This document shows positions 1 to 64,000 of a DNA stretch of 64,000 bases, in pieces. Position numbers and translations under genes: made by a program. The stretch comes from Alphaproteobacteria bacterium (GTDB lineage: Bacteria; Pseudomonadota; Alphaproteobacteria; UBA7887). The notes under the pieces were generated by a model. It worked only from the letters and a program-made list of their open reading frames with translations, was not told the DNA's origin and searched no databases. The stretch lies in NCBI GenBank assembly GCA_965216755.1, contig CBDCGL010000011.1, positions 3,040,001-3,104,000 on the forward strand. The letters are read 5' to 3'. Within the stretch, counting starts at the first letter, position 1; every line of letters starts with the position of its first letter.

Positions 1-449
1 ATCGCGCCAAAGGTGATGTCCTTGGCGGTGATGAACAGCACGGTGGCAAGAACAATATCGACTATGCCGCCGAACATCAGCAACATCCAACCATCGGCTG
101 GTCGCAGGCGGTTCCCGAAGCTGCACCAAATCACGCTGTCGATGACCACAAACACCGCCAACATCAAAGCCAAAGCATAGGTGCCGGCCAGCGGATAGTG
201 CCACAAAATCACACCGGCCAACGCCGCGAAGCTTCCGGCAGCGAGCATTTGATAGGCGCCCGGCTGGCGATAGAAAAAGAACGCGTCGACCAACCGGATC
301 ACGCCGATGAAAAGGAACAGGCCGGAAAGGAAGGAACTTTCCAGTCCGTCAAACGACAGCGGTGCGACGACGCCAGTGACACCTGCAACCAGGGTCAGCA
401 AACCGACCCACTGCAATGGTCGCCAATAGCCCGGGGAAACTTGATTCAT
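1..449 (-). CDS. HdeD/DUF308-like membrane protein (3' end runs off window)
   Basis: Manual translation from ATG at 449 (MNQVSPGYWRPLQWVGLLTLVAGVTGVVAP...GWMLLMFGGIVDIVLA); several short hydrophobic helices; not in ORF track. Confidence 0.6.
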   Translation of the reverse strand, partial: MNQVSPGYWRPLQWVGLLTLVAGVTGVVAPLSFDGLESSFLSGLFLFIGVIRLVDAFFFYRQPGAYQMLAAGSFAALAGVILWHYPLAGTYALALMLAVFVVIDSVIWCSFGNRLRPADGWMLLMFGGIVDIVLATVLFITAKDITFGA

Positions 450-682
450 CGTGGTCCCACGCCTGCGCGATAAAGGTTTGTCTATGGGACATGTTGTTCC
501 GTTTCAGCTGCGGCAACCGATTTGTCTGATTTGTCGACCCGAAAAGGCATGATCACGGGTCGCGAACCACAAATCCAAGTCGATTCTGGTTGGCGACGAA
601 CGAATCTATACTATGGATGCTTGGCCGCGCGCGCCTTTGGCCGTTCGGTGGTTTGAAAACATATCGCTGCGAAAAGACTGAC

Positions 683-3406
683 ATGGCCACCGGACCGCGA
701 CAAGAACAAGCTGATGAAACGGGCGACCGCCGTTCGGAAAGTGACGCTGGCTGGTTCAATAAGTTGGCGGAGTCCAGTCTGCAAGGCGTTTTGGTTTATC
801 GCGATCTAAAGCCGCTTTACGCCAATCGGCGGCTGGCCGAGATGCTTGGCTGCGCCGACCCGGGGGGTGTTCTCGCGTTAGAAAACGTGCTGGCGCTTTT
901 TGCGCCGGGCACACAGAGCGATATGCAGGTGCAGCTGGATTCTGTCGCCCGGAACCCAGGTGACCGCGAGAACGCGGTAGCGAAAATGTGCAAGGCCGAC
1001 GGTACTTTGGTTTGGGTCGAGTGGGCATCGGAGAACGTAACGTGGGATGACACGGCTGCCGTGTTGCTGACATGTGTCGACGTCACCCGCTTCAAATTGG
1101 CTGAATCTGAGGCGCAGGAACGCGCACAAACCCTGCGCGAACTTCTTGAAGTTTCAAACGATTGGTATTGGGAAACGGATTCCGAACATCGCGCGACCGA
1201 TCTGACATTGTGCTCTGGGTTGGAAGATACATACGACCCGCACAAAGATTTGGGGTTGACGCGGTGGGAGCGGTCCGGGGTCATGGAGGCCAAGGCGTGG
1301 CAGCCTCACATCGAAGACTTGGTGGCGCGTCGATCGTTCCGCGATTTTCGCTTCTGGCGGCGATTTCGCGACGGGTCGGTTGTTCACGCGGCCATATCGG
1401 GCGTCCCTTTTTATGGCGAAGATGGCACGTTTCACGGTTATCGCGGCGTCACGCGCGATGTCACGTCCGAGGTCGTGGCCGAGCAACAACTGCGCGAACG
1501 GGAAAGCTTGTTGAGCGAAATTCTGGAATCCGCCTCGGATTGGCTGTGGGAGACCGATGTCGTCCACCGGTTCACGTTCCGCTTTCCGGGACCGTCAAGC
1601 ATTTCGCAAGTCGTCGGCAAGACTCGCTGGGCGAATGCCGCCCGTGAAGACCTCGAGGCGAATCCCGAAAAGTGGCGCCAGCACAAGGACGATTTGGCCA
1701 ACCATCGGCCAATTCGCGATTTCCGGTACTTGGTTGGGTCAAGCGCCGGGGGTACTAAGTGGGTGCGTGTCAGCGGCCAGCCGACCTTTGACAGCGATGG
1801 GCAATTCACGGGGTATCGTGGTGTCGCGACGGACATTACCGCCGCGGTGCAGGCGGAAGAAAGAACACGCGCGGCCCGCAACCAGCTGGTCGCCGCAATC
1901 AATACGATAAACACGCCGATCGCGCTTTTTGACGCTCACGAACGCCTGGTACATACAAATGCGGCCTATCGCAGTTTGTACGCCGACGATGACGCGTTCG
2001 TCGCGCCCGGCCGCCACGTCGAAGATCTTGTCAGATATCAGCTTGAGGCCAAGGCTTTTCCCGACGGGATCGGCCGCGAGGAATCGTGGTTCGCGAATCG
2101 GATGCGCCGTTTTCGCGAAGCCAAACAACCGAGCGAGATCCATCATGAAAACGGAGAAGCCTATCTGGTCTACGATTTGCGGCTGCCGGACGGCGGCACC
2201 TTGGTTATCCGTTCCGACATAACCGAGCGCGTCATGGGGGAACGGGCTTTGCGGCTCGCCAAAGTCACCGCCGAACGTGCGAGCCAATCCAAATCGCGGT
2301 TCTTGGCCGCGGCCAGCCATGACCTCCGTCAGCCCTTACAGGCCCTGACTCTCTACGCCGATATCTTGTCGACCTATGTGCATGCCAGCAAAGGACAGAA
2401 GGTCATCGACAATATCCGCGACAATCTGTCCGGCATGGCCGGCATGCTGGATTTGCTGCTGGACATTTCGGAATTCGACTCGGGCACGATCAAACCAAAT
2501 TTCGCTGCCGTCCCGATAAACAACCTTCTCCGCCGGCTGGAACAGGAGTTTGCCATCCAGGCAAGAGCGGACGGTGTCATCGTCAAGTTCGTTTCGTGTA
2601 CGCAGGCAATTGAGACTGACGCCGAACTGCTTATGCGCGTTCTGGAAAACTTCGTCGCAAACGCGATCCGTTACTGTGATCGGGGTCGCGTTTTGGTGGG
2701 ATGCCGGCGGCACGACGACAACCTGATGATTCAGGTTTGGGACACGGGCGTTGGCATTCCGCAGGACGAGCAAGAGGCGATTTTTGAGGAATACCACCAG
2801 CTCGATAATCCGGCTCGTGACCGGCGCAAAGGTCTGGGGCTCGGCCTGGCAGTTGCCAAACGGGTGGCGGATCTTCTGGGACGTGCGATCACTGTTCGCT
2901 CGACCCTCGGCAAAGGTTCGATGTTTGGTGTCAGCGTGCCATTGTCTGAGGTCAAGTTGGAGACCCACGAAGGCCTGATCGAGACCGGGCCAGTGCGAGA
3001 TGTTGGAACGTTGCGCCAGAAACATGTGATCCTCGTCGAAGACGACGATCGCGTGCGCGCGGTTATCGAACAGCTTCTAGATGATGATGGCGCACGGGTC
3101 CATAGTTTCGCGAGCGCAGCGCAAGTCCCGTCAAATCTGGCTGCGGAGAGCTGGCGCCCGGCGCTGGCGATTGCCGATTTCAGGCTGGGCGAGGGCGTTA
3201 CCGGTGCCGATGTCATCAGGGGCATTCGTCGCGATTTGGGCACGCGCGTCCCGGCGATTATCCTGACCGGAGATACGGGTTCCGAACCCGAACGGGCAGC
3301 GCAAGATCTTGGTTGCGAATTATTACACAAGCCTGTCGACGGCGCGCTTCTAACAGCGACGATGGTCCGGGCCATAACGCATCGCCAACAAACCAACAAG
3401 TTTTGA
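683..3406 (+). CDS. Multi-PAS hybrid sensor histidine kinase (PAS x4, HisKA, HATPase, REC)
   Basis: PAS repeats (DWYWETD / DWLWETD ... GYRG), H-box AASHDLRQPL, NAIRY, DTGVGI, GLGLGL, C-terminal receiver (LVEDD...LLHKP); ORF opens at 590, likely start 683. Confidence 0.92.
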   Translation: MATGPRQEQADETGDRRSESDAGWFNKLAESSLQGVLVYRDLKPLYANRRLAEMLGCADPGGVLALENVLALFAPGTQSDMQVQLDSVARNPGDRENAVAKMCKADGTLVWVEWASENVTWDDTAAVLLTCVDVTRFKLAESEAQERAQTLRELLEVSNDWYWETDSEHRATDLTLCSGLEDTYDPHKDLGLTRWERSGVMEAKAWQPHIEDLVARRSFRDFRFWRRFRDGSVVHAAISGVPFYGEDGTFHGYRGVTRDVTSEVVAEQQLRERESLLSEILESASDWLWETDVVHRFTFRFPGPSSISQVVGKTRWANAAREDLEANPEKWRQHKDDLANHRPIRDFRYLVGSSAGGTKWVRVSGQPTFDSDGQFTGYRGVATDITAAVQAEERTRAARNQLVAAINTINTPIALFDAHERLVHTNAAYRSLYADDDAFVAPGRHVEDLVRYQLEAKAFPDGIGREESWFANRMRRFREAKQPSEIHHENGEAYLVYDLRLPDGGTLVIRSDITERVMGERALRLAKVTAERASQSKSRFLAAASHDLRQPLQALTLYADILSTYVHASKGQKVIDNIRDNLSGMAGMLDLLLDISEFDSGTIKPNFAAVPINNLLRRLEQEFAIQARADGVIVKFVSCTQAIETDAELLMRVLENFVANAIRYCDRGRVLVGCRRHDDNLMIQVWDTGVGIPQDEQEAIFEEYHQLDNPARDRRKGLGLGLAVAKRVADLLGRAITVRSTLGKGSMFGVSVPLSEVKLETHEGLIETGPVRDVGTLRQKHVILVEDDDRVRAVIEQLLDDDGARVHSFASAAQVPSNLAAESWRPALAIADFRLGEGVTGADVIRGIRRDLGTRVPAIILTGDTGSEPERAAQDLGCELLHKPVDGALLTATMVRAITHRQQTNKF

Positions 3407-3498
3407 TTGGTTTTTTCCATGGCAATGATTGGTGCACTGACTGTCGCTTGATTGTTGAAGCGGAACCTTGAAATTTGAGACGCGAAACGCGTTTCGAC

Positions 3499-3657
3499 AT
3501 GTTGGATATGCTTTCGGATATCTCGGAACTTGATGCCGGCGCGATGGAGACAAACTGATGATTCAGGTTTGGGACACCGGCATTGGCGTCCCGCAAGATC
3601 AGCAAGACGCAATTTTCGAGGCGTATCATCAGCTCGACAATCCGGCCCGCGATCGTC
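3499..3657 (+). pseudogene. Internally deleted relic of a paralogous histidine kinase
   Basis: Two out-of-frame pieces, MLDMLSDISELDAG and DKLMIQVWDTGIGVPQDQQDAIFEAYHQLDNPARDR, match MLDLLLDISEFDSG and DNLMIQVWDTGVGIPQDEQEAIFEEYHQLDNPARDR of the upstream kinase. Confidence 0.8.
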
Positions 3658-3670
3658 TTGTGTTTCGGTG

Positions 3671-3763
3671 GTTCCGGTGACAGTTTACTAAATACACTAC
3701 ATTTTGTGCGCATATATTCCCAGGGCACACTATTTTGTGGTTCTAGTAATCTGTCACCGGAAC
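3671..3763. repeat. Dispersed inverted-repeat element, copy 1 (core 3675-3759, degenerate right arm)
   Basis: gttccggtgacagtttactaaatacac ... gtggttctagtaatctgtcaccggaac; 4 mismatches in 27 bp. Confidence 0.9.
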
Positions 3764-3778
3764 TACCACAACCGACGG

Positions 3779-4891
3779 CTAACCAACCGTCTGCGAAAGC
3801 CGCACACCAAGCACGTGGGCATCGCGCCCGATAACATGGCCAGACGATCCGGCGATCAACGGATCTGGCCCGTGCGCAATATGCGGGTTCCTGTTGGGGT
3901 AATCGAGCCGGCTCAAGAAATGCAACATGCAGTTGATGCGGGCGCGTTTCTTGTCTGAAGACTTGACGATTGTCCACGGTGCGTCAGCGGTGTCTGTGTA
4001 GAAAAACATCGCTTCTTTGGCTTCCGTATAGTCCTCCCACTTTTCAAGGGATGCTTGGTCGATGGGGCTCAGCTTCCATTGCTTCAGCGGATCTGTCTTG
4101 CGCGCCTGAAAGCGGCGAAACTGCTCGTCGCGTGTGACCGAAAACCAATATTTGAACAGCCGAATACCACTGTTGACCAACATCCGTTCCATTTGCGGAC
4201 ATTGGCGCATGAATTCCAAGTATTCGTTGGGCGAACAGAACTCCATCACCCGCTCGACGCCGGCACGATTGTACCAGGAGCGGTCGAAAAGAACGATCTC
4301 ACCGGCGGTTGGCAAATGCTCAATGTAGCGTTGAAAATACCACTGGCCCTGTTCCTGCTCGGTCGGTTTTTCCAAAGCGACGACGCGCGCGCCACGCGGA
4401 TTGAGGTGCTCCATAAACCTCTTGATGGTGCCGCCCTTGCCGGCCGCGTCGCGCCCCTCGAACAAAACGACGATCTTTTGCCCGGTTTCTTTGACCCAGC
4501 TTTGCACCTTGAGGAGTTCGGCCTGCAGTTCGCGTTTCCGCGCTTCGTAGATGGCGCGTTTCATGCGTGTTCGATAGGGATAGACGTCGCTTTGGAAATT
4601 CTCGCGTAGGCGCTGCGGATCATGGCGAATCTCAGCCAGAACATGCTGCACTTCGGCGCCATGGGCGTTCTCAAGCGCGGCTATGTCCCGTTTGGACTTA
4701 GACCGTCCCTTGGCAGCCGGCTTGCCGCGCGCCTTTGTGTTGCCGTTCGCACCCGCGTCAGCGCGTTGCTTCTTTTTCGGCGCGTCGGCTGTGTTCGCTT
4801 TTGTCGTCGCCGGTCGAACGGACTTGTCCGCCAGCTGCGTGATCTTCGCGCTCACGCCTGTATCGTTTGACAATTGATCATCTTGTGACAT
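3779..4891 (-). CDS. ppk2: Polyphosphate kinase 2
   Basis: FEGRDAAGKGG Walker A, LFDRSWYNRAGVERVM, PLKQWKLSP. Confidence 0.95.
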   Translation of the reverse strand: MSQDDQLSNDTGVSAKITQLADKSVRPATTKANTADAPKKKQRADAGANGNTKARGKPAAKGRSKSKRDIAALENAHGAEVQHVLAEIRHDPQRLRENFQSDVYPYRTRMKRAIYEARKRELQAELLKVQSWVKETGQKIVVLFEGRDAAGKGGTIKRFMEHLNPRGARVVALEKPTEQEQGQWYFQRYIEHLPTAGEIVLFDRSWYNRAGVERVMEFCSPNEYLEFMRQCPQMERMLVNSGIRLFKYWFSVTRDEQFRRFQARKTDPLKQWKLSPIDQASLEKWEDYTEAKEAMFFYTDTADAPWTIVKSSDKKRARINCMLHFLSRLDYPNRNPHIAHGPDPLIAGSSGHVIGRDAHVLGVRLSQTVG

Positions 4892-4971
4892 GGCTCGACT
4901 CGTTACATGGTCGGTTGACGGCGCGGCGTACCCGATCGCTTCGGCACGTCGCCCGCATCGCTATTGGTTAT

Positions 4972-5010
4972 TTCGTGAAGTTCATTAAATTTCATTAAAG
5001 TTCATTAAAT
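4972..5010. promoter_or_regulatory. 10-bp direct repeat array upstream of ppk2
   Basis: ttcattaaat ttcattaaag ttcattaaat, preceded by degenerate ttcgtgaag; period of about one helical turn. Confidence 0.5.
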
Positions 5011-5334
5011 CGGCCAGTTCAACGCGCGTCGCGCACGGTTGGGCAAAAAGATGCGTCCCGGCAGCCATGCGATTCGCTTTACCTGAGACGCGGGTGGCCG
5101 CACCGACATTGCTGTCGGCAATTCTAGCAATAACAACGCTTTATTTGCGACCCGGCCGATACCGCACCGGTTGATCCCAAATCTCCACTCACCCCTATGG
5201 CGACCGGGCGGCGTGTTACGGGGCATGGCGCCGTGGCGCCGGCACGCAATTCGGTGTGCTGGCGACGGCCGTCCGGTAACGGGGGCGGAGCTGCCCCGAT
5301 CGTCGGCGCCATCGGCATCTTGGAGGACCCGGCC

Positions 5335-5787
5335 ATGAACAAGCTTGCCGTTTGGGCGGTTGCCGTGGTGAGCGGCGCGCTTGCTGCGCCTGCCGCCGTC
5401 GATCGGTTCCTCGCCGCCGAGGACTGCGCCTTGTGTGCCCATCAACAGGTCTGCGCGCCGGAGACCTCGCTTGATGCCTGCGCGATTCAGGCGTTGCAGT
5501 TTTATGCCTGGCAGGGCGTGCAGGCGCGCACCCTGTCGGGCAATGATTTGGCCCGGTTTGTCGGCGAAACGCGCGTCGGCAAGATCGGTCGCAGTGTCGA
5601 TGTTGCGGTCTTCTTTTGGAAAGACAATGAGCCGCAAGACGGTGTCTTCGTCTTACTCGGCCACGTCGGCGCGGGCGACCAAGGCACAGTTATCATCGGC
5701 AAAAAGATGTTCTCCACCAGCTGCGTCTTCACCGACATTTGGGGTGCGCGCGGCTATGCAGAGATTGGTCAGCCCTATCGCAGCTAG
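5335..5787 (+). CDS. Hypothetical secreted protein
   Basis: GGAGG RBS before ATG 5335; signal-peptide-like N-terminus MNKLAVWAVAVVSGALAAPAA; followed by a terminator. Confidence 0.6.
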   Translation: MNKLAVWAVAVVSGALAAPAAVDRFLAAEDCALCAHQQVCAPETSLDACAIQALQFYAWQGVQARTLSGNDLARFVGETRVGKIGRSVDVAVFFWKDNEPQDGVFVLLGHVGAGDQGTVIIGKKMFSTSCVFTDIWGARGYAEIGQPYRS

Positions 5788-5839
5788 AACTCTCACGGAT
5801 CAACCTGGGTGACTCCCCTCCACCAAGTCACCCAACGCT

Positions 5840-5875
5840 GCGGGCGTGGACGCCCCGGGTCCACGCCCGCTTTTT
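5840..5875 (+). terminator. Rho-independent terminator
   Basis: 12-bp stem gcgggcgtggac/gtccacgcccgc followed by ttttt. Confidence 0.8.
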
Positions 5876-5905
5876 AGACAAGAATTAGAGGCGCGCGCCC
5901 ACGCT

Positions 5906-6553
5906 TCACCCGGTGGTTTGCGACCAAGCGCGCAAGCTCTCCAGGATCTTGGTCAAAATCGGTTCCATCGATGGACCCAAAGTTTCGTTGGCAATCGCTT
6001 GCTCAATCATCGATTCGATTTGCGGTAATGCTGCGACGACCATTTTGCCAAAAGCCGCTTTGCCGTCATCAGACAGACCCTGCACACCAGTGCCGATATC
6101 GTCAAACTTGGCCGCCAGACTGTCCAGTTCCGGTTGCACGGCCTCGGCGGTGCTGTCGACGCTTAGGCCGCTCAGCAAATTGGTCAAACCGCCGAGCGAA
6201 TCGGTCAGCTCCTGACCAAAATCGACGCCATTCGCGACCAACGCGGCGACTTGGTCGGTTGCGTCCGCGGTCGCCTGCGCGGCATCTTCAGCGACACCTT
6301 GAACCGAATCGGCGGCGTTTTCCGCCATGGTCTGGGTGGCGTCGACGGCGTCCTCGACCGCATTCTGTGTCGCCTCCGCGGCGTCTTCCGTTAATTCGGC
6401 GACCGACTCGACAGCCTGATCCGCCGCGCCGGCAATTTCATCGACTGCTTGATCGGTTTGTTCGGCCACATCCTGCTGTTCTTCGGGTCCTAAAAGGTAA
6501 TACCCAACCAAAACCACAACAACGACGACCAATAGGCCCGTAAGCCAACGCAT
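5906..6553 (-). CDS. Hypothetical membrane-anchored acidic, Ala-rich helical protein
   Basis: MRWLTGLLVVVVVVLVGYYLLG anchor, then 11-residue-like repeats (AEDAAEATQNA); GAGGGGAG RBS. Confidence 0.7.
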   Translation of the reverse strand: MRWLTGLLVVVVVVLVGYYLLGPEEQQDVAEQTDQAVDEIAGAADQAVESVAELTEDAAEATQNAVEDAVDATQTMAENAADSVQGVAEDAAQATADATDQVAALVANGVDFGQELTDSLGGLTNLLSGLSVDSTAEAVQPELDSLAAKFDDIGTGVQGLSDDGKAAFGKMVVAALPQIESMIEQAIANETLGPSMEPILTKILESLRAWSQTTG

Positions 6554-6720
6554 TGCACACTCCCCTCTTCTGTTTCGGGCCAGCCGCCAAGCCGGCGCCA
6601 GGCCAAATGCAACGTTAGTCCAAAGTCGGTCACAAGATGCGTGTTCCACGCCCCGCCGGACGGCGAATGGCGCCGCAAGGCGATGCCATGTGCTCAACTG
6701 ACCTCGGCGTCCGCCTCATA

Positions 6721-6760
6721 CGACACCGTCTTATCCGACACCGTCTTATCCGACATCGTC
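6721..6760. repeat. 15-bp tandem repeat (about 2.7 copies)
   Basis: cgacaccgtcttatc cgacaccgtcttatc cgacatcgtc. Confidence 0.75.
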
Positions 6761-7146
6761 GTCCAAGGTCGCTCTTTGCCACGCGCCATGCTTGCACGGT
6801 CAGCAACTTGGCGTACCCAATCACAACTCGCGCGGGTTGGCAAGATCGCCGGCGCTTCGAACGCGTGCTGTCATTTCCGACCGCGCGGCTCCCACCCTAG
6901 AGCAGTGTCCGACAATATTGAACCATTCTGCCGGAGCGCCAACGTCGCGCCGCGCCGCCCTTCGCGTGGATCGCCACGCCGGGCCGCAAACAGATCTGAT
7001 TCAATATCATCGGACACTGCTCTAGCTACCGAAGCGATCATGCACATATCCGTGTTCCTTGTCGCCAATGTGGACCATGATGATCGCCAAAGGGCGCGGA
7101 AAAGGGCATCAGGCCGAAAACAGGTCTCAAGTTAGCGGGCGGGACA

Positions 7147-8184
7147 CTATTTTGTTTGGTCTCCGGCGGTTATGCGCCGCGCGAGATCGAAAAAGCCGCG
7201 CTTGCGGTCCGAACTGATACGCCAATTGACCGGAACGCTTTGGTAGCCGCAGTCGAACGATTCGCCGTCCAACCGGTAATCGAAAAAACCCCAAGAGGCA
7301 AATTCGCTGACCGCCGCCAGGAAATTGTTGTCGGCTTCATCGAACCGGAAATGGTCGTCCTCGTTGAACAGGATCGGCATCGGCCGGTAGCCGGTCACCT
7401 GTCGGGTTTGGCGCACCATGGCGCGGATGGCCGCTGGCTGATCCACGCGATTTCCATGCAAGAGCACAAAGTCGCTGGCGGAGACCACGTTGCTTGTGGG
7501 GATCGTACCGCCGCCATAGCTGGTGCCGGCCAGCAAGCGTGCACCATCCCGTTCATGGCCCCGCACGCGCAAGATCAGTTCATGCACGCGCGCCGGCTTG
7601 AGAATCGGCTGTTCGTAACGGATGTCGCATTCATTGTTGATTTCGAGCAAGACGTGGCGGTAACGCTGCGCCGACAGCCACGCCACGGCATTGTCAACCG
7701 CTTGTACGATAGCGCCCTCGCTGGTGAAAACCCGTTCCTGGCCGAAATAGAACAGACCCAAGATGACGACCATGCCGAGATCGTCGGCGGCATCCAACAG
7801 GCGCGCCAGCCGCGCCAGATAGTCCGCGCGCAAATGGCCGTCCGGCGCGAAGGCCGAATTGGTCCAGGGCTGGGCCTTTGAATAGCCATAGGGACTGCCA
7901 CCTTGCAAATTCAGGGTGAAAGCACGCACGCCGTGGGCGGCCCAGCTCGGCATGGCGTCGATAAACGCGTTGGTGTTGCGGTCGGGATCCCAAATCCCCG
8001 TATCTGGATAGGCCCAAAGATGTCGGGTCGCCGGGTTGAGATCGTCAAATATCCCTTGAACCATGCGGGCGTTGAGCAACAACCCCTCAATCGGTCGACC
8101 CTGCCACGTAACGCCTGCGTATGTCGGTTGGCTGTTGACAAAAAAGCGCGCGCCGCGGATTTCCACGTGGGTTTTTCGGGTCAT
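7147..8184 (-). CDS. Uncharacterised glycoside-hydrolase-like TIM barrel protein (clan GH-A-like)
   Basis: LEINNEC (acid/base-like NE) and PILFNEDD (nucleophile-like E); GMVVILGLFY segment; start MTRKTH after GGGAGG. Confidence 0.6.
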   Translation of the reverse strand: MTRKTHVEIRGARFFVNSQPTYAGVTWQGRPIEGLLLNARMVQGIFDDLNPATRHLWAYPDTGIWDPDRNTNAFIDAMPSWAAHGVRAFTLNLQGGSPYGYSKAQPWTNSAFAPDGHLRADYLARLARLLDAADDLGMVVILGLFYFGQERVFTSEGAIVQAVDNAVAWLSAQRYRHVLLEINNECDIRYEQPILKPARVHELILRVRGHERDGARLLAGTSYGGGTIPTSNVVSASDFVLLHGNRVDQPAAIRAMVRQTRQVTGYRPMPILFNEDDHFRFDEADNNFLAAVSEFASWGFFDYRLDGESFDCGYQSVPVNWRISSDRKRGFFDLARRITAGDQTK

Positions 8185-8559
8185 GTCTGCGGCCTCCCGC
8201 TTACGCCGGTGCGTCGATATCACGCGTCGATTTCGGATCTTTGAGGTTTCATTGAAGATTCGCCCCAGTAACATAATCGTCTCAATGGTTTGCTAGAAGT
8301 TCTCCGTCATCGGTTGAGTCGAAATCGTGATCGTGCCAGCGACGACATTTGGTTACGCCTTGGCGCCGCTTAACCGTACACGCCGCGCCGCATAGAACGC
8401 CGTCGACACGCTAACAGCGTCGGCGGCGTCGCTCTCGCGGCACCCGGTGTGGCGTCGCGGGGGCCAGCCTTGCATCCGTGGCAGTTGTGCAAATCCTTCG
8501 AAAGCAGGCATTATCCGTGCCCCTGGGGCAGCGGACCATGATTGGTGCGGAGATCCAAT

Positions 8560-10485
8560 ATGACAATTGAAACTGAATGGCGCAGCTATGACGTGATCGT
8601 GGTCGGCTCCGGCGGCGCGGGCAGCGCCGCGGCCCATGCGGCGGCCGAGACCGGGGCCAAGGTGTTGGTCGTCGCCAAAGACCCGGTCGGTTGTTCCGAC
8701 ACCAAGATTGCCGAGGGTATTGTGACTGTGCGGGCCAGCGCGGAGGCCGACGATAGCGAAGACGCGCTTGCCGAGAATCTCCGTATCGCCGGCGGCGATC
8801 TACCGACGCCCGAAATCGCTGCTGCGTTTGCGCAAGATACCCAAGACGCCTACGACTGGATGCGGCGCCACGGCGTGCGCCCGGATGTCGATGATCGGAC
8901 GCATAAGCCGAAGGTGCTGCCGATTGCGCTTGGTGGTCACACCCACCGGCGCTCCGTTAGCCATCAAAACGGCGGCTTGGCGGTGGGCCATGCGGCGTGG
9001 AATGCGGTCGTCCAGGGCAAACGGATCGATTATTTGGAGGACGCATGGTTTCTCGATGTGATCACCGCGCCGGTGGGTGATCGCGGGGATGTGCGTGGCG
9101 GCATCGTCTACGACGCGGCGCGCGGTGTTTTTGTCGCGGTTCGGGCGCCGGCGGTGGTCATCGCCGCCGGTGGCTTGGGCACGATGTACTTCCCGAAAAC
9201 CGACACCATGCGCGGCAATACCGGCGATTCCTATGCCATTGCCGTGCGCGCCGGGGCCGATTTGGTTGATATGGAGCAGGTGCAGTTTTTGCCCTTTTGC
9301 ATGACCCATCCGCCGGCATATGAGGGATTATGCGCCGGCGAGCCCGTGACCGCCGGGTTTCTGGGTGTGCTGCGCGACAAAGACGGCAACGTGATACTGG
9401 ATAGCGTCATGTTGCGCACACGCGCCGAATGTTCCGCCGCGATTGTGCGCGCGGTCGCCGACGGGCGTGGCACGGAACGCGGCGGCTGCTATTTGGATTT
9501 GACCGGCAACGTCAAACTGCCGCGATCCGGCCGCTACTACGACCGATTTTTGCATACGTCATTAACCGGTATTATGGCCACGGTGCGCCAAGCCTGGGGG
9601 CGGAAGGCGGTCCGCTGCGAGGAAATGTGGGAAGTGCGACCGGGCGCCCACTACGCCATGGGCGGTGTGCGCGTAGATGCCGATGGGCGCGCCGCGCGTG
9701 ACGAAGGCGCGCGCGCCGTTGACGGCTTGTACGCGGCAGGTCAAGCCATGGGCGGCGTTTTCGGCGCCAATCGCTTGGGCTCGACATCGCTTTCGGAAGG
9801 GCCAATTTTTGGCGCGCGGGCGGGGCGCGCGGCGGCAGCGCGGGCACGGCAAACGCGCGCGGCTGCCGATGACGCGCCATTCGAAGCCAACCTGGCCAGC
9901 TATCGGTCGGTTCTTGGACGAACAGCCGACGCGGCCCCGGCACAGTTGGTCAAGCAGCTGCAGTCCGCCTGCTGGGAGGGCATAGGTCCGGCGCGAACCA
10001 AGGACGGCCTGGAGCGGTTTGTCGCGGCATTGGCCGACCTTCGCCAACGCGCCGATACCGCTGCTGTGTCCTCAGATGCGTTGTGGAACCAATCGTTTAT
10101 CGATTGGGTCGAACTGCGCAATATGCTCGACACCGCCGAAGCAGTGGCGCGTGCGGCCTATTCGCGCACGGCGTCGCTCGGCGCCCATATTCGGCTCGAC
10201 AGCCAGAAGACATCGACGGCCCTGGGCCACCCCTATTCCGTGATCGTGCGTCAGGGACCGAGCGATGCGATGATTGTGGCCCACGCGGCGCGCCAAAAGA
10301 CGCCATGGCAACGGCTGCTTCCCTATGTAATGGCGGATCGCAAACGCAAGGTCGTGCTGAAGGTCTTGCGTCTTTTGCCCGCAGCCTGGCAGGACCGTAT
10401 CTTGGAAAAACGCTATCGCAGCGTGATGGGGGAGATCAAACCGGCGCGGGCCGGTGATACGGTCGCTGACGGCGCCAATGCATGA
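8560..10485 (+). CDS. Succinate dehydrogenase/fumarate reductase-family flavoprotein (atypical)
   Basis: VVGSGGAG, AAGGLG, NTGD, DMEQVQF, HYAMGGV, GANRLGSTSL. Confidence 0.88.
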   Translation: MTIETEWRSYDVIVVGSGGAGSAAAHAAAETGAKVLVVAKDPVGCSDTKIAEGIVTVRASAEADDSEDALAENLRIAGGDLPTPEIAAAFAQDTQDAYDWMRRHGVRPDVDDRTHKPKVLPIALGGHTHRRSVSHQNGGLAVGHAAWNAVVQGKRIDYLEDAWFLDVITAPVGDRGDVRGGIVYDAARGVFVAVRAPAVVIAAGGLGTMYFPKTDTMRGNTGDSYAIAVRAGADLVDMEQVQFLPFCMTHPPAYEGLCAGEPVTAGFLGVLRDKDGNVILDSVMLRTRAECSAAIVRAVADGRGTERGGCYLDLTGNVKLPRSGRYYDRFLHTSLTGIMATVRQAWGRKAVRCEEMWEVRPGAHYAMGGVRVDADGRAARDEGARAVDGLYAAGQAMGGVFGANRLGSTSLSEGPIFGARAGRAAAARARQTRAAADDAPFEANLASYRSVLGRTADAAPAQLVKQLQSACWEGIGPARTKDGLERFVAALADLRQRADTAAVSSDALWNQSFIDWVELRNMLDTAEAVARAAYSRTASLGAHIRLDSQKTSTALGHPYSVIVRQGPSDAMIVAHAARQKTPWQRLLPYVMADRKRKVVLKVLRLLPAAWQDRILEKRYRSVMGEIKPARAGDTVADGANA

Positions 10486-11180
10486 AAGTTGAGCTGATCA
10501 GAGTGCGTGACGGCCAGGCACAAGCCGTCGCCTATGACTATCGACCACGTGTCGACGGCGAACGACCGATGGCCTTGGACGTGCTGTTACAGGCCCAAGC
10601 GACCACTTTCCCAGATCTCGCCTATCGCTATGGCTGCCGCAACCGCACATGTGGCATCTGCACGATCGATATCAATGGTCGGCCGCGGATCGCCTGCCGC
10701 GCACGGGTTCGCGAAGGTGATCGATTGAGTGCGCCGGCGACCTTGCCGGTGCTGCGCGACATGGTGTCGCGGCGCGATGGTATTGCGCGCCAGCTGCGTG
10801 GCCGTTTGCCCGATGGTGTGCGTGGCAACGATTTGAACACGGCGGCGCCGGCCGACTATCATGCCTTGACCGCCTGCATCGAGTGCTATGCATGCCTGGA
10901 CAATTGTCCCATGCATGCGCGTAATTTCGACAATGGCGCGGAACAACGCGACGCGGCCGATGCCTATCGGTGGGGCAATCCGTTTTCATTGCTCAAACTG
11001 CAACGCCTGCGTTTGGATCCGGTCGCGACGCCGGCCGAGAAAGCGGCGGCGTTGGAAGCGGCGGTTGATTTGGGCCTTTCGGTCTGTCGCGACTGCCCGG
11101 GTTGCAAATGCGGCGTCGGTATCGACTTGAAACGCAAAGTGATTAAGCCATTGGTCGACACGGCCTTTGCCGACGTTTGA
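10482..11180 (+). CDS. SdhB/FrdB-like iron-sulfur protein (atypical)
   Basis: [2Fe-2S] motif YGCRNRTCGIC...AC, CIECYACLDNCP, CRDCPGCKC; ATGA overlap with the flavoprotein gene. Confidence 0.85.
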   Translation: MKVELIRVRDGQAQAVAYDYRPRVDGERPMALDVLLQAQATTFPDLAYRYGCRNRTCGICTIDINGRPRIACRARVREGDRLSAPATLPVLRDMVSRRDGIARQLRGRLPDGVRGNDLNTAAPADYHALTACIECYACLDNCPMHARNFDNGAEQRDAADAYRWGNPFSLLKLQRLRLDPVATPAEKAAALEAAVDLGLSVCRDCPGCKCGVGIDLKRKVIKPLVDTAFADV

Positions 11181-11306
11181 TTGCGAAATTGCGCTCTATT
11201 CGGCGGCCGCGCCTTTTTGATGCCGCCAGGGGCCCGTATAACCGGCCGACCAATCGGGGGGTATTTCGCACGGCCGCGGGTCGTGATGGGTGACGCGCCT
11301 GGCTTA

Positions 11307-11405
11307 GGTATTTCGGTGACAGTTTACTAAATACACAATATATTGCGTATTATATGATATCTGATGCCTTACTTTGTGTATTTAGTAAACTGTCACCGAA
11401 ATACC
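11307..11405. repeat. Dispersed inverted-repeat element, copy 2 (core 11314-11398)
   Basis: Perfect 32-bp inverted repeat ggtatttcggtgacagtttactaaatacacaa / ttgtgtatttagtaaactgtcaccgaaatacc. Confidence 0.95.
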
Positions 11406-11503
11406 AAAATGTGGTCGCTTGCGTTTGTTCGCCGACACACGGTCGATTACACTGGCCGTGATGTGTCATTGACTTGTGAACACTCGGAATCGGCCTGCTC
11501 GTC

Positions 11504-12649
11504 ATGTCCGCGACCGCGTCTACTCAGCACACTATACTTGCCATGCAAGCCTATCTGCGCGATGGCACAGCGCGCGCGCAAAAACTGGCCAATCGCGGAC
11601 CGATCCGTTTTGGCGCGGACGGCGCGCTCGATACAGCGATCACGGACGCCTATTGGCAATACGGCTTTTACATTTTCGAGGGCGTGCTTGGCGCCGACGA
11701 GTTGGCTGATATCGAGGCTGATTTGTTCGACATTCAGGCCCGTTTGCCGAAGAACAAAGGCGCCAAAGTCGATGCCCAGGGGCGGCCCGCGATTGGGGTC
11801 GATTGTCGGGCGCCGACCCTGTTTTGGTCGAAACCATTAGGTGATCCGTTCGGCGGTACCGATCTGGCCAATGGCCGTCATCCGGTGAAAATGCACGAAC
11901 CTGAGGCCGCCGTTGACGCGCCGAGCGACATTGTTTATCTGATCCTGGGCTCGATGCAGTTTTCAGATGCGTGTCTACGGTTTTACGGCCATCCGCAATT
12001 GTTGGCTGTGGCGGCGGCAATCAACGGTGAGGATTTTGTACCGTTTACCGAGGCGCTGTTTATCAAAGAACCTGGTCTGGGCGCGTCCGTAGCGTGGCAC
12101 CAAGACGGCGTCACCCATTGGGAGAGTCCAAGCTGGGACCAAGGCACCCATGGATTCAATTTCATGGGGCAGCTATATGGCTGCGCGGCGGCCAATGGTG
12201 TGTGGGTTGTGCCCGGTTCGCACAAGTGGGGCAAAGTTGATATCGCGGCCATGGTCGCCCAAGCCGGCAGCGAACGGTTACCGGACGCGGTGCCGCTGAT
12301 TTGCGCGCCCGGTGACGTTGCCATGTGCAATCGGCAGGTGCTGCATGGCTCATTTGCCAACAACAGCCCGGATTGGCGGGTCACGGTCAACGCCGGTTTT
12401 CACCGGCGCGCGTCCGTGTTGGGTGTTAAAGGCGGCGGCGTTCACAATGCGCCGGCGGTCTATGACGCGGCGCGTATTGAGGAACGGTCGCGCTGGGTCG
12501 GTTACGCTATCGATGCACGCCATCAACGCTTTCCCGACGAAACGCCTTATGTCTATAAGCCGCACGCCGATGCAGGTGAAACGTTCCACTGGGACGCCGG
12601 CCTCAAAGCGCGGATGAAAGACTATAACTTGCTCGACTTGAGCATCTGA
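11504..12649 (+). CDS. Phytanoyl-CoA dioxygenase (PhyH) family Fe(II)/2-oxoglutarate dioxygenase
   Basis: WHQDG, NGVWVVPGSH, LHGSFANNS...R. Confidence 0.88.
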   Translation: MSATASTQHTILAMQAYLRDGTARAQKLANRGPIRFGADGALDTAITDAYWQYGFYIFEGVLGADELADIEADLFDIQARLPKNKGAKVDAQGRPAIGVDCRAPTLFWSKPLGDPFGGTDLANGRHPVKMHEPEAAVDAPSDIVYLILGSMQFSDACLRFYGHPQLLAVAAAINGEDFVPFTEALFIKEPGLGASVAWHQDGVTHWESPSWDQGTHGFNFMGQLYGCAAANGVWVVPGSHKWGKVDIAAMVAQAGSERLPDAVPLICAPGDVAMCNRQVLHGSFANNSPDWRVTVNAGFHRRASVLGVKGGGVHNAPAVYDAARIEERSRWVGYAIDARHQRFPDETPYVYKPHADAGETFHWDAGLKARMKDYNLLDLSI

Positions 12650-12675
12650 ACCGCGTGCTGATCGCATAACAAAAG

Positions 12676-13527
12676 TTACGCCGGGCCTTGGGGGAGTGCG
12701 GCGAAGCAACCCTTGACCCAATCGATGACAGCGCGGGTCGGCGGATCATGTTTCAAATGGGATTGCACGAGCAACCACACGCCGCGCGGTTGCGGCAATT
12801 TGGTTATGTGAAAGGCATCGTCGTCCAGTAGCCCCGCGCACATGAAGTTGGGCAAAATGCCCGCGCATCGGCGCGACTCAATGAGTTTCTTGGCCACCAG
12901 CAGGTTCTTGGTCATGCATCGCGCATGCTGATGCAGCCCGGCCTGTTTGAGATATTGAGATTCCGGGGTCGCATCAAGGTCTTGCGGATAGGCCCACACC
13001 AGTTCGCCGGTTTGCGGCTTCACTTCCGCCGGTTCGAATAAATACAACGTCAGGTCCGCCAGCTTGGACATGATGAAGTCGCCTTTGTCGGGCTTTTGTA
13101 AGCGCACGGCGATATCCGCTTCCCAGCGCGAAAAGTTGACATTTTGTGTCGACGCCAAGAGCGCTAGGGACAATCCTGGTTGTTCGGCGAGAAATGGTGC
13201 GACGTTTGGTGCCAGAACCTCCGTGGCAATCGAATCGGTGGTGGCGATCCGGCGGTGGCCGATCCACTCCGGATAATCGTCACCGATCTTGGAAATCCGT
13301 TCGGCCTGGTCCTCCATCCTGGCGGTCAGCGCCACCAACTCTGCGCATTGCGCGGTGGGTCGCCGGACACCATCGACGGCCTCAAACAAGGTCAGCCCCA
13401 AATCTTGTTGCAAGCGGCCGAGCCGTCGCGCCACTGTGGTTTCATTCATATGCAAGCGGGCGCCGGCGGCGGCATAGCTGCCGGATTCGAAAACGGCACG
13501 CGCGACCCGCAGATCATCCCAATTCAT
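12676..13527 (-). CDS. LysR-family transcriptional regulator
   Basis: MNWDDLR...GSYAAAG...TVARRL HTH; EADIAVR. Confidence 0.92.
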   Translation of the reverse strand: MNWDDLRVARAVFESGSYAAAGARLHMNETTVARRLGRLQQDLGLTLFEAVDGVRRPTAQCAELVALTARMEDQAERISKIGDDYPEWIGHRRIATTDSIATEVLAPNVAPFLAEQPGLSLALLASTQNVNFSRWEADIAVRLQKPDKGDFIMSKLADLTLYLFEPAEVKPQTGELVWAYPQDLDATPESQYLKQAGLHQHARCMTKNLLVAKKLIESRRCAGILPNFMCAGLLDDDAFHITKLPQPRGVWLLVQSHLKHDPPTRAVIDWVKGCFAALPQGPA

Positions 13528-13665
13528 CCATCAAGTATCGCCCCATCCTGCAAATTTGCAACCGCCCGTCGCAACAACACTGCGTGTGTGTCGTGTCTGG
13601 GTCGGCTAGGACTGTGGCCACATCACGCTCACCACGTTGCCAACTGACAATCACGGGAGTTAACG

Positions 13666-14181
13666 ATGGTTGGAAAATTCATTTGTGGATCCGTCATTAG
13701 CGGGCTATGTGTATTTGGCGCGCCTGTTTTGGCTGATGACGGCAGTGCCACGCCGGAAGGCGTGGTCGCCAAGGTCCAAGAAGCCGCGGCACTTTTGGCC
13801 ACGCAAGGCGCATCGGCCCTTGATGTGCTGCGTGATCCAACATCCGCCTTTACCTGGAAGGACACGTACATATTCGTCGTCGACTGCGCGGCCGACCGGG
13901 TTTTGTCCAACCCGGCATTTCCGGAACGTCAGGGCCGTGATATCAAGCAACATGTCGACTATAATGGCAAGCAATACGGCCAGGAACTGTGCGACACGGC
14001 GCAACAACCGGGTGGCGGCTGGGTCGAATATGTTTGGCTGAAGCCAGGCGGTGACACGCCGCTGCGCAAAATCAGTTTCGTCATGTCTGTCGATGGTCAG
14101 CCCTATCAATTGGGCGCGGGCATTTACAATCAGACCATCTCACTCAATGACGTTGCCGCACTTACCGATAGCCATCAATAA
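13666..14181 (+). CDS. Stand-alone secreted single Cache domain protein
   Basis: Signal peptide; FTWKDTYIFV, GGGWVEYVWLKPG...KISFV...GAGIY. Confidence 0.8.
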   Translation: MVGKFICGSVISGLCVFGAPVLADDGSATPEGVVAKVQEAAALLATQGASALDVLRDPTSAFTWKDTYIFVVDCAADRVLSNPAFPERQGRDIKQHVDYNGKQYGQELCDTAQQPGGGWVEYVWLKPGGDTPLRKISFVMSVDGQPYQLGAGIYNQTISLNDVAALTDSHQ

Positions 14182-14233
14182 TTTCGCCGTGACGCGACGC
14201 TGTCACGCCATGGCCTGATCGCGAGTCAAACCG

Positions 14234-15055
14234 ATGACCATTCTCAACGTGCCCACATGGCGCAAAGCCGCCGACACCTATGACGCCGCCGCCGACCATT
14301 TCGATGACGCCCCTTTGGCATTCTGGGATCGACATGGGCGGCGCGCGGTCGAAGGGATGGGTTTGTGCGCCGGCGATCGTGTGTTGGACGTCGGCTGCGG
14401 CACAGGCGCGTCGGCCTTGCCGGCGGCGCTGGCGGTTGGGCCGCACGGGCACGTCACGGGGGTGGACGTTGCCGCGAACATGCTGGCGCGCGCACGCAAG
14501 CGCGCGCGTGCCGGCGGCTTTGAGAACGTGACGTTCGTCCAAGCCGACATGGGGGCGACCGGGTTTGCAGACGCCAGCTTTGACGCCACCATCAGCGTGT
14601 TTTCGATCTTTTTTGTCGCCGATATGGCCGCGCAGGTTGCCGAGCTGTGGCGCCTGCTGCGGCCCGGCGGGGCCCTGGCCGTAACGGTGTGGGGGCCACA
14701 TGCGTTCGCGCCCGGTGCCGCGATTTTTGACGAAGAGCTGCGCTGCTTGCGGCCGGACCTAGCGTCAACCGCGCCGGCTCCTTGGCAGCTCTTGACAACG
14801 ACCGATAGGCTGCGGGCGCTACTTCGCGATGGTGGCGTGTCCGCCGCGGAGATGTGGCCGGCGCCCGACGATCAACCGCTCGCGTATCCGGCGGCGTTCT
14901 GGACCATCGCCATGGGGTCGGGTTTTCGTTGGCAAATCGAGCAGCTGACATCGGCGGAGCGTTCGCAGCTTCGCGAACGCGTGGTTGGCCGGCTGAGCGC
15001 GCGCGGTGTCAGGGCCATAGACACCAGCGCCATTCACGCCATCGCACGAAAGTGA
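14234..15055 (+). CDS. Class I SAM-dependent methyltransferase
   Basis: VLDVGCGTG, VTGVD, LRPGG. Confidence 0.88.
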   Translation: MTILNVPTWRKAADTYDAAADHFDDAPLAFWDRHGRRAVEGMGLCAGDRVLDVGCGTGASALPAALAVGPHGHVTGVDVAANMLARARKRARAGGFENVTFVQADMGATGFADASFDATISVFSIFFVADMAAQVAELWRLLRPGGALAVTVWGPHAFAPGAAIFDEELRCLRPDLASTAPAPWQLLTTTDRLRALLRDGGVSAAEMWPAPDDQPLAYPAAFWTIAMGSGFRWQIEQLTSAERSQLRERVVGRLSARGVRAIDTSAIHAIARK

Positions 15056-15077
15056 GTTGTGGCGGGATCAAAGATGG

Positions 15078-15211
15078 GTGTTACGGTGGTTACGGTGACA
15101 GTTTACTAAATATACCATATGTTGTGACTCACTGCTAAAGCCTACAACATACGGTATATTTAGTAAACTGTCACCGTAACTAGTAAACTGTCACCGTAAC
15201 CACCGTAACAC
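15078..15211. repeat. Dispersed inverted-repeat element, copy 3 (core 15093-15176) with duplicated right arm
   Basis: Long arms; tagtaaactgtcaccgtaac occurs twice (15161-15200); outer 9-bp units gttacggtg/caccgtaac reiterated. Confidence 0.95.
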
Positions 15212-15352
15212 ACCGTAGTCGGGCCGGTCGTCAGGCAGCATGTGCCCTTTGCGGGCTGGAATAGTGCGGTACAAAGCGATACCAAGATAGAGACCGCACG
15301 AGTCGGCGATGCCCGATAAGACCGCGTCAAACGGTCCACATGAGACACTAAC

Positions 15353-16840
15353 TCATAGCATAGAATTCAGTATGTAAAATATGCTTGCCGATAACACGGC
15401 TGTGGCCGGCACGGTGATCACCCAAGCCGCGACAATGGTCAAGAAATGCGCGCGGCGCACAAGCTTGCGGTGGCGTATGACCTCCTTACCCGGCAGTTTT
15501 TCGCCGTTGTCGGCGGCAAAGCCGCGGCGCGCGATCATTTCGCGGCGCCGCCGGCTGCGTTTGGTGTACTGTTCGCGGAAAAAGCCCACGCCGAAAACCG
15601 CCCCGACAGCGATATGTGTCGAGCTTACCGGTAGCCCGAGCCACGAGGCGATAATCACCGTGATCGCCGCGGATAAGGCGACACAATACGCCCGCATCGG
15701 GTTCATTTTTGTGATTTTGACGCCGACCATTCGGATTAACTTTGGGCCGTAGAGAAACAGGCCCAGGCTTATGCCGAACGCACCGATCAACATAATCCAG
15801 TTCGGAATGGCGACTTTGGCGGCAACTTCGCCAAACTGTGCGCTATGTAGAATCGCGGCCAACGGCCCGATCGCATTGGCCACATCATTGGCGCCATGAG
15901 CAAAAGACAGAAGGGCGGCCGAACAGATCAGCGGAATGTGAAACAACCGGCGCAGCGACTGGTTGCGGTTTTCCATGCCGTCGGACTGGGAACGGATCAG
16001 TGGATGCACGGAGACCCATGCAAAAACGAAGGTCGTGACGGTGATGATGGCAACCATCGCGGAGCCAGGCTGCCAGATTCGTTTGAGCCCCTTGATGGCC
16101 AGATAACAAGCAAACGCGGCCGCCATTATCGCGATCAGCAAGGGGATCCAACGCCGCGCCGCCGCGATCTTATCGTCTTGATAGATTAGATTGATTTTGA
16201 TGAAAGCGAGAAACGCGGCCGCGATCAGGCCACCCAGCAGGGGGGAAATGACCCAGCTTGCCGCAATCGCGCCCATGGTCGTCCAATTGACCAACTGAAA
16301 GCCGACCGCGGCGATGCCCGACCCCATGACACCACCGACCACCGCGTGGGTCGTCGAAACCGGGGCGCCAAGATACGTCGCCAAATTGACCCAAAGTGCC
16401 GACGAGATCAAGGCCGCCATCATCGCCCAAACGAATGTGTCGTTATCGCCAACTTGCGCGGGATCGATGATGCCTTTCGAAATGGTGGACACAACGTCGC
16501 CGCCGGCCAGCATGGCGCCGGCGCTTTCAAATATAACCGCGATGATCAGCGCGCCGACCATCGTCAGCGCTCGTGCGCCAACCGCCGGACCAACATTGTT
16601 GGCGACGTCATTTGCGCCGATATTGAGCGCCATATAGCCGCCCAAGATAGCCGCCACGACAACGATCGCGGCGTCGGACGCGACACCGGCGTAAATCCCT
16701 GCGACGACAGCGGAAAGGCCCAGAAAGATCAGTGCCAGGCCGTGCGAGAAGAACTCTTGTGACAGACGGCGGGTGGCCGCCTCGACATGGACCAGTTTTT
16801 CGAGATCCTTGTCGAGCGATCGTTTTGTCACGCCGACCAT
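15353..16840 (-). CDS. pit: PiT family inorganic phosphate transporter
   Basis: Two GANDVAN signatures, PVSTTH and PVSSTH. Confidence 0.93.
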   Translation of the reverse strand: MVGVTKRSLDKDLEKLVHVEAATRRLSQEFFSHGLALIFLGLSAVVAGIYAGVASDAAIVVVAAILGGYMALNIGANDVANNVGPAVGARALTMVGALIIAVIFESAGAMLAGGDVVSTISKGIIDPAQVGDNDTFVWAMMAALISSALWVNLATYLGAPVSTTHAVVGGVMGSGIAAVGFQLVNWTTMGAIAASWVISPLLGGLIAAAFLAFIKINLIYQDDKIAAARRWIPLLIAIMAAAFACYLAIKGLKRIWQPGSAMVAIITVTTFVFAWVSVHPLIRSQSDGMENRNQSLRRLFHIPLICSAALLSFAHGANDVANAIGPLAAILHSAQFGEVAAKVAIPNWIMLIGAFGISLGLFLYGPKLIRMVGVKITKMNPMRAYCVALSAAITVIIASWLGLPVSSTHIAVGAVFGVGFFREQYTKRSRRRREMIARRGFAADNGEKLPGKEVIRHRKLVRRAHFLTIVAAWVITVPATAVLSASIFYILNSML

Positions 16841-16892
16841 GGTCGCTCCCCTGAACGCTTTACGGTTTGATTCCGGGCCCTCATTTCGACCG

Positions 16893-17396
16893 TTAGCAGG
16901 CTATTGGAATCGTTTCGTATTGGGCACTTGCGCAAGCGCAGACAGTGTCGGCAAATTGAAGCAGCGCCGCGCCCTTGTCGTTCGCCACGCGGGCGAAGAG
17001 ATCGGCAAGCTCGGCGTCGTCGGCACGGGCTGCCGCAGTGTCGAGATCAAGCCATTCCAGGCGGCGCATCGGTTTCTCTTTCCACTTCACGAGATGTTGC
17101 ATAACGAGAAGGGGATAAACAAAGACCTGACATTGAACTTGATAGCCTTGGCGCATGCGTTTGGCATAACGATACGTACCAATGGTCGTATCCGCGACGG
17201 TGCCGACAACGCCGGCCTCTTGCTTGGCTTCGCGGCGCGCCGCTTCGTGCAGGCCGCGCTGACCGTCGGGCCAGCCTTTTGGCAACACCCAGCGGCCACG
17301 TCGCCGCGATGTAATCAGCAGGATTTCGATGTTGCCACGCACCAGAACAAACGGCAACGCGGCCGCTTGCTGTACCGACTTACTCAGAAAGGCCAC
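16893..17396 (-). CDS. NUDIX hydrolase
   Basis: QAAALP, ILLITSR, WVLPKGW...AARREAKQEAGV Nudix box; start uncertain (GTG 17396). Confidence 0.85.
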   Translation of the reverse strand: MAFLSKSVQQAAALPFVLVRGNIEILLITSRRRGRWVLPKGWPDGQRGLHEAARREAKQEAGVVGTVADTTIGTYRYAKRMRQGYQVQCQVFVYPLLVMQHLVKWKEKPMRRLEWLDLDTAAARADDAELADLFARVANDKGAALLQFADTVCACASAQYETIPIAC

Positions 17397-17735
17397 GATC
17401 AGGAAGTTCTTCTCGCGCGCCGGGCACGAGCGACATGTCCGCACCGATTGCGGACCGTTTTCGCGCAGACCACAGACAACCGAGGGACGCATTCGCCATG
17501 GTCATTTACAAGACGTTGCATCCCTTCAACAACCAAGCCAATCAGATGACAATGGCGGACAGGTGCTCAGGCCACCGCAATGCGCGCGCTGCGACCTGCG
17601 GCCGCGCATCGTTTCAAGATCTTAGCAGAGCCCAACCCGCCAAGGGTCGGAAAACTGAAAACTTGGTGGAAGTGAGAGGCGCATCCTCGAACCGAAACCA
17701 CGCGGGCAGGTTTGGCGTGGCGGCTGCCCGCAGAC

Positions 17736-19037
17736 TGACCGACCTGAGAGATAGGTGACGTTTTGTACCGGACACATGGGTAACACTTTTGGCCGAATTC
17801 GTGGGGCCGGAGGTGTTGATGCCGTGGAAAGAGAGTTCGGTCATGGAAGAACGTCTACGTTTTGTCGCCCGCCTGTTAGAGGGCGAGCCAATGAGCGATG
17901 TCTGCCGTCAGTTCGGTATCTCGCGCAAGACAGGCTACAAAATCTACAATCGCTACAAGGAGCACGGGCTCGAAGCCCTCTGCGACCGCTCCCGCCGGCC
18001 GGTTCGCTATGCCAACCAATTGCCGGCACAGGTCGAAAGCCTGATCATCCGCTTCAAAAAGGAGAAACCCCATTGGGGCGCACGCAAGATCCGTGAGCTG
18101 CTCGTCCGCCGCCTGGCCGGGGATGTCCGCATCCCAGCCCAAAGTACCGTTCATGCCGTCCTCGACCGGCACGGCCTGGTCAAACGCAAAGGCCGGCCCC
18201 GCCGAAGAGCCAAAGGCACACCCCTGTCCGCTGGCACCGCACCCAATGATTTGTGGTGCACCGACTTCAAAGGCGAGTTCAGACTCGGCAACCGGCGGTA
18301 TTGTTACCCCTTGACCGTTACCGACCATGCCTCGCGCTTCGTCCTGATGTGCGAAGCTCTCGAGTCGACAAAGCAAGATCTCACTCTCACCGCCTTCGAA
18401 CGCCTGTTTGCTGAACGTGGCCTGCCCGCCGCCATCAGATCGGACAATGGCGTACCCTTCGCCAGCCCCAACGGTTTGTTCAATCTCTCCAAGCTCTCCG
18501 TCTGGTGGCTACGCCTCGGCATTCAGATCGAGCGCATCAAACCAGGCCATCCCCAAGAAAATGGCCGACACGAGCGCCTCCACCTTACTTTGAAAAAGGA
18601 AGCCACACGGCCGCCCGGCATGAACAGCCTGCAGCAGCAAGCACGCTTCGATGCCTTCGTTGACGAATTCAACACGGAACGACCCCACCAGGCCCTGGAC
18701 ATGAAACCACCAGACGAGGTCTACAAACCCTCAACCCGGCCCTATACCGGCGTCCCAGAGCTCGCCTACCCCTTTCACGATCGCGACATCCTGGTTACCA
18801 ATTGCGGCCGCATCTGCTTGCACCGCAAAAAAATCAATGTCTCAACCGTGCTCGCGGGGCAAAGGCTCGGCATCAAGGAAGTTGACGACGCCATTTGGCT
18901 CGTCAGCTTCATGCACTATGATCTCGGTTACGTCGATCTTGAACAGAGAACCCTGCAACCCCTCGACAACCCGTTCGGCGCGTGGTTGTCACCCATGTCT
19001 TAGGTACAAACTGTTACCTATGTCTCCGGGCTGGACC
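17736..19037 (+). mobile_element. IS481-family insertion sequence with 12-bp target-site duplication
   Basis: ctgcccgcagac on both flanks (17724-17735, 19038-19049); each end has two copies of an imperfect inverted motif (gacacatgggtaaca / tgttacctatgtctc). Confidence 0.9.
17819..19003 (+). CDS. IS481-family DDE transposase
   Basis: MPWKESSVMEERLRFV, HTH (GISRKTGYK), WCTDFKG, IRSDNG, NGRHER..TLKKE; uninterrupted frame. Confidence 0.95.
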   Translation: MPWKESSVMEERLRFVARLLEGEPMSDVCRQFGISRKTGYKIYNRYKEHGLEALCDRSRRPVRYANQLPAQVESLIIRFKKEKPHWGARKIRELLVRRLAGDVRIPAQSTVHAVLDRHGLVKRKGRPRRRAKGTPLSAGTAPNDLWCTDFKGEFRLGNRRYCYPLTVTDHASRFVLMCEALESTKQDLTLTAFERLFAERGLPAAIRSDNGVPFASPNGLFNLSKLSVWWLRLGIQIERIKPGHPQENGRHERLHLTLKKEATRPPGMNSLQQQARFDAFVDEFNTERPHQALDMKPPDEVYKPSTRPYTGVPELAYPFHDRDILVTNCGRICLHRKKINVSTVLAGQRLGIKEVDDAIWLVSFMHYDLGYVDLEQRTLQPLDNPFGAWLSPMS

Positions 19038-19055
19038 CTGCCCGCAGACGGAATT

Positions 19056-19131
<76 letters not shown>

Positions 19132-19211
19132 ACACAGTGACCGCGTCTGCCGCGCATGGTCGTCAATATTTGTCGATATCGCCGCATGTTACGCGAACCA
19201 GCGTCGATCTT

Positions 19212-19577
19212 TCATTCCTTTTCGCCCTCCTCCGGGACGGCGCTTTCCAGGACGTCGGCGACATCATCGTCATCTTCGCCGAGTTCGGACACATCTTCAA
19301 TAACATCGTCATCACTATCGTCGTCTTCGGCGGTGTCGTCATTGGCGACCGCCTTTTCCTTGGTCGCCGCCGCCGCGGTCACCGCGGTTTCTTTCTTGGC
19401 CTCGCGCGCGGCGCGTGCCGCACTCGACGAACGCGAGGACCGTTTGCTTTGCGTGGTGCTGGTATCAATCACTGCCTGACAAGATGGACAGGTCACCGGC
19501 GTCCGCCCAAAATCGTAGAACTTGGTCGCGCAGTTGGCGCATATGTGTTTCGAACCCCAGGCCGCATTTGCCACCAT
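19212..19577 (-). CDS. FYDLN_acid (TIGR02300-like) Zn-ribbon protein
   Basis: WGSKHICANCATKFYDFGRTPVTCPSC plus acidic tail; usual position divergent from aroA. Confidence 0.85.
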   Translation of the reverse strand: MVANAAWGSKHICANCATKFYDFGRTPVTCPSCQAVIDTSTTQSKRSSRSSSAARAAREAKKETAVTAAAATKEKAVANDDTAEDDDSDDDVIEDVSELGEDDDDVADVLESAVPEEGEKE

Positions 19578-19796
19578 TGAGCCTCCTTAAGTCCGCCATT
19601 TGCCGTATGGTCTGTTGCGGCGCCGCCATTGCCCCAGCGCGGCGCGGCTGCCCCCTTGCCATGAAGCGTCCCCCGCTGTCAAAGCAATTTGAACGGTCCG
19701 TCGGGGCGATGGTCGCATAGGTGCCGACGCTGTGATAGAGATGCCGCAATGGTTGGCAATTCGCAGAGTTCAATGCCGGTCCGGCGGCGCACATAA

Positions 19797-21131
19797 ATGA
19801 CCAGCTGGCAGTCGATGGCCGCGGGGCCCCTGACCGGTACGATCACCGCACCGGGCGATAAGTCGCTGTCTCACAGGGCGCTTATTTTTGGAACTTTGGC
19901 GAGCGGCGAAACGTTCATCGATGGCTTGCTTGAATCCGACGATGTCCTGCGCACGGCAGCCGCGTTAGGCGCCATGGGCGCCGCGATCGAGCGCGACGCA
20001 ACCGGCCAATGGCGGGTTCGCGGCGTCGGCGTCAGCGGCCTGCGCGCGCCAGACGACGTGATCGATCTTGGCAATAGCGGCACCGCGGCGCGCTTGTTGG
20101 CGGGGGTGATCGGCGGGCAAGCGATCACGGCCATCCTCACCGGCGACGCATCACTGCGGCGCCGCCCCATGGCGCGCGTGGCGACACCACTTAGGCAAAT
20201 GGGTGTGCGGCTGACCGGCCGCGCCGGCGACCGCTTGCCAATGATGATCGCCGGCACGGACCTGTTACTACCTGTCACCTATAACCTGCCGGTGGCCTCG
20301 GCCCAGGTTAAATCGGCGGTGCTGCTGGCCGGATTGGCCGCGCCCGGCACGACCACGGTGATCGAGGGTCAGCCGACGCGCGATCACACCGAACGCATGG
20401 CAGCGCTATTTGGCGCCGAAATTGCGACCACCAAGGATGGCGCTGGCTGTCGCGTAGCCATCACCGGTCAGCCGGAACTGACCGCGCAGCACCTTGATTT
20501 GCCCGGCGATCCGTCGTCAGCGGCGTTCATGTTGGTTGCCGCGGCAATGATTCCCGGGTCCGAGGTTACAGTCCGCCGGATCGGTTTCAATCCGGCCCGT
20601 ATCGGCCTATTCGAAACGCTCTCCGAAATGGGCGCCGATCTGACAATAACCCACACCGGCGAAAGCGCCGGCGAACCGGTCGCCGACGTCACCATCCGTG
20701 GTGGGCCGCTGCGCGGTGTTGATGTTCCAGCGGCGCGCGCGCCGCGCATGATCGATGAATACCCGATCTTGGCGGTCGCCGCCGCCGCCGCCGAAGGACC
20801 GACGACAATGCACGGCTTGGCCGAGCTTAAAGTCAAGGAAAGCGATCGCCTCAATGCGATCGCGGCTGGCTTGACCGCCTGTGGCGTGACCTGCGCGATT
20901 GCCGACGACAGTCTGACTGTTCAGGGGTGCGGTGGCGCGCCGCCGGGCGGCGGCCGCGTCACGACCCATCACGACCACCGCATCGCGATGGCTTTCCTAA
21001 TTTTGGGCATGGCGACGAAATCACGCGTCGCCGTCGATCATGTCGACATGATCGCCACGAGCTTTCCTGATTTTCGCGCAGCTTGCGCCGGCTTGGGCGC
21101 GCGCCTTGAAGACGCCCCTGCACCGCCATGA
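19797..21131 (+). CDS. aroA: 3-phosphoshikimate 1-carboxyvinyltransferase
   Basis: [35 protein letters not shown]. Confidence 0.97.
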
Positions 21132-21775
21132 TTATCGCCGTCGACGGACCGGCGGCAGCGGGCAAGGGCACTTTGGCGCGCCGCTTGGCCGACCATTTTG
21201 GTCTTGCCTATTTGGACACCGGGACGCTGTATCGTGCCACCGCAGCACGGCTGTTGCGCAGTGGTGATGACCCGAACAACCCGAACGCGGCGGCCGCGGC
21301 CGCCGGCGCTTTGGTTGCGGCCGATCTGCAATCACCCGATTTGCGCGCGGAACATGTCGGCCAAGCCGCATCGGTCGTCGCCGCCCACCACCCGGTGCGC
21401 GCCGCACTGTTGGCATATCAACGGAAATTTGCTGCGCAGCCGCCACAAAACAAGCGCGGCGCGGTGCTCGATGGTCGCGATATCGGCACCGTGGTGTTGC
21501 CGGACGCCGACGTCAAAATCTTTGTCACGGCAAGCCTTGAAGCGCGCGCAACGCGCCGCCATAAGGAGTTGCGGGCGCTTGGTCAGAAGAGTATAAGGGC
21601 TGATATCTTGCAAGAAATGCAGGATCGGGATACCCGTGATCGGGAAAGAGCTGCGGCGCCGCTCAAGCCTGCCCCTAATGCGTTTCTGTTGGATACGACG
21701 GCTCTCGATGCCGACGCCGCCTTTGAGGCGGCGCTGCTTTTTGTGACTTCTCGCCAATTGACCCCGGACAATTGA
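21128..21775 (+). CDS. cmk: Cytidylate kinase
   Basis: [30 protein letters not shown]. Confidence 0.96.
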
Positions 21776-21868
21776 CACACGAAAGGCCGAGACGCCGACC
21801 GCCAACAGAACGCGGCATGGCGCGACAAGCCGACGCCTGGCCGGAATATTGGGAGCACGTTTGCCAGC

Positions 21869-23632
21869 ATGAGCGACCCTATCGCCGAAACCGGTGTGGA
21901 AGCGGGCGCGGAAGAAAACTTCGCCGCGCTGTTTGAACAATCGATTGCCGACGCCAACAAAGTTGAGGGATCGGTGGTCGAAGGCCAAGTCATCGCGATC
22001 GAAAATGACATGGCGGTCATTGACGTCGGTTTGAAGGCGGAAGGCCGCGTCGCAATCAAGGAGTTCGCGCAGCCCGGCGGAGGCAAAACCGAACTCAGCA
22101 TCGGCGATACGGTCGAAGTGTTTTTGGAGCGGATCGAGAACCGCCATGGCGAGGCGGTGCTGAGTCGCGAACGGGCGCGTCGCGAAGAAGCGTGGGTTCT
22201 GCTGGAGACCGCGTTCCGTGACAATGCCCGTGTCGAGGGCGTGATCTTCGGCCGCGTCAAGGGCGGCTTCACGGTCGATCTGGGCGGCGCGGTGGCTTTT
22301 TTGCCCGGAAGTCAGGTCGATGTACGACCGATTCGCGACATCACGCCGTTGATGGGCAACAAGCAGCCATTCCAAATTCTGAAGATGGATCGGCGACGCG
22401 GGAACATCGTGGTGTCGCGGCGCGCGGTGATGGAAGAGACCCGCGCCGAAGCCCGCGCCGAATTGGTTTCAAACCTGAAGGAAGGCCAGATTCTGGAAGG
22501 CGTCGTCAAGAACATCACGGAATATGGCGCGTTTGTGGATTTGGGTGAAGTCGACGGCTTGTTGCATGTGACGGACATCGCCTGGCGGCGGGTGAATCAT
22601 CCGTCGGAAGTTCTGCAAATTGGTCAAACCGTCAAAGTTCAAGTGATTCGCTTCAACCCGGAAACCCAACGCATCAGCCTAGGCATGAAACAGCTTGAAG
22701 CGGACCCGTGGGACGGGGTCGAGGCCAAGTATCCGGTCGGTGTCAAGTTTACCGGCCGCGTCACCAACATCACCGACTATGGCGCGTTTGTTGAGCTTGA
22801 GCCGGGTGTCGAAGGCTTGGTGCATGTGTCCGAGATGAGCTGGACCAAAAAGAACGTGCATCCCGGCAAGATCGTGTCGACCAGCCAGCAAGTCGACGTC
22901 ATGGTGTTGGATGTCGACGGTCAGAAACGCCGAATCAGCTTGGGCCTCAAGCAATGTGTCGGCAATCCGTGGGAAGCGTTCCGCGACAGCCATCCGGTCG
23001 GTTCGGAAATCGAGGGCGAAGTTCGCAATATCACCGATTTCGGTTTGTTCATTGGCCTACCTGGCGATATCGACGGTTTGGTTCATATGTCCGACCTTGA
23101 TTGGGGCCGATCGGGCGAAGACGCCATCGGCGACTACAAGAAAAGCGATACAGTGCGCGCGCGTGTGCTGGATATCGACACCAGCAAAGAACGCATCAGC
23201 CTGGGTATCAAGCAGCTTTCGGAAGATCCGTATACTGAGGCCGTCGCCGGTTTGGCGAAGGGCAGCGTGGTCACCTGTATCGTGTCGGCGGTGTTGGACA
23301 ATGGAATCGAGGTCAAAGTCAACGACGACGTGACCGGTTTTGTGCGCAAGGCCGATCTGTCGCGCGACCGCGCCGATCAACGACCGGACCGGTTTGCGGT
23401 CGGCGACCGGGTTGACGCCAAGATCACGCAATTGGACCAGGGCAGCCGGCGCATGACCTTGTCGATCAAAGCGCTTGAAATCCAAGAAGAGAAACAGGCG
23501 ATGGCGGAATATGGCTCATCGGACAGCGGCGCCAGCCTGGGCGATATTCTGGGGGCGGCCATGACCAAGGCCGGCTTGCGACGTGAAGAGCTGGAATCCA
23601 ACACGGACGACAGCGACAAGGACGACGAATAA
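21869..23632 (+). CDS. rpsA: 30S ribosomal protein S1
   Basis: Six S1 repeats (YGAFVDLG..DGLLHVTD, RISLGMKQL). Confidence 0.98.
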   Translation: MSDPIAETGVEAGAEENFAALFEQSIADANKVEGSVVEGQVIAIENDMAVIDVGLKAEGRVAIKEFAQPGGGKTELSIGDTVEVFLERIENRHGEAVLSRERARREEAWVLLETAFRDNARVEGVIFGRVKGGFTVDLGGAVAFLPGSQVDVRPIRDITPLMGNKQPFQILKMDRRRGNIVVSRRAVMEETRAEARAELVSNLKEGQILEGVVKNITEYGAFVDLGEVDGLLHVTDIAWRRVNHPSEVLQIGQTVKVQVIRFNPETQRISLGMKQLEADPWDGVEAKYPVGVKFTGRVTNITDYGAFVELEPGVEGLVHVSEMSWTKKNVHPGKIVSTSQQVDVMVLDVDGQKRRISLGLKQCVGNPWEAFRDSHPVGSEIEGEVRNITDFGLFIGLPGDIDGLVHMSDLDWGRSGEDAIGDYKKSDTVRARVLDIDTSKERISLGIKQLSEDPYTEAVAGLAKGSVVTCIVSAVLDNGIEVKVNDDVTGFVRKADLSRDRADQRPDRFAVGDRVDAKITQLDQGSRRMTLSIKALEIQEEKQAMAEYGSSDSGASLGDILGAAMTKAGLRREELESNTDDSDKDDE

Positions 23633-23711
23633 CCGACAGAAACCGCCATGCGGCGCGGTCCCGATTTCGCCGCGCGCAATTCGCCAATAGGGGCACAGTG
23701 ACGGCTTCGAT

Positions 23712-24701
23712 ATGAGCGAGGTTACGGGACCGTCGGCAGCGCAAGATCCGGGCAGCGGCACTGCGCGCGGGTTGGATGGCACGGGCGAACCCGTATACAC
23801 GGCCCCTGCGGATGCCGCCATTGATCGCCGGCGCCTCAAACGGTCTGTTGCGGTCTGGCGCATCGTGGCCGTGATCGCCGTTGTCGCGGCGATCGCCGTC
23901 GCCGTTGACAAAGTGGCGCCGCTGTCAGTGGGCCGTCACGTTGCCGTTCTCACGGTCGAGGGCATCATCTTAAGCGATCGCTATTTAGAGAAAGCGATCA
24001 GCGACTTGGCCAAGAATGACAGTGCGGTCGCGGTGATCGTACGCATCGATAGCCCGGGCGGCTCGACCTTTGCCAGCGAAACATTGTACCAGCGCATTCG
24101 CACGGTGGCCGAAACCAAACCGGTCGTCGCGGTGATGGAAAATGTCGCGGCATCAGGCGGTTACATGACGGCCATCGCGGCTGATCACATCTTGGCCGGC
24201 GACAGCACCATTACCGGCTCGATCGGCGTCATTTTGGAAGCCACCAATGTGGTGGGACTTTTGGAGAAGTTGGGCATCGAAAACGAGCCGATTAAGAGCG
24301 CGCCGCTGAAAGCGCAGCCGAACCCGTTCGAACGCATGACCCCGGCTGCGCGGCAGGCGACCCAAAACCTGGTCGACGAGGTCTATGAAATGTTCGTCGA
24401 TATGGTTGCCGAACGTCGTGGCCTCAGCGAGGCTCAGACCAAGGCGGTTTCCGATGGCCGCGTCTTTACCGGCCGCACCGCGCTGCAAAACGGTCTGATC
24501 GACGGCATTGGCCATGTGAGCGCGGCGCGCGAATGGCTCAGCACGACCCACAATGTCGACCAGGACCTGCCGGAACGCGATGTCGAGGTCGACTATCCGG
24601 ATCGGTTTGTCGATCAGCTAACCGCGCGCATATTTGGAAAATCCTATTTGCCAGAAAGACTTACCCTTGACGGGCTGATTTCGCTCTGGCACGCTAGTTA
24701 G
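23712..24701 (+). CDS. sppA: Signal peptide peptidase SppA (S49)
   Basis: RIDSPGG, AASGGY, TGSIGV. Confidence 0.93.
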   Translation: MSEVTGPSAAQDPGSGTARGLDGTGEPVYTAPADAAIDRRRLKRSVAVWRIVAVIAVVAAIAVAVDKVAPLSVGRHVAVLTVEGIILSDRYLEKAISDLAKNDSAVAVIVRIDSPGGSTFASETLYQRIRTVAETKPVVAVMENVAASGGYMTAIAADHILAGDSTITGSIGVILEATNVVGLLEKLGIENEPIKSAPLKAQPNPFERMTPAARQATQNLVDEVYEMFVDMVAERRGLSEAQTKAVSDGRVFTGRTALQNGLIDGIGHVSAAREWLSTTHNVDQDLPERDVEVDYPDRFVDQLTARIFGKSYLPERLTLDGLISLWHAS

Positions 24702-24788
24702 GCAGTCCAAAAGTCATTGGCATGGTGTCGAACGCCACTTACGGAGAGCGGCAGTGTCAGTGACCGCGCGGCGCGGAACGTGGGGACC

Positions 24789-25076
24789 ATGACCAAATCA
24801 GAATTGATCCTTCGCTTGGCCGAAGAAAACCCGCACTTGTTTCAACGCGATATTGAACGCATCGTGACCACGGTGTTCGACGAGATTTCGGCGGCGTTGG
24901 CGCGCGGCGATCGTGTCGAACTGCGCGGTTTCGGTGCCTTTTCCGTTAAGGCGCGCGAGGCCCGTATTGGGCGTAATCCGCGCACTGGCGAAGCCGTGCG
25001 GGTGCCGCAAAAGCACATTCCGTTCTTTAAGTCGGGCAAGGAACTGCGTGAACGGGTCAACAACTCGAACCAATAG
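24789..25076 (+). CDS. ihfB: Integration host factor subunit beta
   Basis: [40 protein letters not shown]. Confidence 0.96.
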
Positions 25077-25133
25077 CGCGCGCGTCTCAAGGACTGGCAA
25101 GACCACTGTCGGATGGTCGTGCCAGTGGTGACA

Positions 25134-25457
25134 ATGAAATATGTGAGCCGATCAGTCGCCGGTGTCATTGCGGTTGTGATTGTGGTGTTTGCAATTGCCA
25201 ATCGCGGTGACGTGGTTGTGAGCTTTTCGCCATTGCCGTTCACGGTGCAAATTCCCCTGTACGCCGTGTTGTTGGCAACCGCGGCACTGGGGGCCTTGGC
25301 AGGCGGCGTCGGTGCCTGGTTTGCCGCCGGCCGCGTACGCGCCCGGGCACGGCGTCAAAGACGGCAAATTCAGAGCCTGGAGGACGAGCTGACCGCGGCG
25401 GTGCGCGGCCACGGCAATCGCCAAGTGGTGGCCCATGCAACCGGCGACAATGGTTGA
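25134..25457 (+). CDS. lapA: LapA (DUF1049) family membrane protein
   Basis: VVFAIANR...PLPF...second TM, basic tail; located between ihfB and pyrF. Confidence 0.8.
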   Translation: MKYVSRSVAGVIAVVIVVFAIANRGDVVVSFSPLPFTVQIPLYAVLLATAALGALAGGVGAWFAAGRVRARARRQRRQIQSLEDELTAAVRGHGNRQVVAHATGDNG

Positions 25458-25556
25458 ACGCGGCGGTTGAACGCGGCGGTCACCAATAAACGTGCTGGTG
25501 AATGACGGTCGCGCCATCGCGTGGGTCAAGACTCCCGAGCGCCGAAGGATTTGATC

Positions 25557-26300
25557 ATGACGAGCGATCGCGCGCGACACATCATTTGCGCCATCGACAC
25601 CGGCGATTTGGATGTCGCCGTTGATCTGGCGCGACGTTTGGATGGCACGGTCGGCGCCGTCAAGCTGGGCTTAGAGTTTTTCGCCGCGCAAGGCCCGGCC
25701 GGTGTGCATCGGGTGGCGAAGGCCGGCCCGCCGATTTTTCTCGATCTGAAGCTGCACGACATCCCCAACACCGTGGCTGGCGCCATGCATATGGCGGCAG
25801 CAACCCGTCCGTTCATGGTGACGGTGCATGCATCCGGTGGCGCCGCCATGATGCGCGCCGCTGCCGCCGCCAGCTTGCCGGCCGCCCACGATGTTGACTA
25901 TCCACGGCCTTTGGTTGTTGGTGTCACCGTTCTGACCAGTTTCGACAATGACGATGTGCGCGACGTGGGGATGACCGGGCCATTGACCGATCAGGTCAAG
26001 AGGCTGGCGGATCTGGCCCAGACCTGCGGGCTGGACGGCGTCGTCACGTCGGCCCGCGAAGTCGCGATGCTGCGTGCCCAATGCGGCCCCGACTTCCTTT
26101 TGGTCGTCCCGGGCATTCGTCCCGGCTGGGCGACCGCGAATGATCAAAAGCGCATTGTCACGCCCAACCAGGCGTTGGCCGCAGGCGCGGACTATCTGGT
26201 GATTGGCCGCCCAATCACGCGCGCGCACGATCCGCTCGATGCGGCCCGAAGGATTGCCGCGGACATGGCCGGTATCTCCGAGGGACACAGCCGTGGATAG
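25557..26300 (+). CDS. pyrF: Orotidine-5'-phosphate decarboxylase
   Basis: FLDLKLHDIPNTV, VTVLTS, PGIRP, DQKRI. Confidence 0.96.
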   Translation: MTSDRARHIICAIDTGDLDVAVDLARRLDGTVGAVKLGLEFFAAQGPAGVHRVAKAGPPIFLDLKLHDIPNTVAGAMHMAAATRPFMVTVHASGGAAMMRAAAAASLPAAHDVDYPRPLVVGVTVLTSFDNDDVRDVGMTGPLTDQVKRLADLAQTCGLDGVVTSAREVAMLRAQCGPDFLLVVPGIRPGWATANDQKRIVTPNQALAAGADYLVIGRPITRAHDPLDAARRIAADMAGISEGHSRG

Positions 26301-26973
26301 CCCGATCCCGGCAACGATCGCAGTCAAAATCTGCGGCTTGTCGAGCGCGGACGCGGTCGACGCCGCCGTCGAAGGCGGCGCGGCGTTCGCTGGTTTTGTG
26401 TTCTATCCGCCATCCCCGCGCCACATACCCGCGGCCGCGGCGGCTGCATTGATCGCCAGGCTGCCGGCATCGGTCACGCCGGTCGGCGTGTTTGTCGATC
26501 CGGATGATGATCAGCTTGACAACGCGCTGGCCGCGGCCCCATTGCGGCTGATCCAATTGCATGGTTATGAATCGCCGGCACGCGTGGCGGCCCTGCGCGC
26601 GCGCCTTGGCATACCGATCATGAAAGCGCTACCTGTCGCCTCGGCCGACGATGTCGCCGCCGCGCACGCCTATGACACGGTTGCCGATCGATTGTTGTTC
26701 GACGCCAAGCCGCCGTTGTTGCCAGAAGGCGCCGGCGCGCAATTGCCCGGTGGCAATGGTTTGGCGTTTGATTGGCAATTGCTTGCGGCGGCGCCGCCGC
26801 GCGGGCGGTGGATGTTATCCGGCGGCCTGAACGCCGCGAATCTCGCCGATGCCGTGCGCATTTCGGGCGCCGAAGCCGTCGATGTTTCATCGGGGGTCGA
26901 ATCGCGGCCTGGCCAGAAAAATCTTGCCTTGATCAGCACGTTTCTGGCACAAGCCGCGGCTCTGGCGACGTAG
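26293..26973 (+). CDS. trpF: Phosphoribosylanthranilate isomerase
   Basis: VKICGL, IQLHG, LSGGLN, VDVSSGVE. Confidence 0.95.
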   Translation: MDSPIPATIAVKICGLSSADAVDAAVEGGAAFAGFVFYPPSPRHIPAAAAAALIARLPASVTPVGVFVDPDDDQLDNALAAAPLRLIQLHGYESPARVAALRARLGIPIMKALPVASADDVAAAHAYDTVADRLLFDAKPPLLPEGAGAQLPGGNGLAFDWQLLAAAPPRGRWMLSGGLNAANLADAVRISGAEAVDVSSGVESRPGQKNLALISTFLAQAAALAT

Positions 26974-27052
26974 ATTCCGCTATGCACACGGCCGTCAGCG
27001 TGCATGATGCGGGCTGTTTTGACAGCACATAACACGCATTCGCCCCAAGCGC

Positions 27053-28264
27053 ATGAAACCTTTGAACACCTATCGCGACGGCCCTGACGAACAAGGTCAT
27101 TTCGGTATCTTTGGCGGCCGCTATGTCGCCGAGACCTTGATGCCGCTGATCCTGGATCTGGAAACCGCCTACAATACAGCCAAGACCGACCCGACATTCG
27201 CCGACGAACTGCGTTATTGGCTGAAACACTACGTCGGCCGACCGAGTCCGCTCTATTACGCGCAAAGGCTGACCGCGCATCTCGGCGGCGCCAAGATCTA
27301 TTTCAAGCGCGACGAGCTCAACCACACGGGCGCCCACAAAATCAACAACTGCATTGGGCAGATCTTGCTTGCCAAACGCATGGGCAAAACGCGAATCATC
27401 GCGGAGACCGGCGCCGGCCAACACGGCGTGGCAACCGCCACCGTGTGCGCGCTGTTTGGCCTGCCATGCGTCGTATACATGGGCGCGGTCGATATCGCCC
27501 GGCAGCAACCCAACGTGTTCCGCATGAAACTGCTCGGCGCCGAAGTGGTGCCGGTCACGTCGGGCGCGCATACCCTCAAAGACGCCATGAACGAGGCCTT
27601 GCGCGATTGGGTGACGAACGTCGCCGATACCTATTACATCATCGGCACAGTGGCTGGGCCGCATCCCTATCCGGAATTGGTGCGCGACTTTCAATCGGTG
27701 ATCGGCGACGAGGTACGCGAACAGATCATGGAGCAGGAAGGTCGCCTGCCAGATAGCCTGGTCGCTTGCATCGGCGGCGGCTCGAATGCCATGGGGCTAT
27801 TCCATCCGTTCTTGGACGACACCGACGTGAACATCATTGGCGTGGAAGCAGGTGGCGAAGGCGTTGAAACGGGCCGTCATGCGGCCTCTCTCAGTGCCGG
27901 TCGACCTGGCGTATTGCACGGCAATCGCACCTATCTGTTGCAGGATGATGACGGCCAAATCGTTGAAGCCCATTCCATTTCAGCCGGGCTGGATTATCCG
28001 GGGATCGGCCCCGAACATGCTTGGCTGCACGACGTCGGTCGCGTGACGTACGCGTCGGTCACGGACGCCGAGGCCTTGGACGCGTTTCAGCTCTGCTCGC
28101 GTTTGGAAGGGATCATTCCGGCACTGGAACCGGCGCACGCCTTGGCCTATGTGATCAAGCATGCGCCGACCTTGCCGGAAGACCATATCTTGGTGATGAA
28201 CTTGTGTGGCCGGGGCGATAAGGACATCTTCGCAGTCGCCGAGTCGCTGGGTGTGACCTTGTGA
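27053..28264 (+). CDS. trpB: Tryptophan synthase beta subunit
   Basis: [27 protein letters not shown]. Confidence 0.98.
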
Positions 28265-29103
28265 CCGCCGGCACGGCGATAACAGGACGCATCGAAAAGC
28301 GTTTTGCAGCCTTGCGCGAAGCCGGCCGGGCCGGATTGGTCACTTTTGTCACCGCCGGCGACCCAAACGCCGATGTTGGCGCCGCCATCCTCGAAGGCTT
28401 GCCGGACGCGGGTGCCGACATCATCGAACTGGGCATGCCATTCACGGATCCGATGGCGGACGGACCGGCGATTCAGGCGGCCGGCCTGCGCGCCTTGGCC
28501 GCCGGTCAAACACTCAAACGCACCCTCGCCATGGTGCGCAGCTTTCGCGAGCGTGACGACGCCACCCCGGTCGTGCTGATGGGCTATTACAACCCGATCT
28601 ACAGCTACGGCGTGGCGCCGTTCTTGACCGACGCCCTTGACGCCGGCGTCGATGGCCTGATTGTGGTTGATCTGCCACCCGAGGAAGACGAGGAACTGTG
28701 TTTGCCGGCCCTGAATGCGGGCTTGCGTTTCATTCGATTGGCGACGCCGACCACCGACGACGCGCGCTTGCCCGCCGTACTCAACCACACATCCGGCTTC
28801 GTCTACTACGTGTCCATCACCGGCATCACGGGTACACGTAGCGCTGCAACGGTTACCGTCGACAAGGCGGTCGGCCGCTTGCGTCGACACACCGATTTAC
28901 CGATCGCAGTTGGTTTTGGTATCAAAACGCCGGACCAGGCGGCCGCCATCGCGCGCGTCGCCGATGCCGCCGTGGTCGGCTCCGCCCTGGTCGAACAAGT
29001 ACGCCAAACGCAAGAAAGCGGCGCCGACGCGGTCGCGGCGGTACTTGGCTTGGTCCACGATCTCGCGGCCGGTGTGCGCGCGGCACGCATGGAGACGACA
29101 TGA
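28261..29103 (+). CDS. trpA: Tryptophan synthase alpha subunit
   Basis: [30 protein letters not shown]. Confidence 0.97.
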
Positions 29104-30050
29104 GCTGGCTGACAAATTTCGTACGCCCGAAGATTCGGGCGCTGGTGACCCGACGCGAAATTCCACAAGACCTGTGGGACAAGTGCCCGGCGTGCGAACA
29201 GATGATCTTTCATCGTGACCTGGAAGCGCGCCAGCGTGTCTGCCCCCATTGCGATCACCACATGGCGATTCGCCCCGCCCCGCGATTTGCCACACTGTTC
29301 GATGACGGCGCCTATCAGCGCATCGAGCTGCCCGCCGTCACGGTCGATCCGCTCAAATTTCGCGACACCAAGCGGTACTCGGAGCGGCTAAAGGATGCCC
29401 AATCGCGCACCGAGGCCGATGACGCCATCGTCGTCGCCCATGGCGCCATTTTCGGTCGTCAGGTTGTCGTGGCCGCCTTCGAGTTTTCGTTTATGGGCGG
29501 TTCGATGGGACAAGCCGTCGGCGAGGGGATAATCGCGGCGGCACAGTTGGCGCAGCTTCAGCAAGCGCCATTGATCGTATTTCCGGCGTCCGGCGGCGCC
29601 CGTATGCAGGAAGGAATCCTGTCGTTGATGCAGATGCCGCGCACCACGGTGGCCATCGATACCGTGCGCGAGGCCGGACTGCCCTACATCGTGGTGTTGA
29701 CCAATCCGACCACCGGCGGTGTCACGGCATCATTTGCCATGCTTGGCGATATTACTTTGGCCGAACCCGGTGCATTGGTCGGCTTTGCCGGCCCGCGTGT
29801 GATCGAGCAGACCATACGCCAGAGCCTGCCCGACGGATTTCAGACCGCGGAATATTTGCGCGATCATGGCATGGTGGACATGGTTGTTCATCGCCATGAC
29901 ATTCGTGCGCAATTGGCGCGTATCCTGGATCTATTGCTAAATCCGCGGCCGCCAGCTGAGGTCGTCGAATTGCTCGAATCAAGCTTGGATATTCCGGAAC
30001 ATGCGGACAAACCGGAAGCCGATTCGGAAACCGAAGAGACGACACCTTAA
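29100..30050 (+). CDS. accD: Acetyl-CoA carboxylase carboxyltransferase beta subunit
   Basis: C4 zinc finger, [27 protein letters not shown]. Confidence 0.97.
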
Positions 30051-30245
30051 AGCACGACACTGCCATGGCAACGGCCTGCCCATGGCACATATTATTACCG
30101 CACTGACCATTCGCGTAACGCATATTGCAAACGGGGCCATCAACCTGCCTTGGTAATTGGCGGCTGTGACTTGTCTGGGCGCCCAGGCGTTCTAGATCCA
30201 TATGACAGAGGTCGCCCCGCGACGACACAGCCAAGGACCTTCGCG

Positions 30246-30437
30246 ATGGCCGTGATTTACGCAGATTTTGGCAAGCGCAATGCCCATCGGCGCCGCCTGG
30301 AAGCCGGTTTTGCCGCCGCTGACAGGCTTGAGGGCGCTCAAATGCTGTTGGCCTGGCTGATTGCGGCCTTGCTTGGTTGGGCGGTCTTCTTGGCCCCCGT
30401 CGCCGCCTTGGGCTGGTTGTTCGGCTGGTGGTCCTAG
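30246..30437 (+). CDS. Small hypothetical membrane protein
   Basis: AAGGA RBS, MAVIYADFGKR..., hydrophobic C-terminal half. Confidence 0.45.
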   Translation: MAVIYADFGKRNAHRRRLEAGFAAADRLEGAQMLLAWLIAALLGWAVFLAPVAALGWLFGWWS

Positions 30438-30734
30438 GGTACCGCCGCAAGTCGTTTTTCTGACGCCGATTCGGGCCGCAGCTGACCGCGCCAGCCGTCG
30501 ACAACGACAAACCCGATCGCCGATACCGCGCATCGCACGACCTTAATCTCTGAAAAGCAACGGATTGTCCGAACGCGGACCAAATGCGTCATCGCGCGTG
30601 CATCCGGGTCCATGTTATGATTCGAACAGCGGCCTGACCCAAAATATCGGGCTGGGGTCGGTCGCTCAATATATTGAAGAAAAAGGAGAATGCCAGGTTT
30701 TCGAAGTTGAACGCGCGGGCCCCTGGGTCGTATG

Positions 30735-30811
30735 TGGCGCGCCCGGGAAGATTCGAACTCCCGACCCCCAGATTCGTAGTCTGGTGCTCTATCCAGCTGA
30801 GCTACGGGCGC
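30735..30811 (-). tRNA. tRNA-Arg (ACG)
   Basis: GCGCCCGTAGCTCAGCTGGATAGAGCACCAGACTACGAATCTGGGGGTCGGGAGTTCGAATCTTCCCGGGCGCGCCA. Confidence 0.97.
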
Positions 30812-31154
30812 ATTGCCAAGATTCTTGGTGTGTTTCGTATCGCGGGCGAAACCACCCGGCAACCCCAGGGCGTCGGCGTATGTCCAAAACCGAAGGGCCG
30901 GCGAACACTATTGAAATGGCACGAGATTGGCAAGACCAGCGCACGATGAGCAGCTATATTGTCGGCTGTGGTGTGCGCCTTCGATGGTTGGAAAACCGTC
31001 TTGTGACCACCCCGACCATTGAGTAAGATCCGGGCTTCGTGGGGGGGGTGGAAACGAGTGTTTTTCCTTGCCTTTGTTGATTGAGTACGGCGCCGCAGCG
31101 CGGACGTCGTCAGAGCACATAGCGGTGCTTAGGCAAAAGGACAAGCGTCTCCAA

Positions 31155-32456
31155 ATGACAAGTGTAGCTAGGCATGCGGCCACGCTGACCGTGGTTCTGG
31201 CGATCGCGGGTTGCGGGTGGTCGTCGGAAGGACTCTGGCCGTCGTCATCAAGCGACGGCGAAAGCAGTGAGGCCGCACCGGAAACGTTCGAGATTCCGCC
31301 GGTGCGTGCGGAAACACAATCCCAGCCGGTGCTGGAAGACTATGCGGGGGACCGAGCGCCGCCGCGCGTGGCCGTCGCCGACGCCGCGCCGTCGGTGCCG
31401 ATTGCCTCGCCACCCACCATGCCCACAATAACACAGGCGACACCGCCGGCCGATGCCGTGGCCGCCGGGGCGGACGCGGAAAACGCGCCGCCAACTGTTC
31501 CGCTTTATGTCGGGCCCGTTGAGATCGGGCCGAACACCGGCACGTTTGTCAGCCAAAAGGTTCAGAATCTCCGTGCTGAGCTTGACATCTTGCGTCGCGT
31601 GATCGGTGAACAAAATGAAGAATACAGGTCCGTCTTGGCGGGCACGGCGACCAGTTCGCAACGCTATCACGCCATGGTCGGCGCTATCGAAGCACGACTA
31701 CAGGTTGGCACCACGCCGGGCAATCCCGTGCTGGTCAGTCAATGGCAGAGCGCCCAAGCCGAGCTTGACAATGTCGTGCAGATATCGTCGCGGCTGAAAG
31801 AGCTTGCCAATCGAATCGCCGCCAATTCGGCCACGTCGGCTTACTTGGTCGGCTCGACACGCGCCGCCTATGGATTGCAGGGCGCGGTGGAGGAAGATCA
31901 TCGCCAGCTCGGCATCTTGGAGGATGAGGTCAACCGCACCGACGTATCGATCAGCCGCTTGCTGAATGAAGTCAATGCAACAGTTGAACGGCAAAACACC
32001 TACTTATCCGGCGAACGGCGAAATTTGACCGCCCTGGCGCGGGCCATTTCCGTCGGCGAATCATACGGTCCAAGTCTTTCTACCTTGGCTTATGGCGCGC
32101 CCGCACTCGGCCCGGTCACCGATATCCCCGGGGCGACACTGGGGGTGGGCGGCGGTACCAGCCCGTTGGTGGTGATTCAATTCGACCGTCCCGACGTCGC
32201 GTATGAGCAACCGCTCTACGCCGCGATCAGTGAAGCTTTGGCGCAACGGCCCAACGCGAATTTCGATCTCGTCGCTGTGACGCCGGCACGCGGCAGCCCG
32301 AGCGAGATGGCCACCGCGTCCGGACGATCAAAGAAGAACGCGGAACGTGTACTACGCGCCTTGATTGCCATGGGCCTGCCGGCGGAACGGCTGAATCTAG
32401 GCTCCCAAACCAGCAACACGGCAAGTGACAGCGAAGTGCATGTTTTTGTTCGCTAA
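31155..32456 (+). CDS. Hypothetical lipoprotein, coiled-coil with OmpA-like C-terminus
   Basis: Lipobox LAIAGC; Pro/Ala linker; helical core; AERVLRALIAMGLPAERL resembles the OmpA_C helix. Confidence 0.7.
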   Translation: MTSVARHAATLTVVLAIAGCGWSSEGLWPSSSSDGESSEAAPETFEIPPVRAETQSQPVLEDYAGDRAPPRVAVADAAPSVPIASPPTMPTITQATPPADAVAAGADAENAPPTVPLYVGPVEIGPNTGTFVSQKVQNLRAELDILRRVIGEQNEEYRSVLAGTATSSQRYHAMVGAIEARLQVGTTPGNPVLVSQWQSAQAELDNVVQISSRLKELANRIAANSATSAYLVGSTRAAYGLQGAVEEDHRQLGILEDEVNRTDVSISRLLNEVNATVERQNTYLSGERRNLTALARAISVGESYGPSLSTLAYGAPALGPVTDIPGATLGVGGGTSPLVVIQFDRPDVAYEQPLYAAISEALAQRPNANFDLVAVTPARGSPSEMATASGRSKKNAERVLRALIAMGLPAERLNLGSQTSNTASDSEVHVFVR

Positions 32457-32928
32457 CGCGTTTTTTCAAGCAGGCGCGTTTCGTCGGTTGCGGGCCCTGG
32501 GTGGGCTGAGCTGGACCATTTTGGCGTTGTTGGTTGGTGCCGCATTGGTGGGTCCGGTGGCGGTTGCCGCGGATGAGGATGTCACGCGGGCGGAAATTCA
32601 GCGCATTATCGAGGCGCAAATAGACGCTTTTCGCCGTGACGATAGTGCCGCTGCGTTTGGCTTCGCCTCGCCCGGAATTCAGGCGCGCTTTGGCACCGCC
32701 GACACCTTCATGTCGATGGTGCGGCAGGGATACCAGCCTGTCTACCGACCGCGCGCGGTCGAATTTGGTGCATTGGAAATGGTTCGCGGGCGTCTGACCC
32801 AAAACGTCCTGGTGATCGGTCCGGACGGCATGCCCGTTCAGGCGCTGTATCCCATGGAACAGCAGGATGATGGCAGCTGGCGCATTGATGGTTGCGTGCT
32901 GGTCGCTTTCGACGGTGAAGGCGCGTGA
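32440..32928 (+). CDS. DUF4864-like secreted protein
   Basis: IEAQIDAFRRDD..AAFGFASPGIQ..F..MVRQGYQPVYRP, WRIDGC; start uncertain. Confidence 0.8.
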   Translation: MFLFANAFFQAGAFRRLRALGGLSWTILALLVGAALVGPVAVAADEDVTRAEIQRIIEAQIDAFRRDDSAAAFGFASPGIQARFGTADTFMSMVRQGYQPVYRPRAVEFGALEMVRGRLTQNVLVIGPDGMPVQALYPMEQQDDGSWRIDGCVLVAFDGEGA

Positions 32929-32943
32929 GTTGCGGCGCGCGGC

Positions 32944-33876
32944 TTAGCCGGCGTCGCGCGGCATGATCGCGAGATTGTCAATCAACCGCGTGTCACCAAT
33001 ATGCAGAGCGACCAAGACCCGTGCCGGACGCGTCGCCCGGGTAACTTTTTCAAGGGTCTCGGAATCGCGTATCTCAAGATAGTCGATGTCGCCCAATCCC
33101 AATTCACGCAACCGCGTAAGCCCGCGCGGTATTTCGTTTTGTGCCAAGCCACCATCGGCCATTCGACCGGCGATATCGGCGAGCACGCGGTTGATCAATC
33201 CCGCGCGTCGACGTTCGTCCGGCTTCAAATTGACATTGCGCGATGAAATTGCCAATCCGTCGGCTTCGCGCACGGTCTCAACCGGCAAAATGCGCACGGG
33301 AATGTCTAAGTCTCGTGTCATTTGGGTGATCATGCGCAGCTGTTGATAGTCCTTTTCGCCGAACACGGCGACGTCGGGCATGGCTTGCATGAACAGCTTG
33401 GTGACGACTGTCGCCACGCCGTCGAAATGACCCGCGCGATGATCACCGCAGAGTCCCTCCGTGATGCCTGCGACGGAAACGGTGGTAACAAATCCGTCGC
33501 CATACATTTCTGTAAGGTCGGGCACAAATGCCAAATCGACCTGCGCCGCGACAAGCTTATCCAAATCCGCTTGTTCCGTGCGCGGATAGGTGCCGAAGTC
33601 CTCGTTTTCACCGAACTGTTTCGGGTTGACAAAAATGCTGACCACCGTGCGCTGACAGGCGTGCTGCCCGGCTTCCACCAACCGCATATGGGCGTCGTGC
33701 AGTGCGCCCATGGTCGGCACCAAGGCAATCGACTCACCGGCGGCACGCCAAGCCGATACCTGGCGGCGCAGATCGTCGACATTGCGCGCGATCGCCAACT
33801 TGGATTCGGCATCTGGAAAGGCATCGACCATGGCTAAACCGTAATCTCGCAGTTGCAGCACGTCAACGCGGCTCAC
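32944..33876 (-). CDS. panC: Pantoate-beta-alanine ligase
   Basis: VPTMGALH, SIFVNPKQF, FGEKDYQQL, GLAISSRN, RLIDN; alternative start at 33831. Confidence 0.95.
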   Translation of the reverse strand: MSRVDVLQLRDYGLAMVDAFPDAESKLAIARNVDDLRRQVSAWRAAGESIALVPTMGALHDAHMRLVEAGQHACQRTVVSIFVNPKQFGENEDFGTYPRTEQADLDKLVAAQVDLAFVPDLTEMYGDGFVTTVSVAGITEGLCGDHRAGHFDGVATVVTKLFMQAMPDVAVFGEKDYQQLRMITQMTRDLDIPVRILPVETVREADGLAISSRNVNLKPDERRRAGLINRVLADIAGRMADGGLAQNEIPRGLTRLRELGLGDIDYLEIRDSETLEKVTRATRPARVLVALHIGDTRLIDNLAIMPRDAG

Positions 33877-34049
33877 ATTGTGTCTTGGTTGCTGTCGGCG
33901 GCGTCTTGGTCTTCGTCGTCAAACAGAATCCGGTTGGCCGCGCCATCCAGATCGTCGAATTGACCGGCGCGCAGCGCCCACAAGAAAGCGCCAAGCCCGA
34001 GCAAACCGAGCCCAAGGGCCACCGGAATCAGCCACAATATGCCGCTCAT
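33873..34049 (-). CDS. ccoS: cbb3 oxidase maturation protein CcoS/FixS
   Basis: LIPVAL...FLWALRAGQFDDLDGAANRILFDD. Confidence 0.93.
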   Translation of the reverse strand: MSGILWLIPVALGLGLLGLGAFLWALRAGQFDDLDGAANRILFDDEDQDAADSNQDTM

Positions 34050-36445
34050 TTGCGCACCGTTGCACCGCGTTCGCGGCTGAGTCTGAGGGCGTTCAATGTA
34101 ACAATCAACGACGAGCTCGACATGGCGATCGCCGCCCATAGCGGGGTGATCAAACCGGCAATCGCCAGCGGCACCGCGAACAGATTGTATACCACCGCAA
34201 GGCCGACATTCTGGCGCATGACTCTATACGCGCGGCGCGCGGTCGCCAACGCGGTCGTGACCGGCGCCAAGCGATCGCCCATGAACACCACGTCAGCCGC
34301 GGCGCGGCTGATATCGGCGGCGGTGGCCGGCGACATCGATGCCCAGGCTGCCGCCAAAGCCGGCGCGTCGTTGAGACCATCGCCGACCATGACCACCCGC
34401 CGTCCCGCCAGGCGCCACGCCTCGAGGGCCGCGACCTTGTCGGCTGGGCGACAGTCGCCACGCCAGTCCCCGATGGCCAATGCCGCGGCGACGGATTTCA
34501 CCACCGGGTCACGATCGCCAGAGCGCAAGGCGACGGTAAAACCGAGATGTCGAAGCGACGCGATCGACGCCGCCGCGTCCGGTCGCAAAGGATCATCAAA
34601 CACAAACCGTATTGGCGTTTTGCCGGGCACGGCCAACCACAGTTCCGGGCCGTCCGCACCGGCGTCAGACGCGTTGCCATGGGGATCGTCGCCGATCCAG
34701 GCGCGACTGCCGAGACGCACCGGCCCTTGTGGTGCGTGCGCGATCAAACCGGCACCGGGCTGTTCGCTGACACCTTTGGCAACGGCGACATTGGGCAGTG
34801 TCGCAGCCAAGGCCCGCGCCAAGGGATGACGGCTGGCCGCGGCAAGGCTTGCGGCCAGTTTCAGGCTCTCGCGGTCGTGGGCCGAACCGGCGCGCAAACG
34901 CGGCCGGCCCAGTGTCAATGTGCCGGTCTTATCGAACACGACCATATCCGCACGGGCCAAGCGCTCGAGTGCGGTGCCCGACGTCAACAATATACCGTCG
35001 GCAAACAGGCGGCCGCTGGCAGCCACTTGAACCACCGGCACGGCCAGCGCCAACGCGCATGGGCAGGTGACGATCAACACCGCGACCGCGTGCAGCAAAG
35101 CAGTCTGCCAGTGCACCGCGCCGAGCAGCAACCATCCGGCGAACGTGACCAGCGCCAGGCCGTGTACCACCGGCACATAGACGCGCGATACCCGGTCCGC
35201 CAACTGGGCAAAGCGGCTGCGGTCCTGCTCGGCGGTCTCCATCAGGCGCACTATGCCGCCCAACACCGTATCGTCGCCCACGGCGGTCACGCGCAGCCGC
35301 ACCGGCGCTGTCACATTCACCGTGCCGGCGAACACATGCTCACCCGGGCCCGCTGCGACCGGCGTGCTTTCGCCGGTGACCAGCGCACAATCAAAGTCTG
35401 ACCTGCCATCGATGACAGTGCCGTCGACGGGAACGCGTTCGCCCGCCGTCAGTTGCACCAGGTCGCCTTCGTTGAGTCGCGTGATGGCCGTTTGCACCGC
35501 GCGACCCTGGCTGTCGATCCGCGTTGCCGCGGTTGCCTGAAGCGAAAGCAATTGCTCGGCGGCGTGGCGCGCCTGCCCCCGCGCGCGGTGTTCAAGCGTA
35601 CGTCCGATCAGCAAAAAGAACAGCAAGCCGACAGCCGCGTCGAAATATGCGTGGTCGGCGTGGCTCGCGGTTTGGCCGACACTCACCAAGGCCGCCAGAA
35701 CAACCGCCAGCGAAATCGGCACGTCCATGTTGGTGTGCCCGGCCCGCAGTGCCGCCAGCGCCGCACGAAAGAACGGCCGGCCGGCATAGGCAATGGCGGG
35801 GATCGCGATGGCCGCCGAGATCCAATGCATCAGGTCGCGCGTGACCGGGCGCATGTCCGATGCCGCCCCCGCCCACACCGCGACCGACAGCAGCATGATA
35901 TTGCCAGCCGCAAACCCCGCCACGGCCAGGCACCGCAGCAGGAACTGTTGGTGACTATGGTCGGCGTTGGCCAGCGCCTCCAAGTCATAAGGAACCAAAC
36001 GATAGCCAAGCTCAAAAACGCGCGCGGCCAGTGTTGTTGCGTCGGTTTGGCCGGCGCGCCAGGCCAATCTGAGGCGCCGGGTGGTCATGTTGACCCGCGC
36101 CGCGACCACACCGGGCATACGGCCGAGCGCGGTCTCGATCAGCCATACACAGGCGCCGCAATGCAAACCGTCGATCATGGCGTGGACGGTTACCACATCG
36201 CCGTGGCGTCGTTCGAACGCCGCCCAATCCACGGTGGCGTCGTTTTCCGGCGGCTTCGGCGGGCGCTGCGTGGGGTCAAGCTGGCGTCGGGCATAATAGT
36301 TGCCCAAGCCAAGGCCGCGGATCAGGGCGTCGGCCGCTTGGCAGCCCGCACAACAAAATCGCGCACCGCCCGCGCTTCCAGCCAAAACAGGCTGGCCGCA
36401 ATGGGCGCACGCAGGTGGCGCGTCGCGCCCGGCGGTTGCCGTCAT
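34046..36445 (-). CDS. ccoI: Cu-translocating P1B ATPase CcoI/FixI
   Basis: CAHCG/FCCAGC, HCGACVWLIE, TGES, CPCAL, DKTGT, GDGLND. Confidence 0.95.
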   Translation of the reverse strand: MTATAGRDAPPACAHCGQPVLAGSAGGARFCCAGCQAADALIRGLGLGNYYARRQLDPTQRPPKPPENDATVDWAAFERRHGDVVTVHAMIDGLHCGACVWLIETALGRMPGVVAARVNMTTRRLRLAWRAGQTDATTLAARVFELGYRLVPYDLEALANADHSHQQFLLRCLAVAGFAAGNIMLLSVAVWAGAASDMRPVTRDLMHWISAAIAIPAIAYAGRPFFRAALAALRAGHTNMDVPISLAVVLAALVSVGQTASHADHAYFDAAVGLLFFLLIGRTLEHRARGQARHAAEQLLSLQATAATRIDSQGRAVQTAITRLNEGDLVQLTAGERVPVDGTVIDGRSDFDCALVTGESTPVAAGPGEHVFAGTVNVTAPVRLRVTAVGDDTVLGGIVRLMETAEQDRSRFAQLADRVSRVYVPVVHGLALVTFAGWLLLGAVHWQTALLHAVAVLIVTCPCALALAVPVVQVAASGRLFADGILLTSGTALERLARADMVVFDKTGTLTLGRPRLRAGSAHDRESLKLAASLAAASRHPLARALAATLPNVAVAKGVSEQPGAGLIAHAPQGPVRLGSRAWIGDDPHGNASDAGADGPELWLAVPGKTPIRFVFDDPLRPDAAASIASLRHLGFTVALRSGDRDPVVKSVAAALAIGDWRGDCRPADKVAALEAWRLAGRRVVMVGDGLNDAPALAAAWASMSPATAADISRAAADVVFMGDRLAPVTTALATARRAYRVMRQNVGLAVVYNLFAVPLAIAGLITPLWAAIAMSSSSLIVTLNALRLSRERGATVRK

Positions 36446-36960
36446 TTTACATAAAGGCGCGCGTGTGTTTGATAGCGGTCGGAACGGCGCGCCGCTTGGA
36501 CATGGACGTCCCAAATTCCCAACAATGGCACGTCGACCGCAGCCGTGTAACGTCCGGCGCCGGTCGCCCGCAAGGCCAAATCCTGATCGTATCCTTCATG
36601 GGTCGGCCGCCGCCAAGCGGCGACCATGGCCAGATCGGTCACCGGCCGGCCATCTCGATCTTGAACGGTCACCAGCAAACGGCCGGATGCGCTTCCAGCC
36701 GGCACGCCGGCGCCGTCGTCCGGCTCGAACGTCACCTTCGCCGTCCACCCCAGCTGGTTCTGCTGGTCTTGCGCAGCCAGCGCGTCGTTGTAGTGGAGGC
36801 CCTTTTGGTAGTGGTCTTCGGTGGTCAGGCCGGTCCAACTGGTGAGCGCGAACCAGACGAAAATCCCATTCACGACGACCGCAACACCAAGCCCACTAAA
36901 AAGGACAAACGGGATCCAGCGCGATGTCCGTTCCGGCTGAGGACTATTTTTCAGGGCCAC
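36442..36960 (-). CDS. ccoH: FixH/CcoH family protein
   Basis: WIPFVLF..VVVN..FALTSWTGL...Y..GLHYN; operon position. Confidence 0.88.
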   Translation of the reverse strand: MALKNSPQPERTSRWIPFVLFSGLGVAVVVNGIFVWFALTSWTGLTTEDHYQKGLHYNDALAAQDQQNQLGWTAKVTFEPDDGAGVPAGSASGRLLVTVQDRDGRPVTDLAMVAAWRRPTHEGYDQDLALRATGAGRYTAAVDVPLLGIWDVHVQAARRSDRYQTHARLYVK

Positions 36961-38404
36961 GGAATACGCTTTCTTGGCGCGCCACCTCGCCCGACGCAAG
37001 GTCGGTCACCACAAACGCCACGTCGACGCTTTCATCGTCAAGCGCGCGCGCCGGCGCGCTGACCAAAACACGATGGCTCTCCAACCGATCGGAACCGACC
37101 GTTAAATCAATACTGTCTGGCACGTCACTGTCCAGACCAACGACCTTCATCTCGGCGCCAGGCGGCCCTTCGATCGCCAAGCGAAACGATCCCGTATCGT
37201 GATACTTGTTCAAGATCTTGACCGTGTAGGCATTGCGCACGCTGCCGTCCGATAGCATGACAAACAGGGGATTGCGATCGTGCAACACATTGACCGAGAA
37301 CGATGCCCGCGTCAGCAACGTATACAGCATCAGGCCGCCGGCCAACGCCATGACACACACATAGACGATCGTCCGCATGCGGATCGGATGGACATGGCCG
37401 ACCTTGCCTTGCCCACGCAAGGCCAAATTGGCCGAAGTGTCATAGCGGATCAATCCGCGCGGCCGGCCAACACGGTCCATCACGCCATTACACACATCAA
37501 CGCACAAGGCACAGGTGATACATTGCATCTGTTGACCGTCGCGAATGTCGATGCCGGTCGGACACACCGCGACACATTGGTTGCAGTCGACACAGTCGCC
37601 GCGCCCCTCCCACGACGCGCCTTTCTTGTGTGATCCGCGCGGTTCGCCACGATAGTGGTCGTAGGAGACGATCAGCGTCTCTTCATCAAACATGGCCGAC
37701 TGAAAACGGGCATAAGGGCACATATAGGTGCACACCTGCTCGCGCGCGAAACCGGCCAACAGATAGGTGCTGCCGGTCAGAAATGCGATCGTAATATAGG
37801 CGGGCGCCGGCGCCGAGAAGGTCACGAGCTGGCTCAGCAGGGTCGGCGCGTCGGCGAAATACAGGATCCAGGCGCCGCCGGTAAGCAAGGCGATTACCAA
37901 CCAAAGGCAATGTTTGGTGATCCGCTTGCGCAATTTGGCCAAGCTCCAACGCGCCTTGTCGAGACGCATTTGCGCGTTGCGATCGCCTTCGACATAGCGT
38001 TCGACAAAGATGTACAGGTCGGTCCACACCGTTTGTGGACAGGCATAGCCGCACCAGACACGACCAGCGAGGGCCGTGACGAAGAACAATCCGATCGCCG
38101 CCAGCACCAGCAGCCCGGTGATGTAATAGAACTCCTGCGGCCAAATCTCGATAAAGAAGAAATAAAAGCGGCGCGCCGGCAAATCGAGCAGCACCGCTTG
38201 ATCGGGCAAATGGGCGCCGCGGTCCCAACGCAACCACGGCACACCCCAATAAATCGCCAACAGCACCGCCATGGCGATCCATTTCAGCGTTCGATAGCGC
38301 CCCCTGACCGCCTTCGGAAAGATCTTCTGGCGCGGGGCATAGAAGGCTTCGCTCGCCCGCTGGTTGACGGCGGCGGCATCCTCGACCGGAACCTCGGTTA
38401 CCAC
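36944..38404 (-). CDS. ccoG: Cytochrome c oxidase accessory protein CcoG/FixG
   Basis: GRVWCGYACPQTVW, CVDCNQCVAVCPTGIDIR, CITCALCVDVC. Confidence 0.95.
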   Translation of the reverse strand: MVTEVPVEDAAAVNQRASEAFYAPRQKIFPKAVRGRYRTLKWIAMAVLLAIYWGVPWLRWDRGAHLPDQAVLLDLPARRFYFFFIEIWPQEFYYITGLLVLAAIGLFFVTALAGRVWCGYACPQTVWTDLYIFVERYVEGDRNAQMRLDKARWSLAKLRKRITKHCLWLVIALLTGGAWILYFADAPTLLSQLVTFSAPAPAYITIAFLTGSTYLLAGFAREQVCTYMCPYARFQSAMFDEETLIVSYDHYRGEPRGSHKKGASWEGRGDCVDCNQCVAVCPTGIDIRDGQQMQCITCALCVDVCNGVMDRVGRPRGLIRYDTSANLALRGQGKVGHVHPIRMRTIVYVCVMALAGGLMLYTLLTRASFSVNVLHDRNPLFVMLSDGSVRNAYTVKILNKYHDTGSFRLAIEGPPGAEMKVVGLDSDVPDSIDLTVGSDRLESHRVLVSAPARALDDESVDVAFVVTDLASGEVARQESVFRGPEK

Positions 38405-38419
38405 TGCCGCCGTTTCATG

Positions 38420-39292
38420 CTACTGGCCCCCACCCAAGGCGTGCACATAGACCGCCAATTGTTTGATCGTCGCATCGTCCAACCGTCCGGCCCAAGCCGG
38501 CATGTGGCCCGCGCGCGCATAGCTTATGATGTCGACGATCGTATCCTTGTCGCTGCCATAGAGCCAGATGGCGTCGTTCAGACGCGGTGCACCCAGATCG
38601 GCGAGCCCTTCGCCCTGTTCACCGTGGCACGCGGCGCAGTTATCGGCAAAAAGCGTTTCGCCGCGGCCGGCAGCGGCCTCGTCCGTGGCGGCACCGGTCA
38701 ACGACAGCACATATTCGGCAGTATCGTTGACCTCATCATCGACGAGCATTTCAAACGTCTTGAAAGGCGGCATGTCGGAAATGCGTGTTTCCTCATCGGT
38801 GGGCGACCGAATGCCGTGGCGGATGACCGAATAAATGGTATCGATGTCGCCGCCCCACAACCAATCATCGTCGTTGAGGTTGGGATAGCCGGGGCTGCCG
38901 CTGGCGCCCGACCCATGACAGGGCGCGCAGTTGTCGCCGAACGCGGCCGCGCCGCCGGCCATGGCGAAACGCAGCAAATCCGGATCGTCCAATACCGCCG
39001 CCGGCTCTGCCCCGTCAATCTGATCGACCCATTGGCTTTGCGCGGCACGCGCGGTGGCCATTTGGTCCAACACAACCTGGCGCTGGGAATAGCCGATGAC
39101 GCCCTTTGTATGGCTGCTGATCAGCGGCCAGGCCGGCATCACAATCCAATAACCGATCGCCCAAATAATGCTCGCATAGAGGACATAGAGCCACCATCGC
39201 GGCAAGGGTTGGTTTATTTCTGTCAAACCGTCCCAATCGTGGCCCGTGGTCGGCAACCCGGTGAGTTCGTCTTTTTTAATCTCAGTGGACAC
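38420..39292 (-). CDS. ccoP: cbb3-type cytochrome c oxidase subunit III
   Basis: TTGHDWDG, PLPRWW, two CxxCH motifs. Confidence 0.96.
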   Translation of the reverse strand: MSTEIKKDELTGLPTTGHDWDGLTEINQPLPRWWLYVLYASIIWAIGYWIVMPAWPLISSHTKGVIGYSQRQVVLDQMATARAAQSQWVDQIDGAEPAAVLDDPDLLRFAMAGGAAAFGDNCAPCHGSGASGSPGYPNLNDDDWLWGGDIDTIYSVIRHGIRSPTDEETRISDMPPFKTFEMLVDDEVNDTAEYVLSLTGAATDEAAAGRGETLFADNCAACHGEQGEGLADLGAPRLNDAIWLYGSDKDTIVDIISYARAGHMPAWAGRLDDATIKQLAVYVHALGGGQ

Positions 39293-39295
39293 GGC

Positions 39296-39442
39296 TCAAT
39301 CATCCTGAAAGGGAATATGGGCGGCACGGCGAAAGCGATCGCGATTGCGCGGCCAAAACGCCCATAAGGCGACGGCCACGAAAATCGCGACCATGACCAC
39401 AAGGGCAACGCTGCGGACGACGGTTAAGGCATCGAGTTCCAT
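39296..39442 (-). CDS. ccoQ: cbb3-type cytochrome c oxidase subunit IV
   Basis: Manual translation MELDALTVVRSVALVVMVAIFVAVALWAFWPRNRDRFRRAAHIPFQDD*; too short for ORF track. Confidence 0.9.
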   Translation of the reverse strand: MELDALTVVRSVALVVMVAIFVAVALWAFWPRNRDRFRRAAHIPFQDD

Positions 39443-39457
39443 CAGCAAAGGCTCCGA

Positions 39458-40183
39458 CTAACGAAAATCGCGGCTGGGGTCATAGGTCGTGAAATCGACC
39501 AACGTGCCCAGCATTTGCAGATAAGCAACCAAGGCATCCATTTCGGAAACGATCGTCGGATCCCCGTCGAAGTCGGCGACCACCGCCTTCGGATAACGCG
39601 TCAGCAAGCCTTCGTGATCGGCTTCCGGGTCGGCTTGGGCGGCCAGGTCTTCTGCGGCGGCGGCGACCATTTCCTCGGTGTAGGGTACGCCGACGACTTG
39701 GTTGGTGGCCAGGTGGGCGTCGATATCGCCGGCGTCGACCGCCCGGTTCATCAAAAAGCCGTAGCCGGGCATGATCGATTCCGGCACCACCGCGCGCGGG
39801 TCGATCAAATGCTCGACCTGCCACGCGTTCGAATATTTGCCGCCGAGGCGCGCCAAATCCGGCCCGGTGCGTTTCGACCCCCATTGGAACGGATGGTCAT
39901 ACATACTTTCCGCAGCCAAACTATAGTGACCGTAGCGTTCCAATTCATCGCGGAATGGTCGCACTTGCTGGCTGTGGCACACATAACACCCTTCACGGAT
40001 GTAGATGTTGCGCCCCGTCAATTCCAACGGAGAATAGGGTCTGACGCCGTCAACTTCTTCGATCGTGCTGTCCAGATAATAGAGCGGCACGATTTCGACC
40101 AAGCCGCCGACGATGACGGCCAACAAGATGAGAACACCCATGAGCAGCGTATGGCGTTCGATAACGTCGTGCTTGATGAGCAT
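39458..40183 (-). CDS. ccoO: cbb3-type cytochrome c oxidase subunit II
   Basis: [27 protein letters not shown]. Confidence 0.97.
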
Positions 40184-40204
40184 GTTCCGCCTCCGCCGTA
40201 AGCT

Positions 40205-41662
40205 CTAGGACGCCGTCGCCGGCGCACCGGCAGGCATGGACTCTTCGGTTTCACCACGCGCCGTGCGCCACAAATTGTAGACCATGATCAACGAACCGAG
40301 GACAAACAGCGTGCCGCCCAAGGCGCGAATGACATAGTACGGGTGCATGGCTTCGACGGTCTCGACAAAGGAATATTCCAGGAAGCCGAGCGAATCGTAG
40401 GCGCGCCACATCAGGCCCTGCATAATGCCGGATACCCACATGGCGGTGATGTAGAGCACGATGCCAATTGTCGCCAGCCAGAAATGATAGCTCACCAAGC
40501 GAAGCGAATAGAGCCGTTCGCGCTGCCACACCATCGGCACCAGGCAATAGAGGGCGCCGAAGCTGACAAACCCAACCCAGCCGAGGGCGCCGGAATGGAC
40601 ATGGCCGATGGTCCAGTCGGTGTAGTGGCTGAGCGCATTGACGGCCTTGATCGACATCACCGGCCCTTCGAAAGTGCTCATGCCATAGAAGCCGACCGAG
40701 ACCACCAGGAAGCGCAACACCGGATCGGTGCGCAACTTATCCCACGCGCCCGACAAGGTCATGATGCCGTTGATCATTCCGCCCCACGAAGGCATCCACA
40801 GCATCACGGAAAAGGTCATGCCCAAGGTCTGCGCCCAATCGGGCAACGCGGTGTAGTGCAGATGGTGAGGTCCCGCCCAGATATAGAGAAAGATCAGCGA
40901 CCAGAAATGGACGATCGATAGGCGGTAGGAATAAACCGGCCGCTCCGCGCGCTTCGGGATGAAGTAGTACATGATGCCCAGAAAACCCGCGGTCAAAAAG
41001 AAACCGACCGCGTTATGGGCATACCACCATTGGGTCAGCGCGTCGTGCACGCCCGAATAGAGGATGTAGCTTTTCGCCCCCGTCCACGACACCGGCACCG
41101 CCAGATTGTTGACGATGTGCAGCATCGCGACCGTGATGATAAAGGCCAGGAAGAACCAGTTAGCAACATAGATGTGCGATTCGCGACGCTTCATCAGCGT
41201 GCCCGCGAACACCACCAAATAGACGACCCAGACGATCGTCAGCCACAAGTCGGCGTACCATTCAGGCTCAGCGTATTCTTTCGACTGGGTCACGCCGAGC
41301 ACATATCCCAGCGCCGCAATGACAATAAAGAAATTGTATCCCCAAACGACGAAATGTGCGGCGCCGCCACCGAACAGACGCGTCCGGCAGGTACGCTGAA
41401 CAACAAAAAACGACGTGGCCAACAGCGCATTGCCACCAAACGCAAAAATCACCGCAGACGTATGGACCGGGCGCAACCGCCCGAACGTGGTCCATGGCAA
41501 GTCAAGATTTAACGCCGGAAATGCCAGTTGAAAGGCGATCAAATCCCCGACAAGGAATCCGACCACGCCCCAAAATACGGTCGCGATGACGGCAAGCTTG
41601 ACGACCTTATAGTCGTAGGGCGTCGCCGCTACGGCCACGCCCTGTGCAGTCGTGTCGGTCAT
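40205..41662 (-). CDS. ccoN: cbb3-type cytochrome c oxidase subunit I
   Basis: [40 protein letters not shown]. Confidence 0.98.
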
Positions 41663-41993
41663 GCGTACACGTCCCCCCTCATGTGACGCAGGCTGTAAAA
41701 CATGCACACTGTGACGTGCAGGACCGACTGCGTCAAACTCGTCGTTTGGGCCGGAGCAGCGACAACAACCATTCGCATGCGGCGCACTCCGGCAAGGGCC
41801 TAATTCTCAGCCGCAAATCGCAGCAGGCCACCCCATGCTGCACTGCAACGAAAACGATGCCCATCCTGTGAATCAACGACCTCCACGCCTTAACCCAAGT
41901 TAACCGCGTGGTGCGGACGGCGTGATTGTGCGGCGAAAGCGACACTCATGGTAGAACGCCCCAATCGGGCCCATCAACTTTGCGGATAAACGC

Positions 41994-43766
41994 ATGATCG
42001 ATCGATTGAAGCCGATATTTCGCGCGCCCATTCTCGTGGTCGCTCTCGTGCTGACCAGCACGGCGACAGCGCAGACGGATCGTGCGGCCCCTGACCGAGG
42101 CGCACCCGAGGCGGCGACCGGATTTGACGACCGGGGTGGTGCCCGGACGGCCCACGATATGATCAGTGCCGCCAATCCCCATGCGGCGCGCGCCGGATAC
42201 GACATATTGGCCCGCGGTGGATCGGCGCTTGACGCGATCATCGCGGCGCAGATGGTCCTGAATGTGGTCGAGCCGCAATCATCGGGCATCGGCGGCGGCG
42301 CGTTTTTGCTCTATTACGCGGCGGCTGAGAATGCGCTTTATACCTATGACGGGCGCGAAACAGCGCCCGCCGCCGTGACCGAAACGCTGTTTGTCGATCC
42401 CGACGGCACCACGCCCGGCTATTTGGATGCGGTTGCCGGCGGGCGCTCGGTTGGCGTACCAGGGCTGTTGCGCATGCTTGACCGCGCCCACCACGATCAC
42501 GGTCGTTTGCCATGGCGAGACCTCTTTGCAGCCGCCATCAGCCTGGCCAAAGACGGATTCGCGATCAGTCCGCGACTTCACCACTTGGCGGCGCGGGTGC
42601 CTACGCTGCGTAAGTTTCCCAAAGCCCGCGACTATCTGCTCACCACAGCGGGCGACGCCAAACCAATCGGCGCCGAGCTGCGAAATCGGCGCCTCGCGGA
42701 GACTCTCGACATCATTGCGCGTGACGGTGTCGATGCCTTTTACAGCGGCGCCATCGCCGCCGACATTGTCAATGCGGTCACCAATGCCCCCCTGAACCCG
42801 GGCGCCATGACGATCGCCGACCTGGCGGGGTATCAGGCAAAGGTCCGGGCACCGGTTTGTGCCCCCTATCGCACCTATCGGATATGCAGCATGGGCCCGC
42901 CGACATCGGGCGGCGTGACCATATTGCAGATTCTCGGCATGCTGGCACAGTTTGACATGGCGCGATTGGCACCATTCGGCGTCGATGCTAGTCATTTGTT
43001 CGCCGAAGCGAGTCGGCTTGCCTTTGCCGACCGCGATCTCTATTTGGCCGACCCCGATTTTGTCGCCGTGCCAGTGGCCGGCTTGCTTAACCGTGCCTAT
43101 CTGGCCGCGCGCGCCGCTTTGATCGACCCGCGACGCGCCAATCGGACCTCGGCCGCAGGCGCGCCGCCGGGCTTAAGCGCCGACTTCGCTTTGCCTCCGG
43201 AACAACGCGAGCCACCGTCAACGACCCATGTCAGCGTCATCGATCGCGATGGCAACGCAGCGGCGCTGACCAGCAGTATCGAATTCGCGTTTGGCTCCGG
43301 GCTGATGGCGCGGGGATTTCTGCTCAACAACCAGCTGACCGATTTTGCCCTGGTGCCGCAGCGCGCCGGCGTGCCTGTGGCCAATCGGGTCGCGCCCGGG
43401 AAACGACCGCGCAGTTCCATGGCGCCAACAATCGTCTTCGATGACTCCGGTGACCCCGCGCTGGTGATCGGGTCGCCGGGCGGCGCCAATATCATCTGCT
43501 ATGTGGTCAAAGTCATAGTCGCCGTAATCGACTGGGGACGCGACGTGCACAGCGCCATTGCCCTGCCCAATCTGTGCAATCGCAATGGCGACACACTGGT
43601 CGAAAAGGGCACGCGCCTAGAGGCCCTTACGCACGCGCTGTCGCGGCGCGGCCATGTGATCGATGTGCGGGACATGAACAGCGGCTTGCACGGCATCGCC
43701 GTGACCGCCGACGGCCTAGCCGGTGGCGCCGATCCGCGTCGGGAAGGGATCGCGCTCGGCCATTGA
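41994..43766 (+). CDS. ggt: Gamma-glutamyltransferase
   Basis: EPQSSGIGGG, DGRETAP, TTHVS nucleophile, LLNNQLTDF, KRPRSSM, GADPRREG; signal peptide. Confidence 0.95.
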   Translation: MIDRLKPIFRAPILVVALVLTSTATAQTDRAAPDRGAPEAATGFDDRGGARTAHDMISAANPHAARAGYDILARGGSALDAIIAAQMVLNVVEPQSSGIGGGAFLLYYAAAENALYTYDGRETAPAAVTETLFVDPDGTTPGYLDAVAGGRSVGVPGLLRMLDRAHHDHGRLPWRDLFAAAISLAKDGFAISPRLHHLAARVPTLRKFPKARDYLLTTAGDAKPIGAELRNRRLAETLDIIARDGVDAFYSGAIAADIVNAVTNAPLNPGAMTIADLAGYQAKVRAPVCAPYRTYRICSMGPPTSGGVTILQILGMLAQFDMARLAPFGVDASHLFAEASRLAFADRDLYLADPDFVAVPVAGLLNRAYLAARAALIDPRRANRTSAAGAPPGLSADFALPPEQREPPSTTHVSVIDRDGNAAALTSSIEFAFGSGLMARGFLLNNQLTDFALVPQRAGVPVANRVAPGKRPRSSMAPTIVFDDSGDPALVIGSPGGANIICYVVKVIVAVIDWGRDVHSAIALPNLCNRNGDTLVEKGTRLEALTHALSRRGHVIDVRDMNSGLHGIAVTADGLAGGADPRREGIALGH

Positions 43767-44972
43767 GAGTTGGCCGGCTTGAAAAATATCGCCGGAAAGC
43801 ATGGCGTCGTCGATTGCGCTGCCCTGATACAGGACAATGCCGGCGGCGCGGCCGAAGGCAAGTGCCTCGGCACTATCGCAGTGATCGAGAATAAAGCGGT
43901 CGACGCCGGCCGTGGCGACGGTCGCGGCGATCCGATCGACGTCGACGGCGGGCACGCGCCAATCACAGCGATAAAAGTCCGTGCCGATCGCCGCCAAATT
44001 GAGCGCGTCCAGGCTGGCCGCGTTGACGCCATCCAAACACCACCGCAAGCCGAGATCCGCGGTCGATCGCCGCACATCCTGAAAGACGCCGAAATTGCCG
44101 AACATGTCCGCGACATGGAGCGCAACGATCAGATGCGCGGCATGGGCTTCGGCCAACCGTTGCGCAAATGACCGAAATGCCGGCGTTTGCACAGTTGTTA
44201 TGCGCAGGCGCAGCATGACCGGCAAGTGACCCGATCGTGGACTTGTGCTGCCGACCGACGCCAATAGGCGCGTATCGAAGCTTTGTGCAAATTGCTGTGC
44301 CAGCCAACTATCGTCAGGCAGATCCAAGTTCGGCATCGCCTTTTGGCGCAGCGCATCCACCGCAACATAGATATCCTCGCACAACGGGACCGGCGGGCCG
44401 TCGTCGTCCAACCGGCAGACCGCCTGGTGGCGCAAGAATGGTTCGATGTCGATCGACCTCAACCCCACTTCGAGACGCGCGTAGGGTCCGGCGTCGCGCG
44501 CGGCCGAAAAAGCATCGGTTTCCGTCGCGGCCGCGTTGCTCGCGTCGGCGCGACCCAATCGCTGCCGATACATGCTGCGGCACAGCGCCATAAAGCCCGC
44601 CCATTCGGCGGCGAGATCGTACCAAGCGGTCAGCAGTTCCGCCGCCGGCAGTGGTTCGTCAGACACGGCGCTGCCACCGCCCGCCTCTTGGACCAACGTG
44701 CAGATTTCGGCACCGGCTGCTTTGACTGCAGCCGCGTCCTGACCGGCGCATACCAACACGAGATCGTTGTTCCACAATCGAAACAGCGCATCGTCGTAGG
44801 ACGGCGCCAGAGGTTTGAGGCGCGCTTCGGCGGCAGCCAGTAACGGCTCGGTACGATCTTTGGGCAAAAGCCGCGACAACCGCACATAAAGCGCCTGATA
44901 ACCTTTGCGGCGCCGCTCGAGGCGCGCCACATAGGCGATCAGCGCTGCTTCGGGATCGGCATACTTGGTCAT
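43716..44972 (-). CDS. Degenerate EAL-like domain protein
   Basis: C-terminal barrel-like segments (RHQAVC, WCLDG, ILDHCDSAEAL.FG...GIVLYQG) resemble EAL but lack the EAL and DDFG motifs. Confidence 0.55.
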   Translation of the reverse strand: MTKYADPEAALIAYVARLERRRKGYQALYVRLSRLLPKDRTEPLLAAAEARLKPLAPSYDDALFRLWNNDLVLVCAGQDAAAVKAAGAEICTLVQEAGGGSAVSDEPLPAAELLTAWYDLAAEWAGFMALCRSMYRQRLGRADASNAAATETDAFSAARDAGPYARLEVGLRSIDIEPFLRHQAVCRLDDDGPPVPLCEDIYVAVDALRQKAMPNLDLPDDSWLAQQFAQSFDTRLLASVGSTSPRSGHLPVMLRLRITTVQTPAFRSFAQRLAEAHAAHLIVALHVADMFGNFGVFQDVRRSTADLGLRWCLDGVNAASLDALNLAAIGTDFYRCDWRVPAVDVDRIAATVATAGVDRFILDHCDSAEALAFGRAAGIVLYQGSAIDDAMLSGDIFQAGQLSMAERDPFPTRIGATG

Positions 44973-45110
44973 CGGCGACCGTCGACTCGCGGGTTTCATT
45001 GCTGATCGGATGGCGCTGCCACCGAGATGCGGCACCGACTCTTCCGGTCCGCGAGTATCAGGGTTGACGGTTAACGGATTGTAAGCGGTCGCTTATTTCA
45101 CGCGCGCTTG

Positions 45111-46487
45111 TCACACGGCATCGGGAATCGTCAGCCTGAATCGTGTGCCGCTTGGCGAGGTTTCAACCAGTTGAGCATCCCCACCGTGCAAACGCGCGAC
45201 CTCGCGAACGATTGCCAATCCCAGGCCCGTGCCGCCGGCGCGCGCCGAACCGGCAAACGGCTCAAACAAGTGCGCGCGTGCTTTGGCTGGCAGGCCCGCG
45301 CCCTGGTCCGTGACATCGATTTCGACGCCATCGGCCGGACGCCGCGCGGATATCGTTACGGTGCCGGTGCCGTTCATCGCTTCGACCGCATTGCGGCCGA
45401 GATTGAGCAAGGCCCGAAACAACTGGTCGCGATCGGCCGAGATCATCAGGTCCTTGTCCATGATGTTGCGCCACTGCGTTGGGCTATCGAGGGTCATGTC
45501 GATCGTTTCCTCAACATCGACCACCAGGTCGTGTAAACGGAATCGAGACGGACTAAACGTCGGTTCGGCATCGTGCGCATAATTCAAGGTCTGAGCACAC
45601 AAACTCACTGCGCGATCGATCGCGGTCATCAGCCGTGGCGTCACCCGCCGTACTTCGGGATCTTCGCTTTGCGCCAAGCTATCCGAGACAATCATTGCTG
45701 AGGCAAGAGAGTTGCGCAAGTCGTGGTTGATCTTGCTCATCGCGGCGCCCAGCGCCGCCAGGCGGGTCTTCTGAATCAACGACGCCCGCAATTGGCGCTG
45801 CATGGCACCCAGCGCCGACTGAGCCCGGCCGATTTCATCCTGCCGGCGCGTATACTCGATAACGTTCCGCATATCCTCAGGGTTGCGTCGAAAGGCGGCC
45901 AAATTTGCCGTGATGCGGCCCATGGGTCTGACCATCATCCATTGCAGGCTGAAATAGACCAGCGTCGCCGTCAGCAGTGAGATCACTAGACTGAGATTGA
46001 GGATTCGGCGCGAGAATTCGTGCATCGTAACCCGCATGGGAACTTCGTTGATGACGACTTCAACGATCATATCCGGCTTGCCGCGCGCCTGATCGAGCAC
46101 GCGTATGTAACGCTGCTCGGTCGATAACAAAACGGCGAAGGCGTCGAAGATCAGGCTCAGCGAGTTGACTTCGCGAAGATCAAAGGTCGCGTCGACGGCG
46201 GGCGGCATGCGCCGCGACAACATCATCATCGAGGCTTCCGCGTCGCGCAGCACGACGCCAGCGACCATGGCTTGGTCAAGGATTTGCTCTTCCAACGATT
46301 TGTCGAGCATGCCATTGGGCGCGGCCTCAAGCGCGCGCGTCGCGAGATGGCCCGACTCCAAGCGTTCGGACAAATAGGCCAAACGAAAACGCGCAATCGA
46401 CGGCACGTAAATCAGCACTTCGCCGATCAAGACGAACAACACGGTCAACAGCAAGAGCCGGCCGGACAGGCTGCGCAAGATCTTCAT
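45111..46487 (-). CDS. HAMP-domain sensor histidine kinase
   Basis: Two TMs, HAMP (DEIG), SKINHDLRN, NLGRNA, DQGAGL, GTGLGL. Confidence 0.92.
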   Translation of the reverse strand: MKILRSLSGRLLLLTVLFVLIGEVLIYVPSIARFRLAYLSERLESGHLATRALEAAPNGMLDKSLEEQILDQAMVAGVVLRDAEASMMMLSRRMPPAVDATFDLREVNSLSLIFDAFAVLLSTEQRYIRVLDQARGKPDMIVEVVINEVPMRVTMHEFSRRILNLSLVISLLTATLVYFSLQWMMVRPMGRITANLAAFRRNPEDMRNVIEYTRRQDEIGRAQSALGAMQRQLRASLIQKTRLAALGAAMSKINHDLRNSLASAMIVSDSLAQSEDPEVRRVTPRLMTAIDRAVSLCAQTLNYAHDAEPTFSPSRFRLHDLVVDVEETIDMTLDSPTQWRNIMDKDLMISADRDQLFRALLNLGRNAVEAMNGTGTVTISARRPADGVEIDVTDQGAGLPAKARAHLFEPFAGSARAGGTGLGLAIVREVARLHGGDAQLVETSPSGTRFRLTIPDAV

Positions 46488-46551
46488 ATCGGCCGCACCT
46501 TAGGCCGGTTCGCGCGCACCGCCAACGGCAACGGTGCCAAATCGGGCCACC

Positions 46552-47976
46552 TCAACCAAATCGCGAGAGAAATTTGACCAGCTTGCGCGTGCGGTCGCTG
46601 AACAGCGATGGCGTGAAATAGGCCCCGGCCGCGCGCTTGTTGATTTCACCATAGGTCGGATAGGGCGCGATCACGCTGGCCATAGCCCCGATCTTCATCT
46701 TGCGCCCGATCATCAACGCCCACGATTGCAGCAACTCGCCGGCGTGGCAACCAACGATGGAGACGCCCAACACGCGACCGCGTCCGGAGGTGATGACCTT
46801 GACCAGACCGTCTGTGTGACGTTCCGTTTGCGCCCGATCGATGTCCGCGAACGGCCAGGTAACAACACGTATGTTGGGGTCTTGTTTGCGGGCGTCGGCT
46901 TCGGTTATGCCGACCTGGCCAACTTCCGGATCCGTATAGGTCACCCACGGCACAGCCCGATAGTCGACGGAAGCCGGCAGACGGAACAACGCGCGACGAA
47001 TGATGACTCCGGCGTGATAGCCGGCCATATGGGTGAATTGATAAGGGCCGGCGACATCGCCAGCGGCGAACACGCGCCGATTGCTGGTCCGCAGACCTGG
47101 ATCGACGGCGATGCCGCGCGGGGAAAAATCGATGCCCGCGTTCTGCAATCCCAATTCTTCTACGTTCGCCTTGCGGCCGACCGCAATCAGCAGGTGTGAG
47201 CCATCAACATGGCCGGCCTCACCGCCCTGTTCGGTGTGCACACGCACGACACCGTCGTGGCGCGACACCGCCGTGACTTTGGTTTGCTCCCGCAGCGCGA
47301 CCCCTTCCGCCCGAAGCCGGTCGAGCGCCACTTTGGCGATATCCGGGTCATCCTTGGCCAAGCACTGAAACATCTCGACCACCGTCACCGCCGCGCCGAG
47401 GCGTCGGTAGGCTTGGGCAAGTTCCAGACCAATCGGGCCGCCGCCGACCACGATCAAATGCGACGGCAGAACATCATTGGCAAAGATCGTCTCGTTGGTG
47501 AAGTAAGGCGCTGCGTCCAGCCCCGTGATAGGCGGCACAAAGGGCGATGAGCCGGTGGCAATCACAAACCGCCGCGCGCGAACCGCGATGTCGCCGACCA
47601 CCACTTCGTTGGGGGCCGAGAACTGCGCCGCGCCCGGGATGACGCGCACGCCCATGCCCTCAAATCGCTCCACCGAGTCATGCGGCGCGATTGCCGCAAT
47701 CACACCCTGCACGTGATCACGCACGGCCGCCATATCGACCGCTGGCGTCGCCGACCGCACGCCGTACCGATCCGCGTCACGAAAAGCTTGCGCGGCGGCG
47801 CCCGCCGCCAACAGCGCTTTCGACGGCACGCAGCCATAATTGAGGCAATCGCCACCCATTGGGCCCTTTTCGATCAGGACAGTCTCGGCACCCATTTGGC
47901 TCGCACCCGCTGCCACCGATAACCCGGCCGATCCGGCGCCGATCACGCACATGTCGGTCTTGATCGTCTCAGCCAT
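46552..47976 (-). CDS. Class-I pyridine nucleotide-disulfide oxidoreductase (LpdA/MerA-like)
   Basis: GAGSAG, GGDCLNYGCVPSK, GGGPIG, PYPT. Confidence 0.9.
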   Translation of the reverse strand: MAETIKTDMCVIGAGSAGLSVAAGASQMGAETVLIEKGPMGGDCLNYGCVPSKALLAAGAAAQAFRDADRYGVRSATPAVDMAAVRDHVQGVIAAIAPHDSVERFEGMGVRVIPGAAQFSAPNEVVVGDIAVRARRFVIATGSSPFVPPITGLDAAPYFTNETIFANDVLPSHLIVVGGGPIGLELAQAYRRLGAAVTVVEMFQCLAKDDPDIAKVALDRLRAEGVALREQTKVTAVSRHDGVVRVHTEQGGEAGHVDGSHLLIAVGRKANVEELGLQNAGIDFSPRGIAVDPGLRTSNRRVFAAGDVAGPYQFTHMAGYHAGVIIRRALFRLPASVDYRAVPWVTYTDPEVGQVGITEADARKQDPNIRVVTWPFADIDRAQTERHTDGLVKVITSGRGRVLGVSIVGCHAGELLQSWALMIGRKMKIGAMASVIAPYPTYGEINKRAAGAYFTPSLFSDRTRKLVKFLSRFG

Positions 47977-48008
47977 GCAGCGCCTCCATCACAAGACCGA
48001 CGTGTGCC

Positions 48009-48971
48009 TTAGAAAAAGATCTTCTCCGGGTCCATGCCGTCATAGAGATGGGCGACATAGTCGCCGTAGCCGTTATAGATCCGTGTCGGCACTTTTTCAT
48101 CGAAGCCGATCAGCTCTTCTTCTGCCTGGCTCCAATCGGGGAACGGCACGTCCGGATTCACATTCGCCCAAAAGCCATACAGTTCATCGTTGATTTCGTT
48201 CCAGAACGTTTCCGGCTGCTCGTCGGTAAACGTAATGCGGGTAATCGACTTGATCGACTTGAAGCCATATTTCCAGGGAATCGCCAGGCGGATCGGCGCG
48301 CCATTTTGCTTGAGCAATGGTTCGCCATACAAGCCCGTGGCGACAAATGCCAATTCGTTGGTCGCCTCGGCGATCGTCAGGCCCTCGCTGTACGGCCACG
48401 GAAACCAGCCTTGGCGTTGACCGGGCGCAATCCAGCGATTGGAAAAGGACTCGAAGCGCACAAAGGTGGCATCACCCAGCGGCCGGGCGAAATCGACCAG
48501 GGCCTTTAACGGAAACCCGCTCCACGGCACGGTCGCCGCCCACGCTTCCACACAACGCAGTCGGTAGACGCGTTCCTCCAACGGCATGCGTTTGATCAGG
48601 TCATCAAAACTGATTTCCACGTCTTCCTCGACCAAACCATCGATTTCAACGGTCCAGTCATCGATATTCAGCTTCTGGGCGGCCTTGTGGATCCGTTTGT
48701 GCGAACCGAACTCGTAGAAATTGTTGTAGGTGGTGACCTTTTCCTTGTCGGTCAGCGTCCGCGCCACCTTGTACGTGTCGTTACGCGGAAAGGGATAGAT
48801 ATCGGCGCTCGGTTCGGCGGCAAGGGCCTGTGACATTCGCCCTCGGCCGGCGGCTGTGACCGCAACGGCGGCGGCCGCGCCGGTCAAAAAGCCGCGTCGA
48901 GAGGTCAAAAGATGGGCCGGCGTTACCATTGATTCGGGCATAGCCCAGCCCGGTTTAACCCGTGTAAGCAT
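48009..48971 (-). CDS. msrP: Protein-methionine-sulfoxide reductase catalytic subunit
   Basis: Tat motif SRRGFL, YNNFYEFG, RLRCVEAW, QNGAPIRL, WKYGFKSIKSI. Confidence 0.95.
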   Translation of the reverse strand: MLTRVKPGWAMPESMVTPAHLLTSRRGFLTGAAAAVAVTAAGRGRMSQALAAEPSADIYPFPRNDTYKVARTLTDKEKVTTYNNFYEFGSHKRIHKAAQKLNIDDWTVEIDGLVEEDVEISFDDLIKRMPLEERVYRLRCVEAWAATVPWSGFPLKALVDFARPLGDATFVRFESFSNRWIAPGQRQGWFPWPYSEGLTIAEATNELAFVATGLYGEPLLKQNGAPIRLAIPWKYGFKSIKSITRITFTDEQPETFWNEINDELYGFWANVNPDVPFPDWSQAEEELIGFDEKVPTRIYNGYGDYVAHLYDGMDPEKIFF

Positions 48972-49315
48972 GCGACGTCTCCACTAGGGTCTCGACATCA
49001 AGCCGGCGGCGCTCTTGTCGTTAGGTGCACCTCTGGATCCGGCGATCGGCCCTAACATAATCAGGCTGACGGGTGGCCGCCAGAAACCTGCGTTCACAGC
49101 TTCGCGCGTTGCCGTGCCCGGGCGGTGCCAATACAGCACTTGAATGCGCGCGCATAGTGCCCAACATTTCAACGCATATTGGTGCCGAGTTATCGGGCCA
49201 TGTTGCAGTTGCGGCAAGGCACGCGCGGCCGCGAAAGCTCCGCGAACGCCGTGACTGTATTTGTGGGGCGCCCGTTTGGGCCCCGAAACCAAGACGTCGC
49301 CTGCTCAAGGAGGGG

Positions 49316-49744
49316 ATGATGTCGCGAACTTCTCTGTTTAGCAGCCCATTGCTGGTCGGGTTTGACGGCCTGGAACGGCTGCTCGAACGCGCGGCGCAGG
49401 CCACCAATGATGGCTACCCGCCCTATGATATTGAACAACTTGCGCCGGATCGCATGCGGATCACGCTGGCAGTTGCCGGATTTTCCGAGGCGGAACTGAG
49501 CATCACGGTGGAAGCCAAGCAATTGGTCATCCGTGGCAAGCAAAGCGACGATCGTTCGGAACGCCTGTTCCTGCATCGGGGCATCGCGGCGCGTCAATTT
49601 CACCGCAGCTTCGTGCTGGCCGATGATTTGGAAGTGGCTGGCGCGGCGCTGGAGAAGGGATTGCTCCATATCGATGTCGATCGTCTGTCACCGGACACAG
49701 TGGTGCGCAAGGTCGACATTCGCACCGCCAGCGGCGACGGCTGA
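49316..49744 (+). CDS. Small heat shock protein (IbpA-like Hsp20)
   Basis: GYPPYDIE, LAVAGF, FLHRGIAARQF.RSF.LA, GLLHID. Confidence 0.93.
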   Translation: MMSRTSLFSSPLLVGFDGLERLLERAAQATNDGYPPYDIEQLAPDRMRITLAVAGFSEAELSITVEAKQLVIRGKQSDDRSERLFLHRGIAARQFHRSFVLADDLEVAGAALEKGLLHIDVDRLSPDTVVRKVDIRTASGDG

Positions 49745-49879
49745 GGCTGAAGCCCAACCCCGTTATTTGTGAAACCATAGCGCCTCGGAATACCGCGTGC
49801 CAGACGCGGCGTTGCCAAAGCCCGTTTCAGGCCTAGATAAGGATGATGAGGCTTCGAGGGCGCCGGGAGAACAAGACCC

Positions 49880-50095
49880 ATGAACGAAGCGACTTATCTT
49901 AAGTCATTGACGGCAGAGGCCTTTGCGGCCTTAGGGACCCCCTATATGGCGTACATTAAGGCGGTCCATATCGACGGTGAATCGGGTTACGCAATCCATT
50001 CAGCGGATGGCAGCCAAATGGCTGTTATGGCGGATCGCGAATTGGCCTTTGCTGCAGCCCGCCAGCATGACATGAACCCGGTCAGCGTCCACTAG
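49880..50095 (+). CDS. DUF1150-like small protein
   Basis: FAALG...AYIK...YAIHSADG...AFAAARQHDMNPVSVH; typical hsp20 neighbour. Confidence 0.8.
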   Translation: MNEATYLKSLTAEAFAALGTPYMAYIKAVHIDGESGYAIHSADGSQMAVMADRELAFAAARQHDMNPVSVH

Positions 50096-50181
50096 ATCGA
50101 TCTTCGTTCAAACGGAGTCGTTTGAGCGAAGTTAAGTTGATCGATATCCAATAGACAGACCGTGCACCACAGCAGACAAGC

Positions 50182-51564
50182 CTAAGATAGCCGCAGCGCC
50201 TCAATCAGCGTCGCGAATAGGGTCGCGGGCACGTGAATGCCGTCCAAATGCCATTTGTCATTGGCCGACCCAACCTGGTCGGCGGTATCTGGATATGGAT
50301 CCAGGAACACCAGTTGATGGGCGCGCGCAGCCGCACCCAGGGCCGTGTTGAACTGCGCGACCATGTCGCGATGCGTTTGGGCCGGCACCCCTGCACGGTT
50401 GGACTGCGCCGCCGCCGGCGCGGGAATCCCCCATATCATTACCTGGCGCGTCGACGCCGCCAGCGCCGCCGCAACATGGCCGACATGGGCCGCCGCCAAT
50501 TGCTGACAATAAAGGGCCGGATCGACGTCCGGATGGCCACGCAGATAGGGCAATAGCCCTTCGTCCGGGCGGCTGTCGATTTCGCCGAACATCGTGACCA
50601 CTGGTTCGTGCGGCGGTAGACTGCCGACAATATCGGCAAATATGGCGCGCGACGGGTTGGGCGCCGGATTAAGCCGCGGCGCCAAATGCCACACCTTGGC
50701 ACCGATTACCAGATGCGGGACGACCCGCCGGTGGCATCCTTGCAAACGCACCACAGTGTGCGCCGGCGCCAAACAATGGCTGTCGCCAATCACATGCAGC
50801 GGCGCGGTTGTCGCGCTGTCGTAAAGATCGGCGTTGCTGGCCCGAAACGCCAGCAAAGCTGCCAAATAGTCGGGATAACTGAGCGCGCCGGCCAATAGTC
50901 GCCGGTCGCGAGTCGTCACCGCACCAATGCGATCGCGAATGACCTGGCGCCACGCCGTCATGCTGCGTACCAGGTCGTGGTGATCGCGGGCTTGGCGCGG
51001 TTGCGTCCGATCGAGCCAACCTTGGCACAAATCCGGACGATCGCGGACAACGCCGGCGACGGCCGCTGTCATATGGGTCGCCGCGGCTGCCAAAGGATCG
51101 ATATCAACCCGGTTTTGCGCGCGTTCTGCCAAATCGTCCAATTCCGGCCATCTTCGGGCAGCCAGCAGACACTGCGCCGACAGCAGCCAACTGCGCGCAT
51201 CCGTGGCGCCAGCGGCGATGGCGCGGGTCAAATGGTCGCTGGCCGCACCCAAGTCGCCAAGACCAAACAAGGCACTACCCAAACCGCTGGCGGCCGCGAC
51301 CGCGACCGGCGGCCGCAAGCTCGATCGGCCGCAAAGCTCGGCGAATTGGTCGTAGGCCTGGCGGTCACGGCCGTGGTGCCAGGCCAATTCAGCCGTCAGA
51401 ACCTGAAATTGGGGGTCTTCGGCCAGGTCAGGCGCGAGCGCGTCGAGAAAACCCTGCGCACGATCCAGGGCACCATCGGCGATCAGGCGCCTGACCAGGG
51501 GCAAACGCAACCGCCCTGACGCAGCGACCGTGTTTGGTGTCACCACGGCACCGACATCGCACAT
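50182..51564 (-). CDS. TPR-repeat protein with SGNH-hydrolase-like C-terminal domain
   Basis: Helical Ala/Leu repeats, then IGDSH, FGEIDSR, DGIHV; start uncertain. Confidence 0.6.
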   Translation of the reverse strand: MCDVGAVVTPNTVAASGRLRLPLVRRLIADGALDRAQGFLDALAPDLAEDPQFQVLTAELAWHHGRDRQAYDQFAELCGRSSLRPPVAVAAASGLGSALFGLGDLGAASDHLTRAIAAGATDARSWLLSAQCLLAARRWPELDDLAERAQNRVDIDPLAAAATHMTAAVAGVVRDRPDLCQGWLDRTQPRQARDHHDLVRSMTAWRQVIRDRIGAVTTRDRRLLAGALSYPDYLAALLAFRASNADLYDSATTAPLHVIGDSHCLAPAHTVVRLQGCHRRVVPHLVIGAKVWHLAPRLNPAPNPSRAIFADIVGSLPPHEPVVTMFGEIDSRPDEGLLPYLRGHPDVDPALYCQQLAAAHVGHVAAALAASTRQVMIWGIPAPAAAQSNRAGVPAQTHRDMVAQFNTALGAAARAHQLVFLDPYPDTADQVGSANDKWHLDGIHVPATLFATLIEALRLS

Positions 51565-51583
51565 GCCAGCCGACCTCGACCCA

Positions 51584-53278
51584 TCAGGCCGGCAGCCTGA
51601 CCGCAAAACAAGCGCCCTGGGTCGGCTCTTGAGGTCCGGCGCCGGGAATATTCTTCGCCTCGATCGTGCCGCCATGGGCGACCACGATCTGACGCGAGAT
51701 GCTCAATCCCAAACCGGAATGGGTGCCAAAAGCCTCTGAAGCAGGACGATGGGTATAGAAGCGGTCGAAAATCGCCTCGGTCTTTTCCACGGGTAAGCCG
51801 GGACCACGATCCTCGACCAAGACCTCGGCCATAGCGCCGTCCCGGCGCAGGTTGACCGTGATCACCTCTCCGGGCGGGCTAAAACTCACTGCATTTTCGA
51901 TCAAATTGCGAAACACCTGGACCAAGCGTGGTTCGACCCCGGGTACGACCACATGATCATCGCGATCGGTTACCAAAGTGATATGCGGGTCGTCGAGATT
52001 GCGCGTCGATTCGTGCATGTCAACCAGAGCGGTCAACATTTCAGTCAAGTTGACCGGACCGGTCTCGGCACGCGCCAGTTCCGCATCGACCCGCGACGCG
52101 GCCGCGATATCGGTGATCAACCGGTCCATACGTTGAACATCCTGGGCCAGTATCGCCATCAGCCGATTCTGGGTCTCGGCATCATCAATGCGATTTATGG
52201 TCTCGACCGCGCTGCGCAGGCTCGATAGCGGGTTTTTCAGTTCGTGGGCAACGTCGGCGGCAAATCCTTCGATAGCCCCCAAGCGTTCCTGCAGGGCGGT
52301 CGTCATGCGTCGCAGGGCAACGCTGAGTTCGCCGATCTCATCATGGCGGCGGCTAAGATCCGGGATCTCGCCATCGTGACGCGTGCCACGGGTCACGGCC
52401 TCGGCGGCCGTCGCCAGCTGGCGGATCGGCCGCGCGATCGTGCCAGCCAGATAGATCGACAACAGAAAAGTGACGCCGAAGGCGACCAGCGACAACTGCA
52501 GGATCGCGGCCTGGGCGTTGCGCACACTGGCGACGATGTCTTGGGTGCCCGAGGCGAGCATCAGGCCGCCGACGATGCGCTTGAAACGCTGCACCGGTAC
52601 CGCCACGCTGAGCACGCTTTCGCCTTCGGGCGTGACCCGATGGGCCGTGGCGCGTTCGCCGGCCAGCGCCCGCAGCACCTCTCCATAATCATCCGCTTCC
52701 TGGCGCGATGTTTCGACATAGAGCGGCAGATCGTAGCGAAACAGCCGGGTGATGCGCCGATAGACGAACTCGAAGGCCGCACTCACCGGTCCGGCGCTGG
52801 GCGGCGGCAATTCCCTAAGCAGCACCTCGGCGCCGCCCGCCGCCAGCAAACGCGTATCCACCATCAGACGGCCGTAATTGTCGAACAAACGGGCGCGGGC
52901 ATTGATCGGCGCCGCCAGACGCTTGAGCAGGATGCTGGCGAGAACCGGTTCCATCGCTTGGGGCATGGCCGGATCGGGTGGCACGACGCTTTCTCCGAGC
53001 GCCGCCGCGATCACCTCGCCTTGTGTGGTCAGCGCCTTAAGGCGTTCTTGAATCAGACCTTTTTCATAGTCGTTGAGATAAAGAATTCCACCGGCGACAA
53101 TCGCCAGGGCGACAATGTTGACGGCCAAGATGCGCCTGGTGAGCGACGACATCGGCCCCCGGCGCACGGCGCGCGAGCGGCGCAGCCGGCGCAAAGCGCG
53201 TGCTTTTTGGTGCCGCGGCTTCAGTCGGCGCGGCGGCCGCGCCAAACGCCCATTATGACTCTCGGAACCGGTAACCAA
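51584..53278 (-). CDS. chvG: Sensor histidine kinase ChvG/ExoS
   Basis: [54 protein letters not shown]; start either TTG 53278 or ATG 53152. Confidence 0.92.
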
Positions 53279-53963
53279 TGCCGTACAACGTGTCAATCTG
53301 CGCGAAGCCGCCGTCGACATCGCGGAACTTCTTGCGCATGCGTTTAATGTGGCTGTCGATGGTGCGGTCATCCACATAAACGTCGTCTGAATAGGCCGCG
53401 TCCATCAACTGGTCGCGCGTTTTGACGTGACCTGGCCGGCTGGCCAGGGCCTGCAAGATCAGGAATTCGGTCACGGTCAGCGAGACCGGCTCATCGCGCC
53501 AGGTGCACAGATGACGCTCAGGATCCAGAATCAGTGGGCCGCGTTCGATCACCTCGCGTGGCGCTTCGCCCGATTCATCGTCGGCGCGCGCCAATTCTGC
53601 GCGGCGCAGCACCGCACGCACCCGTTCGATCAGCAAGCGCACCGAGAACGGCTTGGTGATGTAATCGTCGGCGCCCATTTTCAGACCGAGGATTTCGTCG
53701 AGTTCGTCGTCCTTCGACGTCAAAAAGATCACCGGTAACTGGCTTTCCCGGCGCAAGCGGGCGAGCAATTCCATACCGTCCATGCGCGGCATCTTGATGT
53801 CCAGCACCGCCAGATCCAGCGCGCTTTGCCCGATGGCCTTCAAAGCATCCTCGCCATTGGTAAATGTCTTGGTCTCGAAACCTTCGGATTCGAGCGCGAT
53901 CGAGACCGACGTCAAGATGTTCTGGTCGTCGTCGACGACCGCGATCACCGGTTGTTTCGCCAT
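53253..53963 (-). CDS. chvI: Response regulator ChvI
   Basis: [38 protein letters not shown]. Confidence 0.95.
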
Positions 53964-54146
53964 GGCAATCTCGTCATATCGTTGGCGACCGAGGGCCGCA
54001 TGATGGCGCGGCTTGGTCTTGCCCGCCGGTTTTACCTCATATGGGCGTAAAGCTTGAGATTTTCATGCGTTTGGTCGGCGCGCACAGAGCGGCGTTCGAC
54101 CGACGCCGCGACACGACCGACTTGCGCGCCACGGTCCTTCGTGTAT

Positions 54147-54165
54147 TGTATACTGTATACAGTAT
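54147..54165. promoter_or_regulatory. Palindromic GntR-type operator
   Basis: Overlapping palindromes tgtatactgtataca and atactgtatacagtat about 20 bp upstream of the GntR start. Confidence 0.65.
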
Positions 54166-54184
54166 TCATTCATGATGTTGTCGT

Positions 54185-54886
54185 ATGCGGACTTTGTCGC
54201 TTTATCCGCGTCTGGTCGAACAGGCCTATGGCGAGATCCTTGAGGCAATCTGCGCGGGGCGGTTGCCTCCGGGCGCGGCCTTGGCCCAAGAGCGGCTGGC
54301 CGCACAGCTCGATGTATCCCGTCAGCCGATCGGCCAGGCACTGGCGCTGCTAAAGGCGCAGGGATTTGTCAGCGATCGCGGGCGCCGGGGCCTGATGGTA
54401 GCGCCGATCGACGCCGACTTCGCCGTTGCCCTATACGAATTTCGCAGTGCCGTCGACGGTTTGGCGGCGCGCAAAGCGGCGTTTGGTCGGGCCGATGTCG
54501 GTGTCGCGCGGTCGATCCTGAGCCGCGGCCGGGTGGCGGCCGACGCCGGCTCCATCGATGGCCTGATCACCGCCGACATGGATTTTCACGCCTGCATTTA
54601 CAGCTTGGCTGGAAACCAGATCCTGCGCGAAAGTATGACCCAACACTGGCATCACATTCGGCGCTTGATGCGGGCGATACTGACCATCGACGGCGATTGG
54701 CCGACGCGGGTTTGGGATGAGCATCAGACCATCGTCGAGACCATCGCGGCTGGCGATGAAATCCGCGCCGAAAGGCTGGCGCGTCGCCATGTCAATGCCG
54801 CGGCAGACGCCCTGCGCCGGCGCATTGTCGGCACTGCCGCCAACAGCGCGCCCCCTTTTGACAACGCCCGCGAGTTCGTCCCATGA
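54185..54886 (+). CDS. GntR (FCD) family transcriptional regulator
   Basis: [39 protein letters not shown] motifs. Confidence 0.92.
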
Positions 54887-55290
54887 CCGAGATCATCCGT
54901 GTCCTGATTGCCAAAGTTGGTCTGGACGGCCATGACCGTGGTGTCAAAATTGTTGCCCGCTACCTGCGTGATGCCGGCATGGATGTGATTTACACCGGCC
55001 TCCATCGCACGCCGGAAGAAGTGGTCAGTGCCGCCGTGCAAGAGGATGTCGATGTGCTCGGCATCAGTATTTTGTCCGGCGCCCACATGACCGTTTTTCC
55101 CAAAGTCATCGATCTGCTCAAGGCCGCTGGGGCCGATGACATTCTATTGGTCGGCGGCGGCGTCATGCCCGACGACGATGTGGCGGCGCTGAAGGCCCAA
55201 GGCGTCGCCGCGATTTTGCTGCAGGATACGCCGCCGGATGACATCGTCGCGACCATCCGCGACCTGGTCATGGCGCGCGGTCCACGCTAG
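54883..55290 (+). CDS. hcmB: 2-hydroxyisobutyryl-CoA mutase small (B12-binding) subunit
   Basis: [11 protein letters not shown]12 motif; LLQDTPP C-terminus resembles HcmB as recalled; operon context. Confidence 0.85.
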
Positions 55291-55300
55291 GAGATCCTTT

Positions 55301-56725
55301 ATGGAATTTTGGCAGTTTCCAACGCGCTACGACATGGCGTATCGCCCGGACCCCAAGAGCCGCTATTGGTTTCCCGAACGCGAAACCATGTCAGCCGACG
55401 AACGCGACGCGGCGATTGTCGTGCGGCTGCGCGAGGTGATGACGTACGCCTATGACCATTCACCATTTTATCGCAACCATTGGGATCAGGCCGGTATTCA
55501 CCCGGATCACATAACGTCGCTCGAGGCATTCGAGCGGGTGCCCGTGGTGACCAAACAAGACCTGCGCGCGGCCCAAGAGCGGACACCGCCGTTTGGCGAC
55601 TATCTGTGCATACCGAAGGACCAAGTGCATCATATCCACGGCACGTCGGGCACCACCGGACGGCCGACAGCATTCGGCATCAGCCGTGACGATTGGCAGA
55701 CCATCGGCGCCAACCAGGCACGTATCTTGTGGGGCATGGGTCTGCGCCCAGGTGATACGGTCTTTGTGGCGGCAATCTTTAGCCTCTATCTCGGCTCGTG
55801 GGGCGCGATGTTGGGCGCCGAACAATTGGGCGCGACATCATTTCCCTTTGGTGCCGGCGCCAGTGGCATGACCGCGCGAGCGGCCGCCTGGTTGGCCGGG
55901 ATCAAGCCGCAAGGTTTTTACAGCACACCTTCCTATGCCTTGCATTTGGCGGACGTCGCCCGTGAAGAAGGCTTTGATCCACGCGACTTCGGACTGAACG
56001 TGATGTTTTTTTCCGGTGAACCGGGCGCCTCCATCCCGGGCATCCGCGGTCGTATCGAAGACGCTTATGGCGCGACCGTATTCGATTGCGGCACCATGGC
56101 CGAAATGACCCCGTTCATGAGTGCCGCCGGCACCGCTCAATCGCACCACGGCATGCTGCTGTGGCAAGACATGGTCTATCACGAAGTGTGTGATCCGCAA
56201 TCTTTCCAAAGAGTGCCGTATGGGCAGCAAGGCACGCCGGTTTACACCCATCTTGAGCGCACCTCGCAACCGATGATCCGTTTGGCTTCTGGCGACTTGA
56301 CCCATTGGGTCAACGAACCAACCCCCTGTGGGCGCACCTATCCGTCGCTGCCTGATGGGGTCTATGGCCGCATTGACGATATGTTTCAAATTCGCGGCGA
56401 AAACATTTATCCGTCGGAAATCGACAAAGTGTTGAACATGTCAGCAGATTATGGCGGCGAGCATCGGATTGTGGTCAGCCGCGATGGCGCCATGGACGAG
56501 CTGTTGGTCCAGGTCGAAGCGGCCCCACATGTGTTCGCGCAAGGCGACGCGGCGGTCGGACAATTCGGCGACAATATGAGCCGCGCGCTGCATCGGACCT
56601 TGGGTGTGCGGGCACGGGTCGACGTATTGGCAGCGAATAGTTTGCCGCGCACCGACTTTAAGGCGCGCCGGGTCGTCGACGATCGGGATTTGTTTCGCAG
56701 CCTGCGCGCCCGGCAAGGCGCCTGA
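55301..56725 (+). CDS. hcl: 2-hydroxyisobutyrate-CoA ligase (PaaK-like)
   Basis: HGTSGTTGRP, SGEPGAS, GRIDDM..IRGENIYPSEI; SRYWFP.RETM N-terminus resembles HCL as recalled. Confidence 0.8.
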   Translation: MEFWQFPTRYDMAYRPDPKSRYWFPERETMSADERDAAIVVRLREVMTYAYDHSPFYRNHWDQAGIHPDHITSLEAFERVPVVTKQDLRAAQERTPPFGDYLCIPKDQVHHIHGTSGTTGRPTAFGISRDDWQTIGANQARILWGMGLRPGDTVFVAAIFSLYLGSWGAMLGAEQLGATSFPFGAGASGMTARAAAWLAGIKPQGFYSTPSYALHLADVAREEGFDPRDFGLNVMFFSGEPGASIPGIRGRIEDAYGATVFDCGTMAEMTPFMSAAGTAQSHHGMLLWQDMVYHEVCDPQSFQRVPYGQQGTPVYTHLERTSQPMIRLASGDLTHWVNEPTPCGRTYPSLPDGVYGRIDDMFQIRGENIYPSEIDKVLNMSADYGGEHRIVVSRDGAMDELLVQVEAAPHVFAQGDAAVGQFGDNMSRALHRTLGVRARVDVLAANSLPRTDFKARRVVDDRDLFRSLRARQGA

Positions 56726-56731
56726 CTGATT

Positions 56732-57715
56732 GTGGCCCACGATCCCTCCGCCGGGCCGCCCGACGCCGATTTGCACGCCGCCGTCTTGGCCGGCAATATG
56801 CGCGCCATCGCGCGTCTGATCAGTCGCGCCGAATCCGGTGACGCTGCCGCCCGACCGGTGTTGGCGGCGCTTTATGGCGAGACCGGTCGCGCGCATATTG
56901 TTGGCGTCACCGGCGTGCCCGGCAGCGGCAAATCGTCGCTGGTACAGCAATTGGTGCATGCCTTGCGTTCCGACGGCCGCACGGTCGGGGTGCTGGCGGT
57001 GGACCCATCGAGTCCTTTCAGCGGCGGTTCTGTATTGGGCGATCGCATTCGGATGACCGAACATGCCGGCGACCCAGGCGTTTTTATTCGCAGCATGGCG
57101 ACCCGCGGCGCGTTGGGCGGTTTGGCGCGCGCTGCAATGGACGCAGTCGACGTCATGGATGCCGGCGGCTTTGACACGATCATTATCGAGACCGTTGGCG
57201 CCGGCCAAGACGAAGTCGATATTGTGCGCGCCGCACATACCACCGTGGTGGTCTCGGCACCTGGCTTGGGCGACGACATACAAGCGATCAAAGCCGGCAT
57301 TTTGGAGATTGCGGATATTCACGTGGTCAGCAAGTGCGACCGTTCCGATGCCAATAAAACCATTGTTGACCTTAAGGCCATGCTGGCGTTGAGCTTGGTC
57401 CTAGATTCGCGCGACCCATGGGCGACTCCGGTGGTGCCGACCAGCGCCGAAACCGGCGAAGGAATTGCCGACTTGCGCGAGACCATTGCGCGCCATCACG
57501 GTTACCTGATCGAAAGCGGCACGATCGCCGACCGCCGCCACGCCATCGCCGAAGCGCGGACTCTCAAGATCGCCGAAGACCTGGTGCGCCGACGACTGCT
57601 TGGCTCAACCGATGACCGCGCCCGAGATCTGGTGGCGCAAGTTGCCGCGCGCACCATCGATCCACACCACGCCGCGGCGCTATTGCTTGAACGTTTGTCC
57701 GAGGTATGCCCATGA
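56732..57715 (+). CDS. meaH: MeaB/MeaH G-protein chaperone of the B12 mutase
   Basis: GVPGSGKS, AVDPSSPFSGGS.LGDRIRM, ETVGAGQ, QAIKAG. Confidence 0.9.
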   Translation: MAHDPSAGPPDADLHAAVLAGNMRAIARLISRAESGDAAARPVLAALYGETGRAHIVGVTGVPGSGKSSLVQQLVHALRSDGRTVGVLAVDPSSPFSGGSVLGDRIRMTEHAGDPGVFIRSMATRGALGGLARAAMDAVDVMDAGGFDTIIIETVGAGQDEVDIVRAAHTTVVVSAPGLGDDIQAIKAGILEIADIHVVSKCDRSDANKTIVDLKAMLALSLVLDSRDPWATPVVPTSAETGEGIADLRETIARHHGYLIESGTIADRRHAIAEARTLKIAEDLVRRRLLGSTDDRARDLVAQVAARTIDPHHAAALLLERLSEVCP

Positions 57716-59412
57716 GCACCGACGAAACTGCGGCGACAAACGCGTCCTCTCCCTCGCTGTCGGAGACCCTCGCCACTTGGGAAAAGGACGTTGTCGCACC
57801 ATTCATCGCGCGCCAGCCGGAAACACAAGCTGACTATCGGACCGCGTCGGGCTTACCACTGCAGAGGACCTATACCGCATTGGATGCGGGTACAGCGCCA
57901 CCCGAGGATATCGGCCTGCCCGGCAGCTATCCGTTCACGCGCGGGCCCTATCCGACCATGTACCGCGCGCGCCCCTGGACCATGCGCCAGATCGCCGGCT
58001 TCGGCACCGGCGCCGACACCAATCGGCGCTTCAAATATCTGCTCGAACAGGGGCAAACCGGCCTGTCGACCGATTTCGATATGCCGACCTTGATGGGCTA
58101 TGACTCGGACAATCCGATGAGCGACGGCGAGGTCGGCCGCGAGGGCGTGGCCGTCGATACCATCGACGACATGGAAGCGCTGTTCGACGGCATCGACCTG
58201 ACCAAGATTTCAGTGTCGATGACGATCAATCCCAGCGCTTGGATTGTCTACGCCATGTTTATCGCGCTGGCGCGCCGGCGCGGCGACGACCTCCATGCCC
58301 TTTCGGGCACTATTCAAGCCGATATTCTGAAGGAATACATCGCGCAGAAAGAGTGGATCTATCCGGTTCGGCCGTCTGTGCGGCTGGTGCGCGACTGCGT
58401 CGCTTTTGGCGCCGCGCACATGCGGCGCTTTAATCCGCTCAATATATCCGGCTACCACATGTCCGAAGCCGGCGCGACCGCCGTGCAAGAAGCCGCGTTC
58501 ACCATCGCCAACACCATCGCCTATGTGGAAGAACTGTCGCGCGCCGGCTTGCACGTCGACGATTATGCACCGCGGTTGTCGTTCTTCTTTGTTGCTCAGG
58601 CGGATTTCTTTGAAGAGATCGCCAAATTCCGCGCCGTGCGTCGGGTTTATGCCAAGGTCATGAAAGAGCGATTCGGCGCCACCAAACCGGAAGCCATGCG
58701 GATGCGCTTTCATACCCAGACCGCGGCCGCCACATTGACCAAGCCGCAATATCAGATCAATGTGGTGCGCACGGCTTTGCAGGCCCTGGCGGCGATATTG
58801 GGCGGCACCCAAAGTCTGCATACCAATGGCATGGACGAGGCGTTCACGATTCCCACCGAAGAGGCGATGAAAATCGCGTTGCGCACCCAACAGATCATTG
58901 CTGATGAAACCAATGTGACATCGGTGGTCGACCCGCTCGGCGGATCCTATTTTGTTGAAAGCCTGACGACAAAGATGGAACAGGAAATCTTCGCAATTTT
59001 GGACAAGGTCGACGACATGGGCGGCACCATCCAAGCGATCGAAGACGGTTGGTTCCAGCGCCAAATCGCCGATTCGGCGTATCGCTTCGCGCTCGACAAG
59101 GCGCGCGGGGAACGGCCGGTTCTGGGCGTCAACAAATATGTCGAACCGGATGACATACCGGCGATCGAAACCCACCCGTATGATCCGAACACCCAGCAGC
59201 GCCAAATCCAAAATCTTCACCGGGTGCGGGCGCGCCGCGACAATGACCTGGTCGAACGTCTGCTTGATGAACTGGAAGCCACGGCGCGCGATGAGAGCGC
59301 GAATCTGATGCCGATCACCATCGATTTGGTCGACGCGCGGGCCTCCATGGGCGAGATTGTCGAACGCTTGCGCGGCCTGTGGGGCAGCTATCGCGAACAA
59401 CCGGTAATTTAG
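57712..59412 (+). CDS. hcmA: 2-hydroxyisobutyryl-CoA mutase large subunit
   Basis: WTMRQIAGF (Ile where MCM has Tyr and ICM has Phe) and STDFDMPTLMGYDSD; QSLHTN, ALRTQQI. Confidence 0.88.
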   Translation: MSTDETAATNASSPSLSETLATWEKDVVAPFIARQPETQADYRTASGLPLQRTYTALDAGTAPPEDIGLPGSYPFTRGPYPTMYRARPWTMRQIAGFGTGADTNRRFKYLLEQGQTGLSTDFDMPTLMGYDSDNPMSDGEVGREGVAVDTIDDMEALFDGIDLTKISVSMTINPSAWIVYAMFIALARRRGDDLHALSGTIQADILKEYIAQKEWIYPVRPSVRLVRDCVAFGAAHMRRFNPLNISGYHMSEAGATAVQEAAFTIANTIAYVEELSRAGLHVDDYAPRLSFFFVAQADFFEEIAKFRAVRRVYAKVMKERFGATKPEAMRMRFHTQTAAATLTKPQYQINVVRTALQALAAILGGTQSLHTNGMDEAFTIPTEEAMKIALRTQQIIADETNVTSVVDPLGGSYFVESLTTKMEQEIFAILDKVDDMGGTIQAIEDGWFQRQIADSAYRFALDKARGERPVLGVNKYVEPDDIPAIETHPYDPNTQQRQIQNLHRVRARRDNDLVERLLDELEATARDESANLMPITIDLVDARASMGEIVERLRGLWGSYREQPVI

Positions 59413-59417
59413 TCCGC

Positions 59418-60500
59418 ATGACCGCCGGCCTGCTCCTTCCCTATCTCGAGTCCCGCCCCCATGTGGGCGACGCCGCGCGCGGCCCGAGTTCGGCGGTGAT
59501 CGGCCGCGTGAGCCTCGGCCGCGGGGTGTCGCTCGGGGCGCTCGCGACGTTGCGCGCCGACGGCCATGACATCACCGTCGGCGACGACTGCATGTTTCTG
59601 GATCGCGCCACGGTGCATATCGCCGACAAGATCTATCCGGCGACCATCGGCCACCGGGTAACGGTCGGCCGCTTCGCCCTGGTCCATGCCTGCCGCGTCG
59701 ATGACGATTGTGTCATTGGCGATGCCGCCGTGATCATGGACAATTCCCACCTCGGCCGCGGCGCGGCCCTGGCCGCTGGCGCCTTGGTGCCGCCCGGCAA
59801 GACCCTTGCGGGTGGCCAGCTCTATGCCGGCAATCCGGCGCGGCCGGTGCGGACACTCAACGCCGATGACTTGGCCGCCTTGCGCCAAGGGTTGATCGCC
59901 GGCGATGGCGGCGAGATCACCTGCCCAGAGGCGCTGCCACCCCTGACCATGGCCCCCTACATTCCGACGGAGCGGGCCAGCCCACCGCTCTACTGGCTGG
60001 ACGAGCGGTTTCCGCGCATCGACCCTTTGGCCTATGTGGCGCCGAGCGCGGTCGTCGCCGGCAATGTGCTGGTTGGCCGCGATGTCAGTATTTGGTTCGC
60101 AACTGTGGTTCGCGCCGACAACGCGCAGATCGCGATCGGGCCGCGTAGCAATATTCAAGACAACACGATTATCGAAACCACCGCCGATCGCGGTTTGGTG
60201 ACCATCGGCTCAGACGTGACCGTCGGCCACAATGTGCGCATGGGCGCGTGTGTCATCGAAGACGAATGTTTGATCGGCATGGGCGCGGAAATGGCCGACG
60301 GCGTGGTGGTCGAACATGGCGCCATTGTCGGCGCGCGGGCATTCGTCGAGTCGGGCACAGTGGTCCGCACCGGCCATGTTTGGGCAGGTCGACCGGCGAA
60401 ACTGTTCCGCGAGGTCAAACCGGCGGAGCGTGCGTTTTTCACCCGCGGCAAAGAGGTGTATGTCGGATACACCCAGAACTACCGCATCCAGGCCGCCTAA
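59418..60500 (+). CDS. Tandem two-domain gamma-carbonic anhydrase-like (left-handed beta-helix) protein
   Basis: Two YrdA/PaaY-like units, each with RAD and G.PA..R motifs. Confidence 0.88.
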   Translation: MTAGLLLPYLESRPHVGDAARGPSSAVIGRVSLGRGVSLGALATLRADGHDITVGDDCMFLDRATVHIADKIYPATIGHRVTVGRFALVHACRVDDDCVIGDAAVIMDNSHLGRGAALAAGALVPPGKTLAGGQLYAGNPARPVRTLNADDLAALRQGLIAGDGGEITCPEALPPLTMAPYIPTERASPPLYWLDERFPRIDPLAYVAPSAVVAGNVLVGRDVSIWFATVVRADNAQIAIGPRSNIQDNTIIETTADRGLVTIGSDVTVGHNVRMGACVIEDECLIGMGAEMADGVVVEHGAIVGARAFVESGTVVRTGHVWAGRPAKLFREVKPAERAFFTRGKEVYVGYTQNYRIQAA

Positions 60501-60512
60501 GCACCTTTCTCT

Positions 60513-60604
60513 AATTCGGTGACAGTTTACTAAATACACCAAATATTGTATGCTGCAGTAATAATATACGAAATATAGTGTATTTAGTAAACTGTCACCG
60601 AATT
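60513..60604. repeat. Dispersed inverted-repeat element, copy 4 (core 60517-60600)
   Basis: Perfect 27-bp inverted repeat aattcggtgacagtttactaaatacac / gtgtatttagtaaactgtcaccgaatt. Confidence 0.95.
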
Positions 60605-60611
60605 CGTAAAC

Positions 60612-60920
60612 TCAATTATCATAGCCGAAAAGCCAGCGCATGGTGCCGTGATGGATATTGCGCACCGAATGTACTGCGCGGCGGGGAATGAATATTTCGT
60701 CACCCGGTTCGGCCACTACCGTGTCGTCGTCCACCGTCAGCTGCAAGCGGCCATCCACGACCGTCACCAACTCGTTGGTCTGGTGAACAAAATCCAGCCA
60801 GGCCTGACCCGGCGGATCGGTGAACATGTGGCACGAGTAGCCGCGCGCGCCCCATGCATCGGCGACCGCGCTTTGGTCGACCGGCGGCGCAAACACGCTC
60901 CGCGTGAGCAGCTTTGACAT
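60612..60920 (-). CDS. Cupin domain protein
   Basis: FVHQTNELVTV..G.L, PGDEIFIP...HSVRN. Confidence 0.85.
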   Translation of the reverse strand: MSKLLTRSVFAPPVDQSAVADAWGARGYSCHMFTDPPGQAWLDFVHQTNELVTVVDGRLQLTVDDDTVVAEPGDEIFIPRRAVHSVRNIHHGTMRWLFGYDN

Positions 60921-61029
60921 ATGTGTTTCCCAGCCTTGATGGTTTGCCGCGATCATGTGCCATCATACGCGTCGTTTGGCCCGTTGGTCATCACGAGTCG
61001 CAAACCGAAGAAATCGAGGGGAAGCCGCC

Positions 61030-62622
61030 ATGGCCGTGCGCCGCTTGCGTTTTTGGGGCTGGGGATATGAAGACGAACCAATCGACGCGGCCGAGGCGGC
61101 ACGCGTCGTCCAACATGTGCAACGGCGCCTGGCCGCACCTGATCTTGAGGAAGACCCGGCGCCACGCCTAGAGGATATCGAATTGTCGGCGCCGCGCTTA
61201 TCGCCACCGGCGAGCTTGCGCGACATCTGCGACACGGCACCGATCGAACGGGTCAGCCATACCTATGGCAAATCATTCCCCGACTATGTGCGAACGCTGT
61301 CGCGCGACTTCTCGGTCGCGCCGGACGTGGTCGCCTATCCACGTCATGAAGCCGATATTGTCGACCTGCTGGCGTGGGCCAGCGACACCCATGCGGCCGT
61401 GATCCCCTTCGGCGCCGGGTCGTCGGTGGTCGGCGGCGTCGAAGCCGCCGTTGGCGACGGTTATCGCGGCGTTATCACGATTGACTTGCGCCAGCTGGAC
61501 CAGGTTCTCGAAGTCGACGAAACCTCGCGCGCGGCGCGCATTCAGGGCGGCGTGCTGGGCCCGCATATGGATGCTCAGCTCAAGCCGCATGGCTTTTCCA
61601 TGCGCCATTTCCCGCAATCCTATCAATTCTCGACCTTGGGCGGCTGGATCGCGACGCGGTCGGGTGGTCATTACGCCAGTCTGTACACCCATATTGACGA
61701 CTTCGTCGAATCGCTACGCGTGGTCACGCCGGCGGGCGTCATCGAAAGCCGGCGCCTGCCGGGATCCGGCGCCGGGCCGAGCCCAGACCGTTTCTTCATT
61801 GGCTCCGAGGGCACTTTGGGCGTTATTACCGAAGCGTGGATGCGGGTGCAGAACCGACCGACGCACAAGGCCGCGGCGTCGATGTGGTTCTATGAATATC
61901 AACAAGCGTCGCGCGCCGTCCGGGCGATTGCCCAGGCCGGGCTTTATCCATCCAATTGCCGGTTGATTGATGCCGACGAAACCGCCATGACCCTGGCCGG
62001 CGATGGCAGCCGCCACCTGTTGGTGTTGGGCTTCGAATCGGGCGACCACCCAGTCGACGCGTGGATGGCACGCGCCATCGAATGTTGCCAGGATTTCGGC
62101 GGCGTCCGCGACGACTCCGAAGCGGCCGGCCAGTCCACGGGCGCCGGCGGTTGGCGCACCGCGTTCATCCGCGCGCCTTTCTATCGCAGCCACCTGATCG
62201 CCCGCGGCATCATTCACGACACGTTCGAGACGTCGATTCCGTGGGATCATTTCCCGGAATTCCATGCCCGTGTGAAAACCGCCACGGCTCAAGCCATCCA
62301 TGACGTGACCGGACGCGACGGCACCGTGACCTGCCGCTTTACCCATGTCTATCCTGATGGTCCGGCACCCTATTTCACGTTTCATGCGGTTGGCAAAAAG
62401 GGTGCTCTTCTCGAGCAATGGCGGGACCTGAAGCAGATCGCCTCGGATATACTATTGAAAGAGGGTGGCACGATTACCCATCATCATGCGGTCGGCCGCG
62501 ACCACCGACCCTGGTATGATCAGCAAAGACCGGACTTGTTCGCCGACGCCGTCCAAGCCGCCAAAACCAAGCTTGATCCCAAGGGTGTTCTCAACCCGGG
62601 CGTTTTGATCGATCCGGCTTAA
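61030..62622 (+). CDS. FAD-linked oxidase, alkyl-DHAP synthase (AgpS)-like
   Basis: FWGWG, PFGAGSSVVGG, HFPQS..FSTLGGWIATRSGG, GSEGTLG, THHHAVG, LNPG. Confidence 0.85.
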   Translation: MAVRRLRFWGWGYEDEPIDAAEAARVVQHVQRRLAAPDLEEDPAPRLEDIELSAPRLSPPASLRDICDTAPIERVSHTYGKSFPDYVRTLSRDFSVAPDVVAYPRHEADIVDLLAWASDTHAAVIPFGAGSSVVGGVEAAVGDGYRGVITIDLRQLDQVLEVDETSRAARIQGGVLGPHMDAQLKPHGFSMRHFPQSYQFSTLGGWIATRSGGHYASLYTHIDDFVESLRVVTPAGVIESRRLPGSGAGPSPDRFFIGSEGTLGVITEAWMRVQNRPTHKAAASMWFYEYQQASRAVRAIAQAGLYPSNCRLIDADETAMTLAGDGSRHLLVLGFESGDHPVDAWMARAIECCQDFGGVRDDSEAAGQSTGAGGWRTAFIRAPFYRSHLIARGIIHDTFETSIPWDHFPEFHARVKTATAQAIHDVTGRDGTVTCRFTHVYPDGPAPYFTFHAVGKKGALLEQWRDLKQIASDILLKEGGTITHHHAVGRDHRPWYDQQRPDLFADAVQAAKTKLDPKGVLNPGVLIDPA

Positions 62623-62641
62623 CGCGAAAGGGAGATACATC

Positions 62642-63415
62642 GTGGCACAATCAGCCGTTCGCCGTTCTGCCGTCAGCACCATGAGCGATGCTGAATGGGA
62701 TACCCGCGTCGCCTTGGCCGCCACCTATCGGGTGTTCGCCGAAATGGGCATGGACGATTTGATCTACACCCACATTTCGGCGCGTCTGCCCGACGCACCG
62801 GAGCACTTCCTTCTGAACCCATTCGGCCTGATGTTTGAGGAAGTGACGGCGTCGAACTTGGTCAAGGTCGATCTGGAGGGCACACCGGTAGACCCGGATT
62901 CGGCGCCCGTCAATCGCGCCGGCTTCGTGATCCACAGTGCCTTCCACGCCGGATGCCATCGGGCCAATTGCGTGATTCATCTGCATTCGGAAGCGGGCTG
63001 CGCCGTAGCGGCGCAAAAGGATGGCTTGCTACCCTTATCGCAATATTACTTTTTCAGCGGTGGCGGCGTCGCCTATCACGCCTATGAGGGGCTGGCGCTG
63101 GACGATGATGAAAAGGCGCGGCTTGTCGACGATTTGGGTGATAAGAACTGGATGGTGCTGCGCAACCATGGCCTGTTGACTGTCGGCCACACAGTCGCCG
63201 CGGCGTTCTTCCATATGTACAATTTGGAACGCGCCTGTCGGGTCCAGGTGGCCGCCCGCGGCGGTGGCGCCGCGATCGAACTGCCGGCCAAAACGGTTCA
63301 GGAGAAGACCCAGGCCCAGCGGCCGGTCAGTCTAGACCTTGGCGAATGGGGCCAACGGGAGTTGGCGGCCTGGATGCGCAAGTTGGACCGCGCCGGCAGC
63401 GACTACCGTCAATAG
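62642..63415 (+). CDS. Class II aldolase/adducin family protein
   Basis: IYTHISAR, NPFGLMFEEVTASNL, IHSAFH, IHLHS, LRNHGLL. Confidence 0.92.
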   Translation: MAQSAVRRSAVSTMSDAEWDTRVALAATYRVFAEMGMDDLIYTHISARLPDAPEHFLLNPFGLMFEEVTASNLVKVDLEGTPVDPDSAPVNRAGFVIHSAFHAGCHRANCVIHLHSEAGCAVAAQKDGLLPLSQYYFFSGGGVAYHAYEGLALDDDEKARLVDDLGDKNWMVLRNHGLLTVGHTVAAAFFHMYNLERACRVQVAARGGGAAIELPAKTVQEKTQAQRPVSLDLGEWGQRELAAWMRKLDRAGSDYRQ

Positions 63416-63421
63416 TGAATT

Positions 63422-63505
63422 CGGTGACAGTTTACTAAATACGCCATATCTAGTGTATGCACTAGGCATACCGCAATATGTAGCGTATTTAGTAAACTGT
63501 CACCG
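63422..63505. repeat. Dispersed inverted-repeat element, copy 5
   Basis: Perfect 23-bp inverted repeat cggtgacagtttactaaatacgc / gcgtatttagtaaactgtcaccg. Confidence 0.95.
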
Positions 63506-63511
63506 TAAGCA

Positions 63512-64000
63512 TTAATGCGTCGGGACGCTCCAGCTGACGGCCAGTTGCTTGGCTGCGTTGAGTTGCGCTTCGTTGAGCTTGCGCTGGATAAAGGGCAGAT
63601 TCTCTTGCGCACGTGCATGACCCTGGGTCGCCGCTAGGGTCAGCCAGGCGTGAGCGGTGACCAGGTCGCGGCTGACTCCTTGGCCATTGTAATACATGAA
63701 GCCGAGCCGATTCTGCGCCTCGGCATAGCCTTGCGTGGCCGCGTCACGGCAATAGCCGGCGGCCTTTGCATAGTCCTTTTGCACGCCATCGCCATTGCCG
63801 TGGCGAAAACACATGACGTATTGGGCCGGCGGGTGATTCATTTGCGCGGCCGATTGATACAGCTTTAACGCGACCGCCACGTCGGCTGGGACGCCAAGGC
63901 CATTTTCGTACATCACACCAAGATTGTAAGCCGCCGCGCCACTGCCGGCGTTCGCAGCTGCTTCAAAGGCCACGCGCGCGCTTGCATAGTCGCGCTGTTT
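63512..64000 (-). CDS. Sel1-repeat protein (5' end outside window)
   Basis: YNLGVMYENGLGV, AQNRLGFMYYNGQGV..D...AHAW. Confidence 0.9.
   Translation of the reverse strand, partial: KQRDYASARVAFEAAANAGSGAAAYNLGVMYENGLGVPADVAVALKLYQSAAQMNHPPAQYVMCFRHGNGDGVQKDYAKAAGYCRDAATQGYAEAQNRLGFMYYNGQGVSRDLVTAHAWLTLAATQGHARAQENLPFIQRKLNEAQLNAAKQLAVSWSVPTH

Follow-up and report, generated by a model that had tools for sequence, protein, structure and literature searches.

Scattered through the genome that contains the window (the 64,000-nucleotide stretch of DNA analysed here) are about 50 copies of a short repeat whose loops carry NrdR-type double sites far from the usual targets of NrdR, which suggests a second job for this repressor. 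The paired motif has a fixed spacing and a fixed position within the repeats, and its conserved positions are under selection. The repeat itself is a REP/REPIN-type element belonging to a single-copy RAYT, in a REPtron arrangement. To our knowledge, NrdR has so far been tied to RNR promoters and regarded as a repressor devoted to ribonucleotide reductase genes. We put at about 45% the probability of the whole explanation developed below, in which a REP/RAYT repeat with an NrdR operator as its loop would alternate, depending on dNTPs, between a clamped duplex and a hairpin.

A REP-type repeat and its RAYT gene

The inverted arms of the repeat are 19 nt long, or 24 nt when a covarying RTTWC flank is included (RTTWC + GGTGACAGTTTACTAAATA). 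Genome-wide, the arm has 130 matches, 98 of them exact; within the window, 10 matches to the 19-nt arm were found at up to 3 mismatches, compared with 0 in 100 shuffles. The genome holds 61 paired elements, comprising 39 82-mers, 14 83-mers and 8 of other lengths (53/61 at 82-83 bp), with a loop of 44-45 nt between the arms. Among 122 scored arm flanks, ATTTC occurred 34 times, ATTAC 20 times and GTTTC 15 times, along with others, and in a paired element one flank is the inverted complement of the other (at position -2 they match in 49 of the 61 elements, against 26.3 expected). When four copies were folded in single-stranded form, arm paired with arm in a stem of ~23-29 bp, giving DNA hairpins of -27 to -34 kcal/mol with z-scores of -10.6 to -13.6.

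A single-copy gene for a RAYT-type Y1 HUH transposase lies outside the window (G000:C11:3428737-3429405) and provides the only Y1_Tnp match in the genome, scoring 34.9 bits where the cut-off is 23. Its product has an HVH motif and the conserved Tyr and aligns to E. coli TnpArep (PDB 4ER8) with an E-value of 1.6e-5. Two elements flank the gene, the upstream one ending 29 bp before the start codon and the other lying 18 bp downstream; a search of the RAYT strand upstream of the gene revealed nothing promoter-like. Because two copies flank the RAYT gene, we class the repeat as REP/REPIN-type rather than as a classical MITE, and the combination of a single-copy RAYT-type Y1 gene, flanking repeats and many extragenic palindromic copies (58 of the 61 elements lie outside ORF calls) is that of a REPtron. 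Derivation from a DDE transposon, as in a classical MITE, was rejected since the flanks are inverted complements and a direct target-site duplication is absent; no longer element bearing the same ends was found in the genome. As described in PMC3333891, REPs are required to carry a GTAG tag at the base of the palindrome, and PMC3733652 gives CGTC as an alternative; here the flank is RTTWC instead.

The arrangement resembles that of Pseudomonas fluorescens SBW25, for which PMC3337134 describes REPINs of inverted REPs and a spacer, a single-copy RAYT flanked by REPs, spacers of which no two are alike, and mutual specificity of RAYT and repeat. Spaced inverted REPs, a flanked single-copy RAYT, spacers that all differ and a RAYT and repeat specific to one another recur here. 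Compared with that system, the present arms pair with each other in the four folded copies, and the RAYT scores 68.1 bits on NCBIfam NF047646, below the cut-off of 80.

Five of the elements lie in the window. The first (3671..3763; 83-bp core 3676-3758) has an exact left arm and a decayed right arm, with boxes at 3694-3709 and 3725-3740 separated by 15 bp, and its convergent neighbours encode a PAS histidine kinase (590-3406, + strand) and a PPK2 (3779-4891, - strand). In the second (11310..11402; 83-bp core 11315-11397) both arms are exact and the boxes, at 11333-11348 and 11364-11379, are again 15 bp apart; its neighbours are same-strand genes, a Fer2_3 gene ending 134 bp before it and a PhyH gene 106 bp after it, and its DNA hairpin is -29.1 kcal/mol (z = -13.6). 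The remaining three have 82-bp cores and 14-bp spacers. Copy three (15089..15195; core 15094-15175) has an additional partial right arm at 15177-15195, boxes at 15112-15127 and 15142-15157, and convergent methyltransferase and PHO4 transporter genes on either side. Copy four (60513..60604; core 60518-60599; boxes 60536-60551 and 60566-60581) lies between two convergent gene ends at 17 bp and 12 bp, those of a hexapeptide transferase and a cupin. Copy five (63418..63509; core 63423-63504; boxes 63441-63456 and 63471-63486) has a convergent gene end 7 bp away on each side, the left one that of a class II aldolase.

Six box positions held by selection

The sequence-only reading had described ten NrdR-box-like 16-mers in these five copies, and all ten are present, with start-to-start distances of 31, 31, 30, 30 and 30 bp. 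Its invariant C4, A8 and G13 are found in 10/10 boxes and its CnAnATnTnG pattern is complete in 7/10; likewise, the nine genes neighbouring the window copies include no nrd gene. The pattern holds beyond the window. After one identical duplicate was dropped, the 52 unique 82/83-mers supplied 104 boxes, in which C4 is kept in 103, A6 in 94, A8 in 95, T9 in 98, T11 in just 82 and G13 in 98, with all six present in 60. Information peaks at these six positions, positions 5, 7, 10 and 12 carry ~0.2-0.4 bits, and substitutions in the loop are saturated everywhere else. The same six are the conserved positions of the NrdR box according to PMC13584703. Between C4 and G13, AT content is at least 63% in 98 of the 104 boxes, with a mean of 0.81.

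In the 82/83-bp elements, the two 16-bp boxes of the loop each abut an arm, with 14 bp between them in 39 and 15 bp in 14 of the 53 elements. NrdR proteins are reported to bind boxes spaced by 14-17 bp, usually 15-16 bp, or by 24-27 bp (PMC12051234), so that the element spacing falls within the range, 14 bp being its weaker edge: for four NrdRs in vitro, Table 5 of that paper gives 2- to 13-fold weaker binding at 14 bp than at 15 bp.

The PWM used to score the boxes was trained solely on sequence upstream of nrdJ in 27 relatives, element sequences being excluded. De novo EM on these upstream regions recovered the same motif as the element boxes, and the information profiles of the two agree closely (r = 0.92 over positions 4-13). 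Element boxes averaged 14.0 bits, training sites 14.4 and shuffled loops -16 +/- 7.7, with 98% of the element boxes above the 99th percentile of shuffled loops. In 43 of the 61 paired elements, both boxes scored 8 bits or more (34/39 82-mers, 9/14 83-mers, 0/8 of other lengths). The earlier statement that every element hides a box pair is thus overstated, since 18 of the 61 lack a good one, while the proposed tie between box pair and element length is upheld by the absence of boxes from copies of other lengths. Across 4.85 Mb, 1859 windows score 8 bits or more with the PWM, from which we calculate a chance of ~1.5e-7 that two fixed positions would both reach that score.

The genome encodes one intact nrdR, with a zinc ribbon, Asp15 and Arg17; NrdR was the only ATP-cone protein found. 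Native operators were identified at nrdJ, at the class I nrd genes and upstream of dnaE, and they are outnumbered and mostly outscored by the element sites. Of the 70 tandem sites in the genome, 47 fall inside paired elements and another 5 are in contact with an arm. Elements account for every one of the 16 best-scoring sites; the first window copy comes 17th (box pair sum 31.5 bits) and the native nrdJ site 46th. The nrdJ operator has the same core as the element boxes and a 31-bp spacing. A strict tandem core occurred 23 times here, versus 0-9 times in 400 other genomes of the class. The element sites resemble canonical NrdR operators in having two 16-bp boxes, the six positions, an AT-rich centre and a spacer within 14-17 bp, but unlike them they are present in ~45-50 copies, off promoters and away from nrd genes, are spaced mostly by 14 bp rather than 15-16 bp, and are framed by perfect 19-nt inverted arms.

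Beyond box position 5, no arm-to-arm covariation was found (overall z = 1.25), identity at the variable box positions being 212 against 200.5 +/- 9.2 expected, and no covariation was found within boxes (positions 5-12, 24 observed versus 28 expected; positions 7-10, 23 versus 36.5). The loop pattern is therefore a protein motif and not a hairpin, in contrast to SBW25 REPINs, whose spacers reportedly retain one. Across 30 free loop positions, pairwise identity was 11.54, against 11.42 in a column-shuffled null, and just 1 of 741 pairs of copies were siblings. With almost no trace of recent transposition among the copies, the six positions are held by selection and not by recent copying.

Placement and possible roles of the double sites

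Forty of the 61 elements lie between convergent genes, compared with 318 of 1677 background intergenic regions; 17 lie between same-strand genes, 1 between divergent genes and 3 overlap an ORF call, in line with the earlier remark that most copies are not in promoter positions. The majority are 5-30 bp past a stop codon rather than in the promoter region of an RNR operon. The copies are nearer to the GC-skew minimum than expected from uniform placement (mean 936 kb versus 1213 +/- 89 kb, null fraction 0.001).

Judging from the sequence of the sites, NrdR probably binds the elements. In this lineage, the 44-45-nt loop would have become a complete bipartite NrdR operator, which selection would keep in each copy while the remaining loop positions drift to saturation. 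An NrdR tetramer with dATP and ATP most likely binds the duplex form of ~45-50 elements, where the loop would be occupied over its full length and sharply bent, in a structure resembling IHF in the BIME-1 linker. The dNTP status of the cell might then set the state of an element, either a clamped duplex or one free for hairpin extrusion and handling by the RAYT, and the RAYT gene itself may be affected through the element just upstream, whose end lies 29 bp from the start codon. We offer this clamp or gating role only tentatively. Telling against the explanation are the weaker 14-bp spacer of 39 of 53 elements, the loss of T11 from all but 82 of 104 boxes, the presence of all six positions in only 60 of 104, and the location of the sites away from promoters (40/61 convergent, 1/61 divergent). 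Gating of mobilisation would also have little visible activity to act on, because recent transposition is almost absent.

Elements with the same arms occur in other taxa. The box pair was found in 0 of 16 examined from five other genomes and in 0 of 21 from metagenomes, so that the RAYT/REP system does not require NrdR, and these box-less relatives weaken the case for an obligatory architectural role of NrdR. In an alphaproteobacterial MAG, a 68%-identical RAYT lies between such arms. In a betaproteobacterial family, the outer half-box ACAC.A.AT, which continues the arm, is a fixed arm extension and full boxes are absent, as might be expected if the pattern served not NrdR but the RAYT, another protein, or simply a bendable AT-rich loop framed by CAC/GTG, leaving the elements NrdR-free in vivo. 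The dominant 14-bp spacer, 1 bp under the usual 15-16 bp, also fits that alternative. However, the inner half-box (T11, G13), which is outside any stem, is conserved as well, with G13 in 98/104 boxes; the profile agrees at each position with the NrdR PWM, which was learned independently; and covariation indicating structure is absent. The RAYT is an unlikely reader of the boxes because its 68%-identical relative works with box-less loops. We consider it unlikely that NrdR is not the protein involved.

A different role for bound NrdR would be titration, the ~50 operators acting as decoys that take up tetramers and so set or buffer the repression of RNR genes (possibly also dnaE), with the REP element a mere vehicle spreading NrdR sites. 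The share of tandem sites in elements (47/70, with the top 16 among them and nrdJ 46th) suits such a sink, as does placement past stop codons, which avoids promoter interference. As the copies cluster towards the presumed origin, decoy dosage would rise after replication initiation; that origin, however, is placed by GC skew alone, and proximity to the RAYT gene explains the clustering about equally well (964 kb, null fraction 0.0025). Purifying selection per copy should be weak, because each site would make up ~2% of the sink, and the six positions are nevertheless held in nearly every copy. Titration also leaves the exact filling of the loop by the boxes unexplained, and as the sole role we regard it as distinctly unlikely. 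A combined form of the clamp explanation, in which NrdR is a nucleotide-sensing structural partner of REP/RAYT, ~50 loops switch between clamped duplex and free hairpin by dATP/ATP, and the origin-proximal array titrates NrdR and feeds back on RNR expression, strikes us as somewhat unlikely. If true, it would link the dNTP pool with REP/RAYT activity or with how the chromosome is structured where genes end.

The excess of convergent placements (40/61 versus 318/1677), mostly 5-30 bp past a stop codon, would also suit a roadblock or insulator, with NrdR between convergent genes blocking read-through RNA polymerase or forming a topological barrier in a dNTP-dependent manner. REP/BIME sequences are listed in PMC3333891 as terminators, mRNA stabilisers and supercoil insulators, and a hairpin of -27 to -34 kcal/mol would form in RNA too. 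Placement at 3' ends is nonetheless typical of REPs generally and may show no more than where insertions are tolerated, the arms are not followed by a T-run in the five window copies, and there is no evident reason for termination to track dATP/ATP; this role seems highly improbable. That the boxes are meaningless leftovers of one founder sequence, although a single family ancestor would leave some sequence in common, is refuted by the box counts, the PWM and the pairwise identity, barring a mutation rate that alternates from one base to the next, since interleaved positions are saturated where six are kept, 98% of boxes beat the 99th percentile of shuffled loops, and pairs expected at ~1.5e-7 occur in 43/61 elements.

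Relation to known host-factor sites in repeats

The known system that comes nearest is E. coli BIME-1, a class of elements also named RIP or RIB, with its IHF site. The possibly undescribed system proposed from the sequence survives every in-silico test named along with it, but because the repeat is a RAYT-associated REP type the finding takes its place beside this known site. In BIME-1, as PMC3333891 describes it, the IHF site lies in a well-conserved L linker between inverted REPs. Both families have inverted REP arms, a linker with a site for a host DNA-bending protein (IHF there, predicted NrdR here), many extragenic copies and an association with a Y1 transposase (TnpArep/RAYT). They differ in that the candidate protein here is a nucleotide-sensing repressor rather than the nucleoid protein IHF, in that conservation is confined to six positions per box, the rest of the loop being saturated, and in that the arms lack the GTAG tag and the site is bipartite and occupies the whole loop.

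Two other systems offer partial parallels, the Neisseria Correia elements, MITEs that contain an IHF site, and the datA locus, which titrates DnaA. Both involve other proteins, element families and taxa, and neither involves NrdR or a RAYT. The present repeat is nevertheless like Correia elements in being a small dispersed inverted-repeat element with a host-factor site, and like datA in presenting non-promoter sites that would titrate a replication-linked regulator.

Repeat arms, element lengths, and the linked transposase

The ten NrdR-box-like 16-mers that the sequence-only reading had reported, two in each of the five repeat copies of the window, were recovered at positions 3694/3725, 11333/11364, 15112/15142, 60536/60566, and 63441/63471, with start-to-start distances of 31, 31, 30, 30, and 30. 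Its assertion that C4, A8, and G13 are invariant holds for 10 of 10 window boxes, with the core CnAnATnTnG whole in 7 of 10. Each box pair is enclosed by arms consisting of a 19-mer, GGTGACAGTTTACTAAATA, and its reverse complement. Within the window, the arm has 10 matches when up to 3 mismatches are allowed (100 shuffles: 0 expected), and it has 130 in the whole genome (5.0 Mb, 59% GC, 11 contigs), 98 of them exact; a literature search with it as a published sequence gave unrelated primers only. Pairing the arms yields 61 elements: 39 measure 82 bp, 14 measure 83 bp, and 8 have other lengths (77–89 bp). Eight arms are unpaired: two are extra partial arms adjoining a complete element, four come from decayed copies, including the first element of the window, and the remaining two look like chance matches in rRNA-like sequence.

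The arms extend by 5 further bases, RTTWC, whose position −2 agrees across the two sides in 49 of 61 copies (26.3 expected). These flanks are inverted, not direct, which rules out a classical MITE with target-site duplication; such a duplication is absent, as is a GTAG tag. When four window copies were folded as single-stranded DNA, stems of 23–29 bp were predicted at −27.6 to −34.3 kcal/mol (z −10.6 to −13.6). Assembly contigs of X1 and X3 over positions 1–20000 of the window end at arms, which is normal for a repeat. Rfam matches in the window were limited to two minus-strand tRNA genes (19059–19131 and 30738–30811).

A single Y1_Tnp gene was found in the genome, at positions 3428737–3429405 of C11, the contig that holds the window at 3040001–3104000. 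Its 223-residue product carries an HVH motif and the conserved Tyr, matches E. coli TnpArep (PDB 4ER8) at E 1.6e-5, and scores 68.1 bits against the NCBIfam model of REP-associated tyrosine transposases (RAYTs), under the cut-off of 80. Its start codon lies 29 bp past the end of one element, and its stop codon 18 bp ahead of another; this gene with its flanking copies identifies the element as a REP/REPIN-type repeat with its own RAYT, an arrangement termed a REPtron in the relevant passages of PMC3333891 and PMC3337134. Related genomes have homologues of 48–58% identity and lack these arms. In G042, an alphaproteobacterial MAG, a 68%-identical RAYT gene lies between inverted arms; there (G042:C48, L097:661-1393) single arms about 730 bp apart enclose the gene in a unit that looks IS-like and may be an autonomous form of the family. 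Extra partial arms also occur in tandem, 20–42 bp past a complete element, at window positions 15177–15195 and in several genomes (G041:C9, G041:C14, G043:C7, G043:C12, and G045:C269); RAYT cleavage followed by rejoining, or slippage, could have left them.

Loop boxes compared with NrdR operators

The logo and covariation counts used 52 unique 82/83-bp elements (104 boxes), the identical duplicate at C11:2590948 having been dropped and the 8 paired elements of other lengths left out. Counted from each outer end, the arm positions 1–19 are nearly invariant, and positions 19–34 read A-Y-A-C-n-A-n-A-T-n-T-n-G-y-r-n. Among the 104 boxes, C4 is kept in 103, A6 in 94, A8 in 95, T9 in 98, T11 in 82, and G13 in 98; all six are kept in 60, the mean AT fraction from C4 to G13 is 0.81, and 45 of the 52 elements have both C4 and G13 in each of their boxes. 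The spacer between boxes is 14 or 15 bp and, as the sequence-only reading had it, unconserved, carrying 0.0–0.4 bits like box positions 5, 7, 10, and 12. Two boxes and spacer together make 46–47 bp, covering the entire loop and reaching one base into each arm.

The positions conserved here coincide with the six that the NrdR literature names. PMC13584703 describes binding as critically dependent on C4 and G13, with A6 and T11 also important and an AT-rich center required. According to PMC12051234, binding needs two boxes and the four NrdR proteins tested bind 14–17 bp spacers, a 14-bp spacer being bound in vitro 2- to 13-fold more weakly than one of 15 bp.

The genome has one copy of nrdR (TIGR00244, 174 bits), whose presence had been proposed as a check. 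Its product is the sole ATP-cone protein found in the genome, has an intact zinc ribbon, Asp15, and Arg17, and matches solved NrdR structures at E 1e-39. There are three large-subunit and one small-subunit ribonucleotide reductase (RNR) genes, and no class III RNR was found in the genome. Comparison with the genome's own RNR promoters, also proposed earlier, revealed that the nrdJ-like gene is preceded by two complete-core boxes spaced 31 bp apart and the class I operon by at least one box. Beside one NrdR-type box upstream of that operon (C11:1812697–1813297) are three closely spaced 9-mers that we take to be of DnaA-box type, which suggests dual NrdR/DnaA control of class I RNR. The third large-subunit gene (C11:3537781–3539472; Ribonuc_red_lgN and lgC) is without an ATP-cone, and its 450-bp upstream region showed no NrdR-type box.

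For an independent comparison, a position weight matrix (PWM) was built from 48 sites found by de novo expectation maximization (EM) in the 400 bp upstream of nrdJ in 27 relatives; partial nrdJ loci (L075, L077, and matches without loci; three in all) were left out of the upstream set, and element and own-genome sequences were excluded to avoid circularity. The EM recovered the NrdR box. Scored with this matrix, the element boxes averaged 14.0 bits, compared with 14.4 for the training sites and −16 ± 7.7 for shuffled loops, so that the boxes passed the comparison with shuffled interiors on which the earlier claim had been staked. Indeed, 98% of element boxes exceeded the 99th percentile of shuffled loops scored at the same positions, and their information profile correlated with that of the PWM at r = 0.92 over positions 4–13. 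A genome-wide scan for tandem sites (both boxes ≥7 bits, spacing 29–33) returned 70 distinct sites, 47 of which lie inside paired elements, including the entire top 16; another 5 are in contact with an arm, of which 3 belong to decayed copies and 2 are shifted registers. Ranks 46 and 50 go to the native nrdJ operator and the class I site, respectively.

Both boxes reach at least 8 bits in 34 of 39 82-mers, 9 of 14 83-mers, and 0 of 8 elements of other lengths; box content and element length thus go together. Two copies of 80–81 bp (C11:229829–229908 and 1519252–1519332) have perfect arms around a common, different loop without boxes, so arms can persist without boxes, and three more copies of 77–78 bp are also box-less. 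Good box pairs are kept despite a decayed or missing arm at window positions 3676–3758, C11:3558949, and C11:2870897 (31.5, 25.6, and 22.7 bits), a hint from three cases, too few for a conclusion, that boxes may be kept independently of arms.

By every available sequence criterion, the loop of this RAYT-associated REP element is a bipartite NrdR operator under selection, and NrdR loaded with dATP and ATP probably binds the duplex element (a probability of about three in four). Against the NrdR reading are the dominant spacer of 14 bp, the more weakly bound length, the presence of T11 in only 79% of boxes, and element positions that are not at promoters. That the boxes instead serve some other reader, or a physical need alone, with no part for NrdR, is rather unlikely.

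Conservation copy by copy and across genomes

Structure does not account for the motif. At variable positions, box 1 and box 2 share 212 identities where 200.5 ± 9.2 are expected (z = 1.25), the only excess being at the arm-adjacent box positions 2 and 5; this lack of covariation rules out a hairpin that continues into the loop. A separate small hairpin in each box is likewise ruled out, since neither positions 5–12 (24 observed, 28.4 expected) nor positions 7–10 (23 observed, 36.5 expected) covary. Recent copying is ruled out by saturated free positions and a single sibling pair: among the 741 pairs of 82-mers, mean identity over 30 free positions is 11.54, compared with 11.42 under a column-shuffled null, and one pair alone, identical at 29 of the 30, are siblings. 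Our own rough birth-death arithmetic (about 1.5% arm mismatch, 60 copies) predicts tens of near-identical pairs. Loops that are saturated and star-like while arms and six box positions are kept mean that purifying selection, or repair biased to exactly these positions, acts on individual copies.

This arm pair is also present in MAGs labelled Betaproteobacteria, Burkholderiaceae, Methylococcales, Geminicoccaceae, and Alphaproteobacteria, around loops of about 10 to 57 nt. Searches of 40 relatives (22 of the same family in other genera, 0 of the same genus) did not turn up the arm. No box pair was found in 16 complete elements from five other genomes or in 21 elements on 16 metagenome contigs. 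A closely related RAYT thus works with box-less loops, which makes it unlikely that the RAYT reads the boxes. In the betaproteobacterial family, a fixed arm extension equals the outer half of a box, and the full boxes may have grown out of such a pre-existing half-site. In the betaproteobacterial MAG, the 81-bp elements are clustered (three in 2.6 kb at L009, VGHK01000017.1, 3105–5709; two in 0.8 kb at L012), in contrast to their dispersal in the genome studied here.

Two complete cores 20–22 nt apart occur 23 times in this genome and 0–9 times in 400 other genomes of the class, a tally that includes the unpublished G266 (3 matches) and G067 (1 match), neither of which any conclusion depends on. 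None of the highest counts represents a comparable case: in G216, all 9 matches come from a longer repeat present in identical copies, probably an insertion sequence rather than an analogue, and the matches in G345, G293, and G039 are single, unrelated sites.

Possible roles of bound NrdR and genomic placement

Of the roles that bound NrdR might play, we rank a clamp or gate first, tentatively. Because boxes and spacer span the whole loop, a bound NrdR tetramer would fill everything between the arms. In the S. coelicolor NrdR–DNA complex, as described in part of PMC12051234, the DNA is kinked by about 90° at each box; an element bound in this way would be bent, its arms brought together, and hairpin extrusion barred. 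Such gating might extend to the RAYT gene itself, a weak extension because no promoter was found there (the scan upstream of the gene gave one site, on the wrong strand). The proposed clamp has the same architecture as E. coli BIME-1, with IHF in the L linker (PMC3333891), except that the nucleotide sensor NrdR takes the place of IHF. Spacers that all differ from one another are a known feature of REPINs (PMC3337134), whereas a spacer that keeps a transcription-factor operator is a feature of the elements here and not a known REPIN feature.

Titration of NrdR by an origin-proximal decoy array is an unlikely alternative to the clamp. The copies are somewhat concentrated near the GC-skew minimum at 3.24 Mb (mean distance 936 kb, compared with 1213 ± 89 kb for a uniform distribution), and the denser zone, about 2.5–4.0 Mb of C11, holds both this minimum, the presumed origin, and the RAYT gene at 3.43 Mb; the density may be due to either, with the origin presumed from GC skew. 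On our own crude ORF map (3792 calls, 83% coding), 40 of the 61 elements have convergent neighbors and 17 have same-strand neighbors, a single element, the one that precedes the RAYT gene, lies in a divergent region, and 3 overlap an ORF call; the background of intergenic regions of at least 90 bp comprises 318 convergent, 892 same-strand, and 467 divergent. A stop codon precedes most copies by 5–30 bp. A roadblock or insulator between convergent genes is very unlikely. A scan of nine neighbors of the five window copies bore out the claim that none is an nrd gene: they encode a histidine kinase, PPK2, an Fe-S protein, PhyH, a methyltransferase, a PHO4 transporter, a hexapeptide transferase, a cupin, and an aldolase.

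NrdR counts as a repressor dedicated to RNR, and its box pairs serve in regulon prediction and have been put forward as targets for drug screens. Here, most strong tandem NrdR-type sites of a genome lie in REP loops at gene ends, which gives NrdR a likely additional role and REP biology a testable, ligand-controlled handle. REP elements with a host-factor site are already known; NrdR sites in a repeat are new as far as we found, a literature search of abstracts and some main-text passages having returned no link between NrdR and repeats. If NrdR binds, it would be the second host factor built into REPs, after IHF in BIME-1, and the first to sense a metabolite; the long-standing question of REP/REPIN function would become open to test, and the elements would be a natural example of large-scale amplification of a transcription-factor site. 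Even without NrdR binding, the element sites would appear as false positives in NrdR regulon scans not limited to RNR promoters.

One non-element tandem site, at C11:920930–920977 (L130; outside the window; 24.6 bits, spacing 32, rank 44 of 70), lies 48 bp upstream of the DNA polymerase III alpha gene (dnaE), within a divergent region that a PNPOx gene shares, and may add a true member to the NrdR regulon.

Follow-up and report, generated by a model that had tools for sequence, protein, structure and literature searches.

Among the small mobile elements of bacteria, the closest relatives of the repeats described here are the TIRtrons, their TIRYT transposases, and the families of terminal inverted repeat (TIR) dimers described by Di Nocera et al. 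2013 (PMC3733652). The TIRYTs belong to RAYT group 1 (Bertels et al. 2017, PMC5581495) and to TnpA-Y1 subclass 2.1 (Quentin et al. 2018, PMC6006769), whose members carry the motifs NHVH, W[EQ], and Y..NP and have a median length of 238 amino acids (PMC6006769). Why REPIN-like elements keep their length around a variable spacer, what role they have for the host, and how RAYTs and TIRYTs are controlled are open questions in the field (PMC3116915, PMC5581495).

The other system relevant to this locus is the repressor NrdR, for whose binding sites the consensus acaCwAtATaTwGtg has been published (PMC4009431). NrdR requires both boxes of an operator, each of which is kinked by about 90 degrees, and it binds operators with spacers of 14 to 17 bp (PMC12051234, PMC9110341); for four NrdRs, binding with a 14-bp spacer was 2- to 13-fold weaker than with a 15-bp spacer (Table 5 of PMC12051234).

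Results

Five paired inverted repeats in the window

The window (the whole 64-kb stretch of DNA analyzed here) had been described in a first-pass annotation as containing five dispersed inverted-repeat elements of fixed length, and re-scanning gave the same coordinates and lengths for all five (Table 1). Ten arm matches with at most 3 mismatches were found in the window, compared with none in 100 shuffles, and all five stretches fold into a long hairpin in which arm is paired with arm, with equal stability in none of 200 shuffles. The shared 21-bp arm is common to the five copies but not identical in all of them, as the right arm of element 1 deviates at four positions and element 3 shows a single mismatch per arm, plus a third arm. 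The conserved end extends about 4 nt beyond the arm as originally drawn, with the sequence RTT and one variable base. Placement between convergent genes was confirmed for four of the five copies, and the names given to their neighbors are backed by Pfam (kinase/PPK2, methyltransferase/PHO4, hexapeptide/cupin, and aldolase/Sel1); the remaining copy, element 2, has a 2Fe-2S gene on one side and a PhyH gene on the other.

Table 1 Elements and NrdR-like boxes in the window (positions are those of the window)
Feature	Position	Strand	Remarks
Element 1	3671..3763		85-bp core at 3675-3759 with 4-nt outer ends; 4 mismatches in right arm
Element 1 NrdR-like box 1	3694..3709		18.3 bits
Element 1 NrdR-like box 2	3725..3740		11.3 bits; 31 bp from box 1
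Element 2 core	11314..11398		85 bp; flanking genes co-directional
Element 2 NrdR-like box 1	11333..11348		19.2 bits
Element 2 NrdR-like box 2	11364..11379		Weak (4.1 bits); 31 bp from box 1
Element 3 core	15093..15176		84 bp; end stutter copies on both sides (about 15078-15212)
Element 3 NrdR-like box 1	15112..15127		17.0 bits
Element 3 NrdR-like box 2	15142..15157		12.9 bits; 30 bp from box 1
Element 3 extra third arm	15176..15196	-	2 mismatches
Element 4 core	60517..60600		84 bp
Element 4 NrdR-like box 1	60536..60551		18.2 bits
Element 4 NrdR-like box 2	60566..60581		18.3 bits; 30 bp from box 1
Element 5 core	63422..63505		84 bp
Element 5 NrdR-like box 1	63441..63456		14.9 bits
Element 5 NrdR-like box 2	63471..63486		13.9 bits; 30 bp from box 1

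The fixed length of the element goes with a pair of boxes

A scan of the genome for the arms yielded 63 paired elements, in line with the earlier proposal of a nonautonomous multicopy element; 55 of them are 84 to 85 bp long, and the arms are 98.8% intact across the family. From the outside inward, an element consists of the outer RTT-N, a 19-bp arm, a 16-bp NrdR-like box, a free spacer of 14 to 15 bp, the second box, and the second arm. The interior had been regarded as free sequence under a purely geometric constraint, which proved wrong in detail: only the central 14 to 15 nt are free, positions 20 to 35 from each element end form a conserved, degenerate 16-bp palindrome, and the interior carries a tandem pair resembling NrdR boxes. 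The fixed 84- to 85-bp length is linked to this pair, both boxes being present in 55 of the 57 copies of at least 84 bp and in none of the 6 shorter copies (P = 4e-7). Since these six box-less copies persist in the genome, the boxes are not essential.

Intergenic regions between convergent genes hold 45 of the 63 elements (compared with 222 of all 1,814 intergenic regions), and for 51 elements a stop codon is no more than 40 nt away; promoter overlap as at NrdR operators is not the pattern of the family, and just 10 elements have a start at a distance of up to 120 bp, one of these starts being that of the transposase gene. A relic at C11:2870878-2870962 has lost most of its left arm and kept both boxes (8.5 and 12.7 bits). 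Two lone arm matches, at C11:4024 and C11:3964041, have 4 mismatches and identical context and were taken as chance. No element matched Rfam.

A single TIRYT-type transposase gene lies between two elements

A Y1/HUH transposase acting in trans had been suggested as the cognate enzyme, and a gene for one (C11:3428737-3429408) indeed lies between two copies of the element, located at C11:3428625 and 3429426; it is the only match to Y1_Tnp (PF01797) above the cut-off in the genome. The upstream element is 28 bp away from the start codon, and a sigma-70 scan upstream of the gene on its strand gave no promoter-like site. The 223-amino-acid product has the motifs NHVH, WQ, and Y..NP, which, compared by eye with Table 1 of PMC6006769, agree with subclass 2.1; its score against the RAYT model NF047646 of NCBIfam (68.1 bits) is below the cut-off of 80. 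The arm agrees with the GGGGWSAS-type motif at 7 of 8 positions, and variants with the exact motif flank homologues. Related arms or dimers also border homologous transposase genes in other genomes, and TIRYTs that are 66 to 71% identical to that of the host work with arms and dimers lacking boxes. Of the original REPIN/RAYT assignment, the Y1/HUH partner and the REPIN-type traits (inverted doublet, conserved length, and extragenic location) hold, whereas the family belongs to the TIR/TIRYT branch (TnpA-Y1 subclass 2.1, RAYT group 1) and not to the classical REPINs made of GTAG-tagged REPs, no GTAG being found in the arm sequence. We read the element as a gene-less TIR dimer that is served in trans by a single TIRYT and that gained a tandem NrdR operator in this lineage, a reading to which we assign a probability of roughly 0.6.

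The inner boxes match the NrdR operator

Conservation along 110 element halves follows a saw-tooth, with C4, A6, A8, T9, and G13 at 91 to 99%, T11 at 78%, and positions 5, 7, 10, and 12 free, which is the pattern of the published NrdR consensus. C4 and G13 occur together in 101 of 108 halves, and all six key positions are present in 63 of 108. The element matrix was compared with a promoter matrix built from 46 boxes upstream of nrdJ or nrdA in other genomes, and for the inner half, outside the arm, the two correlate at r = 0.96. The training boxes were chosen with the published consensus and with C4 and G13 required, so this choice determines these two columns in the promoter matrix. The median box score was 14.1 bits in the elements and 14.4 in the training boxes; 52 of 54 distinct copies lay above the 95th percentile of interior shuffles, both boxes exceeded 3 bits in 52 of 54 copies and 6 bits in 48 of 55, and the 31 best pairs found on the chromosome with the promoter-derived matrix all lie inside elements. 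Box scores fall with arm mismatches (rho = -0.25, P = 0.008). The inner box positions show no covariation, either left-right or within a box, so hairpin pairing was ruled out as the cause of the inner conservation. Positions 21 and 24 show a weak left-right symmetry (P of about 0.01 and 0.02, uncorrected).

The boxes of 40 copies are 30 bp apart and those of 15 copies are 31 bp apart, corresponding to spacers of 14 and 15 bp. Among 23 natural operator pairs, this distance is 31 bp in 13, 32 bp in 8, 33 bp in 1, and 19 bp in 1, and never 30 bp. The element spacers are thus within the range bound by NrdR, the usual spacer being 15 to 16 bp and one of 14 bp occurring in 0 of the 23 natural pairs.

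The host nrdR gene (C11:154291) is intact, with D15, R17, and RRRR present. When a matrix made from the inner halves of the elements was used to rank 278 pairs outside elements, pairs upstream of dnaE, nrdJ, and nrdA came 1st, 2nd, and 13th, respectively, and at 7 of 28 RNR loci of other genomes it found pairs at 31 to 32 bp that beat all 20 shuffles. No convincing box pair was found at the host gene for a 797-amino-acid class II RNR, and the dnaE pair was not found in 15 of 16 family relatives, the exception being one weak case. De novo motif discovery in the regions preceding 28 RNR genes was discarded, having converged on coding sequence. Judging from the sequence matches, the host NrdR probably binds the boxes of the elements.

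Related elements and signs of mobility

In related elements of other organisms, a box pair above 6 bits was found in 3 of 55, all at 29 bp, compared with 48 of 55 here. Boxed dimers with generic arms were found in none of 400 other genomes of the phylum, the boxed form being seen in one genome only; exact paired arms were absent from nine genomes with close TIRYT homologues, and viral contigs gave no matches. A sister family of 83 bp has the first nine box positions without full boxes, with G13 in 9 of 20 halves and with positions 5 and 7 fixed, which are free here as in NrdR boxes. All 8 copies in genome G107 have unrelated GC-rich interiors and a total length of 75 to 80 bp; the other 3 of the 4 genomes in the family of G107 gave none. 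Near-identical interiors at different sites are seen in an 82-bp metagenomic family, so copying of whole elements does happen in the group.

As described before, ordinary copies are not flanked by direct target duplications; their flanks show inverted, stuttered ends instead, and one 2,392-bp duplicate terminates exactly at an element end. Empty sites were not found among 40 relatives (a sample with no genome of the same genus), 2 of which carry variant arms only, and none of 22 members of the order matched the paired-arm pattern. Four sequencing runs, all from one study, were listed as containing the sequence, none of the runs listed being of RNA; their contigs agree with the window and are interrupted at the arms, and none of the 15 of 40 joints listed skips a whole element. 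Comparison of interiors revealed no young copies except two segmental duplicates: nearest-neighbor interiors are 60 to 74% alike, one duplicate pair excepted, and the central spacer is near saturation (identity of 0.345, compared with 0.325 after shuffling). Capture of interiors from local flanks was unsupported, the mean longest shared word being 7.7 with a copy's own flanks and 7.2 with other flanks. The bare element is accordingly described here as a nonautonomous mobile element whose ongoing movement is putative.

Discussion

As the function of the boxes, we tentatively prefer a gate by which NrdR would control the element according to the dNTP state of the cell, and the activity of the element may thereby be tied to DNA replication. 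At high dATP and slow replication, the dATP/ATP-bound NrdR tetramer would bind and kink the duplex at both boxes, keep the arms double stranded and out of reach of a transposase that acts on single strands, and repress the transposase gene by way of the element that precedes its start codon by 28 bp. When replication lowers dATP, NrdR would leave, and the arms could fold back on the single-stranded DNA of the fork and be cut and rejoined. With such a gate, boxed copies would be tolerated or would spread better than those without boxes (57 versus 6). Few changes may have been needed to gain the boxes, because the ancestral arm would already have contained their first nine positions. A mechanism of opposite sign, in which the two kinks of NrdR bring the arms together and NrdR acts as a cofactor, would fit the data equally well. 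Taken together, a possible picture, for which we would not claim even odds, is that an HUH-driven miniature element incorporated NrdR, that two 90-degree kinks set its length and the dATP pool switches its transposition, and that some 55 extra operators, next to three or four real ones, reshape control of DNA precursors.

The boxes might instead be true NrdR sites kept for the benefit of the host in old, largely immobile copies, where about 55 decoys would buffer or threshold RNR repression, form dNTP-dependent roadblocks between convergent genes, or act as DNA-bending nodes. The nearly saturated spacers and dissimilar interiors do point to long residence with selection in place, and both the bias toward convergent genes and stop codons and the relic that kept its boxes after losing its left arm are in keeping with this idea. 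We nevertheless regard it as unlikely: box scores drop as arm mismatches accumulate, arms that decoys would not need are 98.8% intact, the regions between convergent genes yielded no 30-bp pair lacking arms, and convergent placement would also be expected of tolerated insertions. A somewhat smaller chance is given to palindromes that merely resemble NrdR boxes and serve the TIRYT itself, or a different host protein, as an inner recognition site that arose by extension of the ancestral arm. That the spacing is one base short of that of natural operators, and that the sister elements hold the first nine positions and in part G13, speaks for such a resemblance, but two boxes stand at an NrdR-compatible distance, the inner-half matrix finds the host nrdJ and nrdA promoters and RNR loci elsewhere, positions 5 and 7 are free, as in NrdR boxes and not as in the sister family, and TIRYTs with 66 to 71% identity serve arms and dimers without boxes.

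Two further explanations appear highly improbable. Ordinary MITEs of a DDE-type insertion sequence would likewise be short, intergenic, multicopy inverted repeats; with the same ends found around a Y1/HUH gene in this genome and around many of its homologues, and with flanks inverted and stuttered rather than directly duplicated, this explanation is largely refuted. Formation of each copy in place, with two arms laid around local DNA and no movement as units, would suit the unrelated interiors in G107 and the lack of young bare copies here, but it is implausible that some 55 operator pairs already existed between convergent genes, the interiors resemble their own flanks no more than other flanks, and the 82-bp metagenomic family shares its interiors between sites.

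For the preferred reading, the significance lies in a spacer that can be read, as the two-box operator of a structurally well-understood repressor with known ligand, geometry, and spacer tolerance. If true, a mobile element would be under direct control of the nucleotide pool, a mobile repeat would have multiplied the binding sites of a regulon more than 10-fold, and an evolutionary route would lead from an AT-rich transposon arm to a repressor site. A literature search found no report of NrdR operators in, or NrdR gating of, such elements.

TIRtrons and TIRYTs (PMC3733652) share with this family a single-copy Y1/HUH gene, long flanking TIRs with a GGGGWSAS-type motif, and moderately abundant gene-less TIR dimers without a GTAG tag. 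Here, in contrast, the gene lies between whole dimers rather than single arms, the dimer has a fixed length of 84 to 85 bp, and its interior carries a tandem NrdR-like operator, of which the consulted passages of PMC3733652 make no mention. Like REPINs (Bertels and Rainey 2011, PMC3116915), the elements have two inverted conserved ends around a variable spacer of kept length, are extragenic, can form a single-strand hairpin, and include copies next to a RAYT-like gene; unlike those of REPINs, their arms are not palindromic REPs and lack GTAG. For REPIN spacers, constraints on length and on the ability to form a hairpin have been described, together with compensatory changes (PMC3116915), whereas the interior here combines a protein-binding consensus with a lack of covariation. 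With the NrdR operators of RNR promoters (PMC9110341, PMC12051234, PMC4009431), the elements share the 16-bp palindrome, two boxes about three helical turns apart, and equal scores; they differ in number (about 55 copies in a mobile repeat), in location (mostly at gene 3' ends), and in spacer length (14 to 15 rather than 15 to 16 bp).

Sites for host factors in mobile DNA have precedents, such as IHF in the BIMEs of Escherichia coli and at the ends of IS10 and IS1, and DnaA and Fis in the ends of IS50. As in those cases, the site of a DNA-bending host protein would lie between or beside the ends of the element; unlike in them, the factor would here be a nucleotide-sensing repressor whose two-box geometry sets the length of the element.

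A genome-wide family of paired arms

At ≤3 mismatches, the 21-bp arm had 10 matches in the window and 0 in 100 shuffles, and the search recovered all five cores that the first-pass annotation had placed there, whose neighboring genes it had also named correctly. All five copies fold into long hairpins; the right arm of copy 1 carries four mismatches, and a third arm is present at copy 3. The genome-wide scan and pair count proposed at that stage, performed on the host genome (5.0 Mb, 11 contigs), gave 132 arm matches at ≤4 mismatches in 65 clusters, all on the 4.85-Mb contig C11, and 63 inward-facing pairs with lengths of 84 bp (n = 40), 85 bp (n = 15), 79 to 83 bp (n = 6), and 90 to 91 bp (n = 2, with short internal duplications). 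In two extra hits the left arm has decayed, marking them as relics, and two others were taken as chance. Judging from gene content, the host appears to be an alphaproteobacterium. Based on simple in-house gene calls (4,131 genes), 45 of the 63 copies lie between convergent genes, compared to 222 of 1,814 intergenic regions of ≥100 bp (P = 7e-26), and 51 lie ≤40 nt from a stop codon. The outer end of the elements is RTT plus one base; copy-specific inverted flank extensions of ≥7 nt occur at 12 of 63 copies, where 0.4 would be expected, and 43 of 126 flanks have stutter copies of the element end, compared to 2.8% of control sites.

Coordinates of features in the window and on C11, the contig of the host genome (G000) that carries the elements
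Feature	Location	Description
NrdR-like pair, dnaE (L268)	G000:C11:920930-920977	Strong; 32-bp spacing; 47 bp upstream of dnaE
NrdR-like pair, smc (L269)	G000:C11:3886618	Weaker; 31-bp spacing; 153 bp upstream of smc gene
TIRYT gene	C11:3428737-3429408	223-aa frame; PF01797 match
TIRYT cassette	G000:C11:3424709-3431003	Island-like stretch, integrase-like frames on either side (by eye)
2,392-bp duplicate	G000:C11:4348606-4350997 and 4460219-4462610	Inverted orientation; site 110 kb away
DnaA-box-like 9-mers (presumed)	C11 ~1812810-1812845	Three, immediately past the NrdR pair that precedes nrdA
Different ~319-bp repeat	G000:C11:726696-727014	>10 copies; the element at 726593 lies 20 bp from its start
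124-bp direct repeat	window:2700-2823 and 3532-3655	81% alike; piece of kinase gene recopied directly ahead of element 1; third relative at C11:4574106
Transposase-like frame	window:17789-19003	404 aa, presumably IS481-like; adjoins tRNA at 19059-19131
Second tRNA of the window	window:30738-30811	
Intergenic NrdR-like pair	window:30637-30680	27-bp spacing; 11.6 bits minimum; outside any element; close to tRNA at 30738

Transposase and mobility

A genome-wide profile search with PF01797 returned a single match, a gene with elements on both sides, at distances of 28 bp upstream and 17 bp downstream, and tblastn found no second transposase copy in the genome. The motifs of the transposase fit TnpA-Y1 subclass 2.1 of PMC6006769, which that paper equates with the TIRYTs of PMC3733652 (Y1/HUH transposases associated with terminal inverted repeats [TIRs]); according to the latter, these TIRs make up dimer families. 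A homologue scan of genome contigs retained 79 loci; among the 37 with inspected flanks, the closer homologues are mostly flanked by related single arms, often stuttered, and dimers also lie beside TIRYT homologues at metagenome locus L098, in genome G107, and in family relatives. The flanked Y1 gene, its subclass 2.1 motifs, and the arm-flanked homologues bear out the earlier guess of a Y1/HUH transposase, in the TIR branch and not that of GTAG-REPs, and the system very probably belongs to the TIRYT family. Telomere-like stutters, i.e., many short tandem recopies of the TIR outer end, were seen next to TIRYT genes in several organisms (loci L018, L024, L026, L034, L043, and others).

The first-pass annotation had looked to orthologous regions of relatives for empty sites; none was found among relatives, order members, or the sequencing-run contig joints listed. 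Nearest-neighbor interiors are 60 to 74% alike, except for one pair within a 2,392-bp segment that contains a TadA/CpaF-like ATPase gene and is duplicated with 99.9% identity (2 mismatches). One end of this segment is the exact outer end of an element, and at the new site the three bases ATT are repeated at the far junction. The duplicate looks like a recent one-ended transfer, a single event, that started at the element end, and one-ended transfer of host DNA by the TIRYT is possible. A 212-bp tandem duplication contains two identical element copies.

The interior carries NrdR-like boxes

Positions 20 to 35 of 110 half-elements form a degenerate palindrome in which C4, A6, A8, T9, and G13 are 91 to 99% conserved and T11 78%, with positions 5, 7, 10, and 12 freely variable; the central 14 to 15 nt are almost random (identity of 0.345, versus 0.325 when shuffled). 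No covariation was detected at the variable box positions 25 to 35, either between halves or within a box, ruling out hairpin pairing as the constraint. The pattern of the palindrome is that of the box of NrdR, the dATP-sensing repressor (consensus given in PMC4009431). The host has one intact nrdR.

A matrix was built from the inner halves only, outside the arm, and used to scan the chromosome with all elements masked. Of 278 pairs, the two best precede dnaE (32-bp spacing) and nrdJ (31-bp spacing), and the nrdA pair (33 bp) ranks 13th; among 16 family relatives, one has a weak form of the dnaE pair. On 28 ribonucleotide reductase (RNR) loci of other genomes, the matrix beat all 20 shuffles at 8, of which 7 have pairs at 31 to 32 bp. 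An independent matrix was derived from regions upstream of long NrdJ and NrdA genes, using 33 of 57 fetched RNR loci (shorter class II genes, further RNR types, incomplete loci, and an unpublished genome were excluded); 23 of the 33 yielded a pair. The unpublished genome G058 enters the analysis only as a row in the tallies. Over the inner half, the two matrices correlate at r = 0.96, with columns C4 and G13 of the promoter matrix fixed by the selection rule for its boxes. By the promoter matrix, elements have a median box score of 14.1 bits (training boxes, 14.4), and 52 of 54 distinct copies exceed the 95th percentile of shuffled interiors. Across the genome, elements contain 60 of the 111 pairs of >6 bits and all of the 31 best, and nrdJ follows at rank 32.

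Elements with related arms served as controls. Both boxes are present in 55 of 57 host copies of ≥84 bp versus 0 of 6 shorter ones, and pairs of >6 bits in 48 of 55 host elements versus 3 of 55 distinct elements from metagenomes and other genomes (75 to 95 bp), all three with 29-bp spacing. Box score falls as arm mismatches rise (rho = −0.25), and one relic element has kept both boxes. We predict that NrdR binds the element boxes, with a probability of about 0.8.

Spacing, sister families, and distribution

Several results, the weak dnaE pair in family relatives among them, weigh against the NrdR reading. Contrary to the 23 natural operator pairs, whose spacings are 31 (n = 13), 32 (n = 8), 33 (n = 1), and 19 (n = 1) bp and never 30 bp, 40 of 55 elements have 30-bp spacing. 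According to PMC12051234 (Table 5), NrdR binds at spacers of 14 to 17 bp, but shortening the spacer from 15 to 14 bp weakens binding 2- to 13-fold. In an 83-bp metagenomic sister family (L098 to L163), the first nine box positions are nearly fixed and G13 is present in 9 of 20 halves; half an NrdR box is incorporated in the arm extension. This family shows that the route to a full box is short, and also that the element-box match is partly inherited. As a speculation, the 30-bp spacing, one base short, could balance the smaller size of sister dimers against the NrdR optimum. An 82-bp metagenomic sister family (L097 to L157) has a nearly clonal interior, and G107 (L225 to L232) has eight dimers whose arms are almost identical and whose GC-rich interiors are entirely unrelated; one of these dimers adjoins a TIRYT gene. 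Paired arms were found in only 2 of 400 genomes of the class and the boxed form in 0 of 400 other genomes of the phylum; the boxed form is known from one genome.

Possible roles of the boxes and known systems

NrdR has been shown to bind DNA as a dATP/ATP tetramer that kinks each box by ∼90° and to leave DNA when dATP falls (PMC9110341), and Y1 transposases are described as acting on single strands. From these two properties we infer a gate: during slow replication, NrdR would occupy the element and possibly also the promoter of the transposase gene, and it would free the element once forks are running. That such gating is the reason for the boxes is a tentative reading, somewhat short of even odds. 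The same data are equally compatible with a cofactor role, in which the kinks would draw the arms together. The main rival is co-option by the host, with the boxes serving as decoys or roadblocks, in favor of which the spacers are saturated.

In the literature searched, largely outside subscription journals, no report linked NrdR with a REPIN or MITE, and mostly open journals yielded no paper on NrdR with dnaE, a regulon, or alphaproteobacteria; the term "NrdR box" was absent from the papers among the matches listed. For REPINs, length and hairpin capacity are the constraints described for the spacer (PMC3116915), and the function of RAYTs is described as open (PMC5581495). TIR dimers and TIRYTs are already known, though little studied, and the element arm itself could already be in Figure 9 of PMC3733652.
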